A stretch of DNA of 64,000 bases from NCBI RefSeq assembly GCF_030384885.1, contig NZ_CP128613.1. The stretch is one strand, 5' to 3'. The DNA is from Escherichia coli. Its GTDB lineage: Bacteria > Pseudomonadota > Gammaproteobacteria > Enterobacterales > Enterobacteriaceae. Positions within the stretch are counted from its first letter, which is position 1. The number at the start of each line of letters is the position of its first letter. The notes under the pieces were generated by a model. That model searched no databases, was not told the DNA's origin, and saw only the letters and a program-made list of their open reading frames with translations. Both the position numbers and the translations under genes were made by a program. This document shows positions 1 to 64,000 of this stretch, piece by piece.

Positions 1-646
1 TTATTCCATAGTCGGGGGAGTATGACAAAATTACCACGAGAGATAAAGTTCAGTACGAATAAATCAAACTGACGTAAGTAATCTGCAGCGGTATGATGCT
101 CAGGAGGAAGAGGTTCAATATGTGGAGTATGAGACCTTTTGATGGGGACGCCGGGGCTGATCATTGGAAATTGTTCAATAAAGTCATTAAGAAACAGAAA
201 GAGCACACGCTCGACGCCGGTCTGAAAGGCCCGACCCATAGTGACAGGCTTTGGGTCGGGAGCACAATAAATATTAATTTCCCCATCGTGGCGAAAATTA
301 TCTAAATAAATAGGGCTTAAATTTATTACTACCTGAAATTCAATGTTTTCTTTATGTCTTCCATTCTTAACAGGATACGTGAGTTTAAATTGAACCTTTT
401 CATTGTATAGCGTGTCGTTATCTCGGAAAGTTGTCCTCTGTATATAAGATAGGTTATCAAGATTATTGAATATCTTTTTGGTGTTTGAATTGATGTTTAA
501 AGACGTACGCCACTCCTCATCACATATTATAATGCTGAGCGCATCAATAAAATCCTTCAAAACTTCTTTTACCTGAGGTGCAATATTGCGAACGGGAAAA
601 TCATCAGGAAGTGAGATGAAATTGCTGATGCTTACTGGCGTAACCA
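1..646 (-). CDS. yneK: YneK-like hypothetical protein, partial (3' end beyond window edge)
   Basis: Minus-strand reading frame open from ATG at 646-644 to the window edge with no stop (hand translation MVTPVSISNFISLPDDFPVRN...). Not in the ORF track because it lacks a stop inside the window. Position downstream of yneJ matches K-12 synteny. Confidence 0.6.
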
Positions 647-724
647 TATTTGCCCCATATAGTCATAAGTCATCGGAACATCACTATATAGAGCATATGA
701 GCTGCAAGAACTATCAAAAATAGC

Positions 725-1606
725 TCATTGGGAAGACTGTTTTGCCGAGTCAGACACATCCAGTAGTTGAATAAATGCCTCAAGCGGACGCGTTTTCGCA
801 CCGCGACGCCAGACCAGCCATGTTATTAACCAACGCCATTGCTCAGCTAACGGCCACGACTCAACCTGGTGATGCCCCGGCATACTTTCCAGCATAGAGC
901 GTGGAATAAGCGCAATGCCCGCACCCGCAACCACACAGGCTAACATACCGTGATACGACTCCATTTCATGGATGGTCCCCGGCGCTGCACCGTCGGCATG
1001 AAACCAGCTTTCAAAGTGGCGACGATATGAACAATTGGCACGGAATGCATAAATGTTACAGCCATTAACCTGACTGGCGCGGGTTACTGGTGCATGTCCT
1101 TGTGGCGTGACAATCATCAACTCCTCGCGGTAGACCGGTATTCCATCAATAGCAGTATGGTTAATGGGCCCATCAATAAATGCCGCATTCAGTTTTCCCT
1201 CCAGCACCCCTTCCAGCATGGTGCCGGAAGGACCGGTGGAAAGCGAAAACTGAATTTTGGGATAACGACGGTTAAACTCCGCCAGCGTGGGCGGAATGCG
1301 CACTGCTGCGGTGCTTTCCAGCGAACCAAGAGAAAATAAACCTTGCGGCTCATCGCCAGCGACAACGCTCCGCGCTTCATCCACTAACGCGAGAATTTGT
1401 TGGCTATAGCGTAAAAAGTTATGCCCGGCAGGCGAGAGACGTAAACGCTGATTCTCGCGAATAAACAGATCAACCCCCAGTTCTGTTTCCAGCTGGCGTA
1501 GACGGGTAGTGAGATTCGACGGCACGCGATGCACTTTTGCTGCAGCCTGGGTAATGCTGCCAGCTTCGGCAACCGCGTTGAACATCTCCAGTTGGGTCAG
1601 ATCCAT
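725..1606 (-). CDS. yneJ: LysR-family transcriptional regulator
   Basis: 293-aa ORF with N-terminal HTH ([38 protein letters not shown]) and LysR substrate-binding region; divergent from sad as in K-12. Confidence 0.9.
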
Positions 1607-1706
1607 GGCATTCTCAATTCGTGAATAAGTGGCTTAATATTATTCATTTTCAAGCAAGAGTAAATCTGCGTATCTTTTTACCATAACCCATAAAGGAGAT
1701 ACCCCG

Positions 1707-3095
1707 ATGACCATTACTCCGGCAACCCATGCAATTTCGATAAATCCTGCCACTGGTGAACAACTTTCTGTGCTGCCGTGGGCTGGCGCTGACGATATAG
1801 AAAACGCACTTCAGCTGGCGGCAGCAGGCTTTCGCGACTGGCGCGAGACAAATATAGATTATCGTGCTGAAAAACTGCGTGATATCGGTAAGGCTCTGCG
1901 CGCCCGTAGCGAAGAAATGGCGCAAATGATCACCCGTGAAATGGGCAAACCGATCAACCAGGCGCGTGCTGAAGTGGCGAAATCGGCGAATTTGTGTGAC
2001 TGGTATGCAGAACATGGTCCGGCGATGCTGAAGGCGGAACCTACGCTGGTGGAAAATCAGCAGGCGGTTATTGAGTATCGACCGTTGGGGACGATTCTGG
2101 CGATTATGCCGTGGAATTTTCCGTTATGGCAGGTGATGCGTGGCGCTGTTCCCATCATTCTTGCAGGTAACGGCTACTTACTTAAACATGCGCCGAATGT
2201 GATGGGCTGTGCACAGCTCATTGCCCAGGTGTTTAAAGATGCGGGGATCCCGCAAGGCGTATATGGATGGCTGAATGCCGACAATGACGGTGTGAGTCAG
2301 ATGATTAAAGATTCGCGCATTGCTGCAGTCACGGTGACCGGAAGTGTTCGTGCGGGAGCAGCTATTGGCGCACAGGCTGGAGCGGCACTGAAAAAATGCG
2401 TACTTGAACTGGGCGGTTCGGATCCGTTTATTGTACTTAACGATGCCGATCTGGAACTTGCGGTGAAAGCGGCGGTAGCCGGACGTTATCAGAATACTGG
2501 ACAGGTTTGTGCAGCGGCAAAACGCTTTATTATCGAAGAGGGAATTGCTTCGGCATTTACCGAACGTTTTGTGGCAGCTGCGGCAGCCTTGAAAATGGGC
2601 GATCCCCGTGACGAAGAGAACGCTCTCGGACCAATGGCTCGTTTTGATTTACGTGATGAGCTGCATCATCAGGTAGAAAAAACTCTGGCTCAAGGTGCAC
2701 GTTTGTTACTGGGCGGGGAAAAGCTGGCTGGGGCAGGTAACTACTATCCGCCAACGGTTCTGTCGAATGTCACACCAGAAATGACTGCTTTTCGGGAAGA
2801 GATGTTTGGCCCCGTTGCGGCAATCACTATTGCAAAGGATGCAGAACATGCGCTGGAACTGGCTAATGATAGCGAGTTCGGTCTTTCAGCGACCATTTTC
2901 ACCACCGACGAAACACGGGCCAGACAGATAGCGGCACATCTGGAATGCGGTGGCGTGTTTATCAATGGTTATTGTGCCAGTGATGCGCGAGTTGCCTTTG
3001 GTGGCGTGAAGAAGAGTGGCTTTGGTCGTGAACTTTCCCATTTCGGTTTACATGAGTTCTGTAATATCCAGACGGTGTGGAAAGACCGGATCTGA
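1707..3095 (+). CDS. sad: NAD(P)+-dependent succinate-semialdehyde / aldehyde dehydrogenase
   Basis: 462-aa ORF with aldehyde dehydrogenase hallmarks (catalytic Cys region [15 protein letters not shown] motif); RBS AAAGGAG upstream; synteny with yneJ and glsB. Confidence 0.9.
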
Positions 3096-3158
3096 CGCTA
3101 CATATTCAGCTCTGATATACTCGCAGGTCTTTTCAGACCTGCGGTCCAGGAGTAGAAA

Positions 3159-4085
3159 GTGGCAGTCGCCATGGATAATGCAATTTTAGAAAACATCTTG
3201 CGGCAAGTGCGGCCGCTCATTGGTCAGGGTAAAGTCGCGGATTATATTCCGGCGCTGGCGACGGTTGATGGTTCCCGACTGGGCATAGCTATCTGTACCG
3301 TTGACGGACAGCTTTTTCAGGCCGGAGACGCACAAGAACGTTTTTCCATTCAGTCTATTTCCAAAGTGCTGAGTCTCGTTGTCGCCATGCGTCATTACTC
3401 CGAAGAGGAAATCTGGCAACGCGTCGGCAAAGATCCGTCTGGATCACCGTTTAATTCCCTGGTGCAACTCGAAATGGAGCAGGGTATTCCGCGTAATCCG
3501 TTTATAAATGCCGGTGCGCTGGTGGTCTGCGATATGTTGCAAGGGCGCTTAAGCGCGCCACGGCAACGTATGCTGGAAGTTGTCCGCGGCTTAAGCGGAG
3601 TGTCTGATATTTCCTACGATACGGTGGTAGCGCGTTCCGAATTTGAACACTCCGCGCGAAATGCGGCTATCGCCTGGCTGATGAAGTCGTTTGGCAATTT
3701 CCATCATGACGTGACAACCGTTCTGCAAAACTACTTTCATTACTGCGCTCTGAAAATGAGCTGTATAGAGCTGGCCCGGACGTTTGTCTTTCTGGCTAAT
3801 CAGGGGAAAGCTATTCATATTGATGAACCTGTGGTGACGCCAATGCAGGCGCGGCAAATTAACGCGCTGATGGCGACCAGTGGTATGTACCAGAATGCGG
3901 GGGAGTTTGCCTGGCGGGTGGGACTACCGGCAAAATCTGGCGTTGGTGGCGGTATTGTGGCGATTGTTCCGCATGAAATGGCCATCGCAGTCTGGAGCCC
4001 GGAACTGGATGATGCCGGTAACTCGCTTGCGGGCATTGCTGTCCTTGAACAATTGACGAAACAATTAGGGCGTTCGGTTTATTAA
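3159..4085 (+). CDS. glsB: Glutaminase 2
   Basis: 308-aa ORF matching recalled K-12 GlsB/YneH from the N-terminus ([34 protein letters not shown]...); GTG start with RBS AGGAG. Confidence 0.9.
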
Positions 4086-4444
4086 TGCAGTCTCTCGATC
4101 CACTCTTCGCGCGTTTATCCCGTTCAAAATTTCGCTCTCGCTTTCGTTTGGGTGTGAAAGAGCGTCAGTATTGTCTGGAGAAAGGCGCGCCAGTCATCGA
4201 ACAACATGCGGCGGATTTTGTCTCTAAACGTCTTGCTCCGGCATTACCGGCTAACGACGGTAAGCAAACCCCCATGCGCGGGCATCCGGTGTTTATCGCT
4301 CAGCACGCCACTGCAACCTGTTGTCGCGGTTGTCTGGCTAAGTGGCATAACATTCCGCAGGGTGTTTCGTTAAGCGAGGAACAACAACGTTATATCGTGT
4401 CGGTAATCTATCACTGGTTGGTTATACAGATGAATCAGCCATGA
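4085..4444 (+). CDS. yneG: DUF4186-family protein YneG
   Basis: 119-aa ORF overlapping the glsB stop by one base (TAATG); position and length match K-12 yneG. Confidence 0.8.
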   Translation: MQSLDPLFARLSRSKFRSRFRLGVKERQYCLEKGAPVIEQHAADFVSKRLAPALPANDGKQTPMRGHPVFIAQHATATCCRGCLAKWHNIPQGVSLSEEQQRYIVSVIYHWLVIQMNQP

Positions 4445-4582
4445 TAATTGCGGAAAACGATAAAATAGCATTCCCAGGATATCTTTATTTGCCGCCGCTG
4501 TCAGCGAACATGCTATCCTTTATGAGAATTTACTTATTACGTTGAGATAATTGCCACCCGCAATTGTATGGACAGATAATTA

Positions 4583-6001
4583 ATGCATGTACAGCCCATT
4601 TCAACTTTCCGTTTGTTCCAGGAAGGTCATCTGCTACGTAATAGCATCGCTATTTTTGTGCTAACCACGCTGTTCTATTTTATTGGTGCAGAGTTACGGC
4701 TGGTTCACGAACTTTCTCTTTTCTGGCCGCTGAATGGCGTAATGGCGGGGGTGTTTGCCCGCTATGTCTGGCTTAATCGACTGCATTACTATGCGATCAG
4801 TTATGTGGCAATGCTGGTTTATGATGCCATAACCACCGAATGGGGGCTGGTTTCACTGGCTATCAATTTCTCCAATATGATGTTTATTGTTACCGTCGCC
4901 TTACTGGTCGCGCGGGATAAGCGTCTGGGGAAAAATAAGTACGAGCCAGTAAGTGCCTTACGGCTATTTAATTACTGTCTGATTGCCGCATTATTATGCG
5001 CTATTGTCGGGGCGATTGGTTCGGTCAGTATTGATAGTCTGGATTTCTGGCCTTTGCTTGCCGACTGGTTCAGTGAGCAATTCTCAACGGGCGTGTTGAT
5101 CGTGCCTTGTATGCTGACGTTGGCAATTCCTGGAGTGCTGCCGCGCTTCAAAGCAGAACAGATGATGCCCGCCATCGCGCTCATTGTGTCGGTTATTGCA
5201 TCGGTAGTCATTGGCGGAGCGGGGAGTCTGGCGTTCCCGCTGCCTGCATTAATCTGGTGTGCGGTGCGTTATACGCCGCAGGTAACATGTCTGTTGACCT
5301 TTGTCACCGGTGCGGTGGAGATTGTACTGGTGGCAAATTCGGTGATTGATATCTCGGTCGGTTCGCCGTTCTCCATTCCGCAAATGTTCTCCGCACGGCT
5401 CGGTATTGCCACGATGGCGATATGCCCAATTATGGTTTCTTTTAGCGTGGCAGCGATCAATTCGCTAATGAAGCAAGTTGCGCTGCGAGCCGACTTTGAT
5501 TTTCTGACTCAGGTTTACTCACGGTCAGGTCTTTACGAGGCGCTGAAAAGTCCATCGCTTAAACAGACACAACATCTGACAGTCATGCTGCTTGATATCG
5601 ACTATTTCAAAAGCATTAACGATAACTATGGTCATGAATGTGGCGATAAAGTGTTAAGCGTGTTTGCCCAGCATATTCAGAAGATTGTCGGTGATAAGGG
5701 GCTGGTGGCGCGAATGGGCGGCGAAGAATTTGCTGTTGCAGTGCCATCGGTGAATCCTGTCGATGGTCTGCTAATGGCGGAAATAATTCGTAAAGGTGTT
5801 GAACTGCAACCGTTCACCTGGCAACAAAAAACGCTTTATCTCACGGTAAGTATTGGCGTCGGTAGTGGTTGCGCGTCGTTCCGTACGCTGACCGAAGACT
5901 TTAATAAATTAATGGTTGAAGCCGATACGTGTCTGTATCGCTCGAAGAAAGATGGGCGCAACCGTACCAGCACTATGCGTTACGGTGAGGAAGTTGTCTG
6001 A
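4583..6001 (+). CDS. dgcF: Membrane-anchored diguanylate cyclase (GGDEF/GGEEF domain)
   Basis: 472-aa ORF with multiple N-terminal TM segments and a C-terminal GGDEF domain carrying the GGEEF active-site motif (ARMGGEEFAV); position of K-12 yneF/dgcF. Confidence 0.85.
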   Translation: MHVQPISTFRLFQEGHLLRNSIAIFVLTTLFYFIGAELRLVHELSLFWPLNGVMAGVFARYVWLNRLHYYAISYVAMLVYDAITTEWGLVSLAINFSNMMFIVTVALLVARDKRLGKNKYEPVSALRLFNYCLIAALLCAIVGAIGSVSIDSLDFWPLLADWFSEQFSTGVLIVPCMLTLAIPGVLPRFKAEQMMPAIALIVSVIASVVIGGAGSLAFPLPALIWCAVRYTPQVTCLLTFVTGAVEIVLVANSVIDISVGSPFSIPQMFSARLGIATMAICPIMVSFSVAAINSLMKQVALRADFDFLTQVYSRSGLYEALKSPSLKQTQHLTVMLLDIDYFKSINDNYGHECGDKVLSVFAQHIQKIVGDKGLVARMGGEEFAVAVPSVNPVDGLLMAEIIRKGVELQPFTWQQKTLYLTVSIGVGSGCASFRTLTEDFNKLMVEADTCLYRSKKDGRNRTSTMRYGEEVV

Positions 6002-6228
6002 CATCTTTATTCATGCAGAGCGATTTTAACGGAATGTGTTCTACCACTTTATTGAGCGAATAAAAGGCGTAGTTCCTCGATTAAACCATGATCCGCGCCA
6101 CACTTTTCTCATAAAACTGCTCATTAATCATCAGGAGTTGATCAAAACAGGGGTTCGGCGTATTAAAGTTTGCTAACCTGTCGTACCAATTCAAACAGGT
6201 TGTATGACTAATCAGAAGGGAACCCATT

Positions 6229-7680
6229 GTGAAAACACTAAATCGTCGCGATTTTCCCGGTGCACAGTATCCAGAACGTATCATTCAGTTTGGTGAAGGT
6301 AACTTCCTGCGCGCCTTTGTTGACTGGCAAATCGATCTCCTGAATGAGCACACCGATCTGAATTCTGGCGTGGTCGTTGTTCGTCCGATTGAAACTTCAT
6401 TCCCGCCGTCATTGAGCACGCAGGATGGTCTGTACACCACCATTATCCGTGGTTTGAATGAGAAGGGGGAGGCGGTCAGCGACGCGCGTCTGATTCGCTC
6501 GGTTAATCGTGAAATCAGCGTCTACAGTGAATACGATGAATTCCTGAAACTGGCGCACAACCCGGAAATGCGCTTTGTTTTCTCTAACACCACCGAAGCG
6601 GGTATCAGCTACCATGCGGGCGATAAATTCGATGACGCGCCAGCGGTAAGTTATCCGGCAAAACTGACCCGTCTGCTGTTCGAACGTTTTAGCCATTTCA
6701 ACGGAGCGCAGGATAAAGGTTGGATCATCATCCCATGTGAACTGATCGACTATAACGGCGATGCACTGCGTGAACTGGTGCTGCGCTACGCGCAAGAGTG
6801 GGCACTACCAGAAGCATTTATTCAATGGCTGGATCAGGCTAACAGCTTCTGTTCTACGCTGGTGGACCGTATCGTTACCGGTTATCCGCGTGATGAAGTG
6901 GCTAAACTGGAAGAAGAACTGGGTTATCACGATGGTTTCCTCGACACCGCTGAACACTTTTACCTGTTTGTGATTCAGGGGCCGAAATCCTTAGCGACTG
7001 AGCTGCGTCTGGACAAATATCCGCTCAACGTGCTGATTGTTGACGATATTAAACCGTATAAAGAGCGCAAAGTGGCAATCCTCAACGGTGCACACACGGC
7101 GCTGGTGCCGGTGGCGTTCCTGGCAGGGCTGGATACTGTAGGTGAAGCGATGAACGATGCTGAAATTTGTGCATTCGTTGAAAAAGCCATCTACGAAGAG
7201 ATTATTCCGGTACTGGATTTGCCTCGTGATGAACTGGAATCTTTCGCCAGTGCAGTCACCGGACGTTTCCGTAATCCGTACATCAAGCATCAGCTGCTGT
7301 CTATCGCGCTTAACGGTATGACCAAGTTCCGCACCCGTATCCTGCCGCAGCTGCTTGCAGGGCAGAAGGCAAACGGCACACTTCCGGCGCGCCTTACTTT
7401 CGCATTAGCGGCATTGATTGCGTTTTATCGCGGTGAGCGTAACGGAGAAACATATCCGGTACAGGACGATGCCCACTGGCTGGAACGTTATCAGCAACTC
7501 TGGAGCCAGCATCGTGACCGTGTTATCGGCACCCAGGAACTGGTTGCTATTGTGTTGGCTGAAAAAGACCACTGGGAGCAGGACCTGACGCAAGTGCCTG
7601 GTCTGGTCGAGCAGGTTGCTAATGACCTGGATGTGATTCTCGAAAAAGGAATGCGCGAAGCTGTACGTCCGTTGTGCTAA
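6229..7680 (+). CDS. uxaB: Altronate oxidoreductase (tagaturonate reductase)
   Basis: 483-aa ORF matching recalled UxaB N-terminus ([30 protein letters not shown]) and length. Confidence 0.95.
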
Positions 7681-7687
7681 TACTCTG

Positions 7688-7715
7688 AACCCGGTTTCGA
7701 CCGGGTTTCTTATTT
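7688..7715 (+). terminator. Rho-independent terminator downstream of uxaB
   Basis: Hairpin AACCCGGT-TTCG-ACCGGGTT followed by T-rich run TCTTATTT immediately after the uxaB stop. Confidence 0.55.
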
Positions 7716-7876
7716 CACTATATTAGTTACAACATCCTATGTGCCTTTATCATTAACAGGTGCCACATGCAGCACCTGTTAATGTTGTAAGCTTGTAGGT
7801 AATTTGTAAGTAGTGTCTTGAGAATGTGATCGTAATCACGTTTAATAGGGCGACTTTTCCACGCCTGAAGATAACC

Positions 7877-8791
7877 ATGATCGTTCGTCCACAACAACAC
7901 TGGCTGCGCCGTATTTTTGTCTGGCACGGTTCAGTATTATCCAAGATATCCTCGCGCTTACTACTCAATTTTCTCTTTTCTATCGCTGTTATTTTCATGC
8001 TGCCCTGGTACACGCATTTGGGAATCAAATTCACCCTCGCACCGTTCAGCATTCTCGGTGTCGCCATCGCCATTTTTCTTGGTTTTCGTAATAATGCCGG
8101 GTACGCCCGTTACGTTGAAGCGCGAAAACTTTGGGGGCAGTTGATGATTGCCTCACGGTCGTTACTGCGCGAGGTAAAAACGACATTGCCGGATTCGGCA
8201 AGTGTAAGGGAGTTTGCACGGCTGCAAATCGCCTTCGCCCACTGTTTACGCATGACATTACGCAAACAACCACAGGCGGAAGTGCTGGCACATTATCTCA
8301 AGACTGAAGATCTTCAGCGTGTACTGGCTTCAAACACTCCAGCTAACCGTATTTTGTTGATAATGGGGGAGTGGTTGGCGGTTCAGCGACGCAATGGACA
8401 GCTTTCAGATATCCTGTTTATTAGCCTCAACGATCGGCTTAACGATATTTCAGCGGTTCTGGCAGGCTGCGAGCGCATTGCCTACACGCCAATTCCCTTT
8501 GCCTACACCCTGATTTTGCATCGTACCGTTTATCTGTTTTGTATCATGCTGCCGTTCGCGCTGGTCGTGGACCTGCATTACATGACGCCATTTATCTCTG
8601 TGCTGATTTCCTACACTTTTATTTCGCTGGATTGTCTGGCGGAAGAGCTGGAAGATCCGTTCGGTACTGAAAACAATGATTTACCGCTGGATGCCATCTG
8701 CAACGCTATTGAAATTGACCTGTTACAGATGAACGATGAAACAGAAATTCCAGCAAAAATTCTTCCCGATCGTCATTACCAGCTGACGTAA
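7877..8791 (+). CDS. yneE: Bestrophin-family (UPF0187) membrane protein
   Basis: Track ORF 7826-8791; start placed at internal ATG 7877 (MIVRPQQHWLRRIF...) to give the 304-aa K-12-length product; TM-rich N-terminus. Confidence 0.8.
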   Translation: MIVRPQQHWLRRIFVWHGSVLSKISSRLLLNFLFSIAVIFMLPWYTHLGIKFTLAPFSILGVAIAIFLGFRNNAGYARYVEARKLWGQLMIASRSLLREVKTTLPDSASVREFARLQIAFAHCLRMTLRKQPQAEVLAHYLKTEDLQRVLASNTPANRILLIMGEWLAVQRRNGQLSDILFISLNDRLNDISAVLAGCERIAYTPIPFAYTLILHRTVYLFCIMLPFALVVDLHYMTPFISVLISYTFISLDCLAEELEDPFGTENNDLPLDAICNAIEIDLLQMNDETEIPAKILPDRHYQLT

Positions 8792-8794
8792 TAT

Positions 8795-9553
8795 TTACTC
8801 CGTACGCCGGGCAACAATAAACAGACGCGGAAATGCCAGCAGTATCTGTCCGTTCTCTTGCAGTGGATACTGCTCTTCCAGCATCTGATGGTAGCGCGTA
8901 ACAAAATGCTGCTGTTCGCTCTCGGTCAGATCCTGTAACCACGGACGTAATCCAGTGGCGGTCACCCAGTCAATAATCGCCTGGTGCGACGGCATCTGGT
9001 GATAGTAAGTGGTTCGCCAGATATCGACCTCGCATCCGGCTTCACTCAAAATATCGTAGTAAGCATGAACGCCAGCCAGCGGCTCACGCCCGCGATCCGG
9101 GTAGTTTTGTTCCCAGGCGACTTCGCGCATGAGCACATGGGTAGGCTCCAGCCAGTTATCCGGCATTTGTACCGCCAGCACGCCCTGCGGACTGAGTAAC
9201 GAAACCAGATGAGGGAACAGTTCGTAATGGTCGGGCAGCCATTGCAGCGAGGCATTAGCAAAAATCAGATCGAGTGCCTGTTCCGGTTGCCAGTTGCGGA
9301 TGTCTGCTTCCACGAACTGGCAGTCTGGCAAAGCACTGCGCGCTTCAGCAATCATCGCCGGAGACGAGTCGATGCCTGTTATCCTGGCCGCAGGCCAACG
9401 TTGATGCAGCAGGGCGGTGCTGTTACCTGGGCCACAGCCAAGATCGGCAACGTATTCGATATTCTCCAGCGGCACTCTGGCAAGCAGCTCCACCGCCGGA
9501 CGCGATCGTTCAGCGGCAAAGTGCAGATATAAAGAGGGGTTCCAGTCAGACAT
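8795..9553 (-). CDS. tam: Trans-aconitate 2-methyltransferase
   Basis: 252-aa ORF with SAM-binding motif ([12 protein letters not shown]); position and length match K-12 tam. Confidence 0.9.
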
Positions 9554-9609
9554 TTATTTACTCCCGTCAGTGCGTTACCCCAATTGTAGATAAAACTGAT
9601 AAATTCGCC

Positions 9610-9900
9610 TCACGGCATCAATCCATTGAACAGACGTTTTTTACGCGGCCCGGTCATTAAAGATTCCAGTTTTGCGACACAGGTTTTGTAGTGGGGCGTG
9701 GTTTTATGGAACGCCACAGCGTCTTCATCTTTATAGGCTTCGTAGATATAAAAGCGCGAATTCACTTCCGGGTCCTGTAAGACATCGAAGCGCAAATTGC
9801 CTTCTTCCTGTACCGAGCCCAGGTGGTTCTGGCGAAAAACTTCGATAAACTCGTCAACCTTGTCTTCATGAACGTTAATTTCAACCAGTGTGACGTGCAT
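9610..9900 (-). CDS. lsrG: (4S)-4-hydroxy-5-phosphonooxypentane-2,3-dione isomerase (AI-2 degradation)
   Basis: 96-aa ABM-type monooxygenase-like ORF at the distal end of the lsrACDBFG operon. Confidence 0.9.
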
Positions 9901-9923
9901 AATTCTTCTCCTTAAATCCGCAG

Positions 9924-10799
9924 TTACTGTTTTTCACTCAGATAGAGTTCATATGCCCGATCAGCCGTTTCGTTATGGTGTACCACCGCCTGTACGGCTT
10001 TCATCATCGCCACCGGATGGTCAGACTGGAAAATATTACGCCCCATATCCACACCAGAAGCGCCCTGATCGATAGCCTGCCAGCACATTTCCAGCGCCTC
10101 GCGCTCCGGTAATTTTTTACCGCCAGCAATAACAATGGGTACCGGACATCCGGCAACAATCCGTTCAAAACCTTTATCAACATAATAAGTTTTGATAATC
10201 TGCGCCCCCATTTCAGCGGCGATTCGGGTAGCCAGCGAGAAATAACGTTGGTCGCGCACCATATCTTTGCCCACGCCAGTCACGGCCATGGTCGGCATTC
10301 CTACTTTCATTCCAGCATCGACCAGCTGAATAATATTTTTAATCGACTGATGTTCATATTCACTGCCGATATAAACCTGCGCTGCCACCGCGCAACTGTT
10401 CAGGCGCACGGCGTCATCCATCGATAACGCCACGGCTTCATTACTTAATTCCGCCAGAATAGAGTTCGCACCAGACGCCCGCAGTACTACCGGCTTATTG
10501 GTCGCCGGGGGGACTACGCTGCGCAAAATGCCGCGCGTACACATTAATACATCGGCATGTTCAAACAGCGGGGCGATATTTATATCAATGCGTTCAAGTC
10601 CGGTAGTCGGCCCCTGAAAATAACCATGGTCAAAGGCCAGCATCACGGTTTTACCCGTTTTCGGATTAAATATCCGTGATAAGCGTGACTGCATTCCCCA
10701 ATCCAGCGCACCGCAACCTTTCAGGGTAAAAGGGATATTTTGTTGCGGTTGATCGGTGCGAAAATCTTTACCATCTTTAATATCGTCTAAATCTGCCAT
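9924..10799 (-). CDS. lsrF: 3-hydroxy-5-phosphonooxypentane-2,4-dione thiolase (aldolase-fold)
   Basis: 291-aa class I aldolase-like ORF between lsrB and lsrG. Confidence 0.9.
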
Positions 10800-10825
10800 A
10801 ACGTACTCCGGTTAAGTAATGTACA

Positions 10826-11848
10826 TCAGAAATCGTATTTGCCGATATTCTCTTTGTTGAATATCACGCGCTCCGGTAACAGTACGATGCCATTACCATC
10901 CGCTTCGTAGTCATAGCCCTGAACGCTGTTTGGCGAGACTTCAACCTGACCTACGCCCTGAATATTCAGCTTGTCGCCCGTTTTCATTGATCCTTTTTTC
11001 AATAATGCATCCGCGACATAAACTGAAATTTTGCCTTGCTGAACCACATCCCACAGGCCAAATTCTTTCACCGTGCCGCGCTCTACATACGGACGCATCA
11101 CGTTTGGCGTACTGAATCCGACAATCGCAACTTTGTCATTTTTCAGGTTTTCTGCGGCTTGTGCGGCAGCGGGCAGGGCGTTGGCGTCCGGGGCGATAAT
11201 GGCGTCGAGATCGCTATAGGCTTTTAATATTCCTTCTGCGGTTTGTAACGATTTAGTGGCATCGTTATAGCCAAACTGCGTAGTGACAATTTCCCAGCCT
11301 GGATGGTCTTTGGCGATTTTCGCTTTCGCCTCTTTCACCCACTGGTTTTGGTCCGTAACGGTGGGGCTTGAGTAGAAAAACGCGACTTTGGCTTTGTCTT
11401 TATTCACCTGACGCGCCGCCATATCCACCAACATACCTCCCAACTGGGCGGGCGTTCCCTGATTAATGTAGTAAGAACGGCACTCCGGTTTAGTATCAGA
11501 GTCCCAGGTCAGCACTCTCACACCACGTTGCATGGCGCGTTTCAGTGCCGGACACAAGCCATCAGGCGAAACCGCAGAGACGATAATGGCGTTATAACCC
11601 TGATTGACGAAGTTATTAATCAACTGTACCTGACCAGAAACACTGGGTTCTGTCGGTCCGTCGTAGGTCACATCAACGCCCAGCTCTTTACCCGCTTGTT
11701 GTGCGCCGTTGCCACCGCTGGTAAAAAATCCCACGCCAACCAGTTTGGGAATAAATGCAATACGCTCTGCGGCCTGCACATTCATAGAGATTGCGGCAAA
11801 GCCAAGCGCGCTAAGTAAGGCGATTTTCTTAAAGCGATGAAGTGTCAT
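10826..11848 (-). CDS. lsrB: Autoinducer-2 periplasmic binding protein
   Basis: 340-aa ORF with signal peptide ([26 protein letters not shown]) and periplasmic sugar-binding fold; lsr operon synteny. Confidence 0.9.
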
Positions 11849-11859
11849 GAAGATATCCT

Positions 11860-12852
11860 TTATGGCAATGGGTTATTGGCCCGACGCGCCAGCCACTCTT
11901 TAATTTGCTGGCGATGCAGGCTAACGGAACGACCTACGACAACGACGATAAGTAGCGCACCGGAAAGGGCGCTGGACACCTGATTTGGCACTCCTGCCAT
12001 TTGCAAACCTTGTTGCAAATATCCCACTAATAAAACCGCAATGGCGGTGCCGATAATGGAACCAGAACCACCATAAATATTGGCACCGCCGAGCACTACG
12101 GCGGTGATGGCGGGCATCAGAAACGACGCACCGAGATCGGAACGTGCTGAACCAAAGTACGATACCAGCAGCACAGCGGCGACCGCAGACGCCAGCCCCG
12201 TCATGGCATAGAGTGCACATAAGGTGCGGTTAACCGGAATCGCGCTATAAAGCGCCACGCGCGGGCTTTGTCCAATCAAAAACACATTACGTCCGGCATG
12301 GGTTTTATGCAGCCACAGCCAGAAAACGATGAGACATATCAGAAAGATAATCAGCGGAACGGGAAGTCCCAGCACATCCAGGTTAGCGAAATCTGTAAAC
12401 GCCATCGGGAATCCACCAATACCTTCGTATCCCGTCGCTCCGGCCATCCCGGAAAGCAGCAGAGCGCTTCCGGCAAACAGATACAGCGTGCCAAGCGTAA
12501 TCACCAGCGGGTTAACTTTGGTATAGATAATTAATCCGGCGTTAATCAGCCCGCACAATGCGCCGAGCAGAAAGGTCAGAAGAATCGCCAGCGGCATCGG
12601 CACGCCGCTTTGAAACAGTACGCCTAATGCAATGGCGCACAAGCCGATGGTCGAGCCAAACGAAATATCGATCCCGCCACTGACAATCACCATCGTCAGC
12701 GGTAGGGCGACAATGCCAATGCAGATAAAGTCACTGGTGCTGAACAGCAACATATTGAGATCTAACATCCGCGGGTTAATTGCACCAAATGCGACAATCT
12801 CAATAACGAGCAGTGCGGCAAGAGCTAGTTCCCAACCGTAGCGAATACGCAT
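11860..12852 (-). CDS. lsrD: AI-2 ABC transporter permease
   Basis: 330-aa polytopic membrane ORF; lsr operon synteny. Confidence 0.9.
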
Positions 12853-24714: not shown

Positions 24715-26036
24715 TGCCTAAACTTGTCACTTGGATGAACAACCAGCGGGTAGGCGAGTTAACGAAGTTAGCCAATGGCGCGCACACCTTTAAGTATGCA
24801 CCGGAGTGGTTAGCCAACCGTTATGCCAGACCGTTATCACTTTCGCTGCCATTGCAGAGGGGGAATATCACCTCTGATGCCGTATTTAACTTCTTCGATA
24901 ACCTGTTACCCGATAGCCCGATTGTACGTGACCGGATCGTTAAACGTTATCATGCTAAATCCAAGCAACCGTTTGATTTATTGTCAGAAATAGGGCGAGA
25001 TAGCGTTGGTGCCGTAACGTTATTACCCGAAAATGAAACCATAACGCGCCCGATAATGGCATGGGAACAGCTCACTGAAGCCAGGCTTGAAGAAGTATTA
25101 ACGGCTTATAAAGCAGATATCCCTCTAGGCATGATTAGAGAAGAAAATGACTTTCGCATCTCGGTTGCTGGCGCGCAGGAGAAGACAGCGCTGCTCAGAA
25201 TAGGCAATGACTGGTGCATTCCGAAAGGAATAACGCCGACGACGCACATCATTAAATTACCGATTGGCGAAATCAGGCAGCCCAATGCGACGCTCGATCT
25301 CAGCCAAAGCGTTGATAATGAGTATTACTGTCTGCTGCTGGCGAAAGAACTTGGGTTGAATGTGCCGGACGCAGAAATCATTAAAGCGGGAAATGTGCGC
25401 GCGTTAGCGGTCGAACGTTTTGACAGGCGTTGGAATGCTGAGCGAACGGTTTTACTTCGCTTGCCACAGGAGGATATGTGTCAGACATTCGGTTTACCTT
25501 CATCGGTGAAATATGAATCAGATGGAGGCCCAGGCATCGCGCGGATCATGGCTTTTTTGATGGGGTCCAGCGAGGCGCTGAAAGATCGCTATGATTTTAT
25601 GAAGTTTCAGGTGTTCCAGTGGTTGATTGGCGCAACGGATGGCCATGCAAAAAACTTCTCCGTATTTATTCAGGCTGGCGGCAGTTATCGACTCACGCCA
25701 TTTTACGACATCATTTCAGCATTTCCGGTATTGGGTGGCGCAGGAATACACATCAGCGATCTCAAACTGGCAATGGGGCTTAACGCATCCAAAGGCAAAA
25801 AAACGGCAATCGATAAAATTTATCCGCGACATTTTCTGGCGACAGCAAAGGTGCTGAAATTTCCGGAAGTGCAGATGCATGAAATCCTGAGTGACTTTGC
25901 CAGAATGATTCCGGCAGCACTGGATAACGTGAAGACTTCATTACCGACAGATTTTCCGGAGAACGTGGTGACGGCAGTTGAAACCAATGTGTTGAGGTTG
26001 CACCGTCGGTTAAGCCGAGAATACGGTATTAAGTAA
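24714..26036 (+). CDS. hipA: HipA serine/threonine kinase toxin
   Basis: Track ORF 24657-26036; start placed at ATG 24714 (MPKLVTWMNNQRVGELTKL...), overlapping the hipB stop by one base (TAATG) as in the known operon. Confidence 0.9.
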   Translation: MPKLVTWMNNQRVGELTKLANGAHTFKYAPEWLANRYARPLSLSLPLQRGNITSDAVFNFFDNLLPDSPIVRDRIVKRYHAKSKQPFDLLSEIGRDSVGAVTLLPENETITRPIMAWEQLTEARLEEVLTAYKADIPLGMIREENDFRISVAGAQEKTALLRIGNDWCIPKGITPTTHIIKLPIGEIRQPNATLDLSQSVDNEYYCLLLAKELGLNVPDAEIIKAGNVRALAVERFDRRWNAERTVLLRLPQEDMCQTFGLPSSVKYESDGGPGIARIMAFLMGSSEALKDRYDFMKFQVFQWLIGATDGHAKNFSVFIQAGGSYRLTPFYDIISAFPVLGGAGIHISDLKLAMGLNASKGKKTAIDKIYPRHFLATAKVLKFPEVQMHEILSDFARMIPAALDNVKTSLPTDFPENVVTAVETNVLRLHRRLSREYGIK

Positions 26037-26112
26037 GATATGGGGTTTGGACGTTGTTAATGAGCAGGACAATCATGACCGCCAACGACTGGATTCTGCC
26101 TTGGTTTATGTT

Positions 26113-26126
26113 GGTGCGCATAATGT
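26113..26126. other. Left prophage-chromosome junction (dif-derived XerC arm fused to phage sequence)
   Basis: GGTGCGCATAATGT core followed by phage-derived CAACGCGTTATGTTGAAAAGG; sequence to the left differs from that left of the other two core copies, so it is chromosomal. Confidence 0.7.
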
Positions 26127-26210
26127 CAACGCGTTATGTTGAAAAGGCCGCTGCGAAAATCGAATCCCGCAGCGGCCTCTTTAGCATAACGTCATTGTGC
26201 GAACCAATAG

Positions 26211-27140
26211 CTACTTTTTCGTATAACTCTCTTCGCATTTAGCCAAAAACAGCAGATTAGTAGCGGTTAAATGAAGGGTATAACTCGCTAAATACTCAGG
26301 AACTTTTGTTATTTCTGCCCCTTGTCCATGTCCACCTTCTTTATTTCGAATGGTTGGAATACCACTCTCAAGTAGAATTCTTATTGAAGAAAATTGATTC
26401 TGGAGGTATTCAGGTACTAAATTATTTGCCAAACAACTGTTAATTAGTTTTTTAGCTGTGTCAGTATCATTAAATTGCCAAGAATGTTTTTTATGTATGG
26501 CTTTCATTAGACTTTCAAAAGATTTGAGGCAATCATTTAAACATTCTTTATATCGCTGATGTCTATAATGCTCATGGGCGGATAAAAACTCATCGTTTGC
26601 TCCGTTATAACTCTTGTTCTTACCAAGAATCTGAAGCGTAGGCTTTACAACATCAGAATGAATGAATTGTGAGTCAACTTTAACCAACTCTCCTGACTCA
26701 AATTGATATCCAAGACCTGCTTCTTTAAACCTGATATTAAGTTCTTCAATAGCATCATCAGGACTTTGCTTTACTAACCCTCTGAATTTCCACTCATTTG
26801 ATCTTATATACCCGTCTATCAGTTTGAAACATATCTCAATGATATCCAAGCATTTTTCATGATCTCTCTCAGCTAGGAAATAGTCAAAAATTGCCCCGAA
26901 ATTCGATTCAGGATACTGTTTGAGAGAGAATACACCATATTCCTTACACAGCGTTTTATGAACGAGTCTGTAAAGCTTACTTGCTTCCGTTTCATAGTCA
27001 CTATCTTCACCGATAGTATCTCTTACAATATGAACAACCTGAACACGAAATGCATTTGGTATATTCGTGTATTGGTAAACATCAGCTACTTCACCTCTTA
27101 ATTTTTTTTGTCTTTTTGAAAATAATTCGAATATAGCCAA
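26211..27140 (-). CDS. Prophage cargo: putative HEPN-domain (Abi_C/AbiJ-like) abortive-infection protein
   Basis: 309-aa ORF with a C-terminal R-x5-H-G motif (IRNKEGGHGQG) of the kind seen in HEPN/Abi_C RNase domains. Apparent TTG start with RBS GAGGA 7 nt upstream. Last gene of the leftward operon. Family assignment is from motif recall only. Confidence 0.5.
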   Translation of the reverse strand: MAIFELFSKRQKKLRGEVADVYQYTNIPNAFRVQVVHIVRDTIGEDSDYETEASKLYRLVHKTLCKEYGVFSLKQYPESNFGAIFDYFLAERDHEKCLDIIEICFKLIDGYIRSNEWKFRGLVKQSPDDAIEELNIRFKEAGLGYQFESGELVKVDSQFIHSDVVKPTLQILGKNKSYNGANDEFLSAHEHYRHQRYKECLNDCLKSFESLMKAIHKKHSWQFNDTDTAKKLINSCLANNLVPEYLQNQFSSIRILLESGIPTIRNKEGGHGQGAEITKVPEYLASYTLHLTATNLLFLAKCEESYTKK

Positions 27141-27223
27141 TTTATAATCCTCAAAGATATGCCATTAATATGTCTGAGTTGATGAAAATCACACCGCTTT
27201 TACAGTCGTTTTCCACGGTGGAG

Positions 27224-27646
27224 TTACCAGTAATATGAGTTTCTTCTGTGCCACCAATAAAGAAGTCCGTATCCAATGATAAGAATTCCGAAAAACATCA
27301 ACGACATTCCCCAGCCAGTTCCGTACCACGAAACCATATCATCGAAAACTAACCCACCCATTTCACGAACTCCGGCTGCTTCCTTAAGAATTGGTTTGAA
27401 TACCGGAATCAGAAGGGCGATCGCAAGTGGAGCACCCCAGCGAACAAGACCAGTTTCCATTTTGATCCCGAAAAAGATCCCCGCACCGACAACAAGCAAC
27501 CAGACTATCAGGCCAGGCGCAGTTTCTAGTGCTGTTTGCCATTCAACATCGAAAGTTTTCATTAGCCAGGCAACAACTGCCAGACAGAAAGCAAATACGC
27601 CTACAACAACCAGTTCAACGCCGCTTGTTTCGTTATTTCTACTCAT
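27224..27646 (-). CDS. Prophage cargo: small integral membrane protein (about 4 TM helices)
   Basis: Track ORF 27224-27793 trimmed to the internal ATG at 27646 (MSRNNETSGVELVVVGVFAF...) with RBS AAGGAT, which removes the overlap with the upstream gene. Four hydrophobic segments; function unknown. Confidence 0.55.
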   Translation of the reverse strand: MSRNNETSGVELVVVGVFAFCLAVVAWLMKTFDVEWQTALETAPGLIVWLLVVGAGIFFGIKMETGLVRWGAPLAIALLIPVFKPILKEAAGVREMGGLVFDDMVSWYGTGWGMSLMFFGILIIGYGLLYWWHRRNSYYW

Positions 27647-27734
27647 CCTTTTGATCCTTTGTTGCTGTTCAAAATCCGCACAATAAAGAACGTGCAGTGT
27701 AGGTAATACTGCACGTTTGTACCATTCGTGGTAC

Positions 27735-27917
27735 TTAATCCTTTTGTTTGGCAGACATGAGATCTTCTGCTGCATCTTTAGAGTAGTTATCAATCAGATA
27801 ACCTAAAATCTCTGTCCATGTAATTGTTTTTCCTAGTTTTACACTGGCATTTATAGCCAGTCGTTCTAGTTTCATTTTTCTTTCTTCCGTCACGTTATAA
27901 GTCGTGCGCTTTGCCAT
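27735..27917 (-). CDS. Small putative DNA-binding regulator (candidate phage repressor)
   Basis: 60-aa ORF divergently transcribed from gII, the position occupied by repressors in CTX-type phages; basic N-terminus (MAKRTTYNVTEERKMKLERLAI). Fold not verified. Confidence 0.4.
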   Translation of the reverse strand: MAKRTTYNVTEERKMKLERLAINASVKLGKTITWTEILGYLIDNYSKDAAEDLMSAKQKD

Positions 27918-27964
27918 TTTTTACGCTCGTTCAATGCAATATTTGAAGTGAGTATACATGCTCA

Positions 27965-28045
27965 TGAACTCATATCATCCAAGCCTCTTGAACTCACTAG
28001 CTCACTGGTGTAATGTTTAAACACTAATGAACTACTGAACTCATG
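27965..28045. promoter_or_regulatory. Divergent promoter/operator region with iterated TGAACTCA motifs
   Basis: TGAACTCA at 27965-27972, 27989-27996 and 28038-28045, plus the variant TGAACTAC at 28027-28034, between the regulator gene and gII. Confidence 0.5.
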
Positions 28046-28086
28046 TGTTAGTAAGTCGTCATTTTTGTAATTTTGAGGATTTATTC

Positions 28087-29139
28087 GTGATCGATTGGCT
28101 TACCGGGATTTTCCCTTGCACACACAAACCGCTTCCGGCGGGGAGTGTTGTCAGCGTTGATGCTGACGGTGCAATTGAGTGGGAAACCGTTAAGCGACTG
28201 ACTGTTCGCGGTTCGCATGAAGCAACGATGAAAGTACGATCGATAGGATCTAATGGCGAAGGTAAAGCGACACATTTGTACATTGATGGTAATCCTTCCA
28301 AGTTTCTGCAGGGGCATTCTGTTGTTGGGTCGGATGATATACAAGGGCTCATGTTGACGGTCTATGCCAGGATTTTATCCTTATTGAATATTCCTCATGA
28401 TTTAGCGGCTTATAAAGCCGTTATGGCAGGTCAGTATAAAATTTCACGTATTGACATTAATTACATGTATTCATTATCTACGCTGGAAAATGTCAGATCA
28501 TGGCTTTATGCCGCCGAATTTAAAGCTAAAACACGCCATGGTCGCGCATGTGGGAAAGGCGGTACAGTTTATTTAGGTAAAAACTCCCGTCGATGGAGTC
28601 TGAAATTTTATTCAAAATATGATGAACACGTTTCTGGTAAAAAAGGGCACCAGATAGCCGAAGAGTTTGTACGAGCCGGGTTACTGGACTGGACGAAAGA
28701 TAAATTACGTATTGAATTAACATTAAGAACAACTGAGCTTATTGATTTAAATTTAACGCTTGGCGCTAACTGGAATATGAAAACACCACGTCAATTATTC
28801 TCTGAATATGTAGGGAGAATAGAAATGAATCAGAATGCTATTTTAAGTGATGAAAAAATAACGAAACTGCCAAGAAAAATACAGTCAACTTATTTACTTT
28901 GGAAACAAGGGGCTAACATGAAAGAAATGTTACCTCATAACACTTTTTATCGCCATAGAAGAGAATTGCTTTCGTTCGGTATCGATATTAATTTCTATTG
29001 TGATTCACCAGACTCTAATAACGTTGTTCCGCTAATAAGAACGCTGGAAGCCAAGCCAGCGGAAATCCCCTTATGGATTTATGAGAAAGGTTTTATTTTC
29101 GATTACAACCGTATTTCGCACGCCAGTAGCTGGCATTAA
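28087..29139 (+). CDS. Replication initiation protein (gII-like rolling-circle nickase)
   Basis: Track ORF 28045-29139 (GTG). Preferred start is GTG 28087 with RBS GAGGA 7 nt upstream, giving N-terminus MIDWLTGIFPC... comparable to M13 pII MIDMLVLRLPF...; C-terminal NNVVPLIRT resembles pII NNVVPLVRF. Confidence 0.75.
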   Translation: MIDWLTGIFPCTHKPLPAGSVVSVDADGAIEWETVKRLTVRGSHEATMKVRSIGSNGEGKATHLYIDGNPSKFLQGHSVVGSDDIQGLMLTVYARILSLLNIPHDLAAYKAVMAGQYKISRIDINYMYSLSTLENVRSWLYAAEFKAKTRHGRACGKGGTVYLGKNSRRWSLKFYSKYDEHVSGKKGHQIAEEFVRAGLLDWTKDKLRIELTLRTTELIDLNLTLGANWNMKTPRQLFSEYVGRIEMNQNAILSDEKITKLPRKIQSTYLLWKQGANMKEMLPHNTFYRHRRELLSFGIDINFYCDSPDSNNVVPLIRTLEAKPAEIPLWIYEKGFIFDYNRISHASSWH

Positions 29140-29150
29140 AGGAAAGTAAT

Positions 29151-29468
29151 ATGTCTAATTATGGTCTTTTCGTTAAGGGTAAAATGTTGGGAGCCCGCCA
29201 ACGTAATAAAGTTAATGGTCAGGGCTATTATAATGAAATTGGTATTGGCCTTGAAATACCTGATGGTTTTGGTGGTACAAAGCAGGATCAAATTATTATT
29301 CGAGTTTCTCAGGCTCTCGTTAACGCAGGTCTAATGAACCAGGCGAATGCTTTCATTGGGAAATTAGTTCAAATTCCTGTCTATGTCCGTGCGTGGTCAA
29401 TGGAGGGTAGGGAAGGTGTAACTTATAATGTTTCTTCCGATGGTGGCATCGCAGAGATCAAAGGTTAA
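29151..29468 (+). CDS. ssDNA-binding protein (gV-like)
   Basis: 105-aa ORF immediately after gII with RBS AGGAAAG; position and size fit the inovirus ssDNA-binding protein. Confidence 0.65.
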   Translation: MSNYGLFVKGKMLGARQRNKVNGQGYYNEIGIGLEIPDGFGGTKQDQIIIRVSQALVNAGLMNQANAFIGKLVQIPVYVRAWSMEGREGVTYNVSSDGGIAEIKG

Positions 29469-29470
29469 AT

Positions 29471-29557
29471 ATGGACGATGTTATTCAAATTTTGATAGCG
29501 TCTGGCATCGTTATTTCTTTTGGCCTCGGCGCGATTACTGCGGGGGTCTTTCGTTAA
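29471..29557 (+). CDS. Minor coat protein (gVII-like), 28 aa
   Basis: MDDVIQILIASGIVISFGLGAITAGVFR resembles M13 g7p (MEQVADFDTIYQAMIQISVVLCFALGIIAGGQR). Below the ORF-track size cut-off; found by hand. Confidence 0.65.
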   Translation: MDDVIQILIASGIVISFGLGAITAGVFR

Positions 29558-29652
29558 TGTATATCGTTTATTTCTTCGGGGCTTATACCTTTGGTTTTGC
29601 CCTTTTCTATGCGGTCGGTTCATTTAAATCATTTTCTGACCGATTAATGTAA
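29557..29652 (+). CDS. Minor coat protein (gIX-like), 31 aa
   Basis: MYIVYFFGAYTFGFALFYAVGSFKSFSDRLM; start overlaps the gVII stop (TAATG) as in Ff phages; hydrophobic like M13 g9p. Confidence 0.6.
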   Translation: MYIVYFFGAYTFGFALFYAVGSFKSFSDRLM

Positions 29653-29671
29653 CCTTAATGGAGTTATTCCT

Positions 29672-29914
29672 ATGAAAATTCTGTCTACTGTTAAATATAA
29701 AGTTGCTCTGGCTTCAACTGCGCTTTTTATTTCTGCAAGTTCTTTTGCGGCTGAAGGCGCTACAGGTGGTACTGATTATGCAGGCCAGGCAATGGATGCT
29801 TTGTTGACTCAGGCAAATGATCTCATTGGTAAAGTATGGCCTGTTGTTGTGGCTGTGGTTGGCGCTGGGCTTGCCATTCGTATTTTCAAAAAATTCTCTT
29901 CAAAAGCGGTTTGA
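29672..29914 (+). CDS. Major coat protein (gVIII-like)
   Basis: 80-aa ORF with signal peptide ending SFAAEG and C-terminus [12 protein letters not shown], close to M13 g8p (...SFAAEG... IKLFKKFTSKAS). Confidence 0.9.
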
Positions 29915-29960
29915 ATTTCACTCAGGGGCACTCGTTGCCCCTTTATTAAAGCGGGTTACT

Positions 29961-31211
29961 ATGAAAAGGAAAATATTAATTCTTTCCGCTGTCCTCATTT
30001 CTCCTTTTTCACATGCTGAGTCATGGGAAAGCATTACTAAATCCACTTATCAAAGTTCTGCCTATGCTGAAAGTAAGCAAATAACCAATCAGGATGGCTC
30101 TAAGATAACGGTTTACTATATTGATGCTGCTATGCAGGCCTCCGCTTGTCAGGGTGCTAAATCCAGTGCTCAGAGTGTATTTACTCGGATTAAACCAACT
30201 TATGAGGGTATCTGGCCTGATTCTGAATTCCGTCTTGTTTTTACTGGCGATTGTACTTACAGCGATTCACCAGGGCAGAAGGATAAATATTGGTCTTTAA
30301 CGGCTTATATTGTTGGTAATATTCAGCGTTCTGTTCCTGATGAAAAACCTACTGACCCGACACCAGAAGAAATTTGTGAAGCGAAGCCGCCAGAAGAAGG
30401 TGTATTTAATAATGTTGATTCATATGATGGTGGTCGCTATATCTACTATAACGGCTGTGAATATGAGGCTACTGGTGTCATTGTTTGTCAGGGTGATGGT
30501 ACTGTTTGCGCTGCAACATGGAAGCCTACAGGTGCTGTAGCTGACCCCTCTGATAAACCCTCAACCCCCCAAAATGGTGGTGGTGAGTCTGGCGGTGGTG
30601 AGTCCGGCGGTGGTGAGTCCGGTGGTGGTGAGTCTGGCGGTGGTGAGTCCGGTGGCGGTAGTTCTGGCGGTGGCTCTAGTGGTTCCAGTCTTTCTAAAGG
30701 TGATATTCAGTCTGCGATCGAAGGTGCTTCACCCAAAATAGCCAGCGATATTCATGATAAATTAACGGAGAAAGACACTTCATCAGATGATAAAAAAAAT
30801 GCCGATGAACAAACCAGGAATAATATAAATCGTCTTGACGATTCCATTAACAATCTTACGCGGGGGGCTGGCCGTTTTGCTGACCCTTCAGGTGGTGATT
30901 CTCGTTATGGAAAGGGCGACTCTGAATTAGATGGCGCTTCTACTTTAGCTGATTCTGAATTGGGAATTGAAAAGGATTCTCACGGTGCTTTATGGGAAGC
31001 ATTTTTAAATAAAGGTGCTATGCTGCCTAATTTACCCAATGGTAACGGCTGCTCTGATTTTATTATTTTTCCCGGAGAGGTTTATCAGATTGATATTGGT
31101 TGCGATAAATTACTGACTATTAAAGATGTTCTTTCATGGGTTTTTTATTGCCTTACGTTCTGGTATGTCTTTACTTCTTTAACTTCATTGCTTCGCAAAG
31201 GGGGTGAGTGA
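29961..31211 (+). CDS. Adsorption protein (gIII-like) with Gly-rich linker
   Basis: Track ORF 29817-31211 trimmed to ATG 29961 ([19 protein letters not shown] signal peptide). GGGES x5 linker and C-terminal anchor (IDIGCDKLL...[17 protein letters not shown]) resemble M13 g3p. Confidence 0.85.
30575..30690 (+). repeat. Tandem 15-bp coding repeats (GGGES)n in the gIII linker
   Basis: Repeated ggtggtgagtc(c/t)ggc units read directly. Confidence 0.85.
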
Positions 31212-31552
31212 TGCCTTTATTATTAGGTATTCCTGCATTGTTGCGTTTTCTTATTGGTCTTGTTCCTTTGTTTATTGGCTATGTGGCGAGTTTTTTAGCT
31301 CGACTTGCTACCAGAACAGGATTAATTGCCTTTGCATTGGTCGCATTAATTACAACAACTGTTACGCTTTTAATGCAGTACCTTGCTGAGGTCATGTATA
31401 ACGGTTTACCTGCTGATTTCTCCCATTTAATGGCGTCTGTATTGCCTGACCATTTTCAGGCGTGTGTTAACGTTATTATGGTTACTCGTATCAGTGTTTT
31501 TGTTTTCGATTTAAAACAAAAATTTCTTGATTATGCAAACAGGGTGATTTAA
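31211..31552 (+). CDS. Minor coat protein (gVI-like)
   Basis: [24 protein letters not shown]... resembles M13 g6p MPVLLGIPLLLRFLGFLLVTLFGY...; ATG overlaps the gIII stop (TGATG). Confidence 0.85.
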   Translation: MPLLLGIPALLRFLIGLVPLFIGYVASFLARLATRTGLIAFALVALITTTVTLLMQYLAEVMYNGLPADFSHLMASVLPDHFQACVNVIMVTRISVFVFDLKQKFLDYANRVI

Positions 31553-32647
31553 ATGGCGGTTTATGTAGTAACAGGCAAATTAGGCTCAGGCAAGACACTT
31601 GTTAGTGTTTCCAGAATACAGGAAAGACTTGCTAAGGGTTGTCCTGTTGCCACTAATCTTGATCTTAAATTGCATAATATGCCTATGGTTGGGCGTTATG
31701 CGAAAAAAACGCGCGTTATTCGCATTCCTGACAAACCTTCATTAAATGATTTACTTGCTATTGGTACTGGGAATACATCTTACGATGAATCCCGTAATGG
31801 CCTCCTTGTACTTGATGAATGTGGTACTTGGTTTAATTCCCGCTCATGGGGTGATAAAGACAGGCAACCTGTTATTGACTGGTTTTTACATGCCAGAAAA
31901 TTAGGCTGGGATATTATATTTTTGATTCAGGATATTTCGATAATGGATAAGCAAGCTCGTCTGGCGCTTGCTGAGCATGTTGTTTATTGTCGCCGTTCAG
32001 ATAAATTAAACATTCCTTTTGTTGGCTCCATTATGAATTTGGTTTCAGGGGCGAGATTTTCTTTACCAAAGGTACACTTTGGCATTGTCAAATATGGTGA
32101 TAATGTTAATTCAATCACTGTTGATAAATGGATATATACAGGAAAATCTCTTTATTCTGCTTACAATACCAAACAAGCGTTCACAGATAATTATCCTCAT
32201 GGCGCATTTTCGCTTTTGCCACCATTTATCACGCACGGTCAATTTTCTGTTCACAGAGGATTTAATTATTATATGCGCCTCACTAAAATTTATTTTCGCA
32301 AATCGAACCGTCTTATATTAATGCTTTCTTTTTTGGCGCTGGGGCTTGCGTTTGGTTTCTGGCTCCAGTCTGGAAAGAATGTTGATGAAATCTCAGCTAT
32401 TAAATCTGCTTATGCTGAACAGGCGAGGGCGGTAACGCCTGATTCGTCCAGTGACTTACCCCGACTTTCTATTAATTCTTTTTCACAACTTGGCTTTGAC
32501 GTTTCCGTTACGTTTGTTGATGCAAAAGGTATGAAATATCAGTATTTTGATTTGATTAAAGATGGTTATTCCGTTGATATTAAAGATGCCTGTCGTGTTG
32601 TTATTAGAAAAGGCCGTTATTTACAGACTGTTACCTGTCAGGAGTAA
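31553..32647 (+). CDS. Assembly ATPase (gI-like; Zot family)
   Basis: MAVYVVTGKLGSGKTLVSV... resembles M13 g1p MAVYFVTGKLGSGKTLVSV...; Walker A GKLGSGKT; C-terminal TM segment. Confidence 0.9.
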   Translation: MAVYVVTGKLGSGKTLVSVSRIQERLAKGCPVATNLDLKLHNMPMVGRYAKKTRVIRIPDKPSLNDLLAIGTGNTSYDESRNGLLVLDECGTWFNSRSWGDKDRQPVIDWFLHARKLGWDIIFLIQDISIMDKQARLALAEHVVYCRRSDKLNIPFVGSIMNLVSGARFSLPKVHFGIVKYGDNVNSITVDKWIYTGKSLYSAYNTKQAFTDNYPHGAFSLLPPFITHGQFSVHRGFNYYMRLTKIYFRKSNRLILMLSFLALGLAFGFWLQSGKNVDEISAIKSAYAEQARAVTPDSSSDLPRLSINSFSQLGFDVSVTFVDAKGMKYQYFDLIKDGYSVDIKDACRVVIRKGRYLQTVTCQE

Positions 32648-32654
32648 TATTATT

Positions 32655-33920
32655 ATGCGCTCTGTTATTGTTGCTTTTTTATTTGCCTGTTCATTCTGCG
32701 TTTCTGCTGAAACTGTTAATTTAAATAATTCATCTGTTCGCTCATTTGTTCAGTGGTATTCTTCAAAAACTGGCAAGCCTGTTATTGTTAATCCTGATAT
32801 TAAAGGAAACGTAACCGTATTTAATGCTGATGTTAATCCAGCAAATATTGATGATTTCTTTAAGTCTGTTCTGAATGCTAACGGTTTTGTCATGCTTTCT
32901 GGCAATCCTGCGGTAGTCTCTTTGCCGTCTAAATTACCTTCACAGATGGTTTCGGATTCCGATGATTCTGATAACCAGTCTTATGATACTTTTCCTTCTG
33001 AGCCATCTTACCAGCCAGTACCTGTGGCGCTTACGGTCAGAAATTTTAAGCTGACAAAAGTTAGATCGTCCGATGTTCAGCAACTGATTAAAATTTATCT
33101 TGATTCTAATGGTGGTGGTAATGTCGTGGATTATCCAGGCAATAACTCGCTGATTGTTTCTGCGCCTGACGAGCTGCTGCCGGTTCTGTCCGATTTTATC
33201 AATTCTGTGGATGTTGCCCGCGATCAGGTTCTCATTCAGTCGCTGATGTTTGAAACCAGCTTGTCTGATGGCGTTGATTTATCGTTTGCGGCAGGTTCTG
33301 CATCCGGTCATAAGGTTGCGGGGGGCTTTAATACTTCTGCACTGGGTAGCGCTCTTTCTACGGCGGGCGGTTCTTTTGGTATTTTTGATGGTAACGTGTT
33401 GGCGCTGTCTCTGCGTGCTGTCCAGAGTAATTCACGCTCTAAGGTGATTTCAACGCCGCGTATTCTTACTCAGTCTGGTCAGACTGGTTACATTTCCGTA
33501 GGTAAGAATGTGCCGTTTATCACCGGAAAGGTAACGGGCGAATCTGCCGGGGTAAATAATCCGTTTCAGACTATCGAGCGTCATGATGTTGGCGTTTCTC
33601 TCAAGGTAACGCCTGTTGTCATGGGTAACGGGCAACTAGTTCTGACTATCGACACTCGCGCTGATTCAATCAGCAATGATGATCAGGCATCCGATATTAT
33701 TACTAATCAGCGCCAGATTCAGACGACAGTCCAGATTAAGGATGGTCAGACGTTGTTATTGGGAGGGCTTATCGATTCATCGTTCAGCAATGCCGAGCGT
33801 TCAGTTCCAGTTATAAGTAAAATTCCTCTTATAGGCTGGATTTTCAGTAGCAAGGCAGACAGCAATGAACAGCGTATTATGTATATTTTGCTTACAGCAC
33901 ATATCATTCGTCCACTTTGA
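32655..33920 (+). CDS. Outer-membrane secretin (gIV-like)
   Basis: Track ORF 32562-33920 trimmed to ATG 32655 (MRSVIVAFLFACSFCVSA signal peptide). Secretin C-domain (GQTLLLGGLIDSSFSNAERSVPVISKIPLIGWIFSS) resembles M13 g4p. Confidence 0.9.
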   Translation: MRSVIVAFLFACSFCVSAETVNLNNSSVRSFVQWYSSKTGKPVIVNPDIKGNVTVFNADVNPANIDDFFKSVLNANGFVMLSGNPAVVSLPSKLPSQMVSDSDDSDNQSYDTFPSEPSYQPVPVALTVRNFKLTKVRSSDVQQLIKIYLDSNGGGNVVDYPGNNSLIVSAPDELLPVLSDFINSVDVARDQVLIQSLMFETSLSDGVDLSFAAGSASGHKVAGGFNTSALGSALSTAGGSFGIFDGNVLALSLRAVQSNSRSKVISTPRILTQSGQTGYISVGKNVPFITGKVTGESAGVNNPFQTIERHDVGVSLKVTPVVMGNGQLVLTIDTRADSISNDDQASDIITNQRQIQTTVQIKDGQTLLLGGLIDSSFSNAERSVPVISKIPLIGWIFSSKADSNEQRIMYILLTAHIIRPL

Positions 33921-33962
33921 TGGATAGCGGGTAGGTGCGTGAGCCCTGCTCGCTATCCATCA
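33918..33962 (+). other. Strong stem-loop after gIV (candidate packaging signal, origin element or terminator)
   Basis: Perfect 12-bp inverted repeat TGATGGATAGCG / CGCTATCCATCA around a 21-nt loop, with no trailing T-run. Confidence 0.5.
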
Positions 33963-33989
33963 AATGGACATTATTGATTGGGGTAACTA

Positions 33990-34298
33990 ATGGATTCTTA
34001 TGGGATTTTATCTGCTCTGGCAGAACGAACGATTACAGCGGAAGAAGCAAAAACAATGACACTTGCAGCCAGAAGTTCTTCGGCTCAGGTAAATGAAGCA
34101 TCACTTGCTCTGTTACTGATTGATAATACTCTGGATGCGATCAAAGCAGCTGCCAGTGAAGGGAAAGGATACACTTTACTTCCTTCTTATGAGATTTCTG
34201 TAAAAGCCATTGATTTAGCAGAAGAATTTTTAAGGAAACAATGCGGCTATGTTATTGATAACCAGAATGGCGTAAGGACGGTCTATTGGTTTATATGA
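33990..34298 (+). CDS. Prophage cargo: hypothetical 102-aa protein
   Basis: ORF after gIV, where Ff phages have only the non-coding intergenic region; no recognisable motif. Confidence 0.45.
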   Translation: MDSYGILSALAERTITAEEAKTMTLAARSSSAQVNEASLALLLIDNTLDAIKAAASEGKGYTLLPSYEISVKAIDLAEEFLRKQCGYVIDNQNGVRTVYWFI

Positions 34299-34415
34299 TA
34301 ACCCCGGACAATGACAAAACTTGCTTTTGTTAGTGTCAGGGGTTGGCCAAGCCGAACAATTCTGTTTTTTTAGCGTTATTGCTGATTCGGCGCGGCAGCA
34401 TTACGAGGAGATAAA

Positions 34416-34649
34416 ATGCAATTTTTCACATCCAGCGATACTGTAATGTTATGTGCGAAGACCTGCGATCGCTGTGGTCGCCATGCGAAGACGGTGGTAG
34501 ATGACATTGAGTTCAATGAGTTTCTGTCTGTTAATCACTTAGCTGGATACGGTTCAATTTTTGGTGACAGTAATCGCTTAAAACTGGATTTATGCCAACA
34601 TTGCCTGAAAGACGTCCTGGGCCAGTGGATTACGGTCTGTGACCAATGA
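34416..34649 (+). CDS. Prophage cargo: small zinc-ribbon protein (CxxC...CxxC)
   Basis: 77-aa ORF with CDRC ... CQHC cysteine pairs; RBS GAGGAG upstream. Confidence 0.5.
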   Translation: MQFFTSSDTVMLCAKTCDRCGRHAKTVVDDIEFNEFLSVNHLAGYGSIFGDSNRLKLDLCQHCLKDVLGQWITVCDQ

Positions 34650-34687
34650 CGGCACCGGTAACGCCAGTTCCCGCCATCCTTACCATT

Positions 34688-34701
34688 GGTGCGCATAATG
34701 T
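34688..34701. other. Inter-copy junction (reconstituted phage attP-like site)
   Basis: GGTGCGCATAATGT core flanked by phage sequence on both sides (...CCATCCTTACCATT | core | CAACGCGTTATGTTGAAAAGG). Confidence 0.7.
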
Positions 34702-34785
34702 CAACGCGTTATGTTGAAAAGGCCGCTGCGAAAATCGAATCCCGCAGCGGCCTCTTTAGCATAACGTCATTGTGCGAACCAATAG

Positions 34786-35715
34786 CTACTTTTTCGTATA
34801 ACTCTCTTCGCATTTAGCCAAAAACAGCAGATTAGTAGCGGTTAAATGAAGGGTATAACTCGCTAAATACTCAGGAACTTTTGTTATTTCTGCCCCTTGT
34901 CCATGTCCACCTTCTTTATTTCGAATGGTTGGAATACCACTCTCAAGTAGAATTCTTATTGAAGAAAATTGATTCTGGAGGTATTCAGGTACTAAATTAT
35001 TTGCCAAACAACTGTTAATTAGTTTTTTAGCTGTGTCAGTATCATTAAATTGCCAAGAATGTTTTTTATGTATGGCTTTCATTAGACTTTCAAAAGATTT
35101 GAGGCAATCATTTAAACATTCTTTATATCGCTGATGTCTATAATGCTCATGGGCGGATAAAAACTCATCGTTTGCTCCGTTATAACTCTTGTTCTTACCA
35201 AGAATCTGAAGCGTAGGCTTTACAACATCAGAATGAATGAATTGTGAGTCAACTTTAACCAACTCTCCTGACTCAAATTGATATCCAAGACCTGCTTCTT
35301 TAAACCTGATATTAAGTTCTTCAATAGCATCATCAGGACTTTGCTTTACTAACCCTCTGAATTTCCACTCATTTGATCTTATATACCCGTCTATCAGTTT
35401 GAAACATATCTCAATGATATCCAAGCATTTTTCATGATCTCTCTCAGCTAGGAAATAGTCAAAAATTGCCCCGAAATTCGATTCAGGATACTGTTTGAGA
35501 GAGAATACACCATATTCCTTACACAGCGTTTTATGAACGAGTCTGTAAAGCTTACTTGCTTCCGTTTCATAGTCACTATCTTCACCGATAGTATCTCTTA
35601 CAATATGAACAACCTGAACACGAAATGCATTTGGTATATTCGTGTATTGGTAAACATCAGCTACTTCACCTCTTAATTTTTTTTGTCTTTTTGAAAATAA
35701 TTCGAATATAGCCAA
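34786..35715 (-). CDS. Copy 2: putative HEPN/Abi_C-like protein
   Basis: Identical translation to 26211-27140 (offset +8575). Confidence 0.5.
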   Translation of the reverse strand: MAIFELFSKRQKKLRGEVADVYQYTNIPNAFRVQVVHIVRDTIGEDSDYETEASKLYRLVHKTLCKEYGVFSLKQYPESNFGAIFDYFLAERDHEKCLDIIEICFKLIDGYIRSNEWKFRGLVKQSPDDAIEELNIRFKEAGLGYQFESGELVKVDSQFIHSDVVKPTLQILGKNKSYNGANDEFLSAHEHYRHQRYKECLNDCLKSFESLMKAIHKKHSWQFNDTDTAKKLINSCLANNLVPEYLQNQFSSIRILLESGIPTIRNKEGGHGQGAEITKVPEYLASYTLHLTATNLLFLAKCEESYTKK

Positions 35716-35798
35716 TTTATAATCCTCAAAGATATGCCATTAATATGTCTGAGTTGATGAAAATCACACCGCTTTTACAGTCGTTTTCCACGGTGGAG

Positions 35799-36221
35799 TT
35801 ACCAGTAATATGAGTTTCTTCTGTGCCACCAATAAAGAAGTCCGTATCCAATGATAAGAATTCCGAAAAACATCAACGACATTCCCCAGCCAGTTCCGTA
35901 CCACGAAACCATATCATCGAAAACTAACCCACCCATTTCACGAACTCCGGCTGCTTCCTTAAGAATTGGTTTGAATACCGGAATCAGAAGGGCGATCGCA
36001 AGTGGAGCACCCCAGCGAACAAGACCAGTTTCCATTTTGATCCCGAAAAAGATCCCCGCACCGACAACAAGCAACCAGACTATCAGGCCAGGCGCAGTTT
36101 CTAGTGCTGTTTGCCATTCAACATCGAAAGTTTTCATTAGCCAGGCAACAACTGCCAGACAGAAAGCAAATACGCCTACAACAACCAGTTCAACGCCGCT
36201 TGTTTCGTTATTTCTACTCAT
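35799..36221 (-). CDS. Copy 2: small integral membrane protein
   Basis: Identical to 27224-27646 (offset +8575). Confidence 0.55.
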   Translation of the reverse strand: MSRNNETSGVELVVVGVFAFCLAVVAWLMKTFDVEWQTALETAPGLIVWLLVVGAGIFFGIKMETGLVRWGAPLAIALLIPVFKPILKEAAGVREMGGLVFDDMVSWYGTGWGMSLMFFGILIIGYGLLYWWHRRNSYYW

Positions 36222-36309
36222 CCTTTTGATCCTTTGTTGCTGTTCAAAATCCGCACAATAAAGAACGTGCAGTGTAGGTAATACTGCACGTTTGTACCAT
36301 TCGTGGTAC

Positions 36310-36492
36310 TTAATCCTTTTGTTTGGCAGACATGAGATCTTCTGCTGCATCTTTAGAGTAGTTATCAATCAGATAACCTAAAATCTCTGTCCATGTAATT
36401 GTTTTTCCTAGTTTTACACTGGCATTTATAGCCAGTCGTTCTAGTTTCATTTTTCTTTCTTCCGTCACGTTATAAGTCGTGCGCTTTGCCAT
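36310..36492 (-). CDS. Copy 2: small putative DNA-binding regulator
   Basis: Identical to 27735-27917 (offset +8575). Confidence 0.4.
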   Translation of the reverse strand: MAKRTTYNVTEERKMKLERLAINASVKLGKTITWTEILGYLIDNYSKDAAEDLMSAKQKD

Positions 36493-36539
36493 TTTTTACG
36501 CTCGTTCAATGCAATATTTGAAGTGAGTATACATGCTCA

Positions 36540-36620
36540 TGAACTCATATCATCCAAGCCTCTTGAACTCACTAGCTCACTGGTGTAATGTTTAAACACT
36601 AATGAACTACTGAACTCATG
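36540..36620. promoter_or_regulatory. Copy 2: TGAACTCA iteron/operator region
   Basis: Identical to 27965-28045 (offset +8575). Confidence 0.5.
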
Positions 36621-36661
36621 TGTTAGTAAGTCGTCATTTTTGTAATTTTGAGGATTTATTC

Positions 36662-37714
36662 GTGATCGATTGGCTTACCGGGATTTTCCCTTGCACACAC
36701 AAACCGCTTCCGGCGGGGAGTGTTGTCAGCGTTGATGCTGACGGTGCAATTGAGTGGGAAACCGTTAAGCGACTGACTGTTCGCGGTTCGCATGAAGCAA
36801 CGATGAAAGTACGATCGATAGGATCTAATGGCGAAGGTAAAGCGACACATTTGTACATTGATGGTAATCCTTCCAAGTTTCTGCAGGGGCATTCTGTTGT
36901 TGGGTCGGATGATATACAAGGGCTCATGTTGACGGTCTATGCCAGGATTTTATCCTTATTGAATATTCCTCATGATTTAGCGGCTTATAAAGCCGTTATG
37001 GCAGGTCAGTATAAAATTTCACGTATTGACATTAATTACATGTATTCATTATCTACGCTGGAAAATGTCAGATCATGGCTTTATGCCGCCGAATTTAAAG
37101 CTAAAACACGCCATGGTCGCGCATGTGGGAAAGGCGGTACAGTTTATTTAGGTAAAAACTCCCGTCGATGGAGTCTGAAATTTTATTCAAAATATGATGA
37201 ACACGTTTCTGGTAAAAAAGGGCACCAGATAGCCGAAGAGTTTGTACGAGCCGGGTTACTGGACTGGACGAAAGATAAATTACGTATTGAATTAACATTA
37301 AGAACAACTGAGCTTATTGATTTAAATTTAACGCTTGGCGCTAACTGGAATATGAAAACACCACGTCAATTATTCTCTGAATATGTAGGGAGAATAGAAA
37401 TGAATCAGAATGCTATTTTAAGTGATGAAAAAATAACGAAACTGCCAAGAAAAATACAGTCAACTTATTTACTTTGGAAACAAGGGGCTAACATGAAAGA
37501 AATGTTACCTCATAACACTTTTTATCGCCATAGAAGAGAATTGCTTTCGTTCGGTATCGATATTAATTTCTATTGTGATTCACCAGACTCTAATAACGTT
37601 GTTCCGCTAATAAGAACGCTGGAAGCCAAGCCAGCGGAAATCCCCTTATGGATTTATGAGAAAGGTTTTATTTTCGATTACAACCGTATTTCGCACGCCA
37701 GTAGCTGGCATTAA
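36662..37714 (+). CDS. Copy 2: replication initiation protein (gII-like)
   Basis: Identical to 28087-29139 (offset +8575). Confidence 0.75.
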   Translation: MIDWLTGIFPCTHKPLPAGSVVSVDADGAIEWETVKRLTVRGSHEATMKVRSIGSNGEGKATHLYIDGNPSKFLQGHSVVGSDDIQGLMLTVYARILSLLNIPHDLAAYKAVMAGQYKISRIDINYMYSLSTLENVRSWLYAAEFKAKTRHGRACGKGGTVYLGKNSRRWSLKFYSKYDEHVSGKKGHQIAEEFVRAGLLDWTKDKLRIELTLRTTELIDLNLTLGANWNMKTPRQLFSEYVGRIEMNQNAILSDEKITKLPRKIQSTYLLWKQGANMKEMLPHNTFYRHRRELLSFGIDINFYCDSPDSNNVVPLIRTLEAKPAEIPLWIYEKGFIFDYNRISHASSWH

Positions 37715-37725
37715 AGGAAAGTAAT

Positions 37726-38043
37726 ATGTCTAATTATGGTCTTTTCGTTAAGGGTAAAATGTTGGGAGCCCGCCAACGTAATAAAGTTAATGGTCAGGGC
37801 TATTATAATGAAATTGGTATTGGCCTTGAAATACCTGATGGTTTTGGTGGTACAAAGCAGGATCAAATTATTATTCGAGTTTCTCAGGCTCTCGTTAACG
37901 CAGGTCTAATGAACCAGGCGAATGCTTTCATTGGGAAATTAGTTCAAATTCCTGTCTATGTCCGTGCGTGGTCAATGGAGGGTAGGGAAGGTGTAACTTA
38001 TAATGTTTCTTCCGATGGTGGCATCGCAGAGATCAAAGGTTAA
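37726..38043 (+). CDS. Copy 2: ssDNA-binding protein (gV-like)
   Basis: Identical to 29151-29468 (offset +8575). Confidence 0.65.
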   Translation: MSNYGLFVKGKMLGARQRNKVNGQGYYNEIGIGLEIPDGFGGTKQDQIIIRVSQALVNAGLMNQANAFIGKLVQIPVYVRAWSMEGREGVTYNVSSDGGIAEIKG

Positions 38044-38045
38044 AT

Positions 38046-38132
38046 ATGGACGATGTTATTCAAATTTTGATAGCGTCTGGCATCGTTATTTCTTTTGGCC
38101 TCGGCGCGATTACTGCGGGGGTCTTTCGTTAA
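38046..38132 (+). CDS. Copy 2: gVII-like minor coat protein
   Basis: Identical to 29471-29557 (offset +8575). Confidence 0.65.
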   Translation: MDDVIQILIASGIVISFGLGAITAGVFR

Positions 38133-38227
38133 TGTATATCGTTTATTTCTTCGGGGCTTATACCTTTGGTTTTGCCCTTTTCTATGCGGTCGGTTCATTT
38201 AAATCATTTTCTGACCGATTAATGTAA
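38132..38227 (+). CDS. Copy 2: gIX-like minor coat protein
   Basis: Identical to 29557-29652 (offset +8575). Confidence 0.6.
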   Translation: MYIVYFFGAYTFGFALFYAVGSFKSFSDRLM

Positions 38228-38246
38228 CCTTAATGGAGTTATTCCT

Positions 38247-38489
38247 ATGAAAATTCTGTCTACTGTTAAATATAAAGTTGCTCTGGCTTCAACTGCGCTT
38301 TTTATTTCTGCAAGTTCTTTTGCGGCTGAAGGCGCTACAGGTGGTACTGATTATGCAGGCCAGGCAATGGATGCTTTGTTGACTCAGGCAAATGATCTCA
38401 TTGGTAAAGTATGGCCTGTTGTTGTGGCTGTGGTTGGCGCTGGGCTTGCCATTCGTATTTTCAAAAAATTCTCTTCAAAAGCGGTTTGA
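38247..38489 (+). CDS. Copy 2: major coat protein (gVIII-like)
   Basis: Identical to 29672-29914 (offset +8575). Confidence 0.9.
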
Positions 38490-38535
38490 ATTTCACTCAG
38501 GGGCACTCGTTGCCCCTTTATTAAAGCGGGTTACT

Positions 38536-39786
38536 ATGAAAAGGAAAATATTAATTCTTTCCGCTGTCCTCATTTCTCCTTTTTCACATGCTGAGTCATG
38601 GGAAAGCATTACTAAATCCACTTATCAAAGTTCTGCCTATGCTGAAAGTAAGCAAATAACCAATCAGGATGGCTCTAAGATAACGGTTTACTATATTGAT
38701 GCTGCTATGCAGGCCTCCGCTTGTCAGGGTGCTAAATCCAGTGCTCAGAGTGTATTTACTCGGATTAAACCAACTTATGAGGGTATCTGGCCTGATTCTG
38801 AATTCCGTCTTGTTTTTACTGGCGATTGTACTTACAGCGATTCACCAGGGCAGAAGGATAAATATTGGTCTTTAACGGCTTATATTGTTGGTAATATTCA
38901 GCGTTCTGTTCCTGATGAAAAACCTACTGACCCGACACCAGAAGAAATTTGTGAAGCGAAGCCGCCAGAAGAAGGTGTATTTAATAATGTTGATTCATAT
39001 GATGGTGGTCGCTATATCTACTATAACGGCTGTGAATATGAGGCTACTGGTGTCATTGTTTGTCAGGGTGATGGTACTGTTTGCGCTGCAACATGGAAGC
39101 CTACAGGTGCTGTAGCTGACCCCTCTGATAAACCCTCAACCCCCCAAAATGGTGGTGGTGAGTCTGGCGGTGGTGAGTCCGGCGGTGGTGAGTCCGGTGG
39201 TGGTGAGTCTGGCGGTGGTGAGTCCGGTGGCGGTAGTTCTGGCGGTGGCTCTAGTGGTTCCAGTCTTTCTAAAGGTGATATTCAGTCTGCGATCGAAGGT
39301 GCTTCACCCAAAATAGCCAGCGATATTCATGATAAATTAACGGAGAAAGACACTTCATCAGATGATAAAAAAAATGCCGATGAACAAACCAGGAATAATA
39401 TAAATCGTCTTGACGATTCCATTAACAATCTTACGCGGGGGGCTGGCCGTTTTGCTGACCCTTCAGGTGGTGATTCTCGTTATGGAAAGGGCGACTCTGA
39501 ATTAGATGGCGCTTCTACTTTAGCTGATTCTGAATTGGGAATTGAAAAGGATTCTCACGGTGCTTTATGGGAAGCATTTTTAAATAAAGGTGCTATGCTG
39601 CCTAATTTACCCAATGGTAACGGCTGCTCTGATTTTATTATTTTTCCCGGAGAGGTTTATCAGATTGATATTGGTTGCGATAAATTACTGACTATTAAAG
39701 ATGTTCTTTCATGGGTTTTTTATTGCCTTACGTTCTGGTATGTCTTTACTTCTTTAACTTCATTGCTTCGCAAAGGGGGTGAGTGA
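38536..39786 (+). CDS. Copy 2: adsorption protein (gIII-like)
   Basis: Identical to 29961-31211 (offset +8575). Confidence 0.85.
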
Positions 39787-40127
39787 TGCCTTTATTATTA
39801 GGTATTCCTGCATTGTTGCGTTTTCTTATTGGTCTTGTTCCTTTGTTTATTGGCTATGTGGCGAGTTTTTTAGCTCGACTTGCTACCAGAACAGGATTAA
39901 TTGCCTTTGCATTGGTCGCATTAATTACAACAACTGTTACGCTTTTAATGCAGTACCTTGCTGAGGTCATGTATAACGGTTTACCTGCTGATTTCTCCCA
40001 TTTAATGGCGTCTGTATTGCCTGACCATTTTCAGGCGTGTGTTAACGTTATTATGGTTACTCGTATCAGTGTTTTTGTTTTCGATTTAAAACAAAAATTT
40101 CTTGATTATGCAAACAGGGTGATTTAA
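39786..40127 (+). CDS. Copy 2: gVI-like minor coat protein
   Basis: Identical to 31211-31552 (offset +8575). Confidence 0.85.
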   Translation: MPLLLGIPALLRFLIGLVPLFIGYVASFLARLATRTGLIAFALVALITTTVTLLMQYLAEVMYNGLPADFSHLMASVLPDHFQACVNVIMVTRISVFVFDLKQKFLDYANRVI

Positions 40128-41222
40128 ATGGCGGTTTATGTAGTAACAGGCAAATTAGGCTCAGGCAAGACACTTGTTAGTGTTTCCAGAATACAGGAAA
40201 GACTTGCTAAGGGTTGTCCTGTTGCCACTAATCTTGATCTTAAATTGCATAATATGCCTATGGTTGGGCGTTATGCGAAAAAAACGCGCGTTATTCGCAT
40301 TCCTGACAAACCTTCATTAAATGATTTACTTGCTATTGGTACTGGGAATACATCTTACGATGAATCCCGTAATGGCCTCCTTGTACTTGATGAATGTGGT
40401 ACTTGGTTTAATTCCCGCTCATGGGGTGATAAAGACAGGCAACCTGTTATTGACTGGTTTTTACATGCCAGAAAATTAGGCTGGGATATTATATTTTTGA
40501 TTCAGGATATTTCGATAATGGATAAGCAAGCTCGTCTGGCGCTTGCTGAGCATGTTGTTTATTGTCGCCGTTCAGATAAATTAAACATTCCTTTTGTTGG
40601 CTCCATTATGAATTTGGTTTCAGGGGCGAGATTTTCTTTACCAAAGGTACACTTTGGCATTGTCAAATATGGTGATAATGTTAATTCAATCACTGTTGAT
40701 AAATGGATATATACAGGAAAATCTCTTTATTCTGCTTACAATACCAAACAAGCGTTCACAGATAATTATCCTCATGGCGCATTTTCGCTTTTGCCACCAT
40801 TTATCACGCACGGTCAATTTTCTGTTCACAGAGGATTTAATTATTATATGCGCCTCACTAAAATTTATTTTCGCAAATCGAACCGTCTTATATTAATGCT
40901 TTCTTTTTTGGCGCTGGGGCTTGCGTTTGGTTTCTGGCTCCAGTCTGGAAAGAATGTTGATGAAATCTCAGCTATTAAATCTGCTTATGCTGAACAGGCG
41001 AGGGCGGTAACGCCTGATTCGTCCAGTGACTTACCCCGACTTTCTATTAATTCTTTTTCACAACTTGGCTTTGACGTTTCCGTTACGTTTGTTGATGCAA
41101 AAGGTATGAAATATCAGTATTTTGATTTGATTAAAGATGGTTATTCCGTTGATATTAAAGATGCCTGTCGTGTTGTTATTAGAAAAGGCCGTTATTTACA
41201 GACTGTTACCTGTCAGGAGTAA
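40128..41222 (+). CDS. Copy 2: assembly ATPase (gI/Zot-like)
   Basis: Identical to 31553-32647 (offset +8575). Confidence 0.9.
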   Translation: MAVYVVTGKLGSGKTLVSVSRIQERLAKGCPVATNLDLKLHNMPMVGRYAKKTRVIRIPDKPSLNDLLAIGTGNTSYDESRNGLLVLDECGTWFNSRSWGDKDRQPVIDWFLHARKLGWDIIFLIQDISIMDKQARLALAEHVVYCRRSDKLNIPFVGSIMNLVSGARFSLPKVHFGIVKYGDNVNSITVDKWIYTGKSLYSAYNTKQAFTDNYPHGAFSLLPPFITHGQFSVHRGFNYYMRLTKIYFRKSNRLILMLSFLALGLAFGFWLQSGKNVDEISAIKSAYAEQARAVTPDSSSDLPRLSINSFSQLGFDVSVTFVDAKGMKYQYFDLIKDGYSVDIKDACRVVIRKGRYLQTVTCQE

Positions 41223-41229
41223 TATTATT

Positions 41230-42495
41230 ATGCGCTCTGTTATTGTTGCTTTTTTATTTGCCTGTTCATTCTGCGTTTCTGCTGAAACTGTTAATTTAAA
41301 TAATTCATCTGTTCGCTCATTTGTTCAGTGGTATTCTTCAAAAACTGGCAAGCCTGTTATTGTTAATCCTGATATTAAAGGAAACGTAACCGTATTTAAT
41401 GCTGATGTTAATCCAGCAAATATTGATGATTTCTTTAAGTCTGTTCTGAATGCTAACGGTTTTGTCATGCTTTCTGGCAATCCTGCGGTAGTCTCTTTGC
41501 CGTCTAAATTACCTTCACAGATGGTTTCGGATTCCGATGATTCTGATAACCAGTCTTATGATACTTTTCCTTCTGAGCCATCTTACCAGCCAGTACCTGT
41601 GGCGCTTACGGTCAGAAATTTTAAGCTGACAAAAGTTAGATCGTCCGATGTTCAGCAACTGATTAAAATTTATCTTGATTCTAATGGTGGTGGTAATGTC
41701 GTGGATTATCCAGGCAATAACTCGCTGATTGTTTCTGCGCCTGACGAGCTGCTGCCGGTTCTGTCCGATTTTATCAATTCTGTGGATGTTGCCCGCGATC
41801 AGGTTCTCATTCAGTCGCTGATGTTTGAAACCAGCTTGTCTGATGGCGTTGATTTATCGTTTGCGGCAGGTTCTGCATCCGGTCATAAGGTTGCGGGGGG
41901 CTTTAATACTTCTGCACTGGGTAGCGCTCTTTCTACGGCGGGCGGTTCTTTTGGTATTTTTGATGGTAACGTGTTGGCGCTGTCTCTGCGTGCTGTCCAG
42001 AGTAATTCACGCTCTAAGGTGATTTCAACGCCGCGTATTCTTACTCAGTCTGGTCAGACTGGTTACATTTCCGTAGGTAAGAATGTGCCGTTTATCACCG
42101 GAAAGGTAACGGGCGAATCTGCCGGGGTAAATAATCCGTTTCAGACTATCGAGCGTCATGATGTTGGCGTTTCTCTCAAGGTAACGCCTGTTGTCATGGG
42201 TAACGGGCAACTAGTTCTGACTATCGACACTCGCGCTGATTCAATCAGCAATGATGATCAGGCATCCGATATTATTACTAATCAGCGCCAGATTCAGACG
42301 ACAGTCCAGATTAAGGATGGTCAGACGTTGTTATTGGGAGGGCTTATCGATTCATCGTTCAGCAATGCCGAGCGTTCAGTTCCAGTTATAAGTAAAATTC
42401 CTCTTATAGGCTGGATTTTCAGTAGCAAGGCAGACAGCAATGAACAGCGTATTATGTATATTTTGCTTACAGCACATATCATTCGTCCACTTTGA
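41230..42495 (+). CDS. Copy 2: secretin (gIV-like)
   Basis: Identical to 32655-33920 (offset +8575). Confidence 0.9.
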   Translation: MRSVIVAFLFACSFCVSAETVNLNNSSVRSFVQWYSSKTGKPVIVNPDIKGNVTVFNADVNPANIDDFFKSVLNANGFVMLSGNPAVVSLPSKLPSQMVSDSDDSDNQSYDTFPSEPSYQPVPVALTVRNFKLTKVRSSDVQQLIKIYLDSNGGGNVVDYPGNNSLIVSAPDELLPVLSDFINSVDVARDQVLIQSLMFETSLSDGVDLSFAAGSASGHKVAGGFNTSALGSALSTAGGSFGIFDGNVLALSLRAVQSNSRSKVISTPRILTQSGQTGYISVGKNVPFITGKVTGESAGVNNPFQTIERHDVGVSLKVTPVVMGNGQLVLTIDTRADSISNDDQASDIITNQRQIQTTVQIKDGQTLLLGGLIDSSFSNAERSVPVISKIPLIGWIFSSKADSNEQRIMYILLTAHIIRPL

Positions 42496-42537
42496 TGGAT
42501 AGCGGGTAGGTGCGTGAGCCCTGCTCGCTATCCATCA
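42493..42537 (+). other. Copy 2: stem-loop after gIV
   Basis: Identical to 33918-33962 (offset +8575). Confidence 0.5.
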
Positions 42538-42564
42538 AATGGACATTATTGATTGGGGTAACTA

Positions 42565-42873
42565 ATGGATTCTTATGGGATTTTATCTGCTCTGGCAGAA
42601 CGAACGATTACAGCGGAAGAAGCAAAAACAATGACACTTGCAGCCAGAAGTTCTTCGGCTCAGGTAAATGAAGCATCACTTGCTCTGTTACTGATTGATA
42701 ATACTCTGGATGCGATCAAAGCAGCTGCCAGTGAAGGGAAAGGATACACTTTACTTCCTTCTTATGAGATTTCTGTAAAAGCCATTGATTTAGCAGAAGA
42801 ATTTTTAAGGAAACAATGCGGCTATGTTATTGATAACCAGAATGGCGTAAGGACGGTCTATTGGTTTATATGA
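42565..42873 (+). CDS. Copy 2: hypothetical 102-aa cargo protein
   Basis: Identical to 33990-34298 (offset +8575). Confidence 0.45.
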   Translation: MDSYGILSALAERTITAEEAKTMTLAARSSSAQVNEASLALLLIDNTLDAIKAAASEGKGYTLLPSYEISVKAIDLAEEFLRKQCGYVIDNQNGVRTVYWFI

Positions 42874-42990
42874 TAACCCCGGACAATGACAAAACTTGCT
42901 TTTGTTAGTGTCAGGGGTTGGCCAAGCCGAACAATTCTGTTTTTTTAGCGTTATTGCTGATTCGGCGCGGCAGCATTACGAGGAGATAAA

Positions 42991-43224
42991 ATGCAATTTT
43001 TCACATCCAGCGATACTGTAATGTTATGTGCGAAGACCTGCGATCGCTGTGGTCGCCATGCGAAGACGGTGGTAGATGACATTGAGTTCAATGAGTTTCT
43101 GTCTGTTAATCACTTAGCTGGATACGGTTCAATTTTTGGTGACAGTAATCGCTTAAAACTGGATTTATGCCAACATTGCCTGAAAGACGTCCTGGGCCAG
43201 TGGATTACGGTCTGTGACCAATGA
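42991..43224 (+). CDS. Copy 2: zinc-ribbon cargo protein
   Basis: Identical to 34416-34649 (offset +8575). Confidence 0.5.
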   Translation: MQFFTSSDTVMLCAKTCDRCGRHAKTVVDDIEFNEFLSVNHLAGYGSIFGDSNRLKLDLCQHCLKDVLGQWITVCDQ

Positions 43225-43262
43225 CGGCACCGGTAACGCCAGTTCCCGCCATCCTTACCATT

Positions 43263-43290
43263 GGTGCGCATAATGTATATTATGTTAAAT
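43263..43290. other. dif: Chromosomal dif site (XerC/XerD dimer-resolution site), intact
   Basis: Exact match to the E. coli dif consensus GGTGCGCATAATGTATATTATGTTAAAT, read directly; forms the right prophage junction. Confidence 0.9.
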
Positions 43291-43295
43291 AGCCT

Positions 43296-43736
43296 ATGAT
43301 GGTAAACAACTTCATATCTCTCCATTGCCTCTCACGAAAGGAACTGGACACACTGATCGAGCACGAATTACAACTGATACTGGCTGAAGGCTTTGACAAG
43401 TCCCCTATTTCCGCCAAGGCCCTGCATATTCGGCTCAAGGCAAAAGGTATCGTTAACGGTGGTTTAAGTACGCTGAGCAGCCTTGAGCGAAAACGCCTAA
43501 TTGCTGCCTATGTTGATCAGCAACTTGGCCCGTTGAATCTACGCCCAAAAGAAAAACAGCAATACGTCAACCGCAAAACCCGTCAGGCCTTGCTGGCCAG
43601 AAACCAGCAGTTGCAGGCGGAAGTCAGTGAACTGCAAGACCAACTGGCGCAGAATACCCTATCGTTGATAGAAATTGTCAAAGCGGTAAAAATCAATACG
43701 GTTATTCCGGTGGAAAGTCTGTTGCCAAACATGTAA
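43296..43736 (+). CDS. Hypothetical coiled-coil protein adjacent to dif
   Basis: 146-aa ORF starting 6 bp after dif; the C-terminal half is heptad-like and Q/L-rich (NRKTRQALLARNQQLQAEVSELQDQLAQNTLSLIEIVKAV). No recognisable family. Confidence 0.45.
   Translation: MMVNNFISLHCLSRKELDTLIEHELQLILAEGFDKSPISAKALHIRLKAKGIVNGGLSTLSSLERKRLIAAYVDQQLGPLNLRPKEKQQYVNRKTRQALLARNQQLQAEVSELQDQLAQNTLSLIEIVKAVKINTVIPVESLLPNM

Positions 43737-64000: not shown

Follow-up and report, generated by a model that had tools for sequence, protein, structure and literature searches.

Temperate inoviruses of the UPφ group were published in 2020 with tandem copies at dif (Shapiro and Putonti, Virus Evol 6:veaa030, PMC7307601), and the ECONIH2 prophage, a UPφ tandem triple, was a case study of that work. 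In the same paper the genes h1 and h2 were described, and the number of GGGES repeats was found to differ among the UPφ pIII proteins. The phages CUS-1φ and Ypfφ (from E. coli K1 and Yersinia pestis) are classed as IMEX of the CTXφ type, which have a single-stranded attP(+), integrate irreversibly with XerC as the first recombinase to act, and are produced by rolling-circle replication (PMC4246890).

The region at 26113-43290 of the window, that is, the stretch of 64,000 nucleotides of E. coli DNA analysed here, very probably holds two tandem copies of a temperate inovirus of the UPφ type, inserted at dif through the XerC/XerD recombinases of the host. The exact 28-bp dif GGTGCGCATAATGTATATTATGTTAAAT, as listed for E. 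coli K-12 (PMC2731167), is found at 43263-43290 on the plus strand as the single occurrence in the window, with 0 matches in window shuffles. Its first 14 bp, GGTGCGCATAATGT, are present at 26113, 34688 and 43263 only (chance expectation, 0.06 matches), and the first two sites are followed by identical phage sequence. The identity of these phage-side sites with dif stops after the 14 bp (the arm plus TGT), and leftward of the repeat it reaches just 2 bp further. The segments 26113-34687 and 34688-43262 are arranged head-to-tail on the plus strand, with 8,575 bp each and 0 mismatches, and all features of the first copy recur in the second at +8,575. The hipA gene ends at 26036, 76 bp upstream of the insert, as in the normal neighborhood of dif, and the GC content of the insert is about 40-41% versus about 50% in the left flank. 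No recombinase is encoded in any ORF of the insert according to annotation and profile matches. The preliminary description had claimed the dif sequence, the recurring XerC-arm core, the perfect dimer and the lack of a recombinase, and all four were recovered. The right end (attR) is an intact, regenerated dif, which can still serve to resolve chromosome dimers and to receive further integrations.

Every core gene of the Ff/IKe type is present in each unit, based on phrog and TIGR profile matches. In the first copy, the plus strand carries gII, the rolling-circle replication initiator (28087-29139; rep_II_X, TIGR01629 1.7e-76, phrog_702), followed by a gV-like gene for a ssDNA-binding protein (29151-29468; "DNA-binding protein" in RefSeq) and by the minor coat genes gVII (29471-29557) and gIX (29557-29652), which correspond to phrog_19107/phrog_28333. 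Next are located gVIII for the major coat protein (29672-29914; phrog_1646, 5.8e-33), gIII for the attachment protein with GGGES repeats (29961-31211; phrog_4150), gVI for a further minor coat protein (31211-31552; phrog_1944), gI for the Zot-like assembly ATPase (31553-32647; phrog_1675 "protein I of M13," 2.5e-177) and gIV for the secretin (32655-33920; phrog_1012 "protein IV of M13"). The amino acid identity to IKe is 70% for pVII, 59% for pVIII, 50% for pIII at full length, 52% for pVI, 66% for pI and 72% for pIV, the last two being 54% and 50% identical to M13. A hairpin over the gIV stop codon (33916-33964, plus strand), with 20-nt arms that are 90% complementary, is a candidate packaging (morphogenetic) signal, as it lies within a 75-nt stretch that aligns, with 72% identity and the same orientation, to the morphogenetic-signal region of IKe (annotated at 6141-6196). 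Two UPφ-specific genes of unknown function (phrog_4115/phrog_5435) follow on the same strand, that is, h1 (33990-34298; 102 aa) and h2 (34416-34649; 77 aa, with a CxxC...CxxC pattern and no Pfam match), both 99-100% identical to the copies in ECONIH2, UM146 and the Salmonella replicative form.

The minus strand at the left end encodes a predicted membrane protein of 140 aa (27224-27646; phrog_4174), shared by most UPφ and some CUS-type variants, and the 60-aa h3 of UPφ (27735-27917; phrog_2503), which has no Pfam match. Its location corresponds to that of rstR in CTXφ and to that of an HTH protein in the CUS-type phage, which makes h3 a putative repressor. Between these two genes, at 27688-27734 (plus strand), there is a double hairpin composed of AACGTGCAGT-GTAGGTAAT-ACTGCACGTT and then GTACCA-TTCG-TGGTAC. 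It is kept in the UPφ, CUS-type, Ypfφ, Brenneria and K. spallanzanii phages of the same pII type, its second stem covaries (GTCTCA/TGAGAC), and several boundaries of the mosaic blocks coincide with it. The double hairpin is thus a candidate for the (+)-strand origin used by the shared pII, but it could also be the terminator of the regulator gene, as it lies directly 3' of that gene.

Judged from sequence comparison, the genome is a mosaic. Its IKe-like part is limited to the morphogenesis module (gVII, gIX, gVIII, gIII, gVI, gI and gIV, with the predicted packaging hairpin), whereas gII, gV, the attachment site and probably also the putative origin are of the CUS-1/Ypfφ type. The complete Ff/IKe-like inovirus of the preliminary description therefore stands as regards the core gene set and the morphogenesis module, and has to be corrected for gII, gV and attP. 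The phage is not CUS-1 itself. The affiliation to UPφ follows from two facts: the 12 non-cargo proteins are, without exception, 98-100% identical to their ECONIH2 counterparts, and the mosaic pattern fits the published description of the group (PMC7307601). The IKe-like structural module, the Ypfφ-like gII/gV, h1 together with h2, the reverse-strand ORFs by dif and the tandem at dif, which define UPφ, are all present.

The sole distinctive part of the phage is the cargo gene next to dif (26211-27140, minus strand). It encodes a HEPN-like protein of 309 aa with AbiJ_NTD4 (8.6e-27) and DUF7014/Abi_C (1.8e-77 for DUF7014) domains in Pfam, which belongs to the STM4504/CBY_0614 family (NF046078, 456 bits) and matches PDC-S32 of PADLOC at 4.5e-10. 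The protein has 3,230 homologues, those listed carrying precomputed Pfam Abi_C and AbiJ_NTD4 assignments, and its R265-x5-H271 motif shows no variation across 12 of the homologues. On these grounds the gene is a candidate for abortive infection or defence. The same variant of the phage, with this cargo, already exists in the RefSeq genomes NZ_CP062855 and NZ_LR134152 with 99.1-99.6% identity, and in other relatives the slot is occupied by different genes, several of them with defence-like domains.

The resemblance of the cargo to a defence gene would suit a domesticated, non-productive pair of prophages, maintained for the AbiJ-like gene and h1/h2 and duplicated through unequal crossing-over or homologous recombination rather than through phage activity. 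For Ypfφ, recombination between homologous copies has been proposed as another way in which episomes form and copy number changes, and Shapiro and Putonti failed to obtain new infections with UPφ901 (PMC7307601). However, UPφ901 DNA is shed in a DNase-resistant form (PMC7307601), and here both copies have all genes intact and 98-100% identical to those of phages for which DNA release from the cells is documented. In addition, a circular "plasmid" of 7,938 bp in Salmonella is an episomal form of the same phage type (99.2-99.8% identity), and near-identical phages are found in several genera, an indication of recent horizontal spread. Domestication is therefore considered unlikely.

The left end of the insert, attL (26113-26144, plus strand), is the first site of attP. 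It consists of the XerC arm GGTGCGCATAA and TGT, common with dif, joined to phage sequence, in which CAACGCG is a variable bulge and TTATGTTGAAA the XerD-like arm. The XerC arm of this site is perfect and the XerD-like arm has two mismatches, with a spacer of 10 nt versus 6 nt in dif. An inverted dif-like site 2 is located at 26179-26205 (minus-strand reading, GGTTCGCACAA-TGACG-TTATGCTAAAG) and pairs with site 1 in the single-stranded fold. The complete attP(+) is found at the junction of the two copies (34685-34783, plus strand), where site 1, a GC-rich inner stem-loop and the inverted site 2 form one long hairpin of ~100 nt, with a 5-nt bulge immediately 3' of GGTGCGCATAATG. The DNA fold of the plus strand reaches -33.5 kcal/mol (z = -7.95), and that of the minus strand is weaker (-31.3 kcal/mol), the G·T pairs favoring the plus strand. 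Among 22 relatives, 97.8% of the cells are paired and 10 pairs have changed on both sides, values matched by 0 of 500 shuffles, while slid controls show 28-52% pairing. The inner GC stem with its flanking T-runs resembles a bidirectional terminator, which could explain part of this conservation.

The crossover seems to take place on the XerC side. In Y. pestis the host variant GGTGCACATAA is kept in the attL arm and the phage arm in the inter-copy junction, which puts the crossover point 3' of position 6 in the arm. The arm of the Brenneria phage, GGTTCGCATAA, equals the XerC-side arm of the Erwinia carotovora dif (list in PMC2731167). Taken together, the inverted pair, the plus-strand hairpin and its covariation support an attachment site of the CTXφ type, as had been proposed from the lack of a recombinase. 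An integration of the VGJφ type, in which the double-stranded replicative form would use site 1 alone with a long central region, so that the reaction would be reversible, Xer excision could release the phage and the tandem would be incidental, is quite improbable. The arms of site 1 would permit it, and an identity that does not extend beyond the XerC side of the central region is common to both types of sites (PMC4246890); on the contrary, the long spacer, the maintenance of the inverted partner through compensatory changes in the 22 variants, in contrast to the freely variable bulge that separates TGT from the XerD arm, the better fold of the plus strand and the CTXφ class of the attP-sharing Ypfφ and CUS-1φ argue against it.

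Under the preferred CTXφ-type route, the attP of the packaged plus strand would fold into a hairpin that imitates the dif duplex and in which TGT comes after a perfect XerC arm. One strand pair would be exchanged with dif by XerC, and the intermediate would be resolved by replication. The prophage would then be double-stranded, bounded by a hybrid attL and, on the right, by an intact dif. In this form it could not refold attP, so that integration would be effectively irreversible. The tandem may have arisen from a second integration or from duplication. For the production of new phage, pII would nick the origin of the first copy, and rolling-circle synthesis would cross the junction to the origin of the second, giving a unit-length plus strand with attP restored. 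Such a role of the tandem array is established for CTXφ (PMC4246890) and may be expected for the present phage.

Of 5,426 complete E. coli genomes, 46 contain at least 80% of the phage and 33 of these genomes have the copy-copy junction, which shows that the tandem is its usual state. The dimer is very improbably an assembly artefact, that is, a single prophage plus the circular replicative form known for UPφ phages, or excess read depth, resolved as two copies: reads shorter than 8.6 kb cannot prove an arrangement of 100% identical copies, the window alone cannot verify copy number, and the UPφ authors noted that it is not resolved by short-read assemblies (PMC7307601), but the three junction contexts (chromosome-to-phage, phage-to-phage and phage-to-dif) are those predicted by a real tandem, the junction recurs in the 33 genomes, the closest relative among them has an internal deletion in its second copy and is hence not an assembly duplicate, and tandem arrays from doubles up to quadruples have been documented in UPφ and Ypfφ, the latter forming 2-4 copies.

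In comparison with IKe/I2-2 (Lineavirus) and the Ff phages (M13), the order gVII-gIX-gVIII-gIII-gVI-gI-gIV is shared, with 50-72% amino acid identity to IKe and the conserved packaging-hairpin region. On the contrary, those phages are episomal only, with no dif-like site and no accessory genes in the intergenic region, and they differ in the type of gII, gV and origin: pII is just 28% identical to that of IKe across 68 residues, pV has no match in IKe or M13, and the IKe origin sequence was not found in the phage. CTXφ of Vibrio cholerae, the prototype IMEX, is unrelated in sequence, both in attP and in the genes compared, its ctxAB cargo is absent here, and its integration mechanism is demonstrated there and inferred here. 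Nevertheless, both have the inverted dif-like pair forming a single-stranded attP(+), the XerC-side crossover, a right-hand dif that is regenerated, tandem arrays, a regulator beside the replication gene that is transcribed divergently, and terminally located accessory genes.

The relation to CUS-1/Ypfφ is closer, with a nearly identical attP hairpin, pII and pV at 86% and 94% amino acid identity, a conserved candidate origin block, integrase-less insertion at dif and tandem arrays. The CUS-type prophage of NC101 even carries the same cargo protein (100% identity). However, the genes for structure and assembly show no relationship at the nucleotide level, with just pIV detectable (27% amino acid identity), the regulator is an HTH protein instead of the 60-aa protein, and h1 and h2 are missing from those phages. 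With UPφ (the UPφ901 and ECONIH2 prophages) the phage shares the core proteins and h1, h2 and h3 (98-100% identity to ECONIH2), the gene order, the integration at dif with no integrase, the tandem repeats and the GGGES-repeat variation of pIII. It is therefore an already known phage, and the sole difference concerns the cargo adjacent to dif, an AbiJ-like HEPN gene here and a zinc-binding ORF pair in ECONIH2 and UM146.

The exact 28-bp sequence GGTGCGCATAATGTATATTATGTTAAAT, which is the E. coli K-12 dif as given in PMC2731167, occurs once in the window, at 43263–43290. Its first 14 bp are found at 26113, 34688, and 43263 only, with a chance expectation of 0.06 matches in the window. The two intervals delimited by these sites (26113–34687 and 34688–43262) are 8,575 bp each and show 0 differing positions. 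The preliminary description had placed dif at 43263–43290 with its XerC-arm core at 26113 and 34688, and had read the insert as a perfect tandem dimer of 8,575-bp units; both were recovered as exact matches. Identity between the start of the repeat and dif stops after 14 bp, and leftward of the repeat it covers 2 bp only. The phage sits in dif without destroying it. The hipA gene, which ends at 26036 and 76 bp upstream of the insert, is the normal neighborhood of dif. The GC content of the insert is ~40–41% against ~50% in the left flank, and the GC skew over the window showed no clear inflection at dif at such a scale and is uninformative.

Each unit carries on the + strand gII (TIGR01629, 1.7e-76), a gene for a gV-like DNA-binding protein, gVII and gIX, gVIII, gIII, gVI, gI (“protein I of M13,” 2.5e-177), gIV (“protein IV of M13”), and two small ORFs with no assigned function, h1 and h2 (orf102 and orf77, of 102 and 77 aa). 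Near the left end, three further ORFs lie on the minus strand and encode proteins of 309 aa, 140 aa (a membrane protein), and 60 aa (h3). The unit was thought to be a complete Ff/IKe-like inovirus, and the identification of gVIII, gIII, gVI, gI, and gIV, with 50–72% amino acid identity to IKe, bears this out. As also anticipated, no recombinase is encoded: no ORF of the unit matched a tyrosine or serine recombinase family, and the unassigned ORFs are too small. Pfam gave no match for the 60-aa regulator candidate or h2, and NCBIfam nothing for the 140-aa membrane protein, h1, h2, and h3. Promoter and terminator counts in the accessory region were no higher than in shuffled sequence and were not used. 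Between the divergent 60-aa regulator candidate and gII (27918–28086, and at +8575), a GAACTCA/GAACTAC motif recurs three to four times and may represent operator or pII-binding repeats.

At the protein level, the phage is a mosaic. Its pVII, pVIII, pIII, pVI, pI, and pIV are 70%, 59%, 50%, 52%, 66%, and 72% identical to those of IKe, respectively, and among them only pIV (27%) has a match in Ypfφ and the CUS-type phages. On the contrary, pII and pV are 86.3% and 94.3% identical to the Ypfφ/CUS-type proteins, whereas pII matches IKe at 28% over 68 residues and pV does not match it at all. This composition is that of the UPφ inoviruses, in which the core genes follow the order of IKe and I2-2, the closest characterized phages (~70% amino acid identity over the covered genes), and gII and gV are >85% identical to Ypfφ with the remaining genome unrelated to it (Shapiro and Putonti 2020, PMC7307601). 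The IKe gene order is kept here for pVII, pVIII, pIII, pVI, pI, and pIV, and besides pII and pV only pIV matches Ypfφ. UPφ genomes also have two group-specific genes of no known function (h1 and h2) between gIV and the dif-like site, and are integrated at dif with reverse-strand ORFs beside it, all variable but for the conserved h3 (PMC7307601). In the present phage, orf102 and orf77 are 99–100% identical to the genes of the ECONIH2 prophage, the case study of the group, and the 60-aa ORF is 100% identical to that of ECONIH2 with a different cargo; h1 and h2 were absent from IKe, M13, CUS-type phages, and Ypfφ in the protein comparison. All 12 of the 12 noncargo proteins are 98–100% identical to the ECONIH2 prophage, and membership in UPφ is thus established.

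The first expectation, CUS-1, was rejected. The Ypfφ unit of Yersinia pestis (8,742 bp) and the E. coli NC101 prophage share 99.4% identity over 7.5 kb, in agreement with the published ~99% nucleotide identity of CUS-1 and Ypfφ over a ~7.1-kb core (PMC4266046), whereas the present phage matches this type in gII–gV only (~80% at the nucleotide level). The suggested comparison with CUS-type inoviruses holds for gII–gV and for the attP hairpin, which the present phage also has in common with the Ypfφ and NC101 phages. Lineavirus (IKe, I2-2), as defined by replication module and episomal lifestyle, was likewise rejected, with pV having no match, pII matching at 28% over 68 residues, and the phage being integrated at dif; the authors of UPφ provisionally proposed the group for this genus (PMC7307601). 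In a megablast search of the phage collection, the sole hit was a 190-bp stretch of gIV in IKe and the PEar phages, with no UPφ or CUS-1/Ypfφ phage among the hits.

A circular 7,938-bp molecule of Salmonella enterica (NZ_CP140410.1), listed as an unnamed nonmobilizable plasmid, is a complete UPφ-type phage genome, 99.2–99.8% identical to the present phage outside the cargo, which is a Doc-family toxin; the molecule is most likely the replicative form. Four contigs with a UPφ- or CUS-type phage and E. coli flanks lie inside metagenome-assembled genomes (MAGs) labeled Bacteroides, Ruminococcaceae, Aerococcus, and Candidatus Nanosynbacter, which is almost certainly a binning error. In one of these E. 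coli-like contigs (L009), an unrelated 3.4-kb element (4811–8258) separates a degenerate dif-like site (AGTGCGCATAATGTGTTGAACATGTTAAAT) from the UPφ attL, with ~25 bp of chromosomal sequence from the left of dif duplicated at both ends. Sequence comparison showed no relation of this element to the phage or to the plasmid relic, and the element may represent a further dif-associated island that has stacked with the phage. In the window itself, the right side of dif is rare, as at least 80% of 43291–51000 is covered in only 2 of 5,426 complete E. coli genomes. It includes a 477-aa ORF (44992–46425, minus strand) containing 60-bp tandem repeats (45111–45770), with leucine-rich repeats matching the corresponding part of the type III effectors SspH2/SlrP (1.4e-51, far below the family cut-off); RefSeq relatives have ankyrin-repeat and NEL-type E3 ligase proteins annotated at this place.

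The hairpin at 33916–33964 overlaps the stop codon of gIV, within a 75-nt stretch 72% identical to an IKe region that holds the annotated morphogenetic signal in the same orientation. This is an indication that the packaging signal travels with the IKe-like assembly module. Ff and IKe package the + strand and, by analogy, this hairpin supports the + strand as the packaged one here. The Ff nick-site consensus GTTCTTTAATAGTGGAC had no match with up to three mismatches, and the IKe origin sequences were not found either, which fits a foreign replication module.

A double hairpin at 27688–27734 is present in every phage with the same pII type (UPφ, CUS-type, Ypfφ, Brenneria, and K. spallanzanii), and its second stem shows compensatory changes. 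Several boundaries of mosaic blocks coincide with it: at Ypfφ position 919 for Ypfφ against NC101, at unit position 1633 for the present phage against NC101, and at 1550 for the Salmonella replicative form. In outline, the CTXφ hybrid-genome model (Davis and Waldor 2000) has replication begin at one origin and stop at the next one in the array, and breakpoints at the double hairpin are the pattern that it predicts. We propose the double hairpin as a candidate (+) origin; alternatively, it could be the terminator of the adjacent regulator gene. The reading of the prophage as a domesticated, nonproductive element in this strain is disfavored by its intact genes, by the published shedding of UPφ DNA into supernatants (PMC7307601), and by the episomal circular form in Salmonella.

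The attachment site consists of two parts. Site 1 (26113–26144), at the shared 14 bp, reads GGTGCGCATAA-TGTCAACGCG-TTATGTTGAAA, and site 2 (26179–26205), ~35 nt further and inverted, reads GGTTCGCACAA-TGACG-TTATGCTAAAG on the minus strand. Over the junction between the copies (34685–34783), the + strand is predicted to fold into one long hairpin (−33.5 kcal/mol, z = −7.95), in which the XerC arms pair with each other, as do the XerD arms, and a 5-nt bulge directly follows GGTGCGCATAATG. The minus strand folds more weakly (−31.3 kcal/mol), and several pairs of the + strand are G·T. In an alignment of 22 distinct attP variants from genomes and IMG/VR, 97.8% of the cells are standard pairs and 10 pairs have changed on both sides; none of 500 shuffles reached the observed values, and slid controls were 28–52% paired. 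The TGT is invariant, and the bulge after it varies freely (CAACGCG, ACGACTCG, TCCACACG, GCCACACG). In Y. pestis, the host arm variant GGTGCACATAA is found in attL and the phage arm in the inter-copy junction, which maps the crossover to the 3′ side of arm position 6. The arm of the Brenneria phage, GGTTCGCATAA, equals the XerC-side arm of the Erwinia carotovora dif as listed in PMC2731167.

Elements of the CTXφ type, in which Ypfφ and CUS-1φ have been placed, have no recombinase of their own, and their attP(+) consists of two inverted dif-like sites folding in the single-stranded genome; strand exchange by XerC comes first, replication completes the integration, so that attL is left as a hybrid and attR as an intact dif (PMC4246890). 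Integration is irreversible, and virions are produced by rolling-circle replication from tandem prophages (PMC4246890). For the present phage, the tandem as the common state and the candidate origin at mosaic breakpoints are indirect evidence of such production. The present phage likewise has no recombinase and, in silico, a two-site folding attP. Its phage-side identity to dif ends after the XerC arm and the TGT, and the Y. pestis arm polymorphism puts the crossover on that side, which would fit the product of a first exchange by XerC. Judging from its sequence, the site has the design of the CTXφ attP(+), and the assignment to Xer-exploiting elements of this type gains support from the inverted partner site, the fold, and the covariation. 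A double-stranded attP of the VGJφ type is disfavored, the inverted partner site being conserved and covarying. The UPφ paper says only that the genome holds a dif copy (PMC7307601), so the folded two-site attP is a small addition to it. The same attP design is found in six high-GC, sequence-unrelated viral contigs of IMG/VR (L041, L046, L053, L057, L059, and L085), in the order XerC arm, TGT, short variable stretch, TTATGTT, GC-rich stem-loop, and inverted AATATAACC-CGCA-TT(G/A)TGCG. Such folded sites may thus extend beyond the CTXφ and CUS/Ypfφ groups.

Coverage of the phage reaches 80% or more in 46 of 5,426 complete E. coli genomes. A query that joined 200 bp of the phage right end to the initial 100 bp of the following copy (coverage of at least 80%) found the phage-to-phage junction in 33 genomes, that is, ~70% of carriers have at least one such junction. 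The closest genome (NZ_CP062855, 99.6% identity over 100% of the unit) is also tandem, with the second copy partly deleted. The CUS-type prophage of NC101 is likewise a tandem dimer, 2–4 copies are known from the literature for Ypfφ, and triples were reported for UPφ, ECONIH2 being one (PMC7307601). Consequently, the tandem state is the norm for UPφ, CUS-type, and Ypfφ phages and nothing special to this window. That the dimer is an artefact of assembly is unlikely, given three distinct junction contexts in the window and the same junction in many independent complete genomes.

The cargo of the unit is the 309-aa ORF (26211–27140, minus strand), with the Pfam domains AbiJ_NTD4 (8.6e-27) and DUF7014 (1.8e-77), a match to NF046078 (STM4504/CBY_0614 family), and the PADLOC candidate PDC-S32 (4.5e-10). 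It has 3,230 homologues, and among the matches listed the precomputed Pfam domains are Abi_C and AbiJ_NTD4. The motif R265-x5-H271 belongs to the HEPN Rx4-6H type, and 12 homologues of ~70% identity preserve it without exception. The protein is a candidate abortive-infection or toxin effector. The same protein (100% amino acid identity) is found in the CUS-type tandem dimer at the dif of NC101 (L010, 1701–20236), within a left-end block 98.5% identical at the nucleotide level over unit positions 1–1633. The two phages otherwise have only gII and gV in common, and the shared block indicates that the UPφ and CUS-type lineages swapped left ends recently.

The slot from attP site 2 to the double hairpin (26206–27687) is filled by at least 17 different modules in ~30 loci (within L001–L100, the compared loci). 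Among them are TIR-domain proteins, pairs of a zinc-ribbon and a membrane protein, a “mobilome CxxCx(11)CxxC” protein, a Doc/Fic toxin, and a PD-(D/E)XK nuclease, paired with DUF6953, that resembles pAgo-associated REases (1.3e-34). In most variants, the 140-aa membrane protein is kept beside the double hairpin.

Part of the attP hairpin (26145–26205, and at +8575) also has ~90-bp copies, 90–95% identical, on >400 plasmids, mostly conjugative IncF types of E. coli and Klebsiella (compared at two loci, L101 4990–6013 and L011 4001–4093 and 6875). In E. coli, one IncF plasmid has attP's right half (inner GC stem and site 2) immediately beside a homologue (60% identity) of the AbiJ-like cargo gene, with a dif-like site (TGTGCGCACAATCTATCTTATGTTAAAT) ~2.7 kb away. 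On a K. pneumoniae plasmid, a XerC-like arm and TGT precede the hairpin, and an h2 homologue (64% amino acid identity) and the dif-like site AGTGCGCATAACAAAGATTATGTTAAAT lie within the following 2.9 kb. These copies seem to be remnants of elements that were integrated by Xer at the dimer-resolution sites of plasmids.

A tentative and rather doubtful possibility is that the slot is exchangeable and common to the otherwise unrelated lineages UPφ and CUS-1/Ypfφ, with a relic form on conjugative IncF-type plasmids, that it carries anti-phage effectors, and that these are swapped across mixed dif arrays. The slot would then be filled by candidate effectors such as the AbiJ-like HEPN, TIR, PD-(D/E)XK nuclease, and Doc/Fic proteins, and cassettes would be exchanged by rolling-circle replication across mixed tandem arrays, from the origin of one phage to that of the next. 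If true, tandem arrays would have a role in reshuffling cargo among phages in addition to phage production.

The main value of the analysis is one of annotation, as the strain is marked as a lysogen of UPφ, a group widespread in Enterobacterales and enriched among urinary isolates in the 2020 study (PMC7307601). The candidate abortive-infection gene could change the susceptibility of the host to other phages. The observation was confirmed in full, and its object is already known, namely a published phage group in its usual configuration; earlier publications already cover the group, its Xer-dependent lifestyle, and its tandem arrays, and no new question is opened. The modest additions are in silico support for a CTXφ-type folded attP in UPφ, a candidate origin, and a first functional reading of the variable dif-adjacent ORFs, several with defence-like domains. 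Defence cargo in inoviruses has already been reported in the literature for Pf phages, so the UPφ cargo extends a theme that is already known and adds no new principle.

Follow-up and report, generated by a model that had tools for sequence, protein, structure and literature searches.

A tandem UPΦ-group prophage at the dif site of Escherichia coli, with a folded pair of inverted Xer sites as its probable attachment site

Which DNA does a filamentous phage without a recombinase of its own offer to the host enzymes XerC and XerD when it enters the chromosomal dif site: a linear site with an over-long spacer, or a structure that appears only once the strand is folded? The question is raised by a stretch of 64,000 nucleotides of the E. 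coli contig NZ_CP128613.1 (referred to here as the window), in which GGTGCGCATAA, the exact XerC arm of dif, occurs three times, at 26113, 34688 and 43263, always on the + strand. At the first two positions the arm is followed by the 10-nt sequence TGTCAACGCG and then by TTATGTTGAAA, which equals the XerD arm of dif at 9 of 11 positions. The third occurrence opens a complete dif: positions 43263-43290 read GGTGCGCATAATGTATATTATGTTAAAT and agree at 28 of 28 positions with the dif of E. coli K-12, which is the same as that of Y. pestis (both as given in PMC2731167). A sequence-only reading had described the first two as hybrid Xer sites with the XerC arm of dif, a 9/11 XerD-like arm and a spacer of about 10 bp, and had recognized an intact dif at the right junction. 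This description holds at both 26113 and 34688, with the XerC arm exact at all three sites; the hybrid site spans 26113-26144, so that the end at 26150 given in that reading overshoots by a few bases. The right-end dif is presumably functional.

The 8575-bp spacing of the sites follows from the layout of the element, since positions 26113-34687 and 34688-43262 are tandem prophage units, head-to-tail, 8575 bp each and identical at every base. The left flank of attL, TGGTTTATGTT, is the chromosomal dif flank of other E. coli genomes, and hipBA forms the left chromosomal flank of the tandem prophage. The left flank of attR, CCTTACCATT, is phage DNA. The left junction is a host/phage hybrid and the middle junction pure phage; both present the attP1 half of the attachment site and, by analogy with CTXφ, are predicted to be inert as double-stranded DNA. 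Coordinates of these junctions, of the hairpin described below and of the genes are collected in Table 1.

Of 5426 complete E. coli genomes, 50 carry prophages that share 98.8-99.9% identity with the core of the unit, at a median of two places per carrier genome. Prophage copy 1 is 99.6% identical to the IMG/VR contig L006, and the core is 98.9% identical over 6.9 kb to the prophage of ECONIH2 (CP014667), the case study of PMC7307601. Its sequence thus places the window phage in the published UPΦ group, with the full core gene set II, V, VIII, III, VI, I and IV. The gene order is that of a complete Ff-like inovirus, in which the structural genes are IKe-like and genes II and V are YpfΦ-like. 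Gene IV has about 80% nucleotide identity to that of IKe and PEar, and the real start of gene III probably lies downstream of 29817, where its longest open reading frame begins. Pfam and PHROGs scans found no integrase or recombinase among the main ORFs of the element. A whole-unit megablast against a phage collection returned no named phage and, from IKe and the Erwinia PEar phages, no more than about 190 bp of gene IV; the identification was drawn from E. coli genomes and from the literature on UPΦ. We also considered an identity with CUS-1 or YpfΦ in the strict sense, taking about 99% core identity as the threshold, and rejected it: only genes II-V align, at 79-80% (Y. pestis L053 and the YpfΦ-type loci L042 and L058), and the structural genes show no blastn similarity.

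UPΦ phages have been reported to integrate at dif as tandem repeats in which the repeats equal only about the first 15 nt of dif (Shapiro & Putonti 2020, PMC7307601). These partial repeats of about 15 nt are the hybrid sites seen here at 26113 and 34688, and they account for the fact that prophage finders and assemblers pick up no more than a partial dif repeat at unit boundaries. The window phage further shares with UPΦ (PMC7307601) the combination of IKe/I2-2-like structural genes with YpfΦ-like genes II and V, the reverse-oriented accessory ORFs beside dif, and two extra ORFs past gene IV. We infer that the ORFs at 33990-34298 and 34416-34649 are those two extra ORFs. The window unit differs from UPΦ901 in length (8575 bp versus 7560 bp) and in its AbiJ-like cargo. 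The position of the leftward ORFs at 27224..27917, where the regulator of CTXφ and YpfΦ is found, suggests a regulatory role; Pfam gave no match for either of them, and a PADLOC scan of the small ORFs returned nothing besides the AbiJ-like cargo gene. The terms attP, hairpin, inverted and central region are absent from the main text of PMC7307601, so that the paper does not set out the CTX-type anatomy of the UPΦ site.

Table 1. Features of the tandem prophage and its junctions (window coordinates).
Feature	Coordinates	Strand	Details
Prophage copy 1, UPΦ-group inovirus	26113..34687	+	8575 bp; 100% identical to copy 2
Prophage copy 2	34688..43262	+	8575 bp; zero differences from copy 1
attL hybrid (attP1 type): XerC arm GGTGCGCATAA from the host, central region TGTCAACGCG and XerD-like arm TTATGTTGAAA from the phage	26113..26144	+	
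Middle junction: whole double-stranded attP region (attP1, stem-loop, inverted attP2)	34688..34780	+	phage DNA on both sides
attR, intact dif: phage-derived XerC arm, host central region, host XerD arm	43263..43290	+	28/28
Hairpin unit, copy 1	26113..26205	+	93 nt
Hairpin: XerC arm	26113-26123		
Hairpin: top central region	26124-26133		10 nt
Hairpin: XerD-like arm	26134-26144		
Hairpin: GC stem, 5' side	26145-26155		
Hairpin: apical loop	26156-26167		
Hairpin: GC stem, 3' side	26168-26178		
Hairpin: inverted XerD-like arm	26179-26189		CTTTAGCATAA
Hairpin: bottom central region	26190-26194		CGTCA
Hairpin: inverted XerC-like arm	26195-26205		TTGTGCGAACC
AbiJ_NTD4 + DUF7014 cargo gene (STM4504/CBY_0614 family), beside attL	26211..27140	-	Pfam 1e-77, 9e-27; PADLOC PDC-S32 4.5e-10
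Two small leftward ORFs (27224-27793, 27735-27917)	27224..27917	-	PHROGs 4174, 2503 (families without an assigned function)
Gene II, rolling-circle replication initiator	28045..29139	+	Pfam Phage_CRI 1e-69, G2P_X_C 2e-29
Gene V, ssDNA-binding protein	29151..29468	+	Pfam Putative_G5P 3e-51
Gene VIII, major coat protein	29672..29914	+	Pfam Phage_coatGP8 8e-19; PHROG 1646
Gene III, attachment protein (longest ORF)	29817..31211	+	Pfam G3P_pilus-bind 3e-25
Gene VI-like protein	31208..31552	+	DUF5455
Gene I, Zot-family assembly ATPase	31553..32647	+	Pfam Zot 5e-41
Gene IV, secretin	32562..33920	+	Pfam Secretin 7e-43
Two small ORFs between gene IV and attP (33990-34298, 34416-34649)	33990..34649	+	PHROGs 4115, 5435

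The sequence-only reading had taken the site with the 10-bp spacer as the attP itself, and in doing so overlooked a GC stem-loop and a second Xer-like site that lies in inverted orientation behind it. The second site, CTTTAGCATAA-CGTCA-TTGTGCGAACC, occupies 26179-26205 and is repeated at 34754-34780. It starts 34 nt past the XerD-like arm, beyond the stem-loop (AGGCCGCTGCG, a 12-nt loop and CGCAGCGGCCT), and on the other strand it reads GGTTCGCACAA-TGACG-TTATGCTAAAG, with both arms dif-like at 9 of 11 positions around a 5-nt central region. The + strand of the 93-nt unit folds into one hairpin with a ΔG of -33.5 kcal/mol; shuffled sequences reach -13.7 ± 2.5, which gives a z of -7.95. The inverted arms were also recovered independently. 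In this fold the XerC-like arms pair with each other, as do the XerD-like arms, giving a dif-like duplex; at the middle junction the phage flanks lengthen the stem by 3 bp (ATT/AAT). Pairing of the folded arms is imperfect, with G·T pairs and mismatches; Watson-Crick pairs form at 9/11 positions of the XerC arm and about 8/11 of the XerD arm. The central region, 10 nt on the top and 5 nt on the bottom (6 in dif, 7 in CTXφ attP2), forms a T:A and a G:C pair beside the XerC arm and a C:G and a G:C pair beside the XerD arm, which enclose an asymmetric internal loop of 6 nt on the top and 1 nt on the bottom. With ΔG -31.3 and z -6.35 the (-) strand is close behind, and folding energy therefore does not tell which strand is active. 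Since the phage core genes lie on the + strand of the window, this is also the sense expected of the packaged (+) strand under the Ff convention. A scan against Rfam gave generic hairpin matches only, far under the gathering scores. A role of the GC stem-loop as a bidirectional terminator was considered and is not claimed here: a terminator scan called no terminator in this conserved element, owing to its 12-nt loop and weak T-run.

This anatomy is the design known from CTXφ. The attP(+) of that phage (Val et al. 2005) is taken here as summarised in PMC3089051, PMC4246890 and PMC3442271. Its attP1, AGTGCGTATTA-TGTGGCGCGGCA-TTATGTTGAGG, has a 12-nt central region and its attP2, AATGCGTATTA-TACGCCA-TTATGTTACGG, one of 7 nt (PMC3089051); they lie in inverted orientation some 90 nt from each other and do not work as double-stranded DNA (PMC3089051, PMC4246890). 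In the CTX type it is a hairpin, built in (+) single-stranded DNA by the two inverted sites, that serves as the working site; conversion of the prophage to double-stranded DNA masks this hairpin and so makes integration irreversible (PMC3442271, PMC4246890). The window phage likewise has two inverted dif-like sites that fold in (+) ssDNA, the second with a central region 5 nt shorter than that of the over-long first (12 and 7 nt in CTXφ, 10 and 5 nt here). In both phages homology to dif is limited to the XerC-proximal TGT and the XerD arm has a G at position 8 (TTATGTTGAGG in CTXφ, TTATGTTGAAA here). Both regenerate dif at one end, lack a recombinase and form tandem arrays, which are typical of the CTX-type class and required for virion production. 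The two phages differ in the size of the hairpin (93 nt with a 34-nt GC stem-loop here, about 150 nt with about 90 nt between the sites in CTXφ) and in the bottom central region (5 versus 7 nt). Unlike CTXφ, the window phage has an E. coli host and arms that match E. coli dif, carries an IKe-like backbone with its own secretin, and is known here from sequence. The view of the sequence-only reading that this is a Xer-exploiting filamentous prophage of CTX type is thus borne out by the inovirus gene set, the lack of a recombinase and the folded inverted sites, and so is the likeness to the attP sites of known IMEX that it had proposed to look for.

The hairpin is almost identical to that of YpfΦ: the version in Y. 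pestis NCTC5923 (L053) differs only in the bulge, with TGTACGACTCG in place of TGTCAACGCG, and the right-end flank CCTTACCATT is common to that locus and the window phage. YpfΦ and CUS-1 resemble the window phage in integrating at dif as tandem repeats and in having related genes II and V, and are unlike it in the divergence of the gene II-V DNA and of the structural genes given above. The host of CUS-1 is E. coli O18:K1:H7, and that of YpfΦ is Yersinia pestis.

The hairpin is not confined to these phages and recurs in 41 viral contigs of IMG/VR. There, a pattern scan found matches in 44 contigs of inovirus size, and the loci collected up to that scan were parsed into 26 distinct hairpins of the same architecture. 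In a scan of one genome per species it was present in Y. pestis, Rosenbergiella, Erwinia, Lelliottia and Kluyvera, and the prophages of E. coli E24377A, UM146 and EC5502 bear further variants. The E24377A phage and the window phage are otherwise unrelated, and the hairpin is the sole phage segment in which they are similar by blastn. A rescan of IMG/VR without the TGT requirement returned the same loci, in which 41 of 41 hairpins open the central region with TGT, the three bases that dif and the hairpin have in common; the remainder of the central region differs. One contig, L013, has the central region TGTTGCA and no visible inverted partner, and from its sequence looks VGJ-like.

In an alignment of 23 of these sequences the proposed structure is paired in 96.7% of cells, against 28-55% in controls with slid partners. 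The search patterns fixed part of the top strand, and the comparison of paired with unpaired columns was accordingly restricted to columns free of that constraint; identity there is 95% in paired columns, with an entropy of 0.15 bit, and 68% in unpaired ones, with 1.02 bit (p = 2e-9). What varies, in both sequence and length, is the top-strand bulge and the apical loop, while the bottom CGTCA is essentially fixed; among relatives the top central region has 9-11 nt (9 nt in distant relatives) and the bottom one 5-6 nt. A free top-strand interior opposite a fixed CGTCA means that the extra top bases fit a bulge and not the spacer of a 10-bp duplex. In the distant relatives L016 and L019 the apical sequences are unrelated, yet the fold of arms plus 5' bulge is the same. 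Compensatory changes are few: the XerD-proximal central pair in Rosenbergiella (G:C to A:T; ...CG becomes ...CA on the top and CG... becomes TG... on the bottom), an A:T to T:A change in L018, and, in four sequences, a G:C to A:T change at the first position of the XerC arm. In the alignment only 3 pairs have changed on both sides. With most stem columns invariant, covariation is weak, so that the comparative support lies mainly in the pattern of conservation and no proof by covariation is claimed.

The crossover point can be read from the E24377A phage, whose own XerC arm differs from that of the host. In its free or tandem form (L038) the arm is AGTGCGCATAA; in the lysogen, attL has the host arm GGTGCGCATAA and the regenerated dif has AGTGCGCATAA after the phage flank. 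The arms have been swapped, which confines the exchange to the stretch from XerC-arm position 1 to central-region position 4. This bracket, which like the sequences, the fold, the conservation and the gene content comes from the present analysis, fits XerC cleavage at the border of arm and central region.

We consider it very probable that the pair of UPΦ units reached dif by means of the host XerC and XerD, with the 93-nt (+) ssDNA hairpin, and not the linear site with its 10-bp spacer, as attP. In the folded (+) strand, attP1 (GGTGCGCATAA-TGTCAACGCG-TTATGTTGAAA) would pair with the inverted attP2 into a dif-like duplex that shows 5'-GGTGCGCATAA^TGT as the strand cleavable by XerC. For the steps that follow, namely catalysis by XerC only, the enzymes involved, irreversibility and rolling-circle production from the array, we infer the course from the analogy with CTXφ and YpfΦ. 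XerC would cut the top strands of dif and hairpin after GGTGCGCATAA and exchange one pair of strands, an exchange that the TGT common to both would stabilise; XerD exchange would not take place, the rest of the central region being non-homologous, and replication would turn the pseudo-Holliday junction into a prophage. The products predicted in this way are those observed, an attL with the host XerC arm and the phage remainder and an attR with the phage XerC arm and the host remainder. In duplex form, attP1 with its 10-bp spacer and attP2 with its 5-bp spacer and poor arms would be masked and no excision by Xer would be expected, while the regenerated dif would stay open to dimer resolution and to further phage copies. 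From the tandem pair, the gene II protein would release (+) strands of unit length, with the middle junction as their attP. YpfΦ is reported to insert, on superinfection, preferentially between resident copies (PMC4266046), which counts against the classical model because that model did not predict such insertion.

Could the linear site nevertheless do the work, as a duplex attP that recombines straight with dif, XerC first, and whose 10-bp central region then blocks the reverse reaction? A top-strand exchange by XerC on double-stranded DNA would, after replication, yield the same junctions, so that the junction sequences cannot distinguish single- from double-stranded substrates; the TGT homology on the XerC side and the near invariance of the top XerD-like arm suit this account equally. 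It leaves the conserved inverted partner at its fixed distance unexplained, however, and a functional duplex spacer would not be expected to vary freely in its interior (10-11 nt, 9 nt in distant relatives) while the opposite CGTCA is conserved. Known functional Xer sites have central regions of 6-8 bp. The 12-bp spacer of CTXφ attP1 is reported to make it unsuitable for Xer recombination as a duplex (PMC4246890). VGJφ, the model for such a route, is also a filamentous phage at dif with XerC-first exchange and homology on the XerC side only, but it uses one 29-bp double-stranded site and excises reversibly, as VGJ-type phages generally have single sites of 29 bp (PMC4246890); instead of one duplex site (about 29 bp, central region 6-7 bp), the window phage has two inverted sites, the conserved second one included, and a 10-nt spacer. 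We therefore regard direct recombination of the duplex as improbable. The same comparison bears on the idea that the non-canonical spacer is the sole cause of irreversibility, which does not stand, because VGJ-type central regions are non-homologous too and yet these phages excise.

A TLC-type element, which would recombine XerD-first with the help of a phage-encoded Xer activation factor and through a degenerate XerD arm, is highly improbable here. The XerD-like arm is indeed imperfect (9/11) and several small ORFs are without assigned function, but at TLC-type sites the central region hardly differs from that of dif and there is nearly no XerD arm (PMC4246890), whereas the window phage shares TGT only and has a good XerD-like arm. 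Moreover, no ORF matched a Pfam family of the Xer-activation-factor kind, and in the TLC route Xer exchanges both pairs of strands, which would not leave an attP1-type hybrid with a foreign central region. The features found are those of the CTX type, that is, integration at dif with a regenerated dif, no recombinase, inverted sites in a hairpin, homology on the XerC side only, and a top central region longer than the bottom one (10 versus 5 nt, compared with 12 versus 7 in CTXφ). Finally, the likeness to dif might be accidental or the scar of a non-Xer event, and the copies the result of ordinary homologous or replicative duplication of a resident island. XerD-like 9/11 matches are by themselves not rare in the window (43 observed, 35 expected), and the sequence is silent on the origin of the second copy, which could be a second integration or a duplication. 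Against this stand a perfect XerC arm exactly at both element boundaries, an intact dif at the right end, a chromosomal flank the same as at empty dif sites, and the same boundaries in many genomes and species. The chance of a XerD-like arm 10 nt past a perfect XerC arm is about 2e-3, an estimate that allows for eight plausible spacings. Because its XerD-like arm follows a perfect XerC arm, an inverted partner lies 34 nt on and the 93-nt unit is conserved in dozens of phage genomes, the hybrid site is non-random; as an explanation of the sites themselves, accident or scar is already refuted, and we give this reading practically no weight.

Elements of this kind are not new: it is years since CUS-1 and YpfΦ were placed in the CTX-type class (PMC4266046, PMC4246890), and tandem UPΦ prophages at dif were described in 2020. 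What would be added to this is small, namely the UPΦ attachment site spelled out, as read from the sequence, together with a comparative set of variants. The CTX-type model of single-strand integration proposed for CUS-1 and YpfΦ is thereby extended to UPΦ by sequence analysis only. For annotation, the true dif of this chromosome is 43263-43290 and the 17 kb before it are a tandem UPΦ prophage; beyond correct annotation the importance is little, and the feature is real but ordinary. The set of hairpin variants could steer experiments on Xer substrates, in that the bulge is free while TGT and the bottom CGTCA are fixed.

A more speculative reading, which we think possible but rather unlikely, is that the 93-nt hairpin is a portable integration cassette, and that the hairpin and the cargo slot next to it, and not the phage, are the unit that spreads. 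No description of this idea was found in the literature examined. If it were true, the dif region of Enterobacterales would be a hotspot for the delivery of defence genes by single-stranded DNA. Four or more enterobacterial inovirus backbones that are otherwise unrelated to each other (UPΦ, YpfΦ-type, E24377A-type and SCU-484-type) carry the unit of attP1, GC stem-loop and attP2, and its geometry (bottom 5-6 nt, top 9-11 nt) is distinct from the 7/12 of CTXφ. The hairpin always adjoins swappable defence-like cargo, which may be AbiJ-like, SIR2 or of the ECs_2282 family; in UM146 and EC5502, other ORFs occupy the position of the AbiJ-like gene. Additionally, truncated copies of the hairpin move with IS1202/ISNCY-family elements to plasmids.

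Beside the folded attP hairpin, the tandem inovirus prophages carry a cargo gene encoding an AbiJ_NTD4 + DUF7014 protein, the attL-adjacent copy of which matches PADLOC PDC-S32 (4.5e-10). In E. coli UM146 and EC5502, the same UPΦ backbone carries other ORFs in the slot of this gene. SCU-484 has the gene and hairpin as in the window on a different inovirus backbone. Taken together, these gene arrangements indicate that the hairpin-side cargo slot is exchanged independently of the phage.

Related hairpins are also associated with transposase units of the ISNCY/IS1202 family, which directly adjoin a XerC arm, either that of dif or that of attL, and are bounded at both ends by imperfect inverted repeats of ~45 bp. 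Just within the left repeat lies a truncated phage hairpin that starts at TATGTTGAAAAGGCC and retains an intact attP2; the cargo after it is SIR2, AbiJ-like or of the ECs_2282 family. The SIR2 version is present in many E. coli genomes, and one version of the unit, with truncated hairpin and cargo, is carried by an APEC plasmid. That dif is a target of the IS1202 family has already been published (PMC10132070).

Features at Xer sites and in their surroundings, by locus
Feature	Locus and position	Strand	Remarks
AbiJ_NTD4 + DUF7014 gene, STM4504/CBY_0614 family	window, 26211-27140 and 34786-35715	- (26211-27140)	copy at 26211-27140 adjoins attL
ISNCY/IS1202-family transposase unit	E. coli 222 (L004), 11951-14716
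ISNCY/IS1202-family transposase unit	Z142-1 (L002), 12514-15330
ISNCY/IS1202-family transposase unit	plasmid L062, from ~3951
ISNCY/IS1202-family transposase unit	compared locus L012, ~950
Two attP1-type hybrid sites, then one intact dif	Rosenbergiella gaditana (L049), 2747, 5412, 12947
Xer site AGTGCGCATAA-TGTTGCA-TTATGTTAATA	IMG/VR contig 3300047160_000158 (L013), ~4394	-
XerC-arm-like GGTGCGCGTAA	window, 24087-24097		one mismatch to XerC arm; inside 1822-aa autotransporter ORF (18765-24233)
477-aa leucine-rich-repeat ORF	window, 44992-46425	-	LRR-family matches (LRR_4 4e-16); just past dif
60-bp unit, 8 head-to-tail copies	window, 45111-45770		inside ORF 44992-46425

Arrays of elements at dif were also seen in other genomes. 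In Rosenbergiella gaditana, the two hybrid sites upstream of the single intact dif differ from each other, with central regions TGTATGACGC... versus TGTCGACGCA, and the locus is a serial array of two different Xer-exploiting elements. E. coli EC5502 (NZ_CP092647) has a very long tandem array of UPΦ-type prophages at dif (L060, 10230-46878 and beyond), with at least 5 unit junctions in 47 kb and 16 blast places in the record. With its numerous frameshifted genes and hairpins that differ by 1 nt, this array suggests either errors in the long-read assembly or the collapse of reads from the replicative form.

The scan that retrieved the CTX-type hairpins also returned the site on IMG/VR contig 3300047160_000158, which looks like a VGJ-type double-stranded site, since its central region is 7 nt and an inverted partner is not obvious nearby. 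Two metagenome contigs, assigned to MAGs labelled ‘Candidatus Nanosynbacter’ (L051) and ‘Ruminococcaceae’ (L058), each contain the E. coli dif flank TGGTTTATGTT and an inovirus prophage, the latter also having a perfect E. coli dif. Both are probably mis-binned Enterobacteriaceae contigs.

Within the window, the XerC-arm-like match in the autotransporter ORF has no detected dif-like site and was judged a chance match; the window holds four XerC-arm matches, and 5 of 100 shuffles gave as many or more. In the leucine-rich-repeat ORF, the 60-bp units, 61-75% identical to the reference copy, each correspond to one 20-residue LRR repeat.

Follow-up and report, generated by a model that had tools for sequence, protein, structure and literature searches.

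The pairing of an AbiJ-NTD4 domain with an AbiJ-HEPN domain was defined in 2013 by Anantharaman et al., with the CBY_0614 protein of Clostridium butyricum as prototype (PMC3710099). Proteins with these two domains, grouped as the STM4504/CBY_0614 family (NF046078), are ~300 amino acids (aa) long, carry an RN-x4-HG motif and are predicted single-protein Abi systems. In the literature searched, there was no experiment on this subfamily and no functional paper on AbiJ_NTD4, STM4504, DUF7014 or PDC-S32. Lactococcal AbiJ is a single-protein Abi system with a HEPN fold, escape from which is conferred by mutations in the phage SSAP (PMC13064643), and Taranis, in which Abi_C is combined with an AbiJ_NTD5 of distant similarity, has been validated as a defence borne on an integron cassette (bioRxiv 10.1101/2024.07.02.601686).

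Filamentous phages integrated at dif are known to carry variable genes. Tandem dif-integrated YpfPhi and CUS-1 prophages have been described, the ORFs adjoining their attL being variable (PMC4266046), and in Vibrio filamentous prophages a variable locus is enriched in defence genes (PMC11630473). Here, we analyse a prophage of this kind in a 64,000-nucleotide window of Escherichia coli contig NZ_CP128613.1. We think it likely that the region of interest is the leftward, attL-side arm of a tandem dif prophage, built from three exchangeable modules, and that the 309-aa gene within it is a self-contained AbiJ-type phage-defence gene (Table 1).

The prophage and its leftward arm

Table 1 Features of the prophage and its leftward arm (positions in the window)
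Feature	Position	Strand	Remarks
CUS-1/YpfPhi-type inovirus prophage, tandem dimer	26111..43260	+	2 x 8575 bp; between hipA and dif
Phage left end: strong hairpin/terminator and hybrid XerCD site GGTGCGCATAATGTCAACGCGTTATGTT	26111..26208		
Exchangeable single-gene cassette: 309-aa gene and 58 nt upstream with RBS	26209..27198	-	Bounded by blastn breakpoints
309-aa AbiJ-NTD4 and HEPN (Abi_C/DUF7014) protein, STM4504/CBY_0614 family	26211..27140	-	Second copy 34786-35715
140-aa predicted inner-membrane protein, lineage-specific inovirus gene	27224..27646	-	Second copy 35799-36221
Two hairpins 3' of the 60-aa gene	27678..27734	-	Part of regulator module
60-aa small basic protein at repressor (RstR) position	27735..27917	-	PHROG 2503; second copy 36310-36492
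Divergent control region, 60-aa gene to gII	27918..28044		Three direct repeats CTnnTGAACTCA
Intact chromosomal dif	43263..43290	+	Regenerated at right end of prophage array

On sequence features, the carrier can be assigned to the dif-integrating inoviruses of the CUS-1/YpfPhi/CTX type: it has the canonical core gene order, a regenerated dif, tandem copies and a divergent regulator beside the replication gene, an organisation in agreement with that reported for YpfPhi and CUS-1 (PMC4266046). The rightward genes are gII, gV, G7P, gVIII, gIII, a gVI-like gene, Zot/gI and the secretin, followed by two small ORFs, and the replication and virion proteins match PHROG families. The two 8575-bp copies are identical (0 mismatches) and because the prophage is thus a perfect tandem duplication, all three leftward ORFs recur unchanged at +8575 bp (34786-36492). 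Hybrid XerCD sites are present at both left junctions, and dif itself is a 28/28 exact match to E. coli dif (0 expected by chance). The RefSeq-annotated NCTC9104 locus is 99.5% identical to this one; a DNA search of the INPHARED phage collection with the region gave no match. The left-end region is palindromic and attP-derived, is repeated at 34686-34783 and is 93-96% conserved, with self-inverted matches, in phages of E. coli F11 and Y. enterocolitica whose cargo differs. Its hairpin/terminator lies directly 3' of the 309-aa stop codon and has an RNA fold of -44.1 kcal/mol (z -7.1).

The three leftward ORFs lie on the minus strand, divergent from gII (28045-29139), just as the first-pass annotation had placed them, and the 60-aa gene does sit at the position of the RstR repressor. 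Its product has no Pfam match even at E 10, no PDB sequence match and no PADLOC match. The AF2 model (pLDDT 80.7) consists of an extended N-terminus and two helices, and the conserved residues are K3-R4-x-T-Y-N-V-T-E and a G29-K-T31 turn. This turn and the secondary-structure pattern are compatible with a ribbon-helix-helix (RHH) protein, which the 60-aa protein may possibly be; the assignment stays a suggestion because Foldseek returned nothing significant with the model, the RHH protein Reg576 ranking 9th at E 7. The NC101, UTI89 and Salmonella phages have instead a 148-aa HTH_3 protein with a weak match to the RstR family.

The direct repeats of the control region (27961-72, 27985-96 and 28032-43) are candidate operators. 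The sequence TGAGTTCA occurs nine times in the window (2.0 expected), three per phage copy being clustered in the control region. A sigma-70-like site is found at 27978-27951, also within this region; the consensus scan upstream of the 60-aa gene detected one such site only, fewer than in shuffled sequences. Beyond the gene, the two hairpins have an RNA fold of -26.9 kcal/mol (z -3.2). The second, with a 10-bp stem and then UCUUUAUU, is positioned upstream of the membrane gene and could act as a terminator or attenuator; a consensus terminator scan did not call it. The three genes, with this hairpin and UCUUUAUU lying between the first two, may be co-transcribed as one operon, and in the lysogen the promoter of the repressor may drive their expression.

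The second gene had been described as encoding a four-transmembrane protein absent from Ff phages. The lack of an Ff counterpart stands, as do four hydrophobic segments on a Kyte-Doolittle plot (residues about 10-29, 44-61, 68-85 and 112-132, the third weak) that make four transmembrane helices plausible, but the 189-aa length of the mechanically called ORF does not. That ORF begins at a TTG at 27793; its first 49 codons share sequence with the 60-aa gene and with the hairpin, and both the homologues and RefSeq start at M50. The true gene almost certainly encodes 140 aa: it has an ATG start with AAGGA 8 nt upstream, RefSeq and PHROG 4174 give the same length, and homologues are nearly all 139-140 aa long. 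No match to the protein was found in Pfam (even at E 10), NCBIfam or PADLOC. The family comprises 49 clusters, confined to inoviruses of the Enterobacterales, and nucleotide identities of 95.7-98.3% against protein identities of 97.9-100% point to purifying selection on the gene.

The 309-aa AbiJ-type protein

The TTG start codon and good RBS attributed to the third gene hold up: GAGGA is found 7 nt upstream, the N-terminus MAIFELFSKRQKK agrees with the family consensus MxIxDxFSKRxKR and the RefSeq annotation has the same 309-aa product. Profile searches and structure prediction had both been put forward earlier as checks on a HEPN assignment. The protein matches NCBIfam NF046078.1 with 456.1 bits (curated cut-off 150), residues 23-300 aligning to positions 1-280 of the 281 in the profile. 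In Pfam, residues 5-168 match AbiJ_NTD4 (PF18863; E 8.6e-27, model positions 1-150 of 152), whilst the C-terminus matches DUF7014 at E 1.8e-77 and Abi_C v11 only at E 0.62; in precomputed Abi_C v13 results, PF14355 is an unmarked match (E <= 1e-5) on homologue representatives and on a 74%-identical homologue. No established system in PADLOC-DB v2 was matched, the sole hit being a partial one to the unvalidated candidate PDC-S32 (residues 6-223, E 4.5e-10), and a PDB sequence search returned noise only.

The AF2 model (pLDDT 88.7) contains the all-alpha, four-helix up-and-down bundle of the HEPN fold, with low confidence solely in the active-site loop (264-271). The R-x5-H-G motif singled out in the first-pass annotation lies within PTIRNKEGGHGQG (residues 262-274) as R265-N266-KEGG-H271-G272. 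It conforms to the HEPN Rx4-6H motif, with a polar residue after the arginine and a location before the last helix, and R265, N266, H271 and G272 are each at least 90% conserved among 59 homologues of 37-57% identity. These results support the identification of the protein as a HEPN protein of the AbiJ/Abi_C type. The N-terminal domain carries 2-3 times the substitutions of the HEPN domain in 14/14 comparisons.

The architecture is not novel: it was defined in 2013 (PMC3710099), NCBI already names the family, and the protein belongs to it. The 309-aa gene is an ordinary single gene of known type beside phage backbone genes. With other STM4504/CBY_0614 members it shares its architecture; what sets it apart is being carried by an inovirus prophage at dif. 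AbiJ (Abi-859) of Lactococcus lactis, 282 aa, is likewise one polypeptide encoded on a mobile element and has a C-terminal Abi_C-type HEPN domain but, compared by domain description, its N-terminal domain differs, this domain being variable within the AbiJ family. Taranis, from the V. cholerae superintegron, is also a compact single-gene Abi_C/HEPN cassette; its N-terminal domain is NTD5-like rather than NTD4 and its anti-phage activity has been shown experimentally. HepS, a HEPN defence protein of the Salmonella Gifsy-1 prophage (PDB 9oik), shows no sequence similarity beyond the HEPN core, has another sensor region and is carried by a tailed prophage.

The 309-aa family forms 2,720 clusters at 50% identity and occurs mostly outside inoviruses. 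A protein 74% identical to that described here is encoded by a single-gene cassette in the V. cholerae superintegron, and virulence plasmids of the ColV type typically carry a paralogue with 60% identity. Members are found on 340 plasmids, 300 of them conjugative (the pAPEC-O1-ColBM copy is flanked by IS elements), and lone homologues adjoin an integrase in one context, a transposase-like gene in another and also IS elements; one neighbourhood combines a DUF4145 HEPN gene with an integrase. A protein-level search of INPHARED found only 5 records, named "Abortive infection C-terminus" or "putative abortive infection protein". The cluster members listed come from E. coli, Salmonella and Pectobacterium; Yersinia pestis, sought with YPO2271/2272 of YpfPhi in mind, is absent among them.

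Exchangeable modules and the variable slot

The first-pass annotation had treated the regulator, the membrane protein and the HEPN protein as one functional module, and the membrane/HEPN pairing as a new system. Neither proposal is supported by comparison with related phages, in which recombination breakpoints part the three genes into independent cassettes. On either side of the 309-aa cassette, the sequence is conserved in phages whose cargo is different. Copy 2 of the E. coli F11 phage, compared by blastn, is homologous only over the left end (26111-26208) and over 27199-28150, the intervening segment being replaced by genes for 123-aa and 155-aa proteins, whilst copy 1 has its breakpoint at 27678, just past the regulator hairpins. 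The 309-aa gene is 100% identical at the nucleotide level across two different inovirus backbones, in which the adjacent membrane gene is 96.7% identical. Among 5426 complete E. coli genomes, 127 have the membrane gene and only 17 of these have the HEPN gene, which elsewhere occurs without a membrane gene. Rather than joining the HEPN gene in a new three-gene system, its 60-aa and 140-aa neighbours belong to the housekeeping or regulatory genes of the phage.

The other part of the earlier reading, that the 309-aa gene is prophage accessory cargo, is borne out, the gene being a replaceable cassette in a variable slot. This slot, cleanly bounded in Enterobacterales dif-inoviruses, extends from the membrane gene to the attP hairpin and can hold at least six alternative cassettes, encoding proteins of 369 aa, 367 aa, 155+123 aa, 91+159 aa, 46+91+230 aa or 54+105+257 aa. 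PADLOC, NCBIfam and Pfam scans of these cassettes gave no significant defence-family match and no recognisable domains. YPO2271/2272 of YpfPhi and orf1/orf1a of CUS-1 lie at this point too, with the RstR-like regulator of a tandem dif inovirus on one side and attL on the other; those ORFs were reported to be without homologues, whereas the occupant here can be recognised as an AbiJ-type gene. In Vibrio filamentous prophages, the variable accessory locus has the same position as well. The slot contents are unrelated from phage to phage and, in Vibrio, are enriched in defence genes.

Possible roles of the 309-aa gene

In the explanation we favour, the arm would comprise three modules. The first, at the RstR position, would be the 60-aa gene together with the operator-like repeats and the hairpin that follows it, and would serve phage immunity or regulation; the second would be the 140-aa gene, for a conserved inner-membrane protein of the inovirus lineage; and the third would be a self-contained ~990-bp accessory cassette encoding a single-polypeptide AbiJ-type protein. 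After Anantharaman et al. (2013), we infer that the fast-evolving AbiJ-NTD4 domain would keep the HEPN RNase at the C-terminus in check until NTD4 meets its trigger, some component of the phage that is infecting the cell, and the RNase is released. The Rx5H active site of the RNase, to which both subunits of a dimer probably contribute, would then cut cellular and/or phage RNA, growth would stop and the infection would be aborted, so protecting the lysogen population and hence the prophage. Some observations tell against this explanation: the consensus scan yielded no promoter for the cargo, the terminator-like hairpin lies upstream of the membrane gene, PADLOC matched only an unvalidated candidate and the low-confidence loop of the AF2 model is the active site. 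One published observation also speaks against such a defence phenotype. The NC101 inovirus NC-Ino carries an identical 309-aa gene, and its deletion left growth and the titres and plaque size of four wastewater phages unchanged (PMC12803456); this null result is weak because the four phages were isolated on NC101 itself.

A role in phage competition or in the phage life cycle, in which the protein would be directed at filamentous or ssDNA phages competing for dif, excluding their superinfection at the level of RNA, or would tune the transcripts and virion output of its own phage, seems to us unlikely. Resident YpfPhi does partly protect against superinfection (PMC4266046), F11 has, at one dif site, inoviruses of several types together with tandem copies that differ in cargo, and the lactococcal AbiJ escape mutants, being in ssDNA-annealing proteins, link AbiJ-type sensing to ssDNA metabolism (PMC13064643). 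The occurrence of the family mostly outside inoviruses tells against it, however, and for that reason any inovirus-specific role would be secondary; moreover, since most related inoviruses are without the gene, it must be dispensable for the phage cycle. A more specific idea, drawn by analogy and to be taken as a long shot, is that AbiJ-NTD4/HEPN, rather than a generic Abi against tailed phages, could be a weapon between filamentous or ssDNA elements contending for dif, sensing a replication or ssDNA-handling protein of the rival inovirus, much as SSAP mutations allow escape from lactococcal AbiJ, possibly with input from the 140-aa protein at the site of entry or assembly. Were this true, the attL slot of Enterobacterales inoviruses, with its six or more domain-less cassettes, would be a place where as yet undiscovered genes for conflict between phages gather.

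It is also quite improbable that the gene is an addiction or stabilisation module, whose HEPN toxin, checked by its own N-terminal domain, a neighbour or an RNA, would penalise loss of an inovirus that is unstable, whether integrated at dif or episomal, rather than defend against other phages. The contexts have no antitoxin gene in common next to the HEPN gene, whose neighbours are different each time, the NC101 inovirus can be deleted with no growth defect (PMC12803456) and the gene is present in few of the related prophage-bearing genomes (17/127). A type III toxin-antitoxin arrangement, with an RNA antitoxin as for AbiV/AbiF, was considered separately and rejected: neither tandem repeats nor an Rfam match at the gathering score was found upstream.

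Less probable still is cargo for host fitness or virulence, or a gene of no current function, with a HEPN domain that binds rather than catalyses. CUS-1 and YpfPhi modestly raise in vivo fitness via unspecified genes (PMC4266046), and both the ColV-type paralogue and the lack of a phage phenotype in NC101 (PMC12803456) could be read in this way, but thousands of homologues show almost no variation in the R-N...H-G motif or in the other core residues of HEPN, and integron cassettes and neighbourhoods such as DUF4145 HEPN plus integrase are a distribution typical of defence genes.

The least probable reading makes the three genes one defence or toxin system, the membrane protein serving, for example, as entry sensor, co-effector or antitoxin: the genes are adjacent and in the same orientation, the 309-aa gene lies directly downstream of the membrane gene across a conserved 83-nt spacer in every inovirus that has it (17 E. 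coli genomes and Salmonella) and a consensus scan found no independent promoter for it, but this adjacency arises because the variable slot is positioned there, 110/127 genomes with the membrane gene are without the HEPN gene, the HEPN family is ~50 times more diverse and stands alone in integron cassettes, islands and plasmids, the regulator can give way to an unrelated HTH protein while the membrane and HEPN genes stay as they are, breakpoints fall between the genes, and the membrane and HEPN genes have diverged discordantly.

A self-contained AbiJ-type defence gene in an exchangeable slot thus remains our preferred explanation. The P2/P4 hotspots and the loci of Vibrio filamentous phages offer an analogy, on which the other occupants of the slot can reasonably be regarded as candidate new genes for defence or competition. 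The STM4504/CBY_0614 family itself is very widespread, its members occurring in V. cholerae superintegron cassettes, on virulence plasmids of the ColV type and in E. coli and Salmonella inoviruses, and because in the literature searched it rests only on the 2013 prediction, a simple functional test would annotate thousands of genes.

The prophage and its surroundings

The filamentous prophage is a perfect tandem dimer, with 26111-34685 and 34686-43260 identical over 8575 bp. Its rightward genes make up a canonical inovirus set: the II/X replication protein, an ssDNA-binding protein, G7P, the major coat and attachment proteins, DUF5455, a Zot-like protein, the secretin and then two small ORFs. 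The same organisation has been published for CUS-1 and YpfPhi, which lie in tandem at dif and have a leftward arm comprising an RstR-position regulator and attL-adjacent ORFs that vary from phage to phage (PMC4266046). The two small ORFs (PHROGs 4115 and 5435) look equivalent by position to YPO2280a/2281, in the place of ctxAB in CTXphi. The 98-nt segment at the left end (26111-26208, copy 34686-34783) is strongly palindromic, holds the Xer site and is 93-96% conserved despite different cargo; within it, directly 3' of the stop codon of the 309-aa gene, lies a hairpin of -44.1 kcal/mol (z -7.1, RNA fold). The segment probably serves both to terminate transcription of the cargo gene and as the folded attP/XerCD substrate described for CTXphi and YpfPhi.

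Around 1.7 kb past dif, a 477-aa ORF (44992-46425, minus strand) consists largely of 20-residue leucine-rich repeats (LPxLPxxLxxLdVsxNxLxSLP), likened by eye to IpaH/SspH/YopM-type LRR effectors, with eight 60-nt tandem units at 45111-45770 (local GC 0.57). Adjoining it is a 654-aa ORF (47118-49082, plus strand) with many ~33-residue repeats (G-x-T/S-G...A...GH..I...ML), ankyrin-like by eye. Together the two genes may make up an island of effector-like genes immediately beyond the prophage.

Table. Features of the prophage region
Feature	Coordinates	Strand	Remarks
ECSE_1600-type autotransporter gene	18765-24233		upstream of prophage
hipBA	24430-26036		precedes filamentous prophage
Hybrid Xer sites, GGTGCGCATAATGTCAACGCGTTATGTT			prophage left end and junction between copies
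309-aa gene	26211-27140	-	TTG start, GAGGA 7 nt upstream
Membrane gene, 140 aa	27224-27646	-	internal ATG, AAGGA 8 nt upstream
60-aa gene	27735-27917	-	RstR position
Small ORF, 102 aa	33990-34298	+	attR end; second copy +8575; PHROG without assigned function
Small ORF, 77 aa, two CxxC pairs	34416-34649	+	attR end; second copy +8575; PHROG without assigned function
dif	43263-43290		perfect 28-bp site

Identity of the three leftward genes

The three minus-strand ORFs that the first-pass annotation had placed in the leftward arm are present at those coordinates, and its motif-based reading of the 309-aa protein as HEPN/Abi_C-like is borne out. The protein, whose N-terminus agrees with the family consensus, scores 456 bits (cut-off 150) against NCBIfam NF046078, the STM4504/CBY_0614 family. 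Pfam places AbiJ_NTD4 at residues 5-168 (E 8.6e-27) and DUF7014 at 170-305 (E 1.8e-77), both above threshold, with Abi_C and HEPN matches below it; homologues carry PF14355 and PF18863 in precomputed annotation (later Abi_C model). An exhaustive HMMER search gathered 2,720 clusters at 50% identity, nearly all of ~300 aa with full-length matches, and across 59 diverse members conservation is 90% or more at each of R265, N266, H271 and G272. The AlphaFold model is confident (pLDDT 88.7), the motif loop being its sole poorly defined piece. AbiJ-NTD4 was defined by Anantharaman et al. (2013), with CBY_0614 as prototype (PMC3710099). The two-domain architecture is thus already known, and the gene is a further member of a bioinformatically described kind in a noteworthy carrier, an inovirus.

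The membrane gene is real and encodes four hydrophobic segments (one weak), and its extent is best taken as 140 aa rather than the 189 aa of the mechanical ORF: RefSeq, PHROG 4174 and the 139-140-aa homologues all begin at the internal ATG. The in-frame 49-codon extension upstream (27650-27793, minus strand) matches a separate family, PHROG 6875 (E 2.5e-20). Evidently, gene callers have often placed ORF starts within the conserved hairpins that follow the regulator gene, and such ORFs are probably artefacts of annotation. The protein matched no known family; its own comprises 49 clusters, all from Enterobacterales. It is under purifying selection (18 nucleotide changes yield one amino-acid change in a Salmonella phage), and as a guess it might act in superinfection exclusion. 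In E. coli EC5502 (NZ_CP092647.1) the gene matches at 16 places in one chromosome, a sign either of an inovirus array of unusual length or of numerous scattered copies. Lone chromosomal copies in Lonsdalea and Mixta lie within a few kb of a glutaminase gene, have no inovirus genes around them and may be remnants of decayed dif-inoviruses.

The 60-aa gene (72 clusters) does occupy the repressor position, where sister phages have an HTH_3 protein with a weak RstR-family match. Its sequence pattern, and the strand-helix-helix layout predicted for it, hint at a ribbon-helix-helix fold, for which Pfam, PDB sequence and Foldseek searches gave no confirmation. In the 127-bp divergent region between this gene and gII (27918-28044, copy 36493-36619) are three direct repeats, CTnnTGAACTCA, one within the spacer of the region's only sigma-70-like site; these may serve the small regulator as operators.

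Separate modules at a variable locus

The first-pass annotation put the three genes forward as a candidate new system pairing a membrane protein with a HEPN protein. They do not form a three-gene system: regulator, membrane gene and cargo assort combinatorially. Even a single operon is an assumption, not an observation, given two hairpins between the 60-aa and membrane genes and a U-rich tract after the second.

Several observations point to this independence. A homologue of the 309-aa protein (74% identity) is a single-gene cassette of the V. cholerae superintegron, where ParE/Phd, DUF645 and acetyltransferase cassettes surround it, and other lone homologues lie beside an integrase or a transposase-like gene. 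Homologues occur on 340 PLSDB plasmids (300 conjugative); a 60.5%-identical paralogue, found between IS elements on pAPEC-O1-ColBM (133063-134004), represents a common stand-alone gene of large conjugative IncF/ColV-type plasmids in E. coli and Salmonella. Among 5,426 complete E. coli genomes, 127 have the membrane gene and 17 the 309-aa gene. Breakpoints also fall between the genes. Phages of the NC101/Salmonella type match the window over 26052-27745 and beyond that point have an HTH_3 regulator and another structural backbone; between the two backbones the 309-aa gene is 100% identical in nucleotide sequence, the adjacent membrane gene 96.7%. E. coli F11 has three tandem inovirus copies at one dif site, differing in regulators and cargo: copy 2 matches only at 26111-26208 and 27199-28150, two small genes replacing exactly the 309-aa gene, and copy 1 at 26052-26208 and 27678-28150, three other genes replacing the membrane and HEPN genes.

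In other strains the slot of the 309-aa gene is filled by at least six unrelated alternatives, encoding 369 aa (UTI89), 367 aa (TW10590), 91+159 aa (ST131 MB1159), 155+123 aa (F11 copy 2), 46+91+230 aa and 54+105+257 aa (a Y. enterocolitica phage). Apart from a small zinc-binding (CxxC) match in the ST131 91-aa protein (NCBIfam ECs_2282_CxxC), none holds a recognisable domain.

A candidate defence gene

The 309-aa gene is best supported as a single-protein abortive-infection/defence gene carried as inovirus cargo. In the proposal of Anantharaman et al. (2013), N-terminal domains of this kind would detect components of a phage and hold a suicidal HEPN RNase in check (PMC3710099). In 14 of 14 comparisons the N-terminal domain gathers two to three times the substitutions of the HEPN domain, which fits a fast-evolving sensor joined to a conserved effector. 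The first-pass reading as a HEPN protein and defence candidate is supported. Validated relatives with other N-terminal domains are lactococcal AbiJ (PMC13064643) and Taranis of V. cholerae cassettes, cited together with Klebsiella PICI systems that bear an Abi_C or AbiJ_NTD domain (bioRxiv 10.1101/2024.07.02.601686). In filamentous prophages of Vibrio, defence genes are enriched at a variable locus (PMC11630473).

Three findings count against the defence reading. PADLOC's sole hit for the protein is partial and is to PDC-S32, an unvalidated candidate, and the searched literature yielded no functional paper on this subfamily. When inovirus NC-Ino, and with it an identical gene, was deleted from NC101, four wastewater phages infected as before and growth was the same (PMC12803456), a weak null result since these phages were isolated on NC101 and so were already past its defences. 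The viability of the deletion also weakens a reading as a toxin-antitoxin or addiction module, for which neither a conserved partner gene nor a repeat RNA was found.

The interest of the locus lies mainly in the very widespread STM4504/CBY_0614 family, for which the searched literature held no functional paper, and in the cleanly bounded variable slot of Enterobacterales dif-inoviruses, several of whose domain-less cassettes are worth screening.

Follow-up and report, generated by a model that had tools for sequence, protein, structure and literature searches.

A predicted ribbon-helix-helix regulator and its putative 8-bp operators upstream of the Rep gene in a UPphi-type filamentous prophage of Escherichia coli

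In a filamentous prophage of Escherichia coli, a small open reading frame of 60 residues and the Rep gene (gene II) are transcribed away from a 169-bp intergenic region in which an 8-bp motif recurs. The locus raises the questions of which protein reads this motif, the small regulator, Rep itself, or a factor of the host, and of where the translation of Rep begins. Both questions were addressed within a stretch of 64,000 nucleotides, hereafter the window. The features discussed below are collected in Table 1.

Table 1 Features of the regulator-Rep control region and its surroundings. Positions are those of the window; promoter-like sites, operator clusters, and hairpins are predictions.
Feature	Position	Strand	Details
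Hairpin 1	27690-27716		ACGTGCAGT-N9-ACTGCACGT; 9-bp stem, ssDNA fold z = −5.0
Hairpin 2	27720-27735		GTACCA-TTCG-TGGTAC; adjoins hairpin 1, downstream of the regulator gene
60-aa regulator ORF	27735-27917	−	Ribbon residues 3-10 KRTTYNVT; helix A-B loop G29-K-T31
Exchangeable regulatory cassette (regulator gene and whole intergenic region)	27746-28087		Homology breakpoints 27745/27746 and 28087/28088
Leftward promoter-like site, regulator gene	27951-27978	−	−35 ATGATA (27978-27973), 16-nt spacer, −10 TATACT (27956-27951)
Putative operator cluster O1	27957-27972		Degenerate CATGCTCA and exact TGAACTCA (27965-27972); between the −35 and −10 of the leftward promoter-like site
Rightward promoter-like site, Rep and downstream genes	27988-28016	+	−35 TTGAAC (27988-27993); identified by eye
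Putative operator cluster O2	27989-28004		Exact TGAACTCA (27989-27996) and CTAGCTCA; overlaps the −35 and spacer of the rightward promoter-like site
Putative operator cluster O3	28028-28051		Tandem 8-bp units TGAACTAC (28028-28035), TGAACTCA (28036-28043), and TGTGTTAG; downstream of the predicted Rep promoter
Shine-Dalgarno sequence and Rep start codon	28075-28089	+	GAGGA (28075-28079), GTG (28087-28089); in frame, 7-nt spacing
Rep (gene II, 350 aa)	28087-29139	+	Phage_CRI and G2P_X_C; Pfam, homology
Duplicate of the regulator gene, O1-O3, both promoter-like sites, and Rep start	36310-36664		Identical, all coordinates +8575

Results

The prophage and its setting

An 8575-bp filamentous prophage occupies positions 26111-43276 of the window twice, as exact tandem copies; Ag43 and hipBA are the left neighbors, and an E. 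coli dif site, GGTGCGCATAATGTATATTATGTTAAAT, follows at 43263-43290. The structural genes show 65-70% nucleotide identity to phage I2-2. Rep is 56% identical to pII of I2-2 and 86% identical to the Rep proteins of the CUS-like prophage in UTI89 and of 7CC, and the gII/gV module as a whole is about 86% identical to the CUS/Ypf type. The element is a UPphi-type inovirus prophage integrated at dif and agrees with the published UPphi group, whose members are dif-integrated, tandem, and I2-2-like and have gII/gV in common with YpfPhi (PMC7307601). It resembles UPphi901, CUS-1/CUSphi, YpfPhi, and I2-2 in its dif integration, its tandem arrangement, and its I2-2-like structural genes (PMC7307601; PMC4266046). 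The CUS-like prophage in UTI89 carries a helix-turn-helix cassette instead of the 60-aa regulator cassette, and I2-2 has only a frameshifted copy of the 60-aa regulator gene. A DNA search of GenBank phages with the control region returned no match.

The UPphi study assigns no function to the reverse-strand ORFs near dif and is silent on repressors and operators (PMC7307601). For YpfPhi, an RstR-like regulator (YPO2273) has been suggested only, its role awaiting demonstration, and the intergenic region is "believed to be involved in transcription initiation" (PMC4266046).

The start codon of Rep

The sequence-only reading had noted that the Rep ORF lacks an in-frame ATG near its 5′ end and had placed the start at GTG 28087 behind a GAGGA ribosome-binding site. 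Both points are borne out. The first in-frame ATG is codon 48 (28228), and PGAP annotates the start at GTG 28087. Residues 1-231 of Rep align to profile positions 1-231 of Pfam PF05144 (Phage_CRI), so that the similarity begins at the first residue, and gII of I2-2 aligns with Rep from its ATG at 3091. At the aligned start codon, UTI89 and 7CC read ATG ATC GAC TGG, and I2-2 also has an ATG there (MIDW...). In UTI89 and 7CC, nucleotide homology begins again at 28088, one base past the G/A difference. The GTG start is also present in eleven IMG/VR relatives. GTG 28087 as the true start of Rep is thus strongly supported by these comparisons. An upstream GTG at 28045 was considered and rejected, since nothing homologous to codons 28045-28086 is present in UTI89 or 7CC and these codons include the Shine-Dalgarno sequence. 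Farther downstream, the internal Met247 of Rep lines up with the start of gene X in I2-2.

To the same reading, the GTG suggested low and tightly controlled translation of Rep. This part is unsupported because the Shine-Dalgarno sequence is strong: GAGGA stands at a 7-nt spacing, GTG is common in this Rep group, and no sign of translational control is found in the sequence.

Repeats in the intergenic region

Three exact copies of the motif and one variant had been described within about 80 bp, and their positions are confirmed. Exact copies of TGAACTCA on the + strand begin at 27965, 27989, and 28036, and the variant TGAACTAC, with two mismatches, begins at 28028 and directly abuts the third exact copy; together they span 79 bp between the 60-aa ORF and the Rep ORF. 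The total is an undercount, as alignment with relatives gives seven box positions in three clusters (O1, O2, and O3). The unit is the 8-mer TGA(A/G)(C/T)TCA, which differs by one step from a perfect palindrome, TGAGCTCA.

In the whole window, TGAACTCA occurs nine times against 2.1 expected, and none of 100 shuffles reaches nine. Six of the nine copies are the cluster and its exact duplicate at +8575; the others, at 23039, 34508, and 43083, are single copies and match the chance expectation of about two per window. When the 169-bp intergenic region was shuffled with its dinucleotides preserved, an 8-mer was found three or more times in 75 of 50,000 shuffles (p ~0.0015). Elsewhere in the real 64 kb, such recurrence is found only in a Gly/Ser coding repeat of g3p and in a repeat at about 46.2 kb. 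The intergenic region has no ssDNA structure (fold z = 0.05), has no match in Rfam, and lacks a LexA-type CTG-N10-CAG box. A scan flags weak "terminator-like" hairpins that are made by inverted boxes.

The boxes are conserved beyond their surroundings. In seven relatives, the mean identity to the window is 0.75 at O1, 0.81 at O2, and 0.70 at O3, compared with 0.30-0.44 for the spacers. In a set of 11 UPphi-like variants, variation affects 4 of 32 positions within boxes and 51 of 137 outside them (Fisher p = 0.006). In relatives, O2 is a 16-bp palindrome, TGAACTCATGAGTTCA. The distance from the O1 box to the start of O2 is constant (24-25 bp) in all relatives, and the box positions are fixed when counted from the regulator start (+43-50, +67-74, and +107-121) and variable when counted from the Rep start. 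The O3 columns in a Salmonella relative should also be mentioned, which read TGAGCTAG, TGAGTTCA, and TGTGTTTA, so that the orientation is flipped with the box kept. Such flips in the same column, with TGA..TCA retained, fit a symmetric dimer and not a hairpin. The O1-O2 spacing of 24 bp fits an 8-bp register, whereas the O2-O3 spacing of 39 bp does not, which makes one continuous array unlikely.

Co-occurrence of the boxes with the regulator

Homologues of the 60-aa protein with 37-93% identity adjoin four types of Rep. Exact TGAACTCA or TGAGTTCA boxes, one to four at each locus, lie within 170 bp upstream at 10 of 10 loci whose protein has a (K/R)-x-T-Y-N-(V/I) ribbon, though these loci are often related by descent and are not ten independent events. 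The Rep types at the box-bearing loci are MIDW of 350 aa (including Salmonella), MFFDW of 371-381 aa, Ff-like MIDLLKL of 404 aa, and Rep_trans of 375 aa, and all of the loci come from Enterobacterales or unassigned metagenome/assembly contigs. At loci with the ribbons TMAI, TASI (I2-2), or TLHV, or with helix-turn-helix regulators, boxes are absent (0/6) even when one mismatch is allowed. Loci with other ribbons carry other repeats, such as GCATGCA or GCATAAC. UTI89 and 7CC, with a Rep 86% identical to that in the window, have an intergenic region without TGAACTCA even at one mismatch and with inverted repeats of its own.

The boundaries of homology delimit the exchanged unit. By blastn, UTI89 matches only 27202-27745 and 28088-29475, and 7CC matches 27689-27745 and 28088-33419; conversely, the match to phages of another Rep lineage is confined to 27753-28049, a stretch made up of the regulator gene and all three box clusters. 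In about 100 E. coli genomes, UTI89 among them, the match is limited to the first ~146 bp of the query (27600-27745), and among 25 listed genomes of this kind, a helix-turn-helix regulator of about 148 aa replaces the 60-aa gene; 47 genomes carry the 60-aa regulator cassette. The boxes track the 60-aa protein across Rep lineages and are missing beside an 86%-identical Rep, which indicates that the repeats belong to the regulator. Judging from this distribution, they are very probably operators of the small regulator, through which it would control the Rep gene.

The predicted fold of the 60-aa protein

In the AF2 monomer, the protein consists of two helices and an unstructured N-terminus. We also used a 55-row alignment to model a linked dimer, with two copies fused through a Gly/Ser linker of 25 residues. 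Each half of this model has a strand (residues 4-10) and two helices (11-28 and 34-61), with a domain pLDDT of ~97 and a pTM of 0.76. The modelled topology is β-α-α within about 45 residues, and the modelled assembly is that of an obligate dimer with an antiparallel ribbon to which each subunit gives one strand. The sequence also has the G-x-S/T/N turn (G29-K30-T31) and the alternating polar ribbon residues (R, T, and N at positions 2, 4, and 6) that are characteristic of ribbon-helix-helix proteins. We infer from the models that the 60-aa protein is a ribbon-helix-helix dimer.

Sequence comparison alone does not place it in a curated family. Searches of Pfam, PADLOC, and PDB sequences gave no significant match, and PHROGs assigns the protein to phrog_2503, "unknown function." Below threshold, 6 of 58 family members hit the Pfam profile of ParG (best E 0.019) and one hits RHH_3, and PDB profiles match 5ytp (E 0.06) and ParG (E 0.19). 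The weak profile matches of the family, to ParG, RHH_3, and TTHA0139, are all to ribbon-helix-helix proteins. An exhaustive profile search gave 86 family clusters at 50% identity, of which four are natural tandem duplications; a narrow-alignment search for related loci returned near-identical ribbons only. A reading of the region as a ParG-like centromere was rejected, as a ParA/ParF gene is missing from the element.

Ribbon positions 2, 4, and 6 of ribbon-helix-helix proteins contact bases (PMC3413123). Position 6 (N8) is asparagine at every box-bearing locus and alanine, serine, or histidine where the repeats differ. This co-variation with the upstream repeat suggests that the ribbon would bind DNA sequence-specifically.

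Promoter-like sites and the proposed repression

Two promoter-like sites point away from each other in the region, and O1 and O2 lie on them. The leftward site has 9 of 12 consensus matches in a scan, a figure that concerns consensus matching only; its TATACT is also found in a Salmonella locus, and GAGTATACA is kept in relatives. For the rightward site, the −10 may be TAATGT (28011-28016, 17-nt spacer) or TGTAAT (28009-28014, 15-nt spacer), and this weak −10 explains why the scan does not call the site in the window. The rightward site keeps its position among relatives: an equivalent site, TTGAAC-17-TATTAT, is called in one of them, and CTCTTGAACTCA and GTGTA of the rightward site are kept in relatives. 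It should be added that promoter-like matches are no commoner than in shuffles, so that the positions of both promoters are to be read as predicted.

We consider it likely, with room for doubt, that the 169-bp region is the divergent promoter/operator of a UPphi-type prophage, at which dimers of the 60-aa protein bind the 8-bp boxes and repress Rep. Each dimer would read one near-palindromic box, TGA(A/G)(C/T)TCA, through its N-terminal β-ribbon. Dimers on adjacent boxes, 8 bp apart from center to center, would probably bind cooperatively, like MetJ on met-boxes and ParG on ACTC boxes. O2 would cover the −35 and spacer of the rightward promoter, and O3 would be located just downstream, at about +5 to +30. 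We propose that transcription of Rep and the downstream phage genes is shut off when O2 and O3 are occupied and that, with O1 inside the leftward promoter, the regulator controls its own gene. The regulator gene and the intergenic region would form a self-contained cassette that is exchanged among inoviruses and that probably sets the specificity of superinfection immunity, as rstR/ig-2 does in CTXphi.

Other explanations of the repeats

Earlier, the repeats had been called typical of repressor operators or of Rep iterons. The first of these is well supported, by co-occurrence with the 60-aa family and overlap with promoter-like sites, and the second is contradicted. If the boxes were iterons or an origin enhancer, pII would bind them to start or control rolling-circle replication. 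The repeats do lie directly upstream of the Rep gene, and pII of the Ff phages, which binds repeats beside its nick site, is a precedent. Repeats of this kind should co-vary with Rep, yet the boxes are missing beside the 86%-identical Rep of UTI89 and 7CC and are present beside three other Rep lineages, one of them a Rep_trans protein, and thus with four lineages in all. Nor is there an adjacent nick site or structured origin, as the region does not form ssDNA structure (z = 0.05) and the element that does track the MIDW-type Rep is the hairpin at 27690-27716, ~250 bp upstream of the first box. We therefore regard binding by Rep as very improbable. Still less credible is an origin of the repeats in chance or local composition, or in RNA or ssDNA hairpins. 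Although 8-mers recur by chance at low rates and inverted boxes yield the weak hairpins flagged by the scan, the shuffle statistics (p ~0.0015) and the conservation of boxes but not spacers argue against chance; switches between direct and inverted orientation in relatives would destroy any hairpin, the window region does not fold, and Rfam has no match.

The boxes could instead be bound by a transcription factor or nucleoid protein of the host, the small protein being unrelated to them. RovA binds the YPO2274 promoter region of YpfPhi (PMC4266046), and RovA/SlyA binding at the YpfPhi Rep promoter gives this some ground, as does the origin of the box-bearing loci, none of which is assigned outside Enterobacterales. 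However, box presence tracks the ribbon of the adjacent protein and not the host: E. coli prophages with a helix-turn-helix regulator have no boxes, homologues with the TMAI ribbon have other repeats, and a LexA-like site is absent. A host factor thus seems improbable, if less so than Rep binding or chance. The least unlikely of the alternatives, though still unlikely, keeps the 60-aa protein on the boxes and changes its role, to that of an activator or architectural accessory (like TraY at oriT) that would favor Rep expression or origin use. Repression of Rep by ribbon-helix-helix dimers bound to the boxes remains our preferred reading.

Hairpins downstream of the regulator gene

The replication origin is probably elsewhere than in the box region. 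Hairpin 1 is nearly identical in I2-2, UTI89, and 7CC and is found only at loci with the MIDW-type Rep, being absent from all 13 other loci searched (0/13). This distribution makes it a better candidate than the boxes for a Rep-specific (+) origin. Hairpin 2, which is conserved as well, differs between the window and UTI89 by two compensatory pair changes. The two hairpins (27690-27735) are also candidates for a terminator, whether instead of or besides an origin. The tandem prophage has two such hairpin sites at a distance of 8575 bp, which would mark off a single genome length.

Discussion

Implications

UPphi, CUS, and Ypf-type filamentous prophages occur widely in uropathogenic E. coli, Salmonella, Klebsiella, and Yersinia, and their control has been published as unknown or "awaiting demonstration" (PMC7307601, PMC4266046). 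The present analysis gives the uncharacterized phage protein family phrog_2503 a predicted fold, a DNA box, and a target promoter. These offer a cheap and direct experimental way into how the prophages are kept silent and which of the phages shut each other out. The kind of mechanism is already well known, a small ribbon-helix-helix autorepressor on tandem boxes, which would make this an ordinary phage switch with an RstR-like role. The comparison also shows independent assortment of regulator cassettes and Rep/origin modules in inoviruses, and the question of the Rep start codon is corrected.

A wider interpretation is put forward tentatively, at somewhat less than even confidence. The 60-aa ribbon-helix-helix gene and the box-bearing intergenic region may form a portable heteroimmunity cassette that has moved across at least four inovirus Rep lineages, in which one ribbon position alone, N8 (versus A, S, or H), would reprogramme the choice of 8-bp box. 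Phage I2-2, which is regarded as non-integrating, would then keep a decayed copy of this cassette in an intergenic region hitherto taken as non-coding, marking a regulated temperate ancestor.

Comparison with known systems

MetJ binds tandem 8-bp palindromes, AGACGTCT; the targets of ParG are ACTC tetramers that are separated by 4-bp spacers, may have either orientation, and lie downstream of the −10 (PMC3413123). The proposed system is alike in one dimer per short box with an 8-bp period, provided that the 60-aa protein binds as proposed. The box TGA(A/G)(C/T)TCA contains the ACTC of ParG, and it abuts its neighbor in O2 and O3. The differences are several. The 60-aa protein has no significant sequence similarity to MetJ or ParG, and it has neither the SAM co-repressor domain of MetJ nor the ParF partner or disordered N-terminal tail of ParG. 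Its boxes are arranged in three clusters around two promoters, whereas MetJ and ParG use one array. Arc and Mnt of P22 and plasmid CopG differ in their operators, which are pseudo-symmetric and of ~21 or 13 bp instead of tandem 8-bp boxes. Helix B of the 60-aa protein, from residue 34 to about 59-61 in the model, is much longer than in Arc, Mnt, CopG, and omega.

At the level of the whole locus, the likeness is to rstR/ig-2 of CTXphi in Vibrio cholerae, where a small regulator gene is likewise divergent from Rep (rstA), with the control region between them, in a dif-integrated tandem filamentous prophage. The regulator and intergenic region of CTXphi vary as a unit among related phages, as they do here, where the unit is replaced at 27745/27746 and 28087/28088. 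The proteins differ. RstR is a helix-turn-helix repressor, whereas the 60-aa protein shows no homology to RstR, has no helix-turn-helix, and is modelled as ribbon-helix-helix. In the window, moreover, the operators would be 8-bp near-palindromic boxes, no LexA-like box accompanies them, and the exchange extends across Rep lineages and is not limited to alleles. Bound to the intergenic region, the CTXphi repressor blocks the promoter of rstA, and its allele-specific repression gives type-specific immunity (PMC11509585). The description of the locus as a lysogeny/replication switch in the sequence-only reading is a reasonable analogy to this system, and the 60-aa cassette appears to work like the CTXphi module while not being a member of it.

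Regulator forms and copy number

The two tandem prophage copies (8575 bp each, 26111-43290) are exact duplicates, with zero mismatches between them; their junctions and the other features discussed here are listed in the table. A much larger array is suggested in E. coli EC5502. The cassette, comprising the regulator gene and the adjoining intergenic region, matches 15 places in this genome (NZ_CP092647.1, hit H8), and two variant or frameshifted regulator forms, P0060 and P0069, both come from the same 5,005,213-bp contig as these matches, suggesting that the tandem copy number is very high and that some copies are decaying. Four members of the regulator family (P0076, P0086, P0119, and P0138; 129-147 aa) are natural tandem duplications, that is, single-chain dimers, which gives independent support to the dimeric fold of the 60-aa regulator.

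Features of the prophage in the window
Feature	Position	Second copy	Strand	Remark
dif-like junctions	26111 and 34686			
Intact dif	43263-43290			
Cargo protein, 309 aa	26211-27140	34786-35715	minus	AbiJ_NTD4 and DUF7014 domains
Predicted membrane protein, 140 aa	27224-27646		minus	phrog_4174 (function unknown in PHROGs)
Two neighbouring hairpins	27690-27735	36265-36310		3' of regulator gene
Internal Met247 of Rep onward	28825-29139			codon 247

Genes and hairpins 3' of the regulator

Among the candidate systems of PADLOC, the cargo protein matches PDC-S32 (E 4.5e-10); it also gives faint HEPN/Abi_C matches, and it is possibly an anti-phage defence cargo. The ORFs at this position differ in L001, another UPphi copy. 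Past both the regulator gene and the hairpins, on their downstream side, lies the phrog_4174 gene, which shares 92% nucleotide identity with that of the UTI89 prophage, despite the differing regulator cassettes.

Of the two hairpins, the first, ACGTGCAGT-N9-ACTGCACGT, is near-identical across the filamentous phage I2-2 and the UTI89 and 7CC prophages, and is found only alongside MIDW-type Rep. The second differs from its UTI89 counterpart by two compensatory base-pair changes. The pair is a candidate for the (+) origin or nick hairpin, for a terminator, or for both.

Comparison with phage I2-2

The annotated start of I2-2 gene X lines up with Met247 of Rep, and therefore a pX product of approximately 104 aa is likely, judging from this alignment, to be made from the Rep gene in the window as well; pX carries no PGAP annotation in the E. 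coli relative. The I2-2 "intergenic region" (L002, NC_001332) contains an unannotated homologue of the 60-aa regulator on the minus strand (2720-2918, 38% identity), the ORF of which is split by a frameshift in that record. The split is a mistake in sequencing or else a sign that the gene has decayed; an intact I2-2-like regulator of 65 aa, P0074, is found in metagenomes.

Follow-up and report, generated by a model that had tools for sequence, protein, structure and literature searches.

Whole-unit length variation of a GGGES-coding repeat in the attachment protein gene of UPΦ-type prophages of Escherichia coli

Related filamentous phages and the prophage array at dif

The UPΦ phages are inovirus prophages integrated in tandem at dif, described from Escherichia coli, Salmonella, Citrobacter, Klebsiella and Yersinia enterocolitica (Shapiro and Putonti, 2020, Virus Evol 6:veaa030; PMC7307601). 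According to the available part of that report, from which the statements on UPΦ below are taken, they are about 50% identical to IKe and I2-2. Kinship with YpfΦ and CUS-1 is confined to gII and gV, for which UPΦ viruses are characterised by more than 85% identity to YpfΦ, with less than 20% identity to YpfΦ outside these genes. Gene III was represented by 95 distinct protein sequences in 229 genomes, and one 'GGGES' repeat in the attachment protein g3p was the sole difference between laboratory isolates (PMC7307601). A spontaneous lengthening of the Gly-rich region of IKe, without selective advantage, is cited there (Bruno and Bradbury, 1997, in PMC7307601).

IKe and I2-2 (Lineavirus) possess a g3p composed of a pilus-binding domain, a TolA-binding domain, one long Gly-rich linker and a C domain, an architecture shared by the g3p studied here. 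The linker units of IKe are of the GGGDT/GGGST/GGGSS type in place of GGGES, and IKe is non-integrating. In pIII of the Ff phages (M13, fd, f1), flexible (GGGS/E)n tethers also connect the receptor-binding domains to the C domain. However, Ff pIII carries a pair of linkers, with N1 (TolA) placed ahead of N2 (pilus), and its homology to the present g3p is limited to the TolA-binding domain and the C domain. Being flexible, the linkers of pIII cannot be seen by cryo-EM (PMC10175506), and large inter-domain insertions are tolerated by M13 pIII (PMC4412080). These reports support a tolerance of linker length. CUS-1 and YpfΦ resemble the present prophage in host range, in tandem arrays at dif and in a variable accessory region, but only gII and gV are related, and their attachment gene (puvA) is non-homologous (PMC7307601).

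The window, i.e. the entire stretch of 64,000 nt analysed from E. coli contig NZ_CP128613.1, contains two consecutive inovirus prophage units (Table 1). Both copies named in an earlier note, which had been made from the sequence alone, exist and are free of mismatches: positions 26111-34701 equal 34686-43276. Each unit carries minus-strand cargo followed by gII, gV, gVII, gVIII, gIII, gVI, gI, gIV and two small ORFs. Pfam matches were obtained for gII, gV, gVIII, gVI (DUF5455), gI (Zot) and gIV (secretin); gVII is known from the RefSeq annotation of a 99.8%-identical prophage. The left and the middle junction share the first 14 nt of dif (GGTGCGCATAATGT). The genes hipBA are located just upstream of the prophage, whose left flank matches an E. 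coli chromosome at 99.9% identity.

Every UPΦ feature that was checked is present. These comprise tandem integration at dif, where the junctions repeat no more than the first ~15 nt of the site, structural genes sharing about 50% identity with IKe and I2-2 (here 50% for g3p to IKe and 55.8% for gII to I2-2), reverse-strand accessory ORFs beside the dif-like junction, two small genes after gIV, and GGGES copy number in g3p as the main variation between strains (PMC7307601). On its sequence, the window prophage is of the UPΦ type. Variation of the GGGES copy number in UPΦ g3p was published in 2020, and the variation treated here is already in the literature, because the window prophage shares all tested UPΦ features (PMC7307601). 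The described UPΦ901 measures 7,560 bp in contrast to 8,575 bp here, owing to a different cargo gene (AbiJ-like). Unit-level haplotypes, 12- and 30-bp sub-periodicities and the codon-scrambled control presented below have no counterpart in the available part of the 2020 report. An identification as CUS-1/YpfΦ, suggested by dif, hipA and a match to UM146, was rejected: g3p is IKe-like, and UPΦ and YpfΦ are akin in gII and gV only (PMC7307601). When 50,697 phage records were searched by megablast with the entire prophage, the only matches were gIV fragments of about 190 bp from IKe and PEar phages. A search for gV homologues yielded Enterobacterales clusters, with no entry named Y. pestis.

The accessory slot, from the dif-like junction to gII, varies among near-identical prophages. 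In the window (26211-27140 and 34786-35715, both minus strand) it encodes a protein with AbiJ_NTD4 and DUF7014, matching the PADLOC candidate PDC-S32 (E=4.5e-10). The slot holds a Doc-family toxin in KFu015 and EC23, and a PD-(D/E)XK nuclease together with DUF6953 in 1368KP. It looks like a swap-in site for defence or toxin-antitoxin cargo. Directly to the right of dif lies a 5.7-kb stretch that is at least 80% covered in only two of 5,426 E. coli genomes. It includes a gene for a 477-aa protein (44992-46425, minus strand) with a 60-bp tandem repeat (45115-45727, 10.2 copies) that encodes 20-aa leucine-rich repeats. Pfam gives LRR only, while similar E. coli records are annotated as NEL-type E3 ubiquitin ligase. 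A gene for a 654-aa ankyrin-repeat protein (47118-49082, plus strand) adjoins it.

Table 1. Positions of the prophage units, gene III and the linker repeat in the window
Feature	Position	Strand	Basis
Inovirus prophage unit 1, 8,575 bp	26111..34685	+	Self-comparison, Pfam, RefSeq annotation of relative
Prophage unit 2, 8,575 bp, 100% identical to unit 1	34686..43260	+	Self-comparison
Hybrid dif-like junction, GGTGCGCATAATGT then phage sequence; again at 34688-34715	26113..26140	+	dif comparison
Exact E. coli dif closing the array	43263..43290	+	28/28 match
Gene III (g3p attachment protein) CDS, 416 aa, copy 1	29961..31211	+	Pfam, IKe g3p alignment
Gene III CDS, copy 2	38536..39786	+	Exact identity, offset 8,575 nt
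N-terminal pilus-binding domain (IKe type), residues ~20-128	30018..30344	+	PF21443 E=2.2e-25; PDB 4eo0 E=3.1e-26
TolA-binding (N1-like, Phage_Coat_A) domain, residues ~130-195	30348..30545	+	PF05357 25.8 bits (cut-off 20.8 bits); PDB 4eo1 E=3.6e-25
Five near-identical 15-bp units, (GGGES)5, g3p residues 206-230, copy 1	30576..30650	+	Unit-by-unit DNA coding
Degenerate 3′ units, 13 aa, residues 231-243, copy 1	30651..30689	+	Linker alleles and unit coding
C-terminal domain (virion-tip anchor and membrane helix), residues 244-416	30690..31208	+	IKe g3p C domain and f1 pIII 8b3o alignments
Linker array, prophage copy 2, base-for-base same as copy 1	39151..39264	+	Exact repeat

The gene III product and its linker

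Along its full length, the protein encoded by gene III shares 50% identity with IKe g3p. A 99.8%-identical gene of Res13 carries the RefSeq name 'attachment protein'. All tested characteristics of an IKe-type g3p were found: the pilus domain, the TolA domain, the Gly-rich linker with the anchor, and the gene context. An AlphaFold model built with 24 homologues showed pLDDT values of 85-95 in both N-terminal domains. Across the linker (residues ~206-250), between confident domains, the values were about 26-35, which is consistent with a disordered tether in the model. Helices were predicted at 246-333 and 383-413. Because Pfam, PDB, the alignment with IKe and the AlphaFold domain placement agree, the array is identified as a single long tether of the IKe type that connects the receptor-binding block with the C-terminal anchor domain, not as the N1-N2 linker of M13. 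The assignment to gene III in the earlier note is thus supported by the Pfam domains, by the matches to 4eo0 and 4eo1 at E values around 1e-25 and by the identity to IKe. The flexible linker that it had placed between g3p domains also held, as a Gly/Ser stretch joins the N-terminal receptor-binding block to the C-terminal domain.

TRF detected a period-15 array at 30575-30673 with 6.6 copies and 84% matches, which was scored also at periods 30 and 45, and a twin period-15 array at 39150-39248. The TRF score was 133-154. A 26-nt two-unit pattern gave 8 matches in the window and 0 in 100 shuffles. The five (GGGES) units, directly preceded by residues QN in the g3p frame, vary at synonymous third positions only (GGT/GGC, TCT/TCC). 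Coded unit by unit, the window linker reads ABBAB, then C, D, E. The degenerate 3′ end of the array is kept in most alleles examined, among them the 20 that were coded by unit, and a subset has a variant 3′ end. The units are arranged head to tail with high DNA identity, as in a VNTR, according to the TRF score and exact self-matches of 17-161 nt. TRF and in-frame reading confirmed the near-perfect (GGGES)5 coding repeat with degenerate copies reported beforehand, whose coordinates of 30575-30690 were right within 1 nt at either end. A +1-frame ORF over the repeat (30574-30741, 'MVVVSLAVV...') was rejected as a gene; it is a by-product of the repeat without support. A search of the array for Chi sites, which could have hinted at recombination, found none.

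Linker length between isolates and within genomes

The g3p gene is present in 50 of 5,426 complete E. coli genomes, with a matched length of 1,131-1,389 bp. For all full-length matches except those in EC5502, the deviation from 1,254 bp is a multiple of 3. The sample studied further comprised 25 loci from 24 complete E. coli genomes, 21 IMG/VR contigs and proteins read from two 90% clusters, one of 682 and the other of 165 members. In all fetched loci, length differences are confined to the linker. The GGGES lineage contains 36 linker alleles of 23-83 aa across 57 sources. Three nested periodicities are recognizable: 15 bp (GGGES), 30 bp (a 10-aa unit pair) and 12 bp (GGSS). The DNA coding of units revealed that terminal units stay in most alleles, while internal units are gained or lost. 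ABBABCDE in the window compares with ABBBBABCDE in KFu015 and ABBBHABCIDE in UM146; other strings are AFF(BC)3-4GE in BH100 and AFF(BC)6GE in HB37.

Five linker alleles (105-243 nt) were found on one identical 1,143-nt non-repeat g3p sequence (n=10 loci). Two further groups of 4 loci each contained 4 linker alleles per group. KFu015 and the window have identical flanks and are two units apart. Assemblies of BH100 from 2014 and 2017 are one 30-bp unit apart and otherwise the same over 4.3 kb; they are separate assemblies, and the unit may be an assembly difference. The copy number is polymorphic by whole units on otherwise identical haplotypes, which is characteristic of a VNTR. Expansion and contraction of the linker, expected in the earlier note, was borne out at the population level by the 36 alleles and by whole-unit changes on otherwise identical g3p haplotypes. 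The comparison among related phages proposed there as a check also revealed variation between isolates, over the range of 23-83 aa.

Artefacts of assembly or sequencing, such as collapsed or mis-polished repeats, could in principle mimic these differences. Draft assemblies often break in the array, as all nine short 'partial' g3p entries begin or end inside it, and the difference between the BH100 assemblies could stem from the sequencing method. A 15-copy array in EC5502 comes from an error-ridden assembly. However, each of the 22 usable alleles from complete genomes keeps the reading frame, with differences of whole units only, and copies from one genome match one another (28 copies). Particular alleles recur across independent genomes and IMG/VR contigs, and the arrays span just 63-243 nt, well inside single reads. 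The same variation was found in an independent study (PMC7307601). Artefacts are therefore a highly improbable explanation of the length differences. Three other partial g3p entries all end just ahead of an A8 run (about 30793-30800 in the window). EC5502 (NZ_CP092647.1) has 15 g3p matches in one chromosome, the largest array seen; copy count and sequence are untrustworthy in this frameshifted assembly. It was left out as evidence because the assembly is full of frameshifts, and a 1-nt shift puts one of its linker copies out of frame.

Within one genome, g3p copies are always identical. This holds for 28 copies in 11 genomes including the window, with 2-4 copies each, judged from sequence and identical protein accessions. 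The copies agree even where prophages of one genome differ elsewhere. K-15KW01 has four tandem copies, of which three carry a frameshifted gI and the leftmost a different cargo, with the same g3p in all. In Res13, the second prophage copy has a shortened gI (29829-30861 of the Res13 locus), while g3p is the same in both copies. The comparison of repeat number between the two prophage copies of the window, suggested in the earlier note for raw reads and made here on the assembly, gave no difference. As copies never differ within a genome, either change is slow compared with the age of the arrays, or the copies are homogenised by gene conversion or by polishing of the assembly. Some E. coli genomes contain chimeric ORFs, in which the N-terminal part of g3p runs on into either the C-terminal part of gI or the gIV secretin. 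They point to internally deleted and probably defective prophage copies. Two g3p copies were also found in E. coli KE48 on NZ_CP141085.1, a 385-kb record classed as plasmid, which is unexpected for a dif-integrating phage.

Origin and consequences of the variation

A sister lineage, about 82% identical, carries (GGGDT)4 with scrambled synonymous codons. At offset 15, exact self-matches extend to 6-14 nt at most in the GGGDT lineage and to 17-47 nt in the GGGES lineage, where they reach up to 161 nt at offset 30. The aligned segment comprises 62 aa in nine of ten GGGDT-lineage loci. This lineage is not wholly invariant, and protein entries exist that have 6 units or a shortened tail. Variation in linker length depends on the purity of the DNA repeat. 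Since the GGGDT peptide repeat, which lacks DNA identity, is much more stable, misalignment of DNA rather than selection on the peptide is indicated as source of the variation. The sequence comparison points to an origin at the DNA level, by slippage or unequal exchange.

The array is very probably a coding minisatellite, in which misalignment of the DNA repeats changes the number of units and the flexible tether tolerates the resulting lengths. In the proposed mechanism, near-identical units would misalign during replication, or unequal exchange would take place between copies, and whole internal units would be added or removed. Since the length of every unit is divisible by 3, the reading frame would be kept. 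The g3p is the tip protein for cell attachment and entry of a UPΦ-type (IKe-like) filamentous phage. Its tether joins the two receptor-binding domains, pilus-binding and then TolA-binding, to a C-terminal domain embedded in the virion tip. The wide range of lengths that a flexible tether tolerates may explain why many length alleles persist. Length may be nearly neutral, as suggested by one study on IKe, known second-hand (Bruno and Bradbury, 1997, in PMC7307601).

The molecular route may be slippage of the polymerase or recombination. Unequal recombination dependent on RecA, or gene conversion, with tandem prophage copies or co-resident replicative forms as partners, is possible as the main route but somewhat doubtful. 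Prophages are nearly always tandem (median of 2 places per genome), copies are homogenised within the genome although other genes differ (K-15KW01), and exact 30-bp repeats reach 161 nt. Diverse alleles occur in single-copy lysogens too (UM146, HB37, E1, MB51), however, and identities of 15-47 nt are short for RecA-dependent exchange. The present data do not discriminate recombination from slippage, both of which are compatible with a minisatellite.

Alternatively, the array could be an adaptive contingency locus. Linker length would then tune infectivity or host range through the reach past pili, O-antigens and capsules, and the homogeneity of the units would be maintained since mutability is advantageous. 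The wide length range of 23-83 aa agrees with such a role. In work ascribed to Nilsson et al. in 2000, a shorter distal linker reportedly lowered the infectivity of fd. Gene III is the most variable UPΦ gene, and host specificity was raised as a possibility by the authors (PMC7307601). Several pIII copies may clamp the pilus via long linkers, as proposed from cryo-EM (PMC10175506). On the other side, the longer IKe linker that arose in the laboratory brought no selective advantage (Bruno and Bradbury, 1997, in PMC7307601), the GGGDT sister lineage does well at nearly fixed length, and mutational bias together with tolerance explains the pattern fully. An adaptive role of this kind is unlikely. 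A true contingency locus, in which rapid and reversible changes of the tether re-tune adsorption or entry to hosts that differ in pili or surface layers and in which the GGGDT lineage represents a 'locked' state, is very unlikely.

The array is a fast-changing in-frame marker that separates UPΦ prophages with no other differences. Short-read assemblies break at it and counts of 'distinct' g3p proteins are inflated by it, which calls for caution in pangenome studies and phage typing. In practice, these consequences are modest. The additions made here to the prior UPΦ report, as far as its available part extends (PMC7307601), are incremental and consist of the unit-level haplotypes and the codon-scrambled control. 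The natural contrast between the codon-homogeneous GGGES and the codon-scrambled GGGDT repeats offers a ready means to separate mutational bias from selection.

Follow-up and report, generated by a model that had tools for sequence, protein, structure and literature searches.

Fitness in extra-intestinal E. coli and in pandemic Y. pestis has been connected with the filamentous phages CUS-1 and YpfΦ. These phages are integrated at dif, are tandemly repeated, and carry two small ORFs between the secretin gene and attR (Gonzalez 2002; Derbise 2007; PMC4266046), and CUS-1 is reported to be 99% identical to YpfΦ over this part (PMC4266046). The two ORFs, which are without predictable function and lie adjacent to attR together with paired inverted XerC/D sites (PMC4266046, PMC4246890), have been named in reviews as the main unexplained part of CUS-1/YpfΦ (PMC4266046). 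Phages of the CTXφ type require a tandem prophage array for phage production (PMC4266046, PMC4246890). Little is said to be known of the packaging signal in filamentous phages that integrate; a precedent comes from an integrative Xanthomonas inovirus, whose signal is a short hairpin in which both stem and loop bases are essential and to which the small non-structural phage protein PSB15 binds (bioRxiv 10.1101/2023.12.30.573655; 10.1101/2024.03.19.585677).

We analysed a 64,000-nucleotide stretch of E. coli DNA (the window). Its region 33918-34649 closes, on the right, a filamentous prophage of CUS-1/YpfΦ type that is inserted at the E. coli dif; this element has already been described, and the one here differs from it in no substantive way. 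Comparison within the window revealed two tandem prophage copies of 8,575 bp each, with 0 differences between them, and the region is repeated identically 8,575 bp downstream at 42493-43224. The array begins at attL (26113), has its copy junction at 34688, and ends at the true dif GGTGCGCATAATGTATATTATGTTAAAT (43263) next to hipBA, such that an intact chromosomal dif is regenerated at the right end. The genes follow the inovirus order gII, gV, gVII, gVIII, gIII, gVI, gI, gIV. Proteins of the window were found on at least 1,000 Enterobacterales contigs. Among deposited phage genomes, neither nucleotide nor protein searches matched the region, ORF77 or the intergenic region of the UPΦ-like phages. 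From 5' to 3' on the packaged + strand, the region consists of hairpin 1, ORF102, hairpins A and B (together, A+B), ORF77 in the cargo slot and a forked attP:

33916..33964, + strand: hairpin 1, beginning in the gIV stop codon and having the conserved apex GGTGCGTnAGCC; candidate packaging signal.
33990..34298, + strand: ORF102, 102 amino acids, at the literature position of YpfΦ YPO2280a.
34300..34344, + strand: hairpin A (stem of 20 pairs), which forms the upstream half of a conserved element.
34346..34396, + strand: hairpin B, the downstream half of this element; the variable cargo slot has its 5' border at the 3' end of this hairpin.
34416..34649, + strand: ORF77, 77 amino acids, at the literature position of YpfΦ YPO2281 and in the cargo slot.
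34685..34783, + strand: forked attP hairpin of CTX type where the two prophage copies meet, with the XerC arm GGTGCGCATAA at 34688.
42491..43290, + strand: second copy of all parts, identical to the first (0 differences over 8,575 bp) and terminating at the true dif (attR, 43263-43290).

An earlier note on this DNA had missed A+B (34300-34396), the forked attP downstream, and the prior description of the phage and its ORFs. We assigned ORF102 and ORF77 as the probable counterparts of YPO2280a and YPO2281 from the published description of position and of the near-identity of CUS-1 and YpfΦ. Relative to the YpfΦ/CUS-1 literature consulted, three things are new: the ORF77 family analysis, the finding that the two genes are independent, and the conservation of the hairpins.

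The region resembles CTXφ in having accessory genes between the assembly genes and attP, and in the folded single-stranded attP made from two inverted dif-like sites. The earlier note had placed an accessory region at the cargo site of CTX-type phages, and the position is indeed that of ctxAB in CTXφ, with which the YpfΦ literature agrees (PMC4266046). The cargo here is, however, unrelated to cholera toxin and without a known virulence role, and the phage encodes its own secretin, in contrast to CTXφ. The resemblance to Ff phages (f1/M13) lies in a long + strand hairpin ([A] in Ff) after gIV, followed by two adjacent hairpins ([B] and [C]); as in Ff, the hairpins of this region are strand-asymmetric and conserved as structures, with functions that are candidates only. 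The region differs from Ff in that it has no sequence similarity to any deposited phage, that protein-coding genes are interleaved with the hairpins, and that no -35/-10 mimic is recognisable. Two ORFs additional to an Ff-like intergenic region had been proposed previously. These ORFs are present, but they are interleaved with the likely equivalents of the Ff region rather than replacing it. The plus origin of this phage probably lies elsewhere; upstream of gII there are GAACTCA repeats. We lean, by a little more than an even chance, towards reading the whole as the end of a CTXφ-type, Xer-exploiting prophage, in which a counterpart of the Ff intergenic region has had two independently acquired accessory genes inserted into it.

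In Ff phages, the packaging signal is a long + strand hairpin located immediately after gIV, and hairpin 1 likewise lies directly 3' of gIV on the + strand, with the gIV stop codon (33918-20) inside its stem. Its 20-nt arms (33916-33935 and 33945-33964) are 90% complementary across a 9-nt gap, and in the perfect core 33917-29 pairs with 33951-63 over 13 bp, where a 12-bp perfect stem had been counted before. The DNA fold of -24.5 kcal/mol (z = -7.3) was equalled in 0 of 200 shuffles. All seven variants of hairpin 1 fold, the + strand being the more stable in each (7/7), the apex is conserved across them, and 6 of 16 pairs in the lower stem are compensatory. Paired cells amounted to 92.9%, relative to 75% in shuffles (0/500), although here and for A+B such shuffle statistics overstate independence, because the sequences used for covariation are related.

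The distribution of hairpin 1 follows the assembly genes. All loci with CUS-1-type gI/gIV (92-100% identical) carry hairpin 1, it was found only alongside such genes, and it was absent from the UPΦ-like phages, whose gIV is 27-29% identical. It is 91.8% identical in Salmonella phage L086, where the flanking spacer is 52% identical, and it also occurs without ORF102. A pattern scan yielded no further variants, only chance matches, and the Rfam matches were chance hairpin matches to microRNA families far under the gathering scores. Because of the compensatory stem changes, the conserved apex, the + strand bias, and its travelling with CUS-1-type assembly genes, hairpin 1 is probably the packaging signal of the phage. 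The conserved apex and the strict co-occurrence with one assembly module suggest recognition by phage assembly proteins, and we infer that the CUS-1-type proteins would be those that recognise it.

The same hairpin might instead function in RNA, by stabilising the 3' end of the gII-gIV transcript, by marking a processing site in it or by terminating it weakly, rather than as a packaging signal in single-stranded DNA. It is situated exactly at the end of the long operon, overlapping the stop codon, its G·U-compatible wobbles are conserved, and the favoured + strand is also the mRNA-sense strand. The hairpin is nevertheless not the GC-rich stem with a T-run of an intrinsic terminator, as AAATGGACATTATTG comes directly after it; scans detected 0 terminator-like sites in 33700-35000 and no promoter-like site on either strand. 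Furthermore, efficient termination at the hairpin would deprive ORF102, 25 nt downstream, of read-through transcription, and neither the conserved apex, the strict co-occurrence with a single assembly module, nor the position shared with the Ff packaging signal favours an RNA role. We consider such a role unlikely, although it is a serious contender. The covariation, the + strand bias and the absent T-run indicate a structural single-strand element rather than a terminator, as the earlier note had supposed.

As a packaging signal, hairpin 1 would differ from those described in Xanthomonas, which are 20-26 nt long and functional in either orientation. Additionally, PSB15 carries an N-terminal DUF3653 with a WAGFxF motif, whereas both the domain and the motif are absent from ORF102 and ORF77. 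Hairpin 1 also occurs without ORF102.

The second conserved structure, A+B, spans 34300-34396 between ORF102 and ORF77. Six pairs of hairpin A are changed on both sides and hairpin B contributes three compensatory pairs (e.g., GC to AU at columns 51/102 and 59/94); these nine both-side changes compare with 3.7±1.2 in shuffles (0/500) and 0-1 in slid controls. The + strand was more stable in 19 of 19 variants. The G·T wobbles and + strand bias of the hairpins are equally compatible with RNA structure in mRNA.

Searches of viral contigs gave 28 true matches to A+B, all of them in inoviruses and all between gIV and dif. The element was common to all dif-integrating enterobacterial inoviruses examined, regardless of their assembly genes or cargo; hairpin A is present with or without ORF77 or ORF102, and the L021-type lineage has A+B although its replication genes are only distantly related. 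This presence whatever the assembly genes or cargo, and once with only distantly related replication genes, indicates that A+B probably depends on host factors. Minus-strand origins of Ff type and single-stranded DNA promoters of Frpo type carry a -35/-10 mimic within their stems and are primed in an RNA polymerase-dependent manner. A+B shares with them the adjacent + strand hairpins conserved as structure; a scan of both strands for sigma-70-like -35/-10 elements was negative, and no convincing hexamers were seen by eye. As our best guess, A+B is the origin of the minus strand, whose synthesis would be started there by RNA polymerase or primase of the host. For these phages, hairpin 1 is thereby a concrete packaging-signal candidate and A+B a concrete candidate for the minus-strand origin.

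A+B could alternatively be an RNA leader or insulator for the cargo gene that follows, or itself the packaging signal. Each alternative cargo gene has its ribosome-binding site directly at the 3' end of A+B, which would suit a leader, but the element is retained in phages with no ORF after it (L085-87, L094, L101, L106 and L118). It accompanies ORF77 into plasmid contexts (L002 and L008), but the plasmid copies are prophage remnants that also have attP-like sequence. In the UPΦ-like phages, no hairpin stands between it and gIV, as would befit a packaging signal, but that signal would have to serve two unrelated assembly modules. The absence of promoter-like hexamers also speaks for these alternatives to a minus-strand origin, which we nevertheless regard as less likely than not. 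A narrower proposal, that A+B is a private leader of ORF77, was rejected, as Salmonella phage L086 carries A+B without ORF77. The roles of hairpin 1 and A+B could also be swapped, in that no other structure separates A+B from gIV in the UPΦ-like phages (the distance in L005 is 69 nt), which puts A+B at the position of the Ff packaging signal.

Immediately after hairpin B, the phages vary, having ORF77, a phrog_6642 ORF, a 145-aa ORF, or nothing. We propose that a variable cargo slot opens at the 3' end of hairpin B and that ORF77 fills this slot here. If the element is confirmed, the conserved 3' border of A+B would explain the exchange of accessory genes between these phages.

Both ORFs are real protein-coding genes. 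The 102-aa and 77-aa frames have the coordinates previously given for them, with plausible ribosome-binding sites (GGGG upstream of the ORF102 ATG and GAGGAG upstream of the ORF77 ATG). Relative to diverged homologues, dN/dS was 0.14-0.24 for ORF102 and 0.05-0.06 for ORF77, indicating that both are conserved in related phages under purifying selection. The structure predictions and profile searches that had been recommended were informative in part: both ORFs match PHROG families (phrog_4115 and phrog_5435) and the ORF77 model is confident (AF2 pLDDT 89.9), but the ORF102 model is of low confidence, Pfam, NCBIfam and PADLOC gave no match for either protein, and sequence-profile searches of the PDB gave no significant match.

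The earlier note had suggested a toxin-antitoxin pair, and the two genes might form this or another obligate two-component cargo module. They are adjacent, co-directional, small, and on a mobile element, the ORF77 domain is fused to the toxin-binding domains of antitoxins in some relatives, and ORF102 has a weak, non-significant match to the ADP-ribosyltransferase toxin Tre1 (E = 0.3). Nevertheless, ORF77 occurs without ORF102 (L005, L019/20 and L021/22) and ORF102 without ORF77 (L085-87, L089 and L118), and because each is found without the other in related phages, we do not regard them as a toxin-antitoxin pair. Neither the co-inheritance nor the recognisable domains and tight operon of type II systems was found: a conserved, structured 117-nt spacer separates the genes, neither has a toxin or antitoxin domain in Pfam, NCBIfam or PADLOC, and the families are of unequal size (10 clusters for ORF102 and about 1,300 for ORF77). 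The pair hypothesis is therefore very improbable.

ORF102, whose family of 10 clusters is limited to CUS-1-type phages, would be an accessory gene restricted to this lineage. It is acidic, with a predicted small alpha/beta fold. This protein did not qualify as an R3H domain, which is marked by an R-x3-H motif on a beta-alpha-alpha-beta fold and binds single-stranded nucleic acid. Recurrent gII-ORF102 deletion fusions, suspected from the cluster listing, were discounted, as most members proved to be plain partial gII proteins; the only true fusions were P0014 and P0019/L088.

ORF77 has two cysteine pairs, as had been noticed before, at C17xxC20 and C60xxC63. C20, C60 and C63 are invariant in the family and C17 is present in 108 of 112 members, such that the two CxxC knuckles of a predicted zinc ribbon are kept family-wide. 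In the model, the knuckles lie at a strand end and at a helix start, in the order strand, strand, helix. The family comprises 1,299 representatives (clusters at 50% identity), and Pfam searches of 112 members identified no family covering the domain. Its mean net charge is -4.1, with 95% of members negative, and its conserved residues are D18, E35, D51 and D58. Members are found on plasmids and tailed-phage contigs without a conserved neighbour, the neighbourhoods of 64 viral loci revealed no conserved partner gene, and long members bear Xre/MbcA/ParS_C, TacA1 or DUF4926 domains. For three such fusion proteins that were looked up, there was no toxin neighbour or the contigs were short. ORF77 would thus be a free-standing version of a four-cysteine zinc-ribbon domain that is widespread on mobile elements and consistently acidic; this places it in a very large family that can be tested in easier systems.

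MqsA/YgiT-type antitoxins have as their N-terminal domain a small four-cysteine zinc ribbon through which protein is bound. YgiT-type is also the automatic name of one AFDB relative of ORF77, and the ORF77 domain is fused to other antitoxin modules. From charge, distribution and domain fusions only, we infer that ORF77 most likely binds protein rather than DNA and may thereby modulate some function of the host or of a competitor; an orphan-antitoxin-like role and one in anti-defence are examples. A role in phage replication or assembly is unlikely.

A zinc-ribbon regulator that binds DNA, as type II antitoxin N-terminal domains do, might instead recognise inverted repeats upstream of its own gene. 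The domain is N-terminal in the fusions, the usual place of an antitoxin DNA-binding domain, and there is an inverted repeat upstream of ORF77; these repeats, however, exist without ORF77, and their strand-asymmetric wobble pairs fit a double-stranded operator poorly. The acidity of the family and the identity of its conserved residues also argue against DNA binding. Furthermore, it is the C-terminal part of the TacA1 fusion that matches the TacA1 antitoxin family, suggesting that the ORF77 domain was added to, and not substituted for, the DNA-binding part. On balance, such a regulator is improbable.

It is less probable still, to the point of being very doubtful, that ORF77 is a degenerate HNH-type (beta-beta-alpha-metal) nuclease. 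The predicted strand, strand, helix order with a CxxC at the helix start, the loosely HNH-like motif D/N-H...G-D-G-N...L-C-x-x-C, and the few AFDB relatives auto-named 'HNH endonuclease' are in keeping with this idea, but ORF77 does not show the combination of a conserved catalytic His at the end of strand 1 with a profile or fold match that would define such a nuclease.

Returning to ORF77 as a protein-binding domain, a more ambitious reading of the region, which we think rather unlikely, would make A+B a host-dependent single-stranded DNA element not recognised before, perhaps a new type of minus origin common to all dif-integrating enterobacterial inoviruses, with its 3' edge perhaps serving also as a recombination border for swapping cargo. 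ORF77 would then represent a new, Pfam-less family of acidic zinc ribbons acting as stand-alone inhibitors, such as orphan-antitoxin-like decoys against toxin-antitoxin-based or other defences.

Downstream of ORF77, the attP (34685-34783) contains an inverted second dif-like site at about 34755-34783 and an inverted repeat. The two inverted dif-like sites are foldable in the + strand (-37 kcal/mol, z = -5.3), an arrangement that corresponds to the CTX-type forked attP in the published classification (PMC4246890, PMC4266046).

The filamentous prophage lies in the terminus region of the E. coli chromosome, where its two tandem copies, 8,575 bp each (26113-43290), come after an Ag43-like autotransporter gene and hipBA. 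The copies show 0 differences over 8,575 bp, suggesting recent duplication, re-integration or ongoing homogenisation, and phages of the CTXφ type need such a tandem arrangement to be produced by rolling-circle replication. The gene order is a minus-strand regulatory/cargo block, then gII, gV, gVII, gVIII, gIII, gVI, gI and gIV, and the region considered here (33918-34649, repeated at 42493-43224) is the stretch from gIV to the junction in copy 1.

Features of the prophage pair and of the region after gIV
26113: attL, GGTGCGCATAA-containing site bounding copy 1
33916-35 / 33945-64, plus strand: arms of hairpin 1, with a 13-bp perfect core and the gIV stop codon in the stem
33990-34298, plus strand: ORF102, 102 aa
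34300-34344, plus strand: hairpin A, 20 pairs, between ORF102 and ORF77
34346-34396, plus strand: hairpin B, between ORF102 and ORF77
34416-34649, plus strand: ORF77, 77 aa, two CxxC pairs
34685-34783: forked attP hairpin just past the region, with its XerC arm at 34688, plus another dif-like site in inverted orientation
34688: junction of the copies, GGTGCGCATAA-containing site
34786-35715 and 26211-27140, minus strand: 309-aa ORF just across attP (NCBIfam STM4504/CBY_0614 family, 4e-137)
43263: right-end site, GGTGCGCATAA-containing, with the canonical dif sequence GGTGCGCATAATGTATATTATGTTAAAT

The accessory cargo proposed in the earlier note was supported, and is the accessory region already described at the right end of CUS-1/YpfΦ, with the Y. 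pestis side being compared via its published description. YpfΦ of Y. pestis is an 8.7-kb, dif-integrated, tandemly repeated inovirus, and CUS-1 of E. coli K1 is a relative 99% identical over 7.1 kb (PMC4266046). Both have been listed, together with CTXφ, among the elements whose folded single-stranded attP is integrated irreversibly via XerC and which give rise to new phage from tandem copies through rolling-circle replication (PMC4246890). The attP at 34685-34783 (-37 kcal/mol, z = -5.3) has the shape expected of a CTXφ-type attP and agrees with the published YpfΦ description (PMC4266046). The region was present at 99% identity or more in 48 of 5,426 complete E. coli genomes, annotated as 'hypothetical protein (x2)'; the exact ORF102 and ORF77 proteins were found on at least 1,000 Enterobacterales contigs, and Salmonella carries an episomal form of 7,938 bp. 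The best-matching E. coli record (NZ_CP062855.1) was 100% identical over the query; in its second prophage copy (15887-18192) the annotated gI region is shortened (705-nt ORF) and ORF102 and ORF77 are not annotated, whereas both copies are intact in the window. It reads better as an intergenic region of Ff type into which two independent accessory genes have been inserted. What is new is at the level of annotation only: a candidate signal for packaging, a conserved pair of hairpins marking a cargo slot, and the family placement of ORF77.

The hairpin directly after gIV proved to be real (DNA fold -24.5 kcal/mol, z = -7.3). As the earlier note had argued from its missing T-run, it appears structural rather than a terminator, and scanning returned no terminator-like call either. 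In seven variants from phages with CUS-1-type gI/gIV (92-100% identical), a long near-perfect hairpin began in the gIV stop codon in every case (-33 to -43 kcal/mol with RNA parameters). Its apex (GGTGCGT-n-AGCC) was kept while the stems varied with compensation, both sides having changed in 6 of 16 lower-stem pairs; 92.9% of cells were paired, versus 75.4% in shuffles (0/500) and 31-48% in slid controls. Identity to the Salmonella phage L086 was 91.8% for hairpin 1, 52% for the spacer next to it and 71.5% for ORF102. The plus strand was more stable than the minus in 7/7 variants because G·T wobbles are conserved. A pattern scan of viral contigs found hairpin 1 nowhere else, and UPΦ-like phages, which have unrelated assembly genes, lack it. 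The packaging signal of Ff phages sits directly after gIV, the position that hairpin 1 occupies. This position, the strand specificity, the conservation of the loop and the fact that hairpin 1 is inherited along with one assembly module together make a packaging signal its best reading, to which we give a roughly even chance; a 3'-end or processing element in the RNA is the chief alternative.

The predicted layout of structural hairpin plus cargo was borne out, but a second element of two hairpins (A+B), between the ORFs, had been missed. A degenerate pattern for hairpin A gave 28 true matches among viral contigs, every one in an inovirus-sized contig after gIV (or ORF102) and with a dif-like site 330-740 nt downstream. 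Across 19 distinct A+B sequences, nine pairs had changed on both sides; shuffles gave 3.7±1.2 (0/500) and slid controls 0-1. The plus strand was more stable in 19/19. A promoter scan found no -35/-10 mimic. The element was kept ahead of ORF77, of an unrelated 58-67-aa ORF (phrog_6642), of a 145-aa ORF or of no ORF, and was common to phages with unrelated assembly modules; the L021 group of phages shares it despite a gV of just 36-37% identity and a gII that tblastn does not detect. A+B is thus probably a conserved cis-acting single-strand element and not a private leader of ORF77. As it is kept by every such phage independently of the phage's own proteins, it most plausibly serves a host-dependent single-strand function. 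By likeness to the Ff hairpins [B]/[C] and Frpo/ssi signals, this might be that of a minus-strand origin, a suggestion we make tentatively. A packaging or RNA role is also conceivable, since A+B is the first hairpin after gIV in UPΦ-like phages. The sequences of differing cargo genes diverge at its 3' edge (…CGGCGCGGCAGCAT), which defines a variable cargo slot.

gII and gV were reported as the sole genes that UPΦ shares with YpfΦ (PMC7307601). In the UPΦ-like contigs L005 and L019, however, we found ORF77 homologues (64-82% identical), A+B and an attP hairpin that matches the CUS-1 one at 93-95% identity, so that the sharing is wider, at least in some members. Occurrences of A+B on plasmids are prophage remnants. 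On a conjugative, virulence-type Klebsiella pneumoniae IncFIB/IncFII plasmid (NZ_CP132652.1), a rearranged L019-type remnant near iroBC includes A+B, an ORF77 homologue and attP-like pieces, which implies that integration at Xer sites extends to plasmids. L002, a 66-kb metagenome contig resembling a plasmid, carries A+B and an ORF77 homologue and, ~900 bp upstream (2851-2953), an intact forked attP followed by two small minus-strand ORFs; the XerC arm of this attP is GGTGCGCGTAA and its terminal stem shows compensatory changes (GGCCGCTGCG/CGCAGCGGCC to GCCTGCTGC/GCAGCAGC).

Both ORFs lie where the earlier note placed them and both code for protein, with dN/dS against diverged homologues of 0.05-0.06 (ORF77) and 0.14-0.24 (ORF102). 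At least four inovirus lineages have an ORF77 homologue after gIV: the CUS-1 group, the UPΦ-like phage L005 (82% identity; gIV 28% identical), L019/L020 (64%) and L021/L022/L097 (54-56%). ORF102 is absent from the last three, and Salmonella phages (L085-L087, L089, L118) have ORF102 (60% identical) and no ORF77. Because the genes occur separately, are divided by a conserved, structured 117-nt spacer and gave no toxin, antitoxin or defence-system domain in domain searches, the toxin/antitoxin pair suggested earlier was rejected. In-frame fusions joining 5' gII to 3' ORF77/ORF102 (protein P0014, 70 member sequences; P0019 in contig L088, 2807-3142) come from internal-deletion prophages that have lost every assembly gene, and so may be miniphage-like or simply decaying copies.

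We treated ORF102 as a lineage-restricted accessory gene. Its family comprised 10 clusters among 5.8 billion proteins, profile query included, all from CUS-1-type phages of Enterobacteriaceae; the C-terminal two-thirds were highly conserved, the first 35 residues were not, and the AlphaFold model was weak (pLDDT 66.7). It was not filed as R3H, as the R-x3-H motif is missing (K72, D/E75) and the protein is acidic. Unlike the packaging-signal-binding protein PSB15 of Xanthomonas, it has no DUF3653, and hairpin 1 does not need it, being present without it in four contigs (L094, L100, L101, L106).

A profile from nine ORF77 homologues retrieved 1,299 representatives of 50%-identity clusters (724 at E <= 1e-10), placing ORF77 in a large uncharacterised family of predicted acidic zinc-ribbon domains, for which no Pfam family was found even when 112 members were scanned individually. 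C20, C60 and C63 are invariant, and C17, D18, E35, G44, S47, G50, D51, D58, Q61, L68 and G69 nearly so. In the confident AlphaFold model (pLDDT 89.9), two short strands flank the first CxxC, followed by a short helix and a beta-hairpin, and the second CxxC starts a helix. Across the family, 95% of members have an acidic domain (mean net charge -4.1), which argues against DNA binding. Longer proteins made up about a quarter of the best 150 of the 1,299 matches; among 34 long members, 4-6 had an Xre/MbcA/ParS C-terminal toxin-binding domain, one TacA1 and two DUF4926, and a few carried the ORF77 domain in two copies. Homologues also occur on a Ralstonia plasmid and, within an array of ~17 co-directional small ORFs, on a Polaromonas conjugative plasmid; many larger viral contigs have them too, without any neighbouring gene being conserved. 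Our preferred reading is that ORF77 serves mobile elements as an accessory factor that binds protein, and a putative orphan-antitoxin-like or anti-defence role would have precedent in plasmid leading regions (PMC11541004). On Proteus terrae pZF2-7kb and similar 7-13 kb Proteus/Providencia plasmids, a homologue (55% identity) divergently adjoins an 844-aa SIR2-family gene; a RelE/ParE module is also present there, and A+B is absent.

The left-end cargo is variable too, as a Doc-family ('death-on-curing') toxin gene replaces the 309-aa ORF in the Salmonella episomal form L010. A further match of the 309-aa ORF is to PDC-S32, a candidate defence model of PADLOC (4.5e-10). Between cargo slot and dif, UPΦ-like and Salmonella phages (L005 8351-8680; L019 5300-5600; L086 10420-10720) have a conserved element, ~300 nt long, non-coding and containing several hairpins (e.g. 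CCCTGAG…CTCAGG), of which CUS-1 has only the last ~35 nt; it is another candidate origin or packaging signal. Upstream of gII (36500-36620 and 27925-28045) a GAACTCA-type motif occurs at least four times (catGAACTCAt, ttGAACTCAc, ctGAACTCAt, atGAACTAc), which could form an operator array for the 60-aa RstR-like repressor or a plus-origin.
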